DNA from: Octopus bimaculoides
Taxonomy: Eukaryota
Reading direction: 5' to 3'
Length of the DNA stretch: 38,086 bases
Assembly (NCBI RefSeq): GCF_001194135.2
Contig: NC_068982.1
Span: forward strand, 7,717,869-7,755,954
The translations under genes and the position numbers were made by a program. The notes under the pieces were generated by a model, which saw only the letters and a program-made list of their open reading frames with translations, was not told the origin of the DNA and did not search any database. Positions 1 to 38,086 of this stretch are shown in pieces. The number at the start of each line of letters is the position of its first letter. Position 1 is the stretch's first letter.

Positions 1-338
1 TTTTGAGCGTGGCCGTTGCCAGTACCGCCTGACTGGCCTTGTTGGATTTTCGAGAGAGATCGTGGTCAGTGCCCCTGGACTGGCTCTTGTGCGGGTGGCA
101 CATAAAATACACCGTTTTGAGCGTGGCCGTTGCCAGTACTGCCTAACTGGCCTCCATGCAGATGACATGTAAAATCACCCACTACACTCTGAGTGGTTGG
201 CGTTAGGAAGGGCATCCAGCTGTAGAAACTCTGCCAAATCAGATTGGAGCCTGGTGTAGCCATCTGGTTTCACCAGTCCTCAGTCAAATCGTCGAACCCA
301 TGCTAGCATGGAAAGCGGACGTTAAACGATGATGATGA
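1..338 (+). mobile_element. RTE 3'-UTR-type repeat copy ending in (GAT)n
   Basis: ...gaaggGcatccagctgtagaaactctgccaaatcagattggagcctgg...catgctagcatggaaagcggacgttaaacgatgatgatgat; same family as 17552-18272. Confidence 0.85.
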
Positions 339-782
339 TATGCTTACACACACTTACAACAGTCACATTTTCATGTGTGCAACCATTTGATCTTTTGCAT
401 CACTGAAAGAGACCTTACCTCTCTTAGACCTCTAGTGGGTCGAGTAATCAATAGACGCACATTTCTTTCAACACACCAGCATGTTTCTGCCTGGGCACAT
501 ATATGCACTGCCCACCATATAGCACACACACCAACAGTGAATCTTTGCTTCATATTTTTATATCCCATGTTTTTGACATATTCATTTGTCTGTTACACTT
601 TGTAGAACTTTTTCTGCATATATATGTATATAGTGAGAATTTACGAAAAAAACAAAAGGCGAAGACAGGTGTATAAATAACAGATGTATTAGTTTAACGC
701 TCGGGAAGTAAGTCTTTTATGTTTCAAGCCTACACTTTTCAACAGAAAGGAACACAGAAATAAGCAGTGAGACAGCAGGATT

Positions 783-922
783 CTTTCAGTTTCTATCTAC
801 CAAGTTCACTCATGGCTTTGGTTGGCTCAAAGTAGAAGACACTTGTCCAAGGTGTCACCCAGTAGTACTGAACCCAGAGTCATGTGGATGGGAAACAAGC
901 TTCTTAGCACACAGCCACGCCC
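783..922 (-). mobile_element. 5' fragment of the same tRNA-headed SINE
   Basis: Reverse complement of the 13311 head: agtagaagacacttgtccaaggtg...aagcttcttagcacacagccacgcc. Confidence 0.72.
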
Positions 923-2309
923 ATATCTATGTAAACTGAAAAAATATACTTACAACTTATGATTCAATATTTTAAAGAATGAATCACATGTAAAGTTAAA
1001 AAACAGCATTGGCAATGACAAAACTAACTAAATGTAAAAATAAGATTTTTCACAACAAATTGCTTCAAAAGTATTTATTTCACAAATTGCTTGAAAAGTA
1101 TTTAATTTATTCAATCAGTTATTTTATTACAATTGATGTCTTTTGGCTTTCATTTCAGCTTCAGTGAAATAATGTTTTGTTAACTGAAAAAGAAAAGAAA
1201 ATATCTTAAAATATCAGATGTGAGTCGATATAATTACAAAATAATTTTCCTTTTTTTTTCTTTCAGACCTCAACAACTGAAAAGAGAAGGGAAGAGGTCG
1301 CTTTATTTTGAGTTTTTTTTTTAATCTGCACCCAAATGTACAGAACATCTTCCTATGCCATTTTTTTGAGAGTTTATCAGGTCAGATGAGATGAGGGGAG
1401 GTGACATGTGCCGTTGCAGCACATTACTGTTTTTACCATTCGTCAGTATATTCCTGGGTCCTCTTAGGCAACTCCATCAAGCAGGGTCCCAGTCAGTCCC
1501 TGTCTTCACGAGATGAGGATGATCTCACCTCCCCTTCTACCATGATGATCATGTGCCATATCAACTGACCCAACCCATCAATCCATCCCCATTGAAGAGA
1601 ATACTGTAAGCAGGATCTAACTCAGGAAATCAAATTTACACACTTCCTTTATTATCAAATTCATTCCATTGATTGTAATTGACCAAACAGGTCAACAGTG
1701 TTCCATAGATAGTTACTATGCACAAAAAGTGATCAATATTACTCTTGTGTGTGAAAATAAATAAATGCTCCATCATATAACTTTTGTATGCAGTTAATAT
1801 TTCTTTGGTCAGCTATATTTCTTATACGAAGTTATTTTTTTCACAAACTTAGATTTTTAACAACAAAGAAAATTTCAATATTACCTACTTTAAAGGAATC
1901 TTGACATGATGCTAAGACACAGCGAATGGCTTCCTTGTGTGTTTGAATATACCTCAAGCTTATTTGAACTGGTTTTAAATTTGTATGTATGCTTAGCGCT
2001 GTCACCCAGTATTTTAATTATTGTGAGAAACTGAATAGCAGAACCCATTGAATGATGATGGGAATTTCATAAGAAGGACCCGTCTTTTGTATTAGTTTGC
2101 AATGCCTGCCTTTCCGGTTTCTGTTGCTGAAGAGGAGATAACCATTCCAAAATGCATGCATCTCACAGCCTGGTTAGGGAATACTGTGAGCTGACAAACA
2201 TTTAAATGATTTTTACAATTTGTATTCAATAGTTATGCTAAAATAAAATAATTTTCAAAGAAAACTATATCGACTACTGCAATGATTAAATCTTTGAAGT
2301 AGACCTACC

Positions 2310-2614
2310 TTATTGACATCTGCTACATTCACAACTACAAATTTGCGGATAGTACATAACTGTCTTCTCTTGGTCCGGACCACATAGTGCTATGACTTCC
2401 TTAATTTTAGAAGCCTTGCCTTTGCAACACAAGCATTTATTCTCAAATAAAAGATCCAATTGGTCGACGGGTTTCTTTGTAAGTAATGCTGGCTTCACAG
2501 TACTCAGTCCACATTTACCCGAACAGTATGGAACCTTTATTTCAGTAGTTGAGCGACATTGGCTGGTTCTATTCTCCAAATAAGTAAATTCATATTTCAT
2601 TTGACACTGAGCAA
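2310..2614 (-). CDS. Exon 17 (last coding): C-terminal cystine knot (CTCK), AQCQMK...YCSGKC...CLCC...C...ICSCECSRCQ*
   Basis: CxGxC, CxCC and CxCxxC knot motifs, acceptor aaatttag, TAA at 2312-2310. Confidence 0.95.
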
Positions 2615-3765
2615 CTAAATTTAAAAAAAAAAAGCATCTCAATAAATTTCCCGAATCTAGAGAACTATTTAATAATTCAAAAACAATATAGTCATATTGT
2701 CTGGAGAAAGAGTCCTGGTGTTTTAATGCCTTATCTAACTAACAAACTCACCAACGTTCATTGACAAGGATGCAAAAGCAATGAAAAATTTGGAACAAAA
2801 AATATGAGTGGGAATCAAATTGGTGAGCGTGCTAGATAATATGGCATTAAGACATGGTTCTCCACAAACACAACACAATTTGCTTCAACACATGAGTTCA
2901 CATGAAGAATCTTGCAAACCAGGTACAAAAATGAAGTAAATACAGGTATAATTAATACTAGACTACGGGTGACCCATTGGATCACCCGGGAAGTCTGAGT
3001 TTCCCATCAGCAGTTGTTTCACATGCTTTCAGCAAATGTGACATAAAAATCATGCATAAACAGCTCCTTTCTTTGGAAAAGGAAAGATTTGGCTGCTATT
3101 TCTTGTATGCCCTGCTACCACACAACAGGTATTTCAGGTCTTTTTTTGCAAATAGCTGTTACGTGGTAGCAGGGCATGCTAGAAATAGCAGCCAAATCTT
3201 TGGAGCTGAGATATATTGAATGCACTTGAAAAAATTTTTATAATGGTATTCCCTTGGACTCTCGAAACAGTCATCCGGATCAGTTGGTTTTGTTCATTAA
3301 TTTCTGTAAAAATTTTTTATTTAAAGTGCAAAAGAGAAAATGAAAGTTGTATGAATGTATTTGAAATGGATGTGTGTGTGTGTGTATCTGAGAGAGAGTG
3401 CCACTTACACATGAGAACACGCACACATTCACTCACTCACTCGCTCACTCTCTCTCTCTCACATGAGCATACAAAAGATATACACACATGTAGACATGAC
3501 AACACACCCCTTCACTCTCTCTTCCTCACTTTCTCTCACACACACACACACATCTATTTCATATATACTTACATACATCTTTCAGTTTCTCCTCTCTTTC
3601 ATTTTAAAACAAAAGGAAAGAATTTTTTACAGAAATTAATGACTTGAAAATAATTTTTTTAAATATTAAGATATTGTTTGTTTAAAGAAAAAATATAAAT
3701 ACTTACTGTACAAACAACTTATATTTTTGAAATCACAGTGTTAATATTTTTAAATAAAGTAAATT

Positions 3766-3775
3766 NNNNNNNNNN
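3766..3775. other. Assembly gap (10 N)
   Basis: N run. Confidence 0.99.
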
Positions 3776-4138
3776 TCAACGTTTTTTTTTTTTTTTCTTA
3801 GATAACGCAAAGACTATATGTGTGTGTGTGTCATAGATAGTGGACATGTATTTGTGTTGATTGACATGCCAGGACATTCATTATGTGTGTGTGTTTAGTA
3901 TTGACACAATGAGTAAACACAAAAATTGTTTACTCATTTTCATTAATAAATAGAGATCCAAATGTCACAAATTTGTACTGCACTGCCGAAGGTAAGTACG
4001 AAAATAGATATGCAAAATAAAATATACCATTTCTGAGACATTCCAGCTACATACAAACATCTGCAGAGTCTTAGTATTATTAAAATTCAGGTTACTAATA
4101 ACAATTTCAAGTTACATTTCTGACTATGTAATGAAAGT

Positions 4139-4445
4139 GGAGGTGGAATGGCCCAGTGGTTAGGGCAGTGGACTCGCAGTCGAAGGATCGATTCCCAGAC
4201 TCGGTGAAAACACCTAAAGTTCTGGCAGGGGGTGGTGGCAAACCCTGCTGTACTCGTTCACCACAACTTTCTCTCAGTCTTTATTCCTGTTTCTGTTGTA
4301 CCTGTATTTCAAAGGGCCACACTGTCATGCTGAATCTCCCCGAGAACTACATTAAAAGTACACGTGTCTGTGGAGTGCTCAGCCAGTTGCACATTAATTT
4401 CACGAGCAGGTTGTTCTGTTGATCGGATCAACTGGAAGCGCCACC
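4139..4445 (+). mobile_element. Third tRNA-headed SINE-like element
   Basis: tRNA-like 5' end tggcccagtggttagggcagtggactcgcagtcg (A box), GC-richer than the flanks, no coding potential. Confidence 0.6.
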
Positions 4446-4659
4446 AATTATGAAAATTTTTCAGTGTTGAATAAAAAGACCGAATAAAATACATTTATAA
4501 TGATACGTTGTGGAAAAGATTTCAAAAAATGATTCAGTGAAGCTGTCATCTTAGAAAAGACACACTTGACAAGAAAATATAGATAGGATAAAAGTATATA
4601 GCTAAAGAATAATTTTGGAAGATGCAAATTCAATAAATAAATAAATAGAATGCTCTTAC

Positions 4660-4720
4660 AGTTTTTAGGTTTGCAAACTGGACAGCAAGTATTTGAATCT
4701 AAATATATGAGGTCTTCATT
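4660..4720 (-). CDS. Exon 16: VWC end NEDLIYLDSNTCCPVCKPKN
   Basis: 61 nt, phase 0 to 1, tttttaacag / t|gtaaga. CCPxC motif gives a 10-Cys VWC with exons 14-15. Confidence 0.93.
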
Positions 4721-5579
4721 CTGTTAAAAATAAAAGTTGTTATGGAAGTAGAATGTAAAAATATATACAAATATCTGTAAATACTAACATTTTTTTAAAA
4801 TAAATTTTCAAATAAAAGAAATATAACATACAGATAACAATTTCTTTAACCATTGTAATAGAACCTTGGTTCTGTGATACAGAACTGTCAGCTTCAAAGT
4901 GTATTTCACTTCAACTTTTTAGCATTTAAACTAGCCATATTTGGCCAAAATATTCTACTTATTTTTTATATTCAGATCTCCAACAACATTAATCTGAAAA
5001 TTTTCATGATGCAATTGTTTATTTTTAAAGTTATGAGATAATGCATATGTGAAAACATAAGCATTAAATTAAGCAGAAAAAACTTTTATGTTCCAAACAT
5101 CAGTTTCATCATGAAAAAGTTAATTTTGTGAATCTTAACAAATTCTTGATTATATTCAAAATGAAGTGAGACACAGAAAAAGTATATTCCATTAGAAATA
5201 TAGAAAATGTTAGTCTTAAAATGTTCTGTTAGTGATTGTACAATGCTAAATTGGTAAAGGTAGTTTCAAACACTGACAAAAAAATACTGATATATAATAA
5301 GTTTAGCATTACAAAACTTTAAAAGTAATATTTTGAAATAAATCTAATTCTGACTTCTCCATTGTTTGATGTTGTTCAATCACCATCTTTGTGGTCTTTT
5401 ATAGGGAGTTGGTCTCTGCATGACAATATTTGCAAGCGGTGTGGTATTATGGTGTAGTACTAAATAACCAAACCACTTCATTTTCCCACGTTTTAATGAC
5501 TAACTGAAGAGCTTTGTGGTTCACTGTTTTCCCAACAGTGCTTAAGCATAAGTAAAAATGAAATTAAGCTAACACTTAC

Positions 5580-5684
5580 TTCTTGACAGACAGGGATTTT
5601 ACAAATTCTTTCACATTTTATTTTGCCTCTAATACACTGACATAATGTACAATTGTCATCTCTCTTTTTCCATATGTCTTGATT
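5580..5684 (-). CDS. Exon 15: VWC core NQDIWKKRDDNCTLCQCIRGKIKCERICKIPVCQE
   Basis: 105 nt, phase 0-0, ttttttcag / gaa|gtaagt. W-x-CxxCxC-G-C pattern. Not in the ORF track. Confidence 0.93.
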
Positions 5685-6104
5685 CTGAAAAAATAAAATA
5701 ATAATTATATTGTTATATTATTTTTAAAACGATTTTCCGAAGCAGAATTATAGTTTTGATCAAAGTAAACCTATGTTTGATATTGTTCGTGTAATTTTTG
5801 ATACTGAAAATGACATTTAACATCAAACTTTTCCAATTAAAATCAGATATTTCAAATTTTTAGCTTCTTCCAAAGTCCACATATTTGACATTTTCCCAGA
5901 CTGACCGAAATGGAAATGTATATAAGTTTATCATCTTTACTGTTCTGTTGTGGAAACCAGCTTTTCAAGATTTTAGCACAATCATTTATAATATTGTTAG
6001 AATTATCAAATGAGATGGCTCTAGAGAAGATCACAAAGATTAAGTGGTGTCAGTTTCTATCAAATTACCTCAACAAATTCTCATTTATGCTAATAATCAT
6101 CATG

Positions 6105-6310
6105 ATCATTTTTCATGTTTGGATGGTTTGACAAGAGCTGGAACGTCAAAGAGCTGCACCAGGCTCCAATTGTCTGCTTTGGCATGGTTTCTACAGCTGG
6201 ATGCCCTTCCTAATGCCAACCACTTTATAGAAGAAACTGAGTGCTTTTATGTGGCACTAGCACCATGGCTTTATACATGGCACTAGCACCATGGCTTTAT
6301 ACATAGCAAG
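6105..6310 (-). mobile_element. RTE 3'-UTR-type repeat copy
   Basis: Shared core ggtttctacagctggatgcccttcctaatgccaacc, plus a 26-nt internal duplication near 6252-6303. Confidence 0.75.
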
Positions 6311-7829
6311 CCAATTTACTTTCATAATAATATACTTTATCACAGAGTTTTGAATTTAATAAACACTTTTGAGGTTCATTACCATCATGAGTTAGATAAT
6401 GCAGGGCTTTCTGTAGCTGGATGTTCATGCTGATACCAACCCCTGATCTGTTTTCAATCGAGGTAATAAATCCCCCAATCTATCAAACAACAAACAGATC
6501 AGACAGGTTTCACAGAGAACTGGAAGCAAACAACACTATTTAAATTAATCTTTTGTTTACAAAGATTGTGCTACATGCCAAGAAGCTCAGACATGTTTGC
6601 ATGTTGGACAGCAACCAAATGCTACCATCTGTATGTGTATTTACAATCAGTAAATACACAGAGACAGAGAAATACAAACTCACTCACATAAACATAGATA
6701 TATGTGATGGCCTTCTTCAGTTTCCATCTACCAGTTTCACTCAACAGATATTGGTCAAACCATGGCTATGGTACATGTCAGGACATCTAGTACCAATGTT
6801 AGATAGTTTACACTGTACACCCATGTCACACATACCATTTCTCTGCTCTATGACTTACACAGATATGATTAAGAAGAGATGTTTCTGACATCTGAGCAAA
6901 GCAGAATCTGTCACAACTTAACTATCCTCAGATTGAAATTCAGGCTTGAATGCTTACACCTATGTTAAGGTCACCCAAGGTGCCATGTGATGAAATTAAA
7001 CTGGGCAATGGTCCAAGTCTACCACTCCAAGTAGGCTCTGGTCAGATTTGAGCTTAGATCACAAAGAGCTGCAACAAACACCCAATGGGTATTCAGCCCA
7101 ATCATTTTCTTGGATTGACACATTTTTATTATCGAAAGGTAAAGTTGAGCACAGAGTAGAAACAAATACTGCAAAGCATTTTGTCTAACACTCAAATGAT
7201 TCTGCCAACTCCTCACCAGACTGTCATCCAGTTTTGATTCAAACAAAATCAATTTCATTTTCCTTGTACCCTTTATGCTTTTGGATGAGGCATAACAGTC
7301 ACAACTTATAGCTCTAGTTTTTTTTTTCTAGTCCACAGTCGCCAATATAATACAGGATTATGTAGATGTAAGCATGGTTATGTGGTTAAGTTTCCTTCAC
7401 AGCCGTATGGTTATTACAGGGCTTCAGACTTACTGCATGGTACTTCAGTTAAATGTCTTCTACTATGGCTGACCAATGCCTTATGAACGAATTTGGTAAA
7501 TGGAAACTGTGAAAACCTGTCATGTATATGTCTATATATATATATTTGTGTGTGTGTGAGGGTATGTATCTTTGTCTCTCATCCCTTGCTAACTGGTGCC
7601 AGTTTATGTCTGCATGGCTTAGGGTTTAGCAAAACGAAAGTAAAACTAATGGAATAAGTAACAAACAGAAAATAAGTTTAGTCACATGACTGGGATCAAT
7701 ATGATTGCCCAAGTATGGCCACAATCCAATGGATGAAACAAATAAAATCAATGACACATGTGTATGAACTGCAATGTTACATGATAGTGAAACACGGGCC
7801 CTGAATGCAGAGGACATGCAATGGCAAGA

Positions 7830-8019
7830 GATGAACGAAGCTGGTATGCTCTGCTGGATGTGTAATATCATTCTGTAAAGTGGTTGGCATCAGGAAGAGC
7901 ATCCAGCCGTAGAAACCATGCCAAACCAGACCATGGAACCTGGTGTGGCTCCTGACCAGCTCCTGTCAATCCATCCAACCCATGCCAACATGGAAAACAG
8001 ATGTTAAATGATGATGATG
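7830..8019 (+). mobile_element. RTE 3'-UTR-type repeat copy with (GAT)n tail
   Basis: ggcatcaggaagagcatccagccgtagaaaccatgcc...catgccaacatggaaaacagatgttaaatgatgatgatg. Confidence 0.78.
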
Positions 8020-8183
8020 AATGGAATAAGTAATAAACTTAAAATAAGTTTTGTCACTTGACTGGGGTCAATATGATCAACAAGACTATTCAAGGCTGCC
8101 CCAGTATGGTCACAATCCAATGACTGAAACAAGTACAATCAATGAATAAATACTGATAACAAATTAGAATTCAATTTACTTAC

Positions 8184-8389
8184 CATTTTTATAGTACCAT
8201 TTACTGAACAGGAAAGATCACATTGATCTCTACGAACACATTTACCATTTTTGTCTCTGTACAAACCGTTAATACATTTGCAGCCATAATTCCAATTTTC
8301 ACAGAACGAACTATTTGCAGGAGAAACTAGTTCTTCACATTTGGCTTCACAACCAGCAATAACAGACCATTCTTCCAAATTACTACAAT
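8184..8389 (-). CDS. Exon 14: 8-Cys TIL-like domain plus first Cys of VWC (NCSNLEEWSVIAGCEAKC...GCKCINGLYRDKNGKCVRRDQCDLSCSVNGTIKM)
   Basis: 206 nt, phase 1 to 0, attttcag / atg|gtaagt. Confidence 0.94.
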
Positions 8390-8439
8390 CTGAAAATAAT
8401 AATGATTTCTTTTATGCTATTATTTATTACAGTTTAGAT

Positions 8440-8581
8440 CAGTGGTCCATGGACCCCTGGTTGTCTGCAAAGGTGTTTGTGAACATGTTAAGCTGACGGA
8501 CCTTTCAATATCCTGGGGCCCGTGGGAAAACTCATTTAAATAAAAGGGGTCCTTGATACTCAAAAAGGTTGGGAACCACTG
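8440..8581. mobile_element. Degenerate hAT-type MITE
   Basis: Termini cagtggt / accactg. Flanks gtttagat and gtctatat match at 6 of 8 positions (TSD). Confidence 0.65.
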
Positions 8582-8744
8582 GTCTATATAAATATTAACA
8601 GTAAAAGAATTCTAGCACTACACAAGGGATAAGAAGATGAATAGAAGAAAGTTTGAAGAGAGAAGATCAGGAATGGTAGATGGGTAAAGGTTGCCAGAGT
8701 GAGAGGGGTAGCAGTTGATGTAGTGAATGAGGGACAAGAGTGAA

Positions 8745-8746
<2 letters not shown>

Positions 8747-8810
<64 letters not shown>
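8747..8810. repeat. (AT)n microsatellite
   Basis: Uninterrupted AT run. Similar runs near 11066-11094, 23520-23550, 25452-25484 and 33082-33114. Confidence 0.97.
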
Positions 8811-8813
<3 letters not shown>

Positions 8814-9629
8814 AAGCATACAGTCAAAAAGAATTTTCTTTTTTTACAAGTTTCATGAGGAGATAAAGAGGAGAGAGAGATTATTCTGAGACTAGATACC
8901 TAACCTGAATGTCTGCAACAAACTGTAATCTGAAAAAAGAATGCAAGAGCCAAATAAGTGTAAAACCAGGTGACTAATTATGTCTACCACCCTAAACCAG
9001 GATCAATCCAATTCTTCCAAGGGGCTTGTACATAGTCTTATTTGACCAGATATTATTCCCAAGGCCTTGGACAACCCAAGGATATAGGAGGCAGTTGAAT
9101 GTGAGAGGAAGAGATAGGAAAAGAGTGTAGTGAGAAACCTCATAAATTCTTTCCATTTCTTTTATTCTGTGATACTCTTTTGCTCTTGTAAATTTGATCT
9201 TTAATTTTTATTTCCATTTCATTCATATGCAACAGAATATTTTTGATAAGGTCTTTCTCGTTCTATCTACTTCTTTTTTTAATACTCATTTCTATAAGGA
9301 GAAACAATGTTTAACTTTTATTCAACTCAACTTAATGTTTACATACTTTTCTGCTATAGTCAATTACTTTCCTCCAACAGATTCTCTTTGTTTTGGAAAC
9401 TAATTGACCCATCAGCTTTAAATGTTTATTTGGTGAGTTGGTAATTATGAATACTTATAAACACATATAGATTGTTGCCTTGTTCAAATACTCACAACTA
9501 TTTGATGATCAATTATGTGAAACTTACGGAAACAGTTTCTCAAGACATTTTAACTTCAGTAAAATACTATTTTACTCTACCTTTGTTATTTGAGTACTAT
9601 TTCTTCCACCTTGTTGCACTTGTGTGTGT

Positions 9630-9830
9630 CATCATCATCATCATCATCATCGTTCAACATCCGTTTTCCATGCTGGCATAAGTTGGACGGTTTGACTGAG
9701 GTCTGGAGAGCCAGTGGCTGCACCAGGCTCCAATCTGATCTGGCAATGTTTCTATAGCTGGATGCCCTTCCTAATGCCAACCACGCCAAGGGTGTAGTGG
9801 GGGCTTTTTACATGCCACCATATACAGTGA
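9630..9830 (-). mobile_element. RTE 3'-UTR-type repeat copy
   Basis: (CAT)n head on the + strand followed by the shared core. Confidence 0.8.
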
Positions 9831-10544
9831 TGCTGATAAATGCAAAACGATTGATGCCAAACCTAGTCTACATTGCTGTGTGGTTGCACAGTGCACTTCC
9901 CAACCATATAGCTTCAAGTTTGGTCTTACTGCATACGATCATCTACTACAGTCTCAGACCAATGAGAGAAGGTTGGAAGATGGAAACTGTACAGAAGCAT
10001 ATTCTGTGTATGGAGGTGTATACATATATTTATATAAATGCGTGTGTGTGTGTGTGTGTTCATTTTTATGCATAGTTATAAAACAAAAACAATCCACTCA
10101 TAATTGAAATATAACTTAATACATTTATATAGAGCATCACGTTTTTATGCAGAAAAGATTGACAATGACTTCAAAGATCCACAGGTTATTGGTATCATTA
10201 GAATATATATGTGACAGAATGTTTATGTGTGTGCTTGTGTGTGTGTGTATGGGGGTGGGTATGTTGGTATGTGTACAGAACTTTTCCATCCTACATGTCT
10301 TCATATTATCAGAGTTTGAATAAAAGCAGTGATGCTTATTAGCATCTAGAAACAATACATACTGCATCTTGAAATTTCAACAAGTAAAGGCCAATAATAA
10401 AAATACATCATTTTAAGAACAAGTAGGGACTGGTAACAAGAAGGGCATCCAGCCATAGAAAACTGCCTCAAAAAGATTTGTTTGACCCATGCCAGCATCA
10501 GAAAAGCAGAGGTATTAAACAACAACACTGACAATGATATATAT

Positions 10545-11064
10545 CATCATCAAGTTCACTTCCATACTGGCATAGGTTAGATGGTTTGACTGGAACTGGT
10601 AAGCCAGAGAGCTGCACCAGGATCCAGTCTGATTTGGCATGGTTTCTACAGCTGGACACTCTTCCTAATGCCAACTACTCCAAGAGTGTAATGGGTGCTT
10701 TTTACACACCACAGACATGGGTGCCATTTACATGAAACTGGTAATGGCCACAACTACTATTTCACAGGTGCCAATTACATGACACTAGCCATGACTATGG
10801 TTTTACATGGCTTGACAAATCTTATCAAGCCCAGCATATCGCCAAAGTCTTGGTCACTTGTCATTGCTTCTGTGAGGATCATCATTTGAAGATCATGCTT
10901 TACCACCTCACCCCATGTCTTCCTGGGTCTACCTCTTCCACAGGTTCCCTCACCAGTTAGAGATCAGCACTTCTTTACACAGCTGTTCTCATTTATACGC
11001 ATCACATAATCATACCAATGCAGTCGTCTCTCTTGCACTTCACATTTGATGCCTCTTATGCCCA

Positions 11065-11065
<1 letters not shown>
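10545..11065 (-). mobile_element. RTE-LINE 3' fragment
   Basis: Translates RRLHWYDYVMRINENSCVKKC..EGTCGRGRPRKTWGEVVKHDL, followed by the same 3' UTR as other copies. Confidence 0.82.
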
Positions 11066-11097
<32 letters not shown>

Positions 11098-11620
11098 GTA
11101 AAAACCTTCTGCAGTCACAAACTGAAGACAGTTGAAGGTGGTTATTAAAGAGTTGGATAGAATTCCTAGAGGTATTCATTCCAGTTTTCTGACCTGTAAG
11201 TTCAGACTGCACCAAGCTTAGCATTGCCATTCAGCATTTTTGTGATTGATAAATTAAGTACCAGAGTGGCAGATGAGCAGAATTAAAATGTTGGAAGAGA
11301 TGCCTTGCAGTATCTGTTTCAACTTTTTGCATAATGAGTTCAAATTGTACTGAGGTGGCAATGGCCATGGCTAATCACTCAACCACCAGAGCACCCCATT
11401 CAACCCCGAGTTAGCCAGTATAGATACATAGGTGCACAACCAGCATAGATAAAATGACAACAGCATTGACACATAGGTGCAAAGAGTTTCACCCAGCAAA
11501 AGACTGACAACAACTGATAGAAGCCAATTGAAACATAGTATAGCTGACAAATAAAACGGGATTCATAGTGTGAACATTTCAATAACCACAGCCAATAACA
11601 CAATAAATCAGTCTACTTAC

Positions 11621-11776
11621 TGCATTTGTTTTCTAAGTTGCATTTAACAAAGTCATATTTGGTTTTGCACAGCGAATTAGTTGATTCAGTGCTATAGACA
11701 ATAAACTGCCGAAATCGTGTTCCTAAATTGCAATCACCAGAGCAAGAACTCCAGTTAGACCATTGTCCACAAGCAG
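11621..11776 (-). CDS. Exon 13: TSR (spondin-type) ACGQWSNWSSCSGDCNLGTRFR...CNLENKC
   Basis: 156 nt, phase 1-1, cttttgcag / a|gtaagt. Confidence 0.94.
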
Positions 11777-12134
11777 CTGCAAAAGAAAATATAATAGTCA
11801 GGTTCACTACAGTTTTATTTTTTAAGAGAAAATTCCAGGGGTTAAAAAAGGAGACATTGTTGTGTGTTAGCAGTGGAGAATTAGAAGCGAAATAAATGGC
11901 AAATGTGAGATGGGGCGAGTTTATTAGTTAGAAGAGGGAGATTCTGTACAGTTGGTATGAGAGTGATGGAAACATTCTTCAAAATACATTAGTGTAGAGG
12001 ATAAATAATTACTTCTAATTTTAACTCAATGTCAAACTTGGGGATAGGGTTATTGATAGAAAACTATAAGATGTAAATTAGAAAATTACTATTTGTAAAT
12101 CTCACGAGAGATATTCAGCAACAGTACTTTGGAG

Positions 12135-12291
12135 TAAAGATAATTTGCCAACATAACATGGCAACATGTTCAAACAATAAGGACACAGATCATGTCATAT
12201 AGCCATCTGGAGACGATGTCTCCTGGGGCTAAATTGCAGCAACAATTGTCCTAACCCAAGACTGCCATGTTATGTTGGCAAATTATCTTTA
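12135..12291. mobile_element. MITE with perfect 29-bp inverted termini including TA at both ends (Tc1/mariner-like TA target)
   Basis: taaagataatttgccaacataacatggca (12135-12163) is the exact reverse complement of 12263-12291. Confidence 0.8.
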
Positions 12292-12454
12292 TAAGATGTA
12301 AGTCACAAGAATTATGAATGCATATTTAATATCTTAAACATAATCGTATACAAATGTATAAATTTGTTTCCCTTCTTATTTAATTTTAGTTCTTGTACCT
12401 ATCACATGAGATAAATAAATATTGGAGAAAAATATAAAATTATCTTAATTATAC

Positions 12455-12607
12455 CTTCACAGGGCTGTACTTCACAAGTTTTTCTCTCATTAATTGGGTC
12501 TACATCACAATTGTTTTTATCCATGCTCTGTCGCTGTCTTGTTTGAATACCAGGGCCACAACTCGCACTGCAACTCGACCAGAATGACCATGGTGTATAT
12601 GTACAAC
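12455..12607 (-). CDS. Exon 12: TSR (spondin-type) CTYTPWSFWSSCSASCGPGIQTRQR...CEVQPCE
   Basis: 153 nt, phase 1-1, ccttaag / g|gtataa, 6 Cys. Not in the ORF track. Confidence 0.93.
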
Positions 12608-13310
12608 CTTAAGGTAGGCAATAATAGTTAATGATGTTAATAGTTTTCAAATTAGAAATGATTATTAGATGAAACTTGAAAAAAAAAATTAATATAAATG
12701 TCACAATTCAGACATGCATAGAATTTACATTTTACTAATAACATCAGAATCATTATTCAGGAATTTCTAAAAACTTTAAACTTGAAATAAACAGATTAAA
12801 ATGCTTTATAACACAACCAACTCATATTTATGAAATTTTACAAATCTTAACTTATTTGGCAATTTTAAAAGTTTCTTCAAACCAGTTTAGTTATTTTACA
12901 TAGTTGTTAAGAGATGATGTATTGAATATTGTTTGCAAAAGTATCTTAACTAAAATTTCCAACTTAATTGGAGAGAAGAAGTAAAAAAGGAACCAGTAAT
13001 AATTGTTAGAGAATAACAAAGAAAAGGAACGATAATTTTTAGAAATTAAGAAATGATCTCTCAAAGTTATGTGCTTGGGGAAAAGTCTGATCTTTGTTTA
13101 CTGGCAAGAGACAACTATGATCATGTTTTGCTCTATAAGACCTCATCAGCTTACTTGATCAGTTGACAAAGAGACATTGTATGCTAGACCATTAAAAGAA
13201 AATCAAACATCAAACCAATTATGGTTACTAATGATAGAGTATAAAAACAAAATAAATCTAATTCAGAAAAAAAATGTGAGGGAATATTTAATATATATAA
13301 GTAAATTACA

Positions 13311-13685
13311 GGCACAGGAGTGGTTGTGTGATAAGAAGCTTGCTTCCCAACCACATGGCTCTATGTTCAGTCCCATTGCATGGCACCTTGGGCAAGTGTC
13401 TTCTACTATAGCCTCGGGCCGACTAAAGCCTTGGGAGTGGATTTGGTAGACGGAAACTGAAAGAATCCCATCATATATATGTGTGGCTGTGTTTGTCCCC
13501 CACCATCACTTGACAACCGATGTTCGTGTGTTTATGTTCCCATAACTTAGCAGTTCAGTAAAATTGACCGATAGAATAAGTACAAGGCTTACAAAGAATA
13601 AGTTCTGGGGTTGATTTGTTCAACTAAAGGCAGAGCTTCAGCATGGCCACAGTCAAATGACTGAAAACAAGCAAAAGAATAAAAA
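13311..13685 (+). mobile_element. Near full-length tRNA-headed SINE
   Basis: A-box-like tggttgtgtgataag and B-box-like gttcagtccc head, central ggcaccttgggcaagtgtcttctactatagcc, tail ending aaaagaataaaa. Fragments recur at 783-922, 7372-7754, 27668-27880 and 29628-29775. Confidence 0.8.
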
Positions 13686-13720
13686 AAAACATAAGTAAAT
13701 ATATGAAACATTCTACTTAC

Positions 13721-13891
13721 AAAATTCTTGTTCATTACAAGGCTTCACTTCAACTGCATCACCAGAGCATTTATCTCCTCCACAACGAGGCAGTGGATTT
13801 GAGCAAAATCTGGTTCTGGATCTTAATCCTCCAGGTTGACAAGAACGACTGCATTCTGTCCATTGTGTCCATTCAGTCCAGTTAGCATGGA
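13721..13891 (-). CDS. Exon 11: TSR (thrombospondin-type) VHANWTEWTQWTECSRSCQPGGLRSRTRFCSNPLPRCGGDKCSG...EQEF(C)
   Basis: Classic TSR motif, 171 nt, phase 1-1, ggttttag / t|gtaagt. Confidence 0.96.
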
Positions 13892-14036
13892 CTAAAACCA
13901 TAGGAGATATTTTAAATCAGGATCTTTTTATATGTGACAATAATAATGTGATTAAAATTATCCAGAAAATTCATCTAATTCAGGTGGAAATTACTTTATC
14001 ATTTTTAACTAAAGATTAAAAACAGTTTTAACTTAC

Positions 14037-14086
14037 CAATAGCATTTGGTTGTGGACGACACATTTCTCTGTAATTCTCACAAATA
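14037..14086 (-). CDS. Exon 10: 50-nt exon (C)ICENYREMCRPQPNAI
   Basis: tttattctag / g|gtaagt, phase 2 to 1. Confidence 0.87.
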
Positions 14087-14408
14087 CTAGAATAAATAAA
14101 TGGAAACTACATTGATTACAAAAGAAAATTAAGAGAGTAATTTAGCATTAATTAAAGCATATGCTAGATTTTCTTATTTAAAAACTTAATAATTTTTAAA
14201 ATTACTAAATAGATAATCAGGTAATCCACAAGGGAGTCATACCCAACGATTGGTGTAGCAGCATCATAGTCAACTGCTACAAAGGTAAAAGTGATGCCTT
14301 AGACAGAAATAACGACAGAAGATAAATCTTCTTTATCCCCTCTGTGCCACTTATGCCCCCCTCCCCCTTTCCAGTTAGAAGGCCATCTCCTTCTCTCACT
14401 TTCACTGC

Positions 14409-14439
<31 letters not shown>

Positions 14440-14643
14440 GCACTCACTCTCTCTTTCTCTCATACACACACACACTCTCTCTCTCTCTCTCTCTGACCGT
14501 CTCTCTCTTTCCCCCACCTCCCTCTACTTTCTTGTCCCATTGGGGTAGCCAAGTATCCTCTGAAGTAAGACATCTATTCCTGACCTTCCAACATACTCCA
14601 ATCTCTTACCTGGTACATGCCCACCTCTCTCAGTTTCTTTCTC

Positions 14644-14674
<31 letters not shown>

Positions 14675-15234
14675 GAGTGGATGTTTGGCTTCATTCTTTT
14701 CCATGATTGCCAAAACCAAATATATTTTTTAAAGAATTTTTGTGCTTCAGATTGAAATTTTGTGGTTGAATAATAGATTTATATTTAGTTTCCACATTCA
14801 GTAAAATATGGATGGGAGTTAAATGATTGCTAGTACCATCAAGCTTTTGGCAATGAATTGCAGAACTGATTATCAAATAATTCAATGTAGTCTAGTCTAT
14901 CAATAAGATACCAAGCTACAACAATTCACTTCACAGCTAATTTCCCCAGAAGCAAACAGAGATTAATGTCTTAAAGACACAAAGTAGTAACTACAGCATA
15001 GACTAAAAATATAGTATCTTTACAATACATCTTCATAAACTGAATTCTCTAAGAGAATATTAATTTACTTTTCTACTGATTTCATAGATGAGTAAATGAA
15101 TATACAGAACAGTTAAATCAATCTGATATTTCCATTGCGACCAAGAAAGATTTGGAGAGAGGTGGATATGATCAAGTGTAAGACTAACTGCCATGTATTT
15201 AGCTACATCTTATATTGAGTTCAAACCCCCACTG

Positions 15235-15960
15235 ACATCATTGTCATTGTCATTTAACATCCATTTTCCATGCTGGCATGGGTTGGACAGTTTGACTGAG
15301 GTCTGGAGAGCCAGCGGCTGCACCAGGCTCCAATCTGATCTGGCAATGCTTCTACAGCTGGATGCACTTTTTACATGCCACTGGCACAGGAGCTGGTCAG
15401 GCAGGCCTGGCATTGATCACATTTGGATAGTACTTTCTATGTGCCACTGGCACAGAAGCCAGTCAGGCGGAAGTGGCATCGACCACATTCAAATGGTGTT
15501 TTGTACGTGCCCCTGGCACAGGAGCCAGCCAGGGAACACTGGCATCAACCACGTTCAGATGATGCATTTCACGTACCACCAGAACGGAAGACAGTCAGGG
15601 AGTACTGGCATTGGCCACATTCGGACAGTACTTTTATGTACCACTGGCACCCGTGATATGATATACTTGATATGATATACTTGAAAAGACCTGGTGAGTC
15701 AAGTAAAACCAAAATTGCAGCTGTGGCCAGTGCNNNNNNNNNNATGCCACCGGAACATGAGCCAGTCAGCGGGCACTGGCCACAGCTGCAATTTTGGTTT
15801 TACTTGACTCACCAGGTCTTTTCAAGTATATCATATCACCCGATGCCTCAAGGGTCCTCTTAAATGGGTCGGACATGCAACACTGGCATCAGCCACGGCT
15901 GCGATCTCACGTTAGTTGCTGGGTCTTCTCAATCACAGCATATCTCCAAAAGTCTCAGTC
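15235..15960 (-). mobile_element. RTE 3'-UTR-type copy with internal 66-bp tandem array; spans a 10-N gap
   Basis: Shared core at 15250-15370, then units starting at 15376, 15442, 15508, 15574 and 15639. Confidence 0.78.
15734..15743. other. Assembly gap (10 N)
   Basis: N run flanked by a perfect 66-bp inverted duplication. Confidence 0.99.
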
Positions 15961-16391
15961 TCCTATTCATGAGTTCTTAACGGTTAATTAAACTAATAAC
16001 AGTAATGTAATTACATTAATTAGATTGCTTATAGCCAATTCCTACAACAAAATTGGAGTAGAACCGAAGTATTAAAAAATTAGGTGCAAATTATTCTCAG
16101 TTAAATAAATACAATGTGAACCAAATTTAAAGTTAGGAAACATTGTCACCATATCAAGCCACAAGTACTTTCTAAAGCTCTTTTTTTTTTACCAAAATAG
16201 AAAAAGAAGGGGCCTACAAATTAAAAATATGTCAGTTGACAGAAAGTTTAAAGGAATGAATACTATAGCCCAGGGTAAAACAAGATGATAGTGGGGAGTT
16301 CCATAGAGTAGCAGTTTGAGGAATAAAAGCACTTATTACTAACAGGACGCTCAACAAAGAAACAATGTGTTTGGGAAGAGAAATGAGTGAT

Positions 16392-16643
16392 ATATATTTC
16401 TTTATTACACATAAGGGGCTAAACATAGAGGAGACAAACATGGACAGACAAAGGGATTAAGTCGATTACATTGACCCCAGTGCGTAACTGGTACTTTATT
16501 TATCAACCCCGTAAGGATGAAAGGCAAAGTCGACCTTGGCAGAATTTGAACTCAGAACGTAACAGCAGACGAAATATTGCTAAGCATTTCACCCGGCACA
16601 CTAACGTTTCTGCCAACTCGCCGCTCAAAGGCGGAGAGCTGGC
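16392..16643 (-). mobile_element. Second tRNA-headed SINE family, inserted in the LINE with a 13-bp TSD
   Basis: Head ggcgagttggcagaaacgttag...gttctgagttcaaattc on the minus strand. Direct repeat agaaatgagtgat at 16379-16391 and 16644-16656. Confidence 0.78.
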
Positions 16644-17551
16644 AGAAATGAGTGATGTATTTAAAGGTCTTAACAGAGGATACTAAACCAGAAAATTCAT
16701 CAGAGCAGTGACCCCCATGGAAATACTTCTAAAAAAGACACAGCAAAGATACATTTCAATAATGAACCAAAGATTCCAACCTCGTAGAAAGAAGAAGACC
16801 TATCATGTTAACTTCATTTGGAATTTGATGAAGCAAGTTAGGACGCCCAGAAGAGTTCCCAAAAGGACAGCAAAATTCAATGCAAAGCCAATTGGTGGAT
16901 TTATAGAGATATAAGATATTTTCAGAGATAAGAAATCTGCAAGCTGGAAGAAAGTTCTCCCCTTCTTGGCAGTCAACATCTCGAAAGACTGAACATACTT
17001 GTTCTAAGAGAGATCTTTTGGTCAAAGTCAAACCAAGATGTTGGATACTGTAGCTTTCTAGAATATCATCCCTTCCTATAATGATTACCAAAAGCTTTGT
17101 CTTGCCAGCATTAAAAGTTACCAGCCAGTTGCTAACCAATTCCACGACCATGCAAACATTCACCTTAAGAAAGAAAGCTTGGTCAAGGCAGTTAGTTTTA
17201 ACCGGCTGCTGGCCATCTAGGACCACCTTGATTAGTCAATTTGAAAGAAATGACTTTATGTTAAGAACAGGCCCAGACAGATGACGGCTTCTGAGCTTAG
17301 AGATTAGACCAGGATGCCACACTCTCAACCGCCTTTGAAATATCAAAAGAGATAGCCCTAACTTCAACAGAAGAGCTAAGTGAATGATAGAAATGTTTAG
17401 CTATGACAGTAAGAACATTAGCAGTAGACCCAGATGCATGAAAACTATATTGAAAATCAGGGAAAAGATCGAAAGAGTCAAAGTGTTTGAACAAAGTCAC
17501 CTTAACAATAGACCTTAACAAAAGACATTGATAACCACAGGAAGAAGACTT

Positions 17552-18272
17552 CATCATCATCATCGTTGTTTAACGTCCGCTTTCCATGCTAGTATGGGTT
17601 GGACGATTTGACTGAGGACTGGTGCAACCAGATGGCTACACCAGGCTCCAATCTGATTTGGCAGAGTTTCTCCGGCTGGATGCCCTTCCTAACGCCAACC
17701 ACTCCGAGAGTGTAGTGGGTGCTTTTACGTGCCACTGGCATGAAGGCCAGTCAGGCGGTACTGGCAACAACCACGCTCAAAATGGTGTATTTTATGTGCC
17801 ACCTGCGCAGGAGTCAGTTCAGCAGCACTGGCAACGATCTCGCTCGAATCTCCTTACACGTGCCATCTGGCACAAGTGCCAGGAAGGCGATGACGGGCAC
17901 AGGTGCCATGACGGTTTCGCTTTCGCTTGCCCCAATAGGTCTTCACAAGCCAAGTATCATTTCCAATGAAGGAGACAACGTTGGCATGGGTGCCAGTCAT
18001 CGAATTTAATTCGATTTCCATTTCACTTGCCTGAACAGGTCTTCGCAAGCGGAGTTTAGTGTCCAATGAAGGAAGGTATGTATAAGTGGGCTGGCTGAGG
18101 CCTTCAATTTAGGTCTCATTTGGCTTGCCGGGTCTTCTCACGCACAGCATATTTCCAAAGGTCTCGTTCAGAAGTCATCGCCTCAGTGAGGCATAATGTT
18201 CAAAGGTCGTGCCTCACCACCTCATTCCAGGTCTTCCTGGGCCTACCTCTTCCACAGGTTCCCTCAACTGCT
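17552..18272 (-). mobile_element. 5'-truncated RTE-clade LINE (ORF end plus 3' UTR plus (GAT)n tail) nested in the older LINE
   Basis: Translates EGTCGRGRPRKTWNEVVRHDL...DLWKYAVREKTR and is flanked by the direct repeat agactt (17546-17551 and 18273-18278). Confidence 0.85.
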
Positions 18273-19928
18273 AGACTTATAGGATGATAATTGTGCAAGT
18301 CTGATATTTCCCGACCAGACAAAAGTTGTTCAACAATCCCAAAAGAAGTGGGGATAGTTCAGGGTTACATCACTGGAAAACAAGTGGTATGACACCAGGA
18401 CTAGAAACCCTGGTTGGATCCGGTTTCACAATCATAGCTGCAACCCTTTTCACTGTTACATGAAAGAGTCCTCACTCAGGCAGCAGATGATCTGTGTCAT
18501 CTACAATAGAATTAGCAGACAGCTACCAAGCAAACAGCTCAGCTCTGTCCTTCAAAGTCAAAAGAACTTCTGGCCTATGATAAAGAGAAGGAGCAGACGA
18601 TCTACCCTTGTTGAGAACATTGTTGTAAATTCCCTAGAAGTCCTGAGATTCAAGTTTTTGTGAAGCAAGATGGTCATTAGTGTACTGGATGTACACAAAC
18701 TTTGCAACATTCATGACTCTCCTGTACTCATTGTGAGCAGTTCAAGAATTCTGCTTGCTCTCATTAATCTTCTCCCACTGATGAACAGGGAAGAAATTAT
18801 TCTTGTGAAGAAGAGCTGCTAAACATGCAGAAGGGAACCAAGAAGAGCAAAGCCTCATCTGCAATTTGCAAGACGGAATGATAAACAAAATGCCAGCTTG
18901 AATCTACAGAGCAAACCCAAACGCACACTCCTTGAGTTCAAACAACTCATTCCACGGAGGACCTTGGAGGAAATCTCTGAAGCTGTCAAGTAACACCATT
19001 CAGAGCTGGACAACGTTCTGTAAAAAGGGGAAACATCAACTAACTTCTTGCTAAGAGCAATATCCAGCCATACAATGCCATAATCGGAATTACCAAGTGG
19101 AGACAAGGAGGAAGTCTTACAAATAGCAGGATTGGAGGACAGAAAAAATCAGTAAAGTTGGAGTTAGACCATCACAATCAGGAAAGCAAATGAGGTCAAC
19201 TGTTTAAGTGAGTCTCTGAGAAACAGGAAAATTGAAGACGTTGATACCAGCAGCATCAGTACCTGGAGAATGTTTAAGCGATGCTGAATAATCAAATTAA
19301 AATCACCAAATACAAATACAATGAATGAAGGGTGGAGAGAAAGAACAGTGTCAAAACTTGTTGAGAAGATTTATAATAGAGCAGTTCTGAGACAAATGAA
19401 AGTGATAAAGAAAATGCAAATATGAATTTGAATGGAAAAAGGAGTGTCAGGAGTGACAACCTGCCAGTCTTTCATACATGGGTAGGAGAGACTGGCAGGT
19501 TGTCACAAATGTAAACTGTGAGACTATGCTTAGAGGTAAAAGAATTTGTAGGGTTGGAAAATGACTGTAAATGCTGAATTCACTCTCCAAAATTGAAGTT
19601 TGGTAGTGAATCATCATCACATGTCATCTGGTCACAAACACATCATATAGCGACAATAGAATGCTGTATCACCAACAATAATGTGATTTCTCTAAGACAT
19701 CACCCAATAATTTATCAAGTCCATTTACACATTTCTCAATGCATATTGCTGTTATGACTTCTCTCCCTCATGTTATGCCTCCATCGTTGATGGGTAGATT
19801 TCCCAGTACAAAAGAATAAGAGAATAGTTTCAACCAAACAAAAAGCATCAATTAACCTTTACAAACTTAATGCTTATACCTCAATTAACACTTTCATTAA
19901 AATAATATTCAAAATATATATATAAAGA

Positions 19929-20152
19929 TTAACCTTTTAGCATTCAGATTATTGTCAACTGTAACATTTATTCATATTGGTTTGAATTAATTATGCATTA
20001 TCTCATAGATTTGCGATTTCAGTGATGTGACTGATTTATTTTTGGGGAGGACATTGTAGGACAAGTGTGAAATGACAGATCTGATTGGTTTGAACATAAA
20101 ACAGGAAGAATATTTGAGCCAGATATGACCAGTTTAAATGTTAAAGAGTTAA
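19929..20152. mobile_element. TTAA-flanked MITE (piggyBac-like)
   Basis: ttaaccttttagcatt ... aatgttaaagagttaa imperfect TIRs with TTAA at both ends. Confidence 0.6.
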
Positions 20153-20182
20153 ACAATTTACATGAATTTTCAATTTTCTTAC

Positions 20183-20332
20183 CAAATCTCGCAGGCAGAT
20201 TCCCGGATGATGTCATCATTATTATAGCCAAGATCATTTACTATGCAATCAAACGGACAATTTCCCAAGGTACATGTTTCATTTTGAATTAAATATTCAC
20301 TACTGCATCTATTTCCTGAAGTTAACAATTTT
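20183..20332 (-). CDS. Exon 9: C-half of TSR plus start of half-VWC, KLLTSGNRCSSEYLIQNETCTLGNCPFDC...SACEI(C)
   Basis: aatttcag / tg|gtaaga, 150 nt, phase 2-2, open frame that completes the TSR cysteines. Confidence 0.9.
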
Positions 20333-20501
20333 CTGAAATTGGAAAAGAATACAATCCATATTTCTTGTATTTCAAAGCATCATTCTAAAATGTATTTATC
20401 TCTAAATAATGTCCAGACTTAATTTCACACTCAGGTAAGATTAATTATTTAGTGCTCCTCAAGTTAATCTAAAATTAAAATTAGTCAAACTTGAACCTCA
20501 C

Positions 20502-20577
20502 CTGTATCGATGCTTCACACCTACTCCACATGTCTGACTGCAGGATCCCCAGCTTGTCCATTCAGCATATTTACAAC
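20502..20577 (-). CDS. Exon 8: N-half of TSR, CKYAEWTSWGSCSQTCGVGVKHRY(R)
   Basis: gttattag / ag|gtgagg, 76 nt, phase 1 to 2. Confidence 0.93.
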
Positions 20578-20678
20578 CTAATAACATATATATACATAAA
20601 TAATTAATATATTAGACTAATAGGTATACGTCTATTAGTGTGTTTAAATGTTGAGTAGAGCACCAGCACAGTTTAGGC

Positions 20679-20963
20679 CAGGGGTTTTCAAACTTTTTGA
20701 CTTGCGAACCCCTTTATATTTCAGGCTTTACCTTATGAACGCTTATGAAATTTATACATAAATATTTGCTTAAAATAACATATATTTTTACATTTATTTA
20801 TTTAACAGTATTTAACAAATAGGTTTATGGTCAATTAAAAGATTTCGATTAAAAAACATATATAAAATCAAATTGCCCATAAAAAGTATTTGCTGTCCAC
20901 GGACCCCCTGTCTTGTCCTTGCGGACCCCCTGTGGCCCGCGGACCACAGTTTGAAAACCCCTG
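20679..20963. mobile_element. hAT-type MITE, 285 bp, perfect 16-bp TIRs and perfect 8-bp TSD
   Basis: TIR caggggttttcaaact / agtttgaaaacccctg. TSD gtttaggc at 20671-20678 and 20964-20971. Confidence 0.92.
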
Positions 20964-21101
20964 GTTTAGGCTACCTCCTGTCTTCCACAGTCATGGTACA
21001 CTTCTGTTGGATCTACTTCAGGAACTCTGCAGTGACAGTTAGGGTAATTTTATTAATTAAGTCACAAGAAGATGGATTTGGTATTAAACTTTAATATATC
21101 T

Positions 21102-21103
<2 letters not shown>

Positions 21104-21151
<48 letters not shown>
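21104..21151. repeat. (TG)n microsatellite
   Basis: Direct reading. A (CA)n run also lies at about 34420-34473. Confidence 0.95.
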
Positions 21152-21153
<2 letters not shown>

Positions 21154-21631
21154 CTGTCTGTCTGTCTGTCACTATGTATATGTATATACACAAAACTGTT
21201 TAAGTTTTTATTTTCCTGTTTTTCCTATTTTTTCTTCTTTTCATCTTCTACTTTCTTTTTCCTCTAGGCAGTTATGAAAGCGAAGACTGATTAGGTCATT
21301 TTATCTAAATAGGAATGCTAGATTTCCACATTCATATCTGAATGTTTTTGCGTTTCTGCAGTCTTGTTTGCATTTTATTCATTCCCTAACTAGATGGGCA
21401 TATAACAACATGGCAGCTGACACTCAAGATCTTTAATGAGATATAACTTTATTGATGTACCTGATGAGATCCAGACTGCAAAATCAATGCAACACAACAC
21501 GTTGAACAGAGTCCCATACATAAACGACAATAGCAGGACAGGTTGAAACGAACATTGTACAGAATAAAGATTAATATCAAATCCATCTTCACGTTACTTA
21601 ATTAATAAAATATATATATGTGTGTATATGT

Positions 21632-21925
21632 ATATCATCATCATCACCATCCTTTAATATCCACTTTCCATGCTGACATGGGTTGGATGGTTTGACTAAG
21701 GACTGGCAAGCCAGGAGGCTGAACCGGGCTCCAATCTGATTTGGCAAGGTTTCTACAGCTGGATGCCCAACCACTCCAAGAATGTAGTGGGTGCTTTGTA
21801 CATGACACCAGTATGGGAGCCAGTCAGGTAGCACTGGCATTGGCCATGCTTGAATGGAGCTTTTTACGTGCCAGTCAGGTGGTACTGACATTGGCCACAC
21901 TCGAATGGTGTTTTTTACATGCCAC
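21632..21925 (-). mobile_element. RTE 3'-UTR-type repeat copy
   Basis: (CAT)n head, shared core and about two 66-bp-type units. Confidence 0.78.
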
Positions 21926-22406
21926 CAGCACAATATATATTAATATAATATATGTATATAAATACACTCATGTATTTATATACATATACAATCACAAAAA
22001 CATTCCCAGACCAGGTGGCACATTGTATTCTTGAGCAAAACACTTCATTTCATTGTTCCTGTCTGCTCAGCTGTAAATGGGTAACACTGATGAAATAGCC
22101 TTCTGATCCAGCAAAGTGGCATCGTTCAAAAGCTAAAGGTGAAGTGCCTTATAACCAATGATGTATAACAACACCCAACATGATATAATATATGCATGAA
22201 AATATACACCAGTGTGTGTGTTAATTTTTTTTTTTTCATTTCTGTTAAAAACAGAGATATGAAATATTTTCAAAGTAGTTTCTAAATCTGTGAGAATAAT
22301 ATAATTCTTTCAAACAATATATAAAACCCAATTTATATTTAAAACTGTTTGCCATTTCACCTGAAATTTAGAATAAAGTTTCAACAAAGCAGTTTCAATA
22401 GTTTCA

Positions 22407-22569
22407 TTAACCTTTTTGATACCAACAAACCTTACTTGCAATTCATGTTCCTAACAATAGCTTAATGATAACTAAGTTATTTTACTAAATTCTTTGTTAT
22501 ATTTAAAATTGATTGAATTGAAAGAAACACAAAAGCATCTCAATAGAAATATGGTAACAAAGGGGTTAA
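22407..22569. mobile_element. TTAA-flanked MITE (piggyBac-like)
   Basis: ttaacctttttgatacca ... tggtaacaaaggggttaa, 16 of 18 complementary. Confidence 0.65.
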
Positions 22570-23080
22570 ACCAAGAAGTGTTATTCAATAGACAGGTCTT
22601 TCAGAAACTTGAGCAAATGCAATTAAAGAAGGCAGTGGGGACCCTTATAAAAGAAAACATCAAGAACCACTGCTTTTGCCTATTTTCTCATAAACAATGC
22701 TTAAAAAGATACCAGTCTCTTATTATTTATCTGATAAATACCATTGACAGTTAAGAGAGTATTTAGGAGAACATGAGCATTACCAAGCACACAATTTTTT
22801 TTTTTACAAACTACTTTTAAGTGTCAAAATGCACAGAAATATTTTCAATTGACTTCTCTGTCAAAAGTCTATTCCCAATTGACTTCTCACCAACAGGTTA
22901 GAATCAAATCTTAAACCCGAAAATAATCAGCATGCAAAAAAACACAGATACACCAACACAAATGCGAACTTCTTTTAATTCTCCACTTCTCAAATAAAAA
23001 TTGTAAATGAATATTAAAAATTTAGCATATATTTATTCATGCAAATACAAACAAAACAAAACAATAATCATTTTACTTAC

Positions 23081-23127
23081 AGTTCTTCGTTATGTTGAGG
23101 CATTCAATGGTACCATTAGAACAAAAG
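23081..23127 (-). CDS. Exon 7: 47-nt exon (C)FCSNGTIECLNITKN(C)
   Basis: gttttag / t|gtaagt, phase 2 to 1, same size and position as exon 3. Confidence 0.9.
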
Positions 23128-23255
23128 CTAAAACATTAAATACAAAATTTAAAGTTAGTAATATCAATTGGAGCATTAATTTCAAACTATTTTAACAAAA
23201 ATTCAAACAAAAATTAATAAATTAGTAAATAGAAAAAATGTGTCCAAATTCCTAC

Positions 23256-23505
23256 CATTTCTGACAAGAGAATTGAGACTTTGCTTCAAAGTTTTCCAGA
23301 ATTGATGTTCCATCTTTGTCATGACAGAAACACTTGCTAATCTCAACACAGTGACCATTTTCTTCAAGGAATCCAGAAGGACATCTACATCCAGGTATAC
23401 AAGTGTCAGACTGCTGGCATATATTTTCCCCAATTTTGTGCTCCATGCATGTCATTGGACAAGCATTTGCACAATCAGACCAAACTTTTCCATCTTTACA
23501 AGTTT
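23256..23505 (-). CDS. Exon 6: canonical 10-Cys TIL domain plus start of half-VWC (TCKDGKVWSDCANACPMTC...SCQK)
   Basis: TIL spacing including GCRCPSG...GHCV..SKC, 250 nt, phase 1 to 2, ttttag / tg|gtagga. Confidence 0.95.
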
Positions 23506-23517
23506 CTAAAATTTAAA

Positions 23518-23553
<36 letters not shown>

Positions 23554-25448
23554 TATACTGAAAAGAATCAATCTTAAAATTTTTATTGAACTCTACATAC
23601 AATAAAAAACCAAGACAAAGAATTTAAATATGTATGCTTGCCCTTTCTGTCGCCAACCCTCACGTTTCCAAGCGAGGTAATAAACATTCAGTCTATCAAA
23701 CAACAAATAGAACTGGAAGCAAACAACTTTTTATTTACAAACATCATACAACATATCAAAACAAATGGAGAAGCTTGGGTATCTTTCACAGAGTACTGCA
23801 ATCAAACAATACTGTCAGGATGCCATTGCTTGCAAATACATGGCAAATACATCGGAATACAAACTTATTCCAGAACATATACACATTCACACAAAGGGGC
23901 TTCTTTCATTCATTTACTCATTTATACATACATGTATATATGTTTGAGAATTTAAGAGAAAACTGAGTAAATTTACAATTAACATTAATTATTATTGATT
24001 ACTCCTTTACTTTAAAACTATTACAGTTTATAAATTTCAAAATAAGAAATGTGGGATGGAGAGTTGGTGAAGAAGTCACAGGATGTGTGACAAAAGATTC
24101 AAGACAAAAGACACAAAGAATAATAATAAAGCTGAAGTTAAGAACGAATATAAAGTGTGTGTGTTTATTTGGCAAAAAAAAAAATGACCGTCCCAAAATA
24201 TAACTATTTGTTTCAACAGACGATTCCACATTAGGAATTTTGCAAAATAAATATATAAATATGATATTGTCTTTGTTTCTTTAAAATTATTGTATTTTAT
24301 TCACTTAATTCATTAAATAAGACCTATTATTTTACATCATTATGAAACCATCATGGAGTCACTTCATCTGCAAGAAACCACAGCATTATTTCCCTTTGAT
24401 GACAATCTCTTCTAAACAGTAACAATGAACAAACAACAAAAATACCTTAACATGATACAAATACAAAAACCAAGAACACGTTTTTAAAATACTAACAGCA
24501 CATTTTTAAATCGTTATTAACAAAAATTAACATGGTTCAATACAAACATGAATAACATTAACAACAGCAACACAAAATGTACTTCTTAATTACATAGAAA
24601 ATAACACCTTTGAAAACGGTGGTTATAATGCTATTCACCATAAGTTCTAGCATGCACTGGATTTCAGTAAGAATTGTCTCAAGCCCAATTGGAGAACAAC
24701 GGTCCCAGGCAGTTTGGACAGGGACAGCTCCCTAGTTAAGGATATAAATAGTCCAAATATACTTTAAATTTTCCTCTGAAGCCAGAAAAATATGGGATCA
24801 GATAGATCAAATAACTGTCTTATGCCTAATATGTGTTATAAGGTTAAACATATGAATGTCAAGCTTAGCAATTATCATTCACAGCACCTCCTATGATCCT
24901 AATAGAAAATGTAATTCTTATTCTAGCCATACCATTCACTGCAACAGCAATAGTAGGATGCATACATTACATAAGTGTGACATTTTTAAGGTTTAACTTC
25001 CTGTTTTTATAATAGTCATATCAAGGTGACCATATCAAGGTAATCAAGCTCAATGCAATTTCTGTAGTAAAGAATCTAGTGAGATTTTTAAAGGGAAATT
25101 TCCAGTTTTCTGAACCACCAGAAGGAAGTTACCACCTCTTGCAGACATTGCATTTTCAATTTCTTTTCTTTTCTTTTCTTTAACCTTAGATCTATATGTT
25201 CTACCTGCGTTATGCATTTTTACTTATTTTTTACTCACCTACTTTAGCAAGGCCTTCTAATTCTTAGACTCTACCCAAAGCATAGTCCATTATTGCACCT
25301 TATAACAGTTATAATGGATTATGCTATGATTTAGTTAAACATTTGTGACCATTCTGTTCACAAATATGATTCATAAAGTATACAAAATAATACATAAAAG
25401 TATAAAATATCACTTTAAACATTTTAAAATGTAATTCCTGTCTTGGAA

Positions 25449-25487
<39 letters not shown>

Positions 25488-26083
25488 ATTTGAATTTTAT
25501 ACAGCAAGAAAAACAAGATAGCCAAATAACTGAGGTTGACTTTATTTTCATCCACAATGGATCAATAAATAAAATGCCAATCAAGTAAGTTATTTTAAAG
25601 TTGTTGGACTATTGATTCTATATAACTCTCAGATCTTATTGCTATCATAGTGTTGTGTCTCTGAATAAATCTGCTGTAATTATGTTTGCACCAGCTTCCC
25701 TGACTGAGAGTATCTCTCCTACTACACAAATGAGTGGTTATAAGTAACAAGGATATTCCCTATAAAAAGTACTGTCCCAACAAATTAATCAACCCACAAC
25801 CCGTTAGCATTTAAAGCAGCCATATCCAGCCAAAATATTCTACCCATTCTATGTTCCAATGGGCTAAATCCAGTTTCTCACATCTGCCCTAATATCATTC
25901 TGAAAATAAACAATCACATCATTGAAATCTCAAAGCTACAAGATTATGTGAATAGAAAAGCATTACATTTAACAGGAAACCTGAATGGTAAAGGTTTAAA
26001 ATCATAATTAATAGAAATTATTAATGAAATTTCAAAATAAAATTGAAATTTGATTACAAACTTCATAAAACAAGGAACATTAC

Positions 26084-26251
26084 CATTGCCTTCACACATA
26101 GCTGTCACACATGCTTGGAGTTGAACTGCTTCCCCAATACAGTCTTCATTTAACAAACCATAATTGCAAATTCTTTGCCGTTTTTGAGAACCAACACCAC
26201 AAGTGGCAGAGCACTCACTCCACGAATTCCAAGTAGACCAAGATGGTTTAC
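26084..26251 (-). CDS. Exon 5: TSR/TSP1 (thrombospondin-type) KPSWSTWNSWSECSATCGVGSQKRQRIC...CVTAMCEGN
   Basis: WxxWxxW-CSxTC-G-RxRxC, 6 Cys, 168 nt, phase 1-1, tttaattag / g|gtaatg. Confidence 0.93.
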
Positions 26252-26419
26252 CTAATTAAAGATATATAGGTATATATATATTACAAGAAATAACTATCGT
26301 AATAACAAAATTTACAAAAAAAAGAAAATTGGACAATATTTATTAGGATCAAAGCTGAAACTAATTTTAAACCTTCACTGAAATAATCCTTTCTACTAAA
26401 GGCACAAGGCCTGAATTTT

Positions 26420-26812
26420 GTGGGGAGGGGGTAAGTCAATTACATCGACCCCATTACTCAACTAGTACTTAATTTATCAACCCCGAAAGGATGAAAGGCA
26501 AACTCAGCCTCGGCAGAATTTGAATTCAGAAAGTAGCGACAGGCGAAATACCACTAAACATTTTGCCCAGTGTCCTAATGATTCTGCCAGCTCACCACCA
26601 TTTTTAAAATAGGATTCAAGTTTTGCTACAAGGGCAGCCATTTTGAAGGCAGGGATTAGTTGATTACATCAACCCCAGTGTTTCACTGGTACTTAATTTA
26701 TCAACCCCGAAAGGATGAAAAGCAAAGTCGACCATGGCGGAATTTGAACTCCGAACATAATAATGATGGGCAAAAAACACTACTAAGCATTTAACAATTC
26801 AGCCAGCTCGCC
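26420..26812 (-). mobile_element. Two tandem copies of the second SINE family
   Basis: Each has tcaaccccgaaaggatgaaa(g/a)gcaaa..cg..c..ggc.gaatttgaa and ends ccagctc(a/g)cca (about 26420-26600 and 26640-26812). Confidence 0.78.
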
Positions 26813-27667
26813 ACTGACCGTCAATGAAATAATGATTTGATGAAGTAGGTCTTCCAGTTGCAACTGTGTCTAGCTAAAGATACATTTTTTGTAATGGTTT
26901 ATTATATTGGCATAAGGTTACAGTCTTTTTATACGGAGAAGGAGAGTATAGGTAACTGGATCAACCCAAGCAGTATATGGAATTTTAACTTTCTTGTAAG
27001 AGAAGACAAAGCAATACTAAAGTGAATTGAAATCAATGTAAGATGGTGGAAAGTAGAATCATCAGAACACTGGTCAGAATGCCTCAATAATCATTCTGGT
27101 TCTCTATACTATGAGTTCAAATCTCACTGATATCAACTTTTCTATAATACCCTCGATATAAATAAATAAAGCACCAGTCAAGAACAGGGCTTGTTTCTTC
27201 TCTCCCAAACTTTTACACACACACAGAATTGGCTACAGTGAAGGGACTAAAAAAGGCAGCCTTCATATGAGAGCTCATTAATCCTTTCATCACTATTCCA
27301 TAGACTTAAGGCACAAAAAGGACCCTTAATGCAGAAAGACAACTAAATACAGCTTGGTATTTTTCCTAACCCACTGTTTTTCACACTTCTACAAACCTAC
27401 TGCCCTTTCATTGATTAAATAACATGTATCACCATACAGAAGTCAGTTAGGATTAAATAATGGTTTTATTTTAAATTTTACTCCAAGAAGAGAGTTTTCA
27501 TTCATAACTTTTACAGGTCCCAACAGAAAGACAAATTGCAGTGTTTTCAATGTTGTAGTTACCAGTTACTGAAATGATTTTTGAGTATTCATAAAACCTA
27601 TTTAAAACTCTTTTTACATGATGTATGCTAATCTTATGTGAACCAGACCCTAAATATACTATAACTC

Positions 27668-27880
27668 TTAACTCTTTTACTTGTTTCAGTCATCTGACTG
27701 CGGCCATGCTGGAGCACCGCCTTTAGTCAAACAAACTGACCCCAAGACTTATTTTTTGTAAGCCTAGTACTTATTCTATGGGTCTCTTTTTACCAAACAG
27801 CTAAGTTACGGGGACGTAAACACACCAGCATTGGTTGTCAAGTGATGTTGGGGGGACAAACACAGACACACAAACATATA
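27668..27880 (-). mobile_element. 3' half of the same tRNA-headed SINE
   Basis: Reverse complement of 13480-13685. Confidence 0.75.
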
Positions 27881-27892
27881 CACACACAAACA

Positions 27893-28097
27893 TCATCATC
27901 ATCATCATCATCATCGTCGTCGTTTAATGTCCGCTTTCCATGCTAGCATGGGTTGGACGATTTGACTGAGGACTGGTGAAACCGGATGGCTACACCACGC
28001 TCCAATCTGATTTGGCAGAGTTTCTACAGCTGGATGCCCTTCCTAACGCCAACCACTCAGAGAGTGTAGTGGGTGCTTTTACGTGCCACAGGCACGA
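27893..28097 (-). mobile_element. RTE 3'-UTR-type repeat copy (near-identical to 17552-17735)
   Basis: catcatcatc...gtttaatgtccgctttccatgctagcatgggttggacgatttgactgaggactgg... Confidence 0.85.
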
Positions 28098-28228
28098 TAT
28101 ATATACATACATATATATATATATACATACATAAAAAAAATTGTAGTGAAAAAGACTGATAGAACGGTTGGTCTATTACTGGTATTTAGTCACCATTTTT
28201 GGGAAAGTTATGTGAACTTTTCAAGTTG

Positions 28229-28455
28229 GGCTGTACAGATCAGAAGGACTGTATGGACGAATCAACGTCAGGGGTCACCAATTGTATGGGACGACCGACG
28301 TCGGGGTCACCAATTGTAAGGGACGACTGTGTGAACATGCTCGCATTGGCTGTACAGATCAGAAGAGCTGTATGAACGAATCAACGTCGGGGGTCACCAG
28401 TTGTAAGGGACGACCGACGTCGGGGGCACCAATTGTAAGGGACAACCGTGTGAAC
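28229..28455. repeat. Two about 119-bp units, each containing two about 29-bp subrepeats
   Basis: ggctgtacagatcagaag starts at 28229 and 28348. Subunit acgtc(a/g)gggg(t)cacca(a/g)ttgta(t/a)gggac occurs 4 times. Confidence 0.88.
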
Positions 28456-28835
28456 TCATAAAAGGAGAAATGGTGACGAATGAAAAAAAACGGAGGACTC
28501 CTTTTATTTGAACGTGTCACACGGTCGAACATACAAATATATATTGATGGATGATATACATGATATGTTATGCGACGATAACATAGATGACCAGTATTGA
28601 AAGACCACAACCGTATTAGATGAATAACAGATATATTTATTGTAGCGTTAAAGATGTATGTCTGTGTGAGAGTGTGAATGCGACATATAAGAACATAATC
28701 AAAGACAGGCCGTCATACAAAGAAAAGTGTGTATGTGAGTGATACATGTGTGAGTTATTACAGCAGATAGAAAGAGTCAGTAAATGACACGTGAGCAATT
28801 ATACCAGATCGTTAGTACACTATAGGAAAAGTTCT

Positions 28836-29299
28836 NNNNNNNNNNNNNNNNNNNNNNNNNNNNNNNNNNNNNNNNNNNNNNNNNNNNNNNNNNNNNNNNN
28901 NNNNNNNNNNNNNNNNNNNNNNNNNNNNNNNNNNNNNNNNNNNNNNNNNNNNNNNNNNNNNNNNNNNNNNNNNNNNNNNNNNNNNNNNNNNNNNNNNNNN
29001 NNNNNNNNNNNNNNNNNNNNNNNNNNNNNNNNNNNNNNNNNNNNNNNNNNNNNNNNNNNNNNNNNNNNNNNNNNNNNNNNNNNNNNNNNNNNNNNNNNNN
29101 NNNNNNNNNNNNNNNNNNNNNNNNNNNNNNNNNNNNNNNNNNNNNNNNNNNNNNNNNNNNNNNNNNNNNNNNNNNNNNNNNNNNNNNNNNNNNNNNNNNN
29201 NNNNNNNNNNNNNNNNNNNNNNNNNNNNNNNNNNNNNNNNNNNNNNNNNNNNNNNNNNNNNNNNNNNNNNNNNNNNNNNNNNNNNNNNNNNNNNNNNNN
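28836..29299. other. Assembly gap (464 N)
   Basis: N run. It lies in a phase 1-1 intron, so a hidden symmetric exon cannot be excluded. Confidence 0.99.
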
Positions 29300-29627
29300 T
29301 GGTACACGGAACAGTTCTCAAAGAGAAACTGGACCGAGACGAATTTGGCTGCCGAGTTAAAGCTATTTATAACAAACTATTGGCTCACCAGATGGTAGAA
29401 ATATACTCTATCACGTGACCTTATTAGGGGCCGTGATTGGTCAGTTTGCGTTCTGGCGGGAACGGTTCGAAGAAGTTGCCGATTCAAATAATGATCAGTC
29501 ACGTGATGACAAGGTATGGGTTCTCTACTACGCTCGCATTTATTTATATTTAAATGAGAAGATTGTATGTAATGGCGATAGTAGTTTTGTATCTAGTGAT
29601 GATAGGTAGTTTCACTACACATACATA

Positions 29628-29775
29628 CATGATGGGCTTCTTTCAGTTTCCGTCTACAAATCAATTCACAAGGCTTTAGTAGAAGACACTTGCCCAAGGT
29701 GCCATGCAGTGGGACCAAACCCGGAAGTAGGTGGTTGGTAAGCAAGCTACTTACCACACAACCACTCCCGTGCCT
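29628..29775 (-). mobile_element. 5' fragment of the same tRNA-headed SINE, about 50 nt from the exon 4 donor
   Basis: tttcagtttccgtctac...agtagaagacacttgcccaaggtgcc...aagcaagctacttaccacacaacc. Confidence 0.72.
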
Positions 29776-29827
29776 ATGCATAGCTATTTTAAGCATTCAT
29801 TTAACACCTGTTTTTAATAATAGTTAC

Positions 29828-29986
29828 CTTTGCAAGGGTCAAAATTGCAGTCACTTGATTGTTCTAAAGGCAGGTTACATGGTTCATTTCCTTTTCCTTT
29901 AAAACGTTCTCTGATACGAATACGGTTACCAATATCACAACTTTTACTACATTCTCCCCAGTTACTCCACGAATTATAAGTACATC
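29828..29986 (-). CDS. Exon 4: TSR/TSP1 (spondin-type) CTYNSWSNWGECSKSCDIGNRIRIR...CNFDPCK
   Basis: WSxWxxCSxSC and RxR motifs, 6 Cys, 159 nt, phase 1-1, ttttacag / g|gtaac. Confidence 0.95.
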
Positions 29987-30129
29987 CTGTAAAAACACAA
30001 AAGAATAATTAGATTTGTAACACATTAAAAATATAAGCGTCCAGGAAACTTAAATTATATGTTAACAAGACTATCTTTACATAGAAGATATTGTGAAACA
30101 TAGTCCTTGACCAGCTGGAGTAGCCAAGT

Positions 30130-30598
30130 ATCTCCTCTGTAGTAAGACAGCTACCCCTCTCCGTTCCCTCTATCATACTCCAACCTCTTGCCTGGGACAC
30201 AGCCACTTCTCTCAGTTCACCTCCCCTTCACAGCTGAGAGGTCCTTGTCTTGCAAACTACTTGGTGACCCCACAGGTGCTGGTACCACATAAAGAGCACC
30301 CATGTTGGCACCACATGGAAAGTACCTGTGTTGGCACCATGTAAAAAAGCATTGGTGCTGGTGTCACTTAAGAAGCACTGGTGTTGGTGCCACGTTAAAA
30401 GCACTGATGCTGGTGCTACATAAAAAGCACACAGTACACTTTGTAAAGTGACTGGCATTAAGAAGGGCATCCAGTCATAGAAACCATGCCAAAATAAATA
30501 ACTGCAGCCTTGTGCAGCTCCCAGCCTGGCCAGCTCCCGTCAAGCCATCCAACCCATGCCAGCAGGGAAAGCAGACGTTAAATGATGATGATGATGAT
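30130..30598 (+). mobile_element. RTE 3'-UTR-type copy with short internal tandem units and (GAT)n tail
   Basis: Repeated gcac..tggtg(c/t)tgg(c/t)(a/g)cca..t(a/g)aaaa units at 30275-30430, shared core, tail gatgatgatgatgatg. Confidence 0.78.
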
Positions 30599-30659
30599 GT
30601 ACATATACAGCAAAAAAAATCAGGAACATAAAAAAATTAAACACACCTAAAACTATACT

Positions 30660-30900
30660 CATCATCATTTAACATATGTCTTCCATAGGGTGAAGGGTTT
30701 GACAGGGGCTGGCAAGGCTGGAGAGCTGTACCAGGTTCCATAGTCTGCTTTGGCATGGTTTGTATTGCTGGATGGACTTCCAAACTAAACTACTTTACTG
30801 AATATAGTGAGTGCTTTTTTTTGTGGCATCAACACCAGAGGGGTTACCAAGCAACTTGTCAGGCAAAGACCTCTCAGCTGTGAGAGGAAGTTGAACCAGT
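30660..30900 (-). mobile_element. Degenerate RTE 3'-UTR-type copy, inverted relative to 30130-30598
   Basis: atcatcatttaac...ggtttgacaggggctggc...ctttggcatggtttgtattgctggatg. Confidence 0.7.
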
Positions 30901-32214
30901 GCAAGTGGCTTTGTGCCAGGTGAGAGGTTAGAGTATAATAGAGGGATAGAAATAGGTAACTATCGAGGAGATACTTGACTACTTCAGTTGAAGAGAAAGA
31001 CAGAGTCAGAGAGAAATAGATGGTGAAAGAGCAAGGAGGAGTGGTATAAGTGGTTCAGAGAGGATAGAGCATGATTTCATTATCACAAAATAAATTAGAG
31101 GTACAAAGAAAGAACATAAAATTTTATATTCACTAATGAACCAGTTAAGCAAAATGCTACAGGAAAGTTTTTCAAGGGTTTAGCATATCTGATAACATAA
31201 AAGTTGCATGAGAATATTAGAAACATTTCAATTTCAGCAGTACATAATCAGGAAAAATAATTTTCGTTACATTTAAAAACATGTGATGTAGATCCAACTT
31301 CACATGTGGCACGAAGGGCGATTTGTTTTGAGATTTTTTTTTTTTTTTTGGAAAATGAAAAAAGTGTGTCTTAATATGTGATCAAATATAACGACAATCA
31401 TGATCATGACCAAGGTAGTCTCTCGTAGTCTGAGGAAGACGATTCTGCAATTGTTGCTGAACAACCTCCATAAATGATTTGCTTATAGTGATCAAATACA
31501 TTGTACATAAGCTCACTCCTTTCATCAAATCAATATTACCTGAACAGGTGCAAAGTGTACAACACATCAGGTGTCAAAGGGATTGCATAGAACTCTAACT
31601 ACTAGAGCATGCACCATCACACCACCAAATATGATATATACTTAAATGTCATATTTTCTAGACAAGTCTTATCCTATTTCATAGAGAAGCTTATGTAATT
31701 GGACCAGAATATTAATGGCTCTTATTTTCTTGGATTGTTTACTATATCTCATTTTATCTCTATCTGTTCTATTCCCAGTCTCATGTAGATAGCAAATTGG
31801 CAGAGTCAAAAGACCATCAAAGTGTTTTTGCATTCTGAGTTCAAATCTTGTCGAGATCAGCAACACCTTTCATCCTTTCAGAATCAGTCTAGAGTGGTAG
31901 ACTAGCAAAATCATTTGATTGTCAGGTAAGGTACATCGTAGCACTTGTTCTGGTTCTTTGCATTTTGAGTGGAAATCTCATTACAACCTGTTTGTGTGGT
32001 AGATTTACTACATCACTCAATTTAACACCACTGCCTTGCTTTTGGGTGTCTTCAACAGAGTCCAATCAACTGCAAGCATCTGAATCATGTCTCTGGTTCT
32101 TCATCTCTCCTACAGGAATTAGACAACCAGTAAAGATTCATGGGCACTGCCTTTCTTTAAGACAAAGCAAAATATATATAATTATATATATATTACATAA
32201 ATGCACTTGTTGAG

Positions 32215-32610
32215 CACTGGGCCTCACTGAGGCAATGTGGCCAATGCTGGTGTCACATAACTGGCACTCATGCCAATGGCATGTAAAAAGCACCTTTGAA
32301 GCGTTGGGCCTAACAGAGACAATGACGGATAACTGAGACCTTCGACAATATGCTGTACTTGAGAACGAGGCCCATCAAGCCAAATGAAATTGTAGTCATG
32401 GCAGATGTTGGTGTCACACAACTTGCACCCATGCTGGTGGCATGTAAAAGCACCCCTTACAGTCTTGGAGTGGCTGGCTTTAGGCAAGGCAGCCAGCCAT
32501 AGAAACCATGTCAAATCAGACTGGAGTCTGGTGCAGCCACTCAACTTACCAGCCTGGTCAAACCGTCCAACCCATGCCAGCATGGACAATGAATGCTAAA
32601 TGATGATGAT
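32215..32610 (+). mobile_element. RTE 3' fragment with (GAT)n tail
   Basis: gcctcactgaggcaatg, gagaccttcgacaatatgctgtacttgagaa (ORF end), shared core, gatgatgat. Confidence 0.75.
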
Positions 32611-33078
32611 ATAATTATATGGTCACCCAGACTATTGAATGTTGTTATACAGCACTGGTCACAATGCATTTTATATTATTCTAGCTTTCAAATGATGCTG
32701 CCCCACTAGCTAGGTGAGCAGGCCACCGTTCCCCACTGTTAAGAAGGCTAGTCTGTCACAGAGTTACCCAGTTACAGTTGAGTGGACTGCGGCAACAGGA
32801 AATTAAATGTTTTTCTCAAGAACTCAACTTGGGGATTGGTCTTGTAGTCAAACCCACAACCTAGTGATCATGAGTGCAACAGCCTAACCACAAAGCCATT
32901 CACTTTCACACACACACACACATACACACACAAATCACTGAACTCTGCACAGTTTTTCTATCTCCGTTTTTAAGTAGGCTTAAAATGTAAAAAAATTTTC
33001 CATTTTCTCAAACATTAAACTAATACACCTGCTTGTTGTCCCTACACCAGTCTCATCTTTTGTTTTTCTGTAAATTTG

Positions 33079-33117
<39 letters not shown>

Positions 33118-33466
33118 AAAAACTGGAATAAAAACAGTAAAAACTTCAAAAATATTGAGCATAACAAACATATTTTGCCTCAACATTGTATGAAGATAAC
33201 TTAACGACATTTATATGAAGTGGTGAAAGAAGCTAAAACTGAGAAATAAAGCTAGGAGAGTATTGTAGTTCGCTTGAAGCATTGTGTGTTGTTTGTAAAA
33301 AATAATAATAAAGTGTTTTTGAATGGCACAACAATGCACTATAATAACAATGGACTATAATAACCGGTGTAGTTTAATCATCCATAGTCTGATGTAATAT
33401 TTTGGAATATAAAAATTCCTTCTTCAGATATCCCTAGGAATTGTTCGAGTCACTGCTACCATCGAT

Positions 33467-34214
33467 TTTTTTTTCTTTCCTTTTTTTTTCTCCCGGAAGC
33501 ATCTTTGCACTGGTCTCGTGAAGCTCCTTCTGGAATTCCTCATGAGAAGTGCACGAGGGCAGCCATGTCTCAAGCTCGAGTGTGCTGGCATATCTGTAGT
33601 GCTGCTTCAAAGTTATATATGTCTAGATGTTTTCTGAAGGAAGAGGCTCTCGTATTCAGATGTTCTTTGATGCAAACGTGTAATGGTCTTGTTGTGCTAC
33701 CCACATAGAACTTGTTGCATTTGTTACATTGTATTCTATACACATTTACCCATTGGCATAAGTCTGGGTCACGGATGAGACAGTTTGCTAGTGTGCATTG
33801 ATTGCTGTTCTTTGCCCGTTTCTTTGTGAGGTGTCTTCTCAGAGAGGGGCCGGAGTGAGCTAGTTGTATGTCTAGTCCTTCTCTTCTTATGTCTCTTTGG
33901 ATGGGTCACCTTGTCTTCTATCCTGCTGCACTGGCTCTGGATGCATGCAAGTTCATTTATGGATTATCCTAATTTGGCACCAAGTGGAAGTGCTGAACTG
34001 TACTGGACAAACATATCTCTACTGGCTGCTTTCCTGTAGAACTCAGTATGGATCTCTCCTTCTTCCATTATTTTCAGTTGGAAGTCAAGTAGTGATAGTG
34101 ATCCAGTGTTGTCGGGATGTTCTATAGTGAACTTTATGTTCGTGTCCATGTTGTTGAACGTCCTGAATATTCTGTTAGCCTCTTCCTGGGAGGATGTCAT
34201 CTACATACCTACCT
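33467..34214 (-). mobile_element. 5'-truncated, disrupted Penelope-like retroelement (RT C-terminus plus GIY-YIG endonuclease)
   Basis: RYVDDIL at 34210-34190, then IKFTIEHPD..SLSLLDF..FYRK thumb, a Cys-containing linker, and VYRIQCNKCNKFYVGSTTRPLHVCIKEH (VYRIQC 33743-33726, YVG 33707-33699). Contains a stop and frameshifts, with an A-rich tail near 33467-33490. Confidence 0.9.
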
Positions 34215-34305
34215 GGTGAAGAAGGAGAATTTTGCTTATACTGCCAGTATTAATGCATCACTTAATCCTAGAATAAATAAATAAAAAACATAGAAGTCTA
34301 CATAC

Positions 34306-34352
34306 CATGACATATCTTACTAGTGCATTGCAACTTCTTCTTGTCACAAGTA
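34306..34352 (-). CDS. Exon 3: 47-nt exon (C)TCDKKKLQCTSKICH completing the half-VWC
   Basis: Acceptor ttttttccag, donor g|gtatgt, phase 2 to 1. Completes CNNC-TC motif. Confidence 0.88.
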
Positions 34353-34432
34353 CTGGAAAAAATGTTAGATATATATATATATAATATACATATATAGAAG
34401 CATGTATGTGTGTGTGCACGCACACACACACA

Positions 34433-34480
<48 letters not shown>

Positions 34481-34799
34481 GAAGAGGAGTCTGAATAAAT
34501 ACATAACTGCAAGAAACTCAGAACGGCAATGGATGAGAAGCAAAGAGAAAGAATAGCTTTAATTAATGATGATTATTAAATTCACAAAATGATTCAGAGC
34601 CAATGATAGCTAATCCAAAATTTGTGTTACAGTTTTATTTGTTACAATGCAAGATATGACAAATAATTAGTTATAATTAGTTATATTATATATATTGCAT
34701 ATATGTCTGTATATGAAATGTCAATAGCTAACTTTTAATTAAGAAGTCTTAACTTATAATTATTGTAAAGTTAGTACATTTAATATCTTCCTTCCCGTC

Positions 34800-35100
34800 A
34801 TTATCATCATCATGTCAGCATTTAACGTCCATTTTTCTTTGCTGGCATGGGTTGGACGGTTTGACAGGAGCTGTCAAGCTGGAGAGCTGCACCAGGCTCC
34901 AGTTGTCTGTTTTAGCAGGGTTTCTATAGCTGGATGCCTTTCCTAACACCAACCACTTTACAGAGTGTACTGGGTGCTTTTTATGTGACACCAGCACGGG
35001 TGCTTTTTACATGGTACCAGCACAGGTGCTTTCTATGAGGCTCCAGCACCCACAGGGTCACCAGGCAGCTTGCAAGACAAAGATCTCTTAGCTGAGAGAG
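34800..35100 (-). mobile_element. RTE 3'-UTR-type repeat copy
   Basis: (CAT)n head, shared core, short tandem units at 34975-35050. Confidence 0.75.
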
Positions 35101-35475
35101 AGAGAGAGAGAGTGGCACCAACTAAAGTGGCCAAGTGCCAAAGATAAGAGAAGTGGGCTCTAAACAATGTTATATTTCAATATAAAATGGAAGTAAAAAT
35201 GTAAAATTCCAGTTTTGATCTAAAAATAAATTTTCTGCATTGTTAAAATCCCTAAAATTCATTTTTTTAAAATGTTATACAACATTAAAGTTTTAAAATG
35301 GTTATTTCTCTATACATATATCTGTAAAATCATTCCATGAGTTTCTACTTTAAAATAATATTCTTTCAATCCAAATGAAAGAAAATAAATGTAAACAGGT
35401 CTTCTTTTCCCTGTAATAATTACAGTATAACCCTTAATATTCAATGAAATTCAGTCACACATTTTCTGTACTTAC

Positions 35476-35647
35476 CAGTTATTACACTGAATATAAACTG
35501 TAACACCATCTTCAATTTTATCATTAGCATGCACTACTTCCGCATCACTAGTGACACCTGAAATGCCATCTTTTTCAACCCAACCAACGACATCTCCCGG
35601 AATGAATCCCAATAATAATTCAATTTCACAAGGAGTGAGGGCACAAA
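35476..35647 (-). CDS. Exon 2: VCALTPCEIELLLGFIPGDVVGWVEK...VYIQCNN(C), N-part of half-VWC-like module
   Basis: Acceptor ttttcag, donor tg|gtaagt, 172 nt, phase 1 to 2, no stops. Confidence 0.88.
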
Positions 35648-36949
35648 CTGAAAAATATATTTAAATGGAAATGATACAAAACAGAAAAAAAAATGTAGTC
35701 AAGGATTATAAACAAATAACTGAAAAATAATTAAATAAATGAAATCATGGAAAACAAAAAGGCTGTATCAAAACATATGCATAAAATACTGTAGATAAAA
35801 CATTATCCAAAGAGACTGGTGGCAATCTATATTGGTAAAACTTGTGTTATGTGGAAACAATGTTTCAGACAGTGTCCTTCTTTAAAGTAGAGATGACAGG
35901 TAGGAAATAAAAGACAGAAGAGTTTCATATCCTTTATGGTTGAGAAACTGGTTGCAACTGATGAGTAACTCATGAGAATGTGAGCTTCATACATAGAAAT
36001 GAAGCAGTAGAGAAAGAGAAACTTGGTGAGAGAGAGGGGGAGGAAAGAGAAATAAAACAAAGAAGAAAAACTGAAAAGGAAAAATTTAAGTGGGAGGAAA
36101 GCTGAAGGATAAAAAAAGAGCAAAAGGTAAAATATTCATTCAAAACATTGACAAAAAAAGAACATTTTATATTTGAACTTGAGACCATGTTACCAATAGG
36201 TTTAAACACTTCCCTCACTCTTCTACTTCTACACCTCCTCATAGTTCTGTAAACCCTTTCATGTTCTTCAGCTTTCCCTCTTATCTCAATTTTCCCCTCC
36301 TCTTTTCATTTCCCTTTCATTCTCATTCTCATTCTCTCACCACGTTTCTCTCTCCTATCACTTCCTGTCTACATATGAAGCTCACATTCTTTTGTGTTCT
36401 TCACTAGCTGCCACTTTCTCAAACATACAGGACACATAATTCAGTTATCTTTCTTTTCTTTTTTTTCATTTTGTTGCCTTTTTCTGAAGAAGGACTTTCC
36501 AACACATTGGATATTCTACTCTTCATGGTAATTTTACTCTACTTTTTCTGGCACTTTTTAGAATAATTAATCCTTTACTTCAAGAATAAACCCATAAAAA
36601 TCATGTTAGGGATAGAAATAATACAGATGATAGCAAATATTCTTAGATGCAACTGATAGATAATTTTAAAGTGATGATAATTACATTTAATTACTGAAGC
36701 ATAATACCAAATATATGCTTCAGCAACGCCCCACTCTACTGTAGTCCTTCTCAGTAAAAAGGATCTTAGTCTTACAAGCTGTGTGGTGACCTACTAATGC
36801 TGGTGCCATGCAAAAACCATCCAGTACACACTGTAAAGGGGGTGGCATTATAAAGGGCATCCAGCCATAGAAACAATGCCAAAACTGACATTGGAGCTTG
36901 GTGCAGTCTTTAATCAAAACATTCTATGTTCATATAAACTATCTTATCA

Positions 36950-36951
<2 letters not shown>

Positions 36952-37004
<53 letters not shown>
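36952..37004. repeat. (CT)n microsatellite
   Basis: Direct reading. Compound CT/CA tracts also lie at about 3370-3550, 14409-14495 and 14640-14673. Confidence 0.95.
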
Positions 37005-37008
<4 letters not shown>

Positions 37009-37672
37009 GACACAAATCTGCATACAAATTTATTTGTAATTTTAAATATATGCATGTTGAATGTAATAATACGAGAAAAACATTTAACTTTGAAATGTTT
37101 ATTCCAGTCCAAAATTATGAAAAAGGAAAAGAAAATTAAAATATAACTATTCCACAAAATTATTAGCCATACAAATAGATTATAGGTTAATTTGAGATTG
37201 ATTGAGATGGCATATTGTTCTTTTAAAGGAAGCAGAGGCAGTGAGCCTGCCACAATCCATTGCATGCCAGACAAAATGACTACAAGCATATCTTCTGGCT
37301 TTTCATTCTGAGTTCAAATAGCAACAAGGTTGCTTTTACCTTTCATCCTTTCAGGATCAATGAAATGCATACCAGCTGAGCAGTGGGGGTCAATGTAATT
37401 GACTAGACCCAGCATTAAAATGTGCTTATAGTAGAAAAGATTTTAACAACAGGAAAGGTGATGCTCCAGCATGGCCTCACTTAAATGACAGAAACAAGTC
37501 AAAGAATAAAACAATAAAAGAATGCAAATATAATTAAATAAAATTGAGTGAGCAGAAAGAGTCACAATATTCCTGACAGCAACTTATATCGCTTTGTATA
37601 AAAGGTAAGCATTAGCCAAACGTGTTACAAGTATAAACAAAACTAGAGACAAAATAACAAATGGTGACATAC

Positions 37673-38086
37673 CAGGAGTGATAATAGCTGAAGGAGTAGT
37701 TGTGGCAACAGTATAATTCATCACTGTGACATTTCTAGTGGAAACAGGAGGGAACGGTGGAAGAGTAAGGATAATTTTAGTTACTGGTTTTACAAAGTAT
37801 ATAACTGTTGACGCTGTTATGCCAGTGGTACTTGTAGTTGGTGCTGTGGATGTCGATGGTACAGAACCTGTTGTAGTTGGGGCAGCGGTGGTGGATGGTA
37901 CAGCACTTGTTGTAGTTGGGGCAGTGGTGGTGGATTTTACAGTAGTTGTAGTTGGGGCAGTGGTGATGGGTGGTACAGCACTTGTAGTTGGGGCAGTCGT
38001 GGTGGATTTTACAGTAGTTGTTGTAGTTGGGGCAGTGGTGGTGGTTGGTACAGCACTTGTTGTAGTTGGGGCAGTGGTGGTAGATT
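37673..38086 (-). CDS. Exon 1 in window (runs off the edge): mucin-type Thr/Pro-rich tandem repeat, STTTAPTTTSAVP/TTTTAPTTTTTVK...IITP
   Basis: Open frame of 137 codons dominated by T/P/S/A/V. Ends cct g|gtatgt (phase 1 donor at 37672). Confidence 0.9.
37800..38086 (-). repeat. Coding minisatellite, 36-39-bp units alternating two types
   Basis: Recurrent gtagttggggcagtggtgg on the + strand. Encodes TTTAPTT plus SAVP or TVK. Confidence 0.92.

What the first reader, a model, noticed from the sequence alone, without database searches (positions are those of the whole stretch)
2310..38086. Mucin-spondin hybrid: a PTS mucin repeat fused to six TSRs, two TILs, VWC modules and a cystine knot
Seen: a frame-consistent 17-exon chain with a Thr-rich tandem repeat directly upstream of a TSR/TIL/VWC/CTCK tail. 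It has many N-x-S/T sites (NVT, NYT, NGT, NIT, NET, NWT, NSS, NCT, NRT). Known: a TSR-TIL-VWC-CTCK tail is typical of SCO-spondin (Reissner fibre), while PTS plus CTCK is typical of gel-forming mucins; some invertebrate proteins mixing these have been reported, so novelty is not guaranteed. Inference: a polymerising, O-glycosylated fibre or gel protein, such as mucus, adhesive, egg-coat or haemocyte clotting material, possibly lineage-specific.
Basis: partly seen in the sequence, partly recalled or inferred. Interest (0 to 1): 0.7.

Follow-up and report, generated by a model that had tools for sequence, protein, structure and literature searches.

The report
Octopus mucin gene with SCO-spondin tail
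The window holds the last 17 exons of a giant Octopus bimaculoides gene for a secreted mucus-type glycoprotein, a threonine-rich mucin stretch joined to a tail like that of vertebrate SCO-spondin; the gene is real and already in public annotation, and it belongs to a mollusc-wide family, so it is not a one-off oddity.

Summary
On the minus strand, 17 GT-AG exons (38086..2310) form one frame. They encode a Thr/Ser/Pro repeat, then VWC-like, 2 TSR, TIL, VWC-like, TSR, VWC-like, 3 TSR, TIL, VWC and a C-terminal cystine knot. All three assembly gaps lie in introns, and no exon is lost.

The window is Octopus bimaculoides DNA. RefSeq XP_052831418.1 ("SCO-spondin") is an exact substring of the chain and already joins the PTS exon to exon 2. 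The O. sinensis orthologue ("mucin-2-like", 2478 aa) adds VWD-C8-TIL modules and one LDLa upstream. Its PTS is a single 1,701-codon ORF.

The 758-aa tail is colinear with the last ~750 residues of fish SCO-spondin. Two octopus paralogues share the PTS-plus-tail plan, one of them in tandem ~137 kb away. Bivalve proteins labelled mucin-17-like, mucin-2-like or SCO-spondin share it too.

A peptide of the tandem paralogue's orthologue was identified in published octopus skin-mucus proteomes.

Best reading: a polymerising, O-glycosylated gel-forming mucin of the SCO-spondin lineage. The tissue of expression and the link to the N-terminal part are untested. It is a new member of a known kind, of modest interest.

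The parts
37673..38086 (-). Exon 1 as seen in the window: the 3' end of the large PTS (mucin) exon. It is open at the window edge. It holds the Thr/Pro/Ser tandem repeat (37832-38086) plus a non-repeat linker ending ...TTPSAIITP, with donor G|GTATGT and intron phase 1.
   Evidence: TRF finds periods of 39 and 75 nt. The junction is identical in P0083 and in the O. sinensis protein P0084. In O. sinensis the homologous exon is one 1,701-codon ORF.
35476..35647 (-). Exon 2: first part of VWC-like module 1 (VCALTPCEIE...YIQCNN).
   Evidence: It has a canonical acceptor and donor. It is 49% identical to the same module of paralogue P0004. It gives a half-VWC hit with E 8e-4.
34306..34352 (-). Exon 3: 47-nt mini-exon (C-TCDKKKLQCTSKICH-G) that completes VWC-like module 1.
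   Evidence: It was found by a phase-constrained scan. It is present in P0083 and has the same size class as exons 7 and 10.
29828..29986 (-). Exon 4: TSR1 on a symmetric phase 1-1 exon, with WSNW and CSKSCDIG motifs.
   Evidence: TSP_1 hit with E 5.4e-11. Exon boundaries are and the motifs.
26084..26251 (-). Exon 5: TSR2 (phase 1-1).
   Evidence: TSP_1 hit with E 9.6e-14; boundaries.
23256..23505 (-). Exon 6: TIL1 plus the first part of VWC-like module 2.
   Evidence: TIL hit with E 3.7e-11; boundaries.
23081..23127 (-). Exon 7: 47-nt mini-exon (CFCSNGTIECLNITKNC) that completes VWC-like module 2.
   Evidence: The identification rests on the Cys pattern only; there is no Pfam hit.
20502..20577 (-). 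Exon 8: first half of TSR3.
20183..20332 (-). Exon 9: second half of TSR3 plus the first part of VWC-like module 3.
   Evidence: Half-VWC hit with E 4.5e-4.
14037..14086 (-). Exon 10: 50-nt mini-exon (CICENYREMCRPQPNAI) that completes VWC-like module 3.
13721..13891 (-). Exon 11: TSR4 (phase 1-1).
   Evidence: TSP_1 hit with E 4.2e-10; boundaries.
12455..12607 (-). Exon 12: TSR5 (phase 1-1).
   Evidence: TSP_1 hit with E 1.7e-9; boundaries.
11621..11776 (-). Exon 13: TSR6 (phase 1-1). It lacks the O-fucose consensus.
   Evidence: TSP_1 hit with E 5.9e-7.
8184..8389 (-). Exon 14: TIL2 plus the start of the complete VWC.
   Evidence: TIL hit with E 1.6e-6; boundaries.
5580..5684 (-). Exon 15: middle of the complete VWC.
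   Evidence: VWC hit with E 1.2e-7 and 32.4 bits over exons 14-16; boundaries.
4660..4720 (-). Exon 16: end of the VWC (…CCPVCKPKN).
2310..2614 (-). Exon 17: C-terminal cystine knot (CTCK) and the stop codon TAA (2312..2310).
   Evidence: Cys_knot hit with E 2e-4. The best solved relative is Norrin, E 0.003. Eleven Cys are invariant against the fish SCO-spondin CTCK.

Best explanation
The window contains the 3' ~36 kb (last 17 exons) of a very large Octopus bimaculoides gene, RefSeq XP_052831418.1 "SCO-spondin". Its O. sinensis orthologue is XP_036356620.1 "mucin-2-like". The gene encodes a secreted gel-forming mucin of the SCO-spondin lineage.

Shown here:
- A long Thr/Pro/Ser tandem-repeat exon is spliced in frame to a 758-aa, 12.5%-Cys tail.
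- The tail runs VWC-like, TSR, TSR, TIL, VWC-like, TSR, VWC-like, TSR, TSR, TSR, TIL, VWC, CTCK.
- The tail is colinear with the C-terminal ~750 aa of vertebrate SCO-spondin.
- The tail is under purifying selection.
- The same PTS-plus-tail plan recurs in two octopus paralogues (one in tandem) and in bivalves.
- Peptides of the tandem paralogue's orthologue occur in octopus skin mucus (published proteomics).

Inferred from what is established for VWF, mucins and SCO-spondin:
- The CTCK forms disulfide-linked tail-to-tail dimers in the ER.
- The N-terminal VWD-C8-TIL assemblies, predicted upstream in orthologue models, link dimers head-to-head into polymers.
- The PTS stretch (about 1,700 residues in O. 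sinensis) is densely O-glycosylated and extends into a hydrated bottle-brush.
- The six TSRs carry C-mannose, and five of them also carry O-fucose. All six have WxxW and five have CxxS/TCxxG. They provide binding surfaces for matrix or glycans.

The most likely product is an epithelial mucus gel. The tissue for this particular paralogue is unknown.
For: - Exon chain: all junctions are GT-AG and phase-compatible, and P0083 is an exact substring of the translation.
- Domains: Pfam hits.
- Gaps: all are intronic, and the product is colinear with the orthologue at 89% identity overall, with no residues missing at the gap junctions.
- Orthologue P0084: VWD, 2 C8, 4 TIL, LDLa, an 802-aa PTS and the same tail.
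- Upstream of P0084, a split model has 2 more VWD hits.
- The O. sinensis PTS is one 1,701-codon ORF with 77% T+S+P.
- Tail dN/dS is 0.26 and dS is 0.09.
- The tail aligns with fish SCO-spondin C-termini in a single HSP, and 120+ columns are invariant in alignment A1.
- The N-terminal part scores higher against vertebrate SCO-spondins (34-39% identity, 440-525 bits) than against MUC2/5AC (29-32% identity, 330-415 bits).
- Paralogues P0004 and P0093 have tails of 756 and 754 aa behind different PTS repeats. P0093 lies ~137 kb away on the same chromosome and strand.
- Bivalve relatives have PTS directly followed by the same tail.
- The MS/MS peptide SCSNPLPQCGGK, exact in P0093, was assigned to the "mucin-19-like" protein A0A7E6FK29 in O. 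vulgaris skin mucus (PMC10138644 supplement).
- Literature: invertebrate gel-forming mucins cluster with SCO-spondin (PMC4948705). SCO-spondin-like proteins occur in limpet and snail mucus (PMC7333891; PMC10475054).
Against: - I could inspect no transcript reads. The E1-E2 junction and the link between the VWD/LDLa part and the PTS/tail part rest on Gnomon models.
- The O. sinensis model contains a dubious ~110-aa stretch between LDLa and the PTS.
- No available model has a signal peptide, so every one is N-terminally incomplete.
- No peptide of this particular gene was found in the octopus mucus supplements.
- Bivalve relatives show other domains, not VWD, in front of the PTS. Limpet proteomics reports VWD/LDLa and TSR/CTCK proteins as separate sequences.
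- Glycosylation and polymerisation were not tested.
Confidence: 0.8

Rival explanations
1. The PTS/tail protein is a separate gene product from the upstream VWD-C8-TIL-LDLa part. In this reading the O. sinensis 2478-aa model is a fusion of two adjacent genes. The protein would start with the uncharacterised beta-rich domain, then PTS and tail. It would form CTCK dimers, or bind other matrix and mucus components through its TSRs, and would not form head-to-head VWD polymers.
For: - Bivalve relatives carry repeated ~130-aa Cys-bounded domains, not VWD, in front of the PTS.
- Limpet pedal-mucus proteins P-vulgata_3 (VWD/LDLa) and P-vulgata_6 (TSR/CTCK) were reported as separate sequences.
- P0084 has a low-quality stretch (aa ~650-770) between LDLa and that domain.
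- RefSeq splits the locus into separate models in both octopus species.
Against: - In O. sinensis, consecutive exons from the VWD part to the PTS are never more than ~9 kb apart and lie on the same strand.
- The paralogue's orthologue A0A7E6FK29 is >5,600 aa, with Cys-containing in-silico peptides at residues 172-202 and 1060 and the tail motif at 5617. That implies a Cys-rich N-terminal part in one model.
- Transcriptome assemblies routinely break at PTS repeats.
- The assembly gaps explain the split models.
Confidence: 0.25
2. The molecule is the same, but its job is something other than skin mucus. It could be gut or salivary mucus, sucker or egg-capsule adhesive, oviducal jelly, or a clotting material. 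The three octopus paralogues would then be tissue-specialised.
For: - No peptide of this gene was found in the skin-mucus supplements, while the tandem paralogue's orthologue was.
- The paralogues have quite different PTS repeats.
- SCO-spondin-like proteins act in limpet adhesive mucus.
Against: Nothing positive points to any specific alternative tissue. The supplementary tables are truncated and list in-silico peptides for selected proteins only, so absence there is weak evidence.
Confidence: 0.3
3. It is the strict orthologue of vertebrate SCO-spondin and acts in the nervous system as a secreted fibre or matricellular cue, like the material of Reissner's fibre.
For: - The tail is colinear with the SCO-spondin C-terminus.
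- The N-terminal part is closest to SCO-spondins.
- SCO-spondin immunoreactivity and expression are reported in protostome radial glia-like cells (PMC5543218).
Against: - It has a ~1,700-residue PTS, which vertebrate SCO-spondin lacks.
- It has 6 TSRs and 1 LDLa, against 27 and 13 in chick (PMC8487547).
- Octopus has at least three such PTS paralogues, plus a separate multi-LDLa "SCO-spondin-like" protein A0A7E6F2Q3.
- The paralogue is a mucus protein.
Confidence: 0.07
4. The PTS exon is not part of this transcript, and the frame and donor match arose by chance or from a decayed neighbouring repeat.
For: Only that one in three phases would fit by chance, and that I saw no reads.
Against: - The junction sequence ...TTPSAIITP|VCALTPCEIE is identical in the orthologue model.
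- The same PTS-to-VWC junction is present in two paralogues and in bivalve proteins.
- The donor is strong, G|GTATGT.
- The ORF stays open for 1,701 codons in O. sinensis in this frame only.
- The current RefSeq model uses this junction.
Confidence: 0.03

Closest known systems
Vertebrate SCO-spondin (SSPO, the Reissner-fibre glycoprotein)
   Same: - The last ~750 residues are colinear: TSRs alternate with TIL and VWC-like modules, ending in VWC and CTCK, with 24-31% identity and all framework Cys/Trp conserved.
- The N-terminal VWD-C8-TIL part of the orthologue is closer to SCO-spondins than to mucins, and an LDLa follows the third VWD.
- TSRs carry WxxW C-mannosylation motifs. C-mannosylation is needed for Reissner-fibre assembly in zebrafish, according to the abstract of PMC12063643 as listed.
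   Different: - It has a ~1,700-residue PTS mucin domain, which SSPO lacks.
- It has only 6 TSRs, 2 tail TILs and 1 LDLa, against 27, 12 and 13 in chick.
- No FA5/8C or EMI domain was detected in the parts available.
- It has several paralogues.
- A paralogue is found in skin mucus rather than in CSF.
Vertebrate gel-forming mucins (MUC2, MUC5AC/B, MUC6, MUC19)
   Same: The overall logic is N-terminal VWD assemblies, a long central PTS tandem repeat, then C-terminal VWC and CTCK. RefSeq names for relatives reflect this (mucin-2-like, mucin-17-like, mucin-19-like).
   Different: - The tail contains six TSRs and no VWD4.
- No CysD domain was detected.
- N-terminal sequence similarity is lower than to SCO-spondin.
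Octopus "mucin-19-like" A0A7E6FK29 / LOC115224399, the orthologue of the tandem paralogue XP_052821910.1 (P0093)
   Same: It has a PTS followed by the same 754-aa tail, 44% identical to this gene. Its O. bimaculoides counterpart lies ~137 kb upstream on the same strand. The peptide SCSNPLPQCGGK was identified in O. vulgaris skin mucus.
   Different: It has a different PTS repeat unit (TPSTTAS against STTTAPTTTTVP/K). It is a paralogue, not an orthologue. No protein evidence was found for the window gene itself.
Bivalve PTS-TSR-CTCK proteins: Dreissena XP_052247765.1 "mucin-17-like", Magallana gigas A0A8W8MB95 "SCO-spondin", Mya XP_052779568.1, Ylistrum XP_060082502.1, Argopecten XP_069111486.1 and Mactra KAL4226408.1
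   Same: The PTS runs straight into [I/V]C...G[W/Y][I/V]xKD (a VWC-like module), then 5-6 TSRs, TIL, VWC and CTCK. Identity over the last 276 aa is 31-38%.
   Different: In front of the PTS they carry repeated ~130-aa Cys-bounded domains of unknown fold, and no VWD appears in the available models. All are uncharacterised predictions.
Limpet pedal-mucus proteins P-vulgata_3 and P-vulgata_6, and Cornu aspersum "Spondin1"
   Same: They are mollusc mucus proteins with SCO-spondin-type domains: VWD/C8/TIL/LDLa in one and TSP1/CTCK in the other. Spondin1 has Ser/Thr-rich regions and is 12% Cys.
   Different: I could not compare their sequences here. The limpet N- and C-type proteins were reported as separate sequences.
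Insect hemolectin / hemocytin
   Different: It has F5/8C domains and a 3+2 VWD plan, with no TSR array. It did not appear among the tail relatives.

Membership tests
SCO-spondin family | C-terminal region of TSRs interspersed with TIL and VWC-like (SCOR) modules, ending in VWC and CTCK, colinear with SSPO | tested here: met
   A single HSP joins tail residues 182-895 to the C-terminal ~750 aa of fish SCO-spondins. The 5-sequence alignment has 120+ invariant columns. Pfam finds 6 TSP_1, 2 TIL, VWC and Cys_knot.
SCO-spondin family | Three N-terminal VWD-C8-TIL assemblies | tested here: inconclusive
   This part lies outside the window. O. sinensis P0084 has 1 VWD, 2 C8 and 4 TIL, and the adjacent upstream split model has 2 more VWD hits. 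The Argonauta relative has 3 VWD, 3 C8 and 4 TIL. All are predictions, and linkage to the tail is not verified by transcripts.
SCO-spondin family | Cluster of LDL-receptor class A repeats after the VWD region (13 in chick) | tested here: not met
   Only one Ldl_recept_a hit was found, in the orthologue (E 2e-5) and in the Argonauta relative. The chick count comes from PMC8487547.
SCO-spondin family | [quoted passage not shown] | tested here: inconclusive
   No such Pfam hit appears in P0084, P0096 or P0097, but all of these models lack the true N-terminus. The beta-rich domain before the PTS gave only a low-confidence model (pLDDT 58) with no significant PDB match.
SCO-spondin family | Secreted by neural or ependymal cells and assembled into Reissner's fibre | not testable with these tools
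   No expression data could be queried.
Gel-forming mucins | Long central Pro/Thr/Ser tandem-repeat domain | tested here: met
   The window shows the tandem array at 37832-38086 and 137 aa with 63% T+P+S. The orthologue has a 1,701-codon ORF with 77% T+S+P.
Gel-forming mucins | C-terminal cystine knot for dimerisation | tested here: met
   Cys_knot hit with E 2e-4, Norrin E 0.003, and 11 Cys conserved against the SSPO CTCK. Dimerisation itself was not tested.
Gel-forming mucins | N-terminal D1-D2-D'D3 (at least 3 VWD-C8-TIL units) | tested here: inconclusive
   The evidence is the same as for the SCO-spondin row.
Gel-forming mucins | CysD domains and/or a C-terminal VWD4 (MUC2/MUC5 type) | tested here: not met
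   There is no Mucin2_WxxW hit and no VWD in the tail.
Gel-forming mucins | VWD region groups with vertebrate mucins rather than with other VWD proteins | tested here: not met
   SCO-spondin hits score 440-525 bits at 34-39% identity, against 330-415 bits at 29-32% identity for MUC2/5AC. This agrees with Lang et al. 2016. No tree was built.
Gel-forming mucins | Dense O-glycosylation and gel formation | not testable with these tools
   This needs biochemistry.
Mollusc PTS + TSR/TIL/VWC/CTCK proteins (unnamed group seen here) | PTS running directly into the VWC-like module [I/V]C...G[W/Y][I/V]xKD, followed by the ~750-aa tail | tested here: met
   Seen in the window chain and in P0084, P0093 and P0004, and in P0295, P0296, P0327, P0326, P0342 and P0301.
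Hemolectin / hemocytin | 3+2 VWD plan with F5/8C domains and no TSR array | tested here: not met
   Six TSRs are present and no F5/8C was found.

The most novel reading that the evidence does not exclude
Molluscs (cephalopods and bivalves) share a so far undescribed family of giant mucins. Its C-terminal ~750 residues are module-for-module homologous to the C-terminus of SCO-spondin, and it carries a conserved, unclassified Cys-bounded beta-rich domain in front of the PTS.

If these proteins are the main epidermal or ciliated-epithelium gel-formers, they would be a direct molecular link between external mucus and Reissner's fibre. That is the "Reissner's fibre as remnant of a mucociliary sole" idea quoted in PMC5543218. 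The window gene would be one tandemly duplicated member of the family.
Probability: 0.4. Interest if true: 0.55.

Novelty: new member of a known kind. Interest (0 to 1): 0.3.

Why it matters
For annotation, the result shows three things.

- The old RefSeq model began with a transposon ORF.
- The current model starts at an internal Met of the PTS exon.
- The true gene is several times longer and is broken by assembly gaps in the repeat.

For biology, it adds a well-resolved exon map. TSRs sit on symmetric phase-1 exons, and three homologous 47/50-nt mini-exons close the VWC-like modules. The map belongs to a mollusc-wide group of mucins whose tail matches SCO-spondin. This supports the published view that invertebrate gel-forming mucins and SCO-spondin share an origin.

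It also gives concrete targets for asking how cephalopod mucus, adhesives or egg coats are built: unique peptides, probes, and the CTCK and TSR modules. None of this overturns current understanding.

Tried and rejected
- Bacterial-style ORF listing only served to spot exon fragments.
- My first rough concatenation missed three mini-exons and gave a misleading 91% identity to P0001. Exact splice mapping resolved this.
- A search for a C.C pattern for the missing VWC exon failed because the first Cys codon is split by the intron. A phase-constrained scan found the exon.
- Exon-versus-intron conservation against O. sinensis is a weak test, because introns are also 88-92% identical. I used dN/dS instead.
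- The search for homologous proteins never returned proteins longer than ~1,600 aa, so it missed the giant mollusc relatives. The exhaustive HMMER search with the last 276 aa found them.
- I searched two octopus skin-mucus papers' supplements for accessions and peptides of this gene and found nothing. Only the paralogue was found.
- Structure prediction of the domain in front of the PTS gave pLDDT 43 from a single sequence and 58 with 15 aligned copies. Foldseek against the PDB gave no match with E below 0.006, so there is no assignment and F5/8C is neither shown nor excluded.
- The tRNA scan was empty.
- TE-like ORFs at 16756-17563 gave no Pfam hit.
- The hemolectin, thrombospondin, CCN and ADAMTS readings were rejected, because none has the colinear TIL/VWC/CTCK tail.

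Full report
**What the window is.** The 38,086-bp window is AT-rich eukaryotic DNA with three N-gaps. Its exons translate with 100% identity to Octopus bimaculoides RefSeq proteins. It matches base for base the stretch 9636-47721 (reversed) of locus L001, which comes from chromosome CM046602.1 (7.71-7.77 Mb) of assembly GCA_001194135.2. There the window is flanked on both sides by further assembly gaps. The gene lies on the minus strand.

**Check of the observation: exons.** Stop-to-stop scanning of the minus strand shows a Thr-rich open frame at the window edge and a series of Cys-rich fragments. I fixed the splice sites of 14 exons using XP_014768038.1 (P0001) as a guide; all are GT-AG. A phase-constrained scan then found the 47-nt exon 34352..34306, which completes the first VWC-like module.

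It translates without stops into 895 residues. The current RefSeq protein XP_052831418.1 (P0083, 774 aa) is an exact substring of that translation.

**Check of the observation: domains and motifs.**
- Pfam finds six TSP_1 domains (E 6e-7 to 1e-13) and two TIL domains (E 4e-11 and 2e-6).
- There is one complete VWC (E 1.2e-7, above the cut-off), two N-terminal half-VWCs (E about 5e-4 to 8e-4), and one further VWC-like module recognisable only by its Cys pattern.
- The cystine knot scores just under Pfam's cut-off (E 2e-4).
- The cystine knot aligns with Norrin among solved structures (E 0.003). It shares 11 invariant Cys with the fish SCO-spondin CTCK.
- The PTS is a true tandem array with periods of 39 and 75 nt.
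- The visible 137 residues are 63% Thr+Pro+Ser. There are 14 N-x-S/T sequons, WxxW motifs in all six TSRs, and the O-fucose consensus CxxS/TCxxG in five of them.

**The gaps.** The three gaps fall in introns 4, 9 and 16. The spliced protein is colinear with the O. sinensis orthologue through all three junctions. O. sinensis genomic DNA aligns across the 3766-3775 gap and up to both sides of the 15734-15743 gap. No exon is hidden in a gap, and the reading frame does not depend on gap lengths.

**Exon anatomy.** Five TSRs sit on single symmetric phase 1-1 exons of 153-171 nt. TSR3 is split over two exons. Each of the three truncated VWC-like modules is closed by a 47- or 50-nt mini-exon with phase 2 in and phase 1 out. 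This is the signature of module duplication.

**The rest of the gene.**
- The cluster of P0001 contains the O. sinensis orthologue XP_036356620.1, "mucin-2-like" (P0084, 2478 aa).
- P0084 carries VWD, two C8, four TIL and one LDLa, then a ~130-aa Cys-bounded beta-rich domain, an 802-aa PTS (50% Thr) and the same tail.
- In the O. sinensis genome the gene spans 92 kb. The neighbouring upstream model (900 aa, VWD-TIL-VWD) looks like its missing N-terminal part.
- The PTS there is one uninterrupted ORF of 1,701 codons, open in this frame only, and it ends in the same ...TTPSAIITP|G donor.
- In O. bimaculoides the repeat is shattered by assembly gaps. This explains why RefSeq starts the model at an internal Met of the PTS exon.
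- The older model started at a transposon ORF in intron 3.
- A caveat applies. Every available model lacks a signal peptide, and the part of P0084 between LDLa and the PTS is of doubtful quality. The physical link between the VWD region and the PTS/tail is therefore predicted, not shown.

**Selection and family.**
- Between the two octopus species the tail has dS 0.09 and dN/dS 0.26.
- O. bimaculoides has at least two paralogues with the same plan: XP_014769815.1 (P0004) and XP_052821910.1 (P0093).
- Their tails are 756 and 754 aa, 37% and 44% identical to this one, and sit behind quite different PTS repeats.
- P0093 lies ~137 kb upstream on the same chromosome and strand, which indicates tandem duplication.

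**Relation to known families.**
- Tail residues 182-895 align in a single HSP with the last ~750 residues of fish SCO-spondins.
- The multiple alignment shows framework Cys, Trp, Gly and Arg columns invariant throughout. It has two local module differences.
- The N-terminal part of the orthologue is closest to proteins named SCO-spondin-like in cephalopods, gastropods, hemichordates and echinoderms.
- That N-terminal part also scores higher against vertebrate SCO-spondins than against MUC2/MUC5AC.
- This agrees with Lang et al. 2016, who found invertebrate gel-forming mucins most similar to SCO-spondins (PMC4948705).

**Distribution outside cephalopods.** The word-indexed protein search returned nothing longer than ~1,600 aa. 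I therefore ran the last 276 aa through the exhaustive HMMER library.
- Colinear C-terminal hits include bivalve proteins from Dreissena, Magallana, Mya, Ylistrum, Argopecten, Mactra, Sinanodonta and Tegillarca, and a crinoid SCO-spondin-like protein.
- Several of the bivalve proteins have a long PTS running directly into the same VWC-like module and tail.
- The architecture is therefore mollusc-wide, not cephalopod-specific.

**Function.** There is no direct evidence for this gene.
- For the family, a high-confidence MS/MS peptide (SCSNPLPQCGGK) was assigned to "mucin-19-like" A0A7E6FK29 and to the O. bimaculoides entry A0A0L8FUW4. The peptide is exact in paralogue P0093, and the assignment comes from the O. 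vulgaris skin-mucus proteome.
- That protein ranks 11th in one of the authors' supplementary tables (PMC10138644).
- The window gene has FCSNPLPRCGGDK at the homologous place. None of its peptides or accessions occur in the supplements that I could search.
- SCO-spondin-like proteins are also reported from limpet adhesive mucus and snail mucus.
- The mechanism I propose is CTCK dimerisation, N-terminal VWD multimerisation, an O-glycosylated PTS brush and glycosylated TSRs as binding modules. It is inferred from what is established for VWF, gel-forming mucins and SCO-spondin (PMC8487547).

**Verdict.** The gene is already annotated, under inconsistent automatic names. Its kind, SCO-spondin-related invertebrate mucins, is published, and the same plan is widespread in molluscs. 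No member has been characterised functionally, and I found no open paper that describes the PTS-plus-SCO-spondin-tail family as such. I rate it a new member of a known kind, with modest interest.

Noticed in passing
window 33573-34200 (minus), inside intron 3: A transposon remnant with two ORFs. One has a weak GIY-YIG endonuclease hit (E 5e-4), consistent with a Penelope-like element. The older RefSeq model XP_014768038.1 used the other ORF (34149..33981) as a false first exon with a weak donor.
   Followed up: partly
window 37673-38086; L001 1-9635: The window starts and ends at assembly gaps. In assembly GCA_001194135.2 the PTS array continues beyond a 2.2-kb gap (L001 7141-7399, 84-86% identical repeat units). 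Three more gaps break it up, so RefSeq splits the gene into at least two models and the true PTS length in O. bimaculoides is unknown.
   Followed up: partly
L002 51354-51891 (O. sinensis); P0084 aa 785-916: A ~130-aa domain bounded by one Cys at each end sits just before the PTS. Similar Cys-bounded units are tandemly repeated in front of the PTS in bivalve relatives (P0301, P0326, P0327, P0342). There is no Pfam hit. AlphaFold gives an all-beta model with pLDDT 58, and there is no significant PDB match.
   Followed up: partly
L003 (CM046602.1 7.89-7.98 Mb): Paralogue XP_052821910.1 lies ~137 kb upstream of the window gene in the same orientation, as a tandem pair. It has a (TPSTTAS)n PTS. 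Its O. vulgaris/sinensis orthologue is the "mucin-19-like" protein detected in skin mucus.
   Followed up: partly
window 184-339, 17551-17743, 27905-28097; also 9636-9769, 10530-10663, 15236-15369, 21636-21769; 16452-16622, 26426-26596, 26650-26820: Several families of short interspersed repeats (130-200 nt, 60-96% identical, both orientations) fill the introns and the 3' flank. Many copies also occur in the O. sinensis locus. No tRNA-like gene was detected by ARAGORN.
   Followed up: partly
window about 36119-37404 (intron 1): About 1.3 kb of intron 1 has no counterpart in the O. sinensis alignment. There, the PTS exon block (to L002 66451) abuts the block that starts at window 36119. This is probably a lineage-specific insertion.
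   Followed up: no
window 37812-38084 (+) and 37780-38085 (-, other frame): The repeat is also open in an antisense frame (a Gly/Ser/Cys/Trp-rich 91 aa) and in a second sense frame (102 aa). In O. sinensis only the PTS frame stays open over the whole array, so these frames are by-products of the repeat.
   Followed up: yes
window 16756-17563 (minus), intron 9: Two ORFs of 156 and 88 aa look like transposon remnants but gave no Pfam hit.
   Followed up: partly
window 8621-8843, 34261-34572, 36913-37029: Long dinucleotide microsatellites, (TA)n, (CA/TG)n and (GA)n, lie in introns. They produce spurious Cys-rich or Glu/Arg-rich ORFs in six-frame scans.
   Followed up: no
window 1079-2018 (minus), 3' flank: Candidate poly(A) signals lie 291 nt (ATTAAA) and 656 nt (AATAAA) downstream of the stop codon. 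Which one is used is unknown.
   Followed up: no
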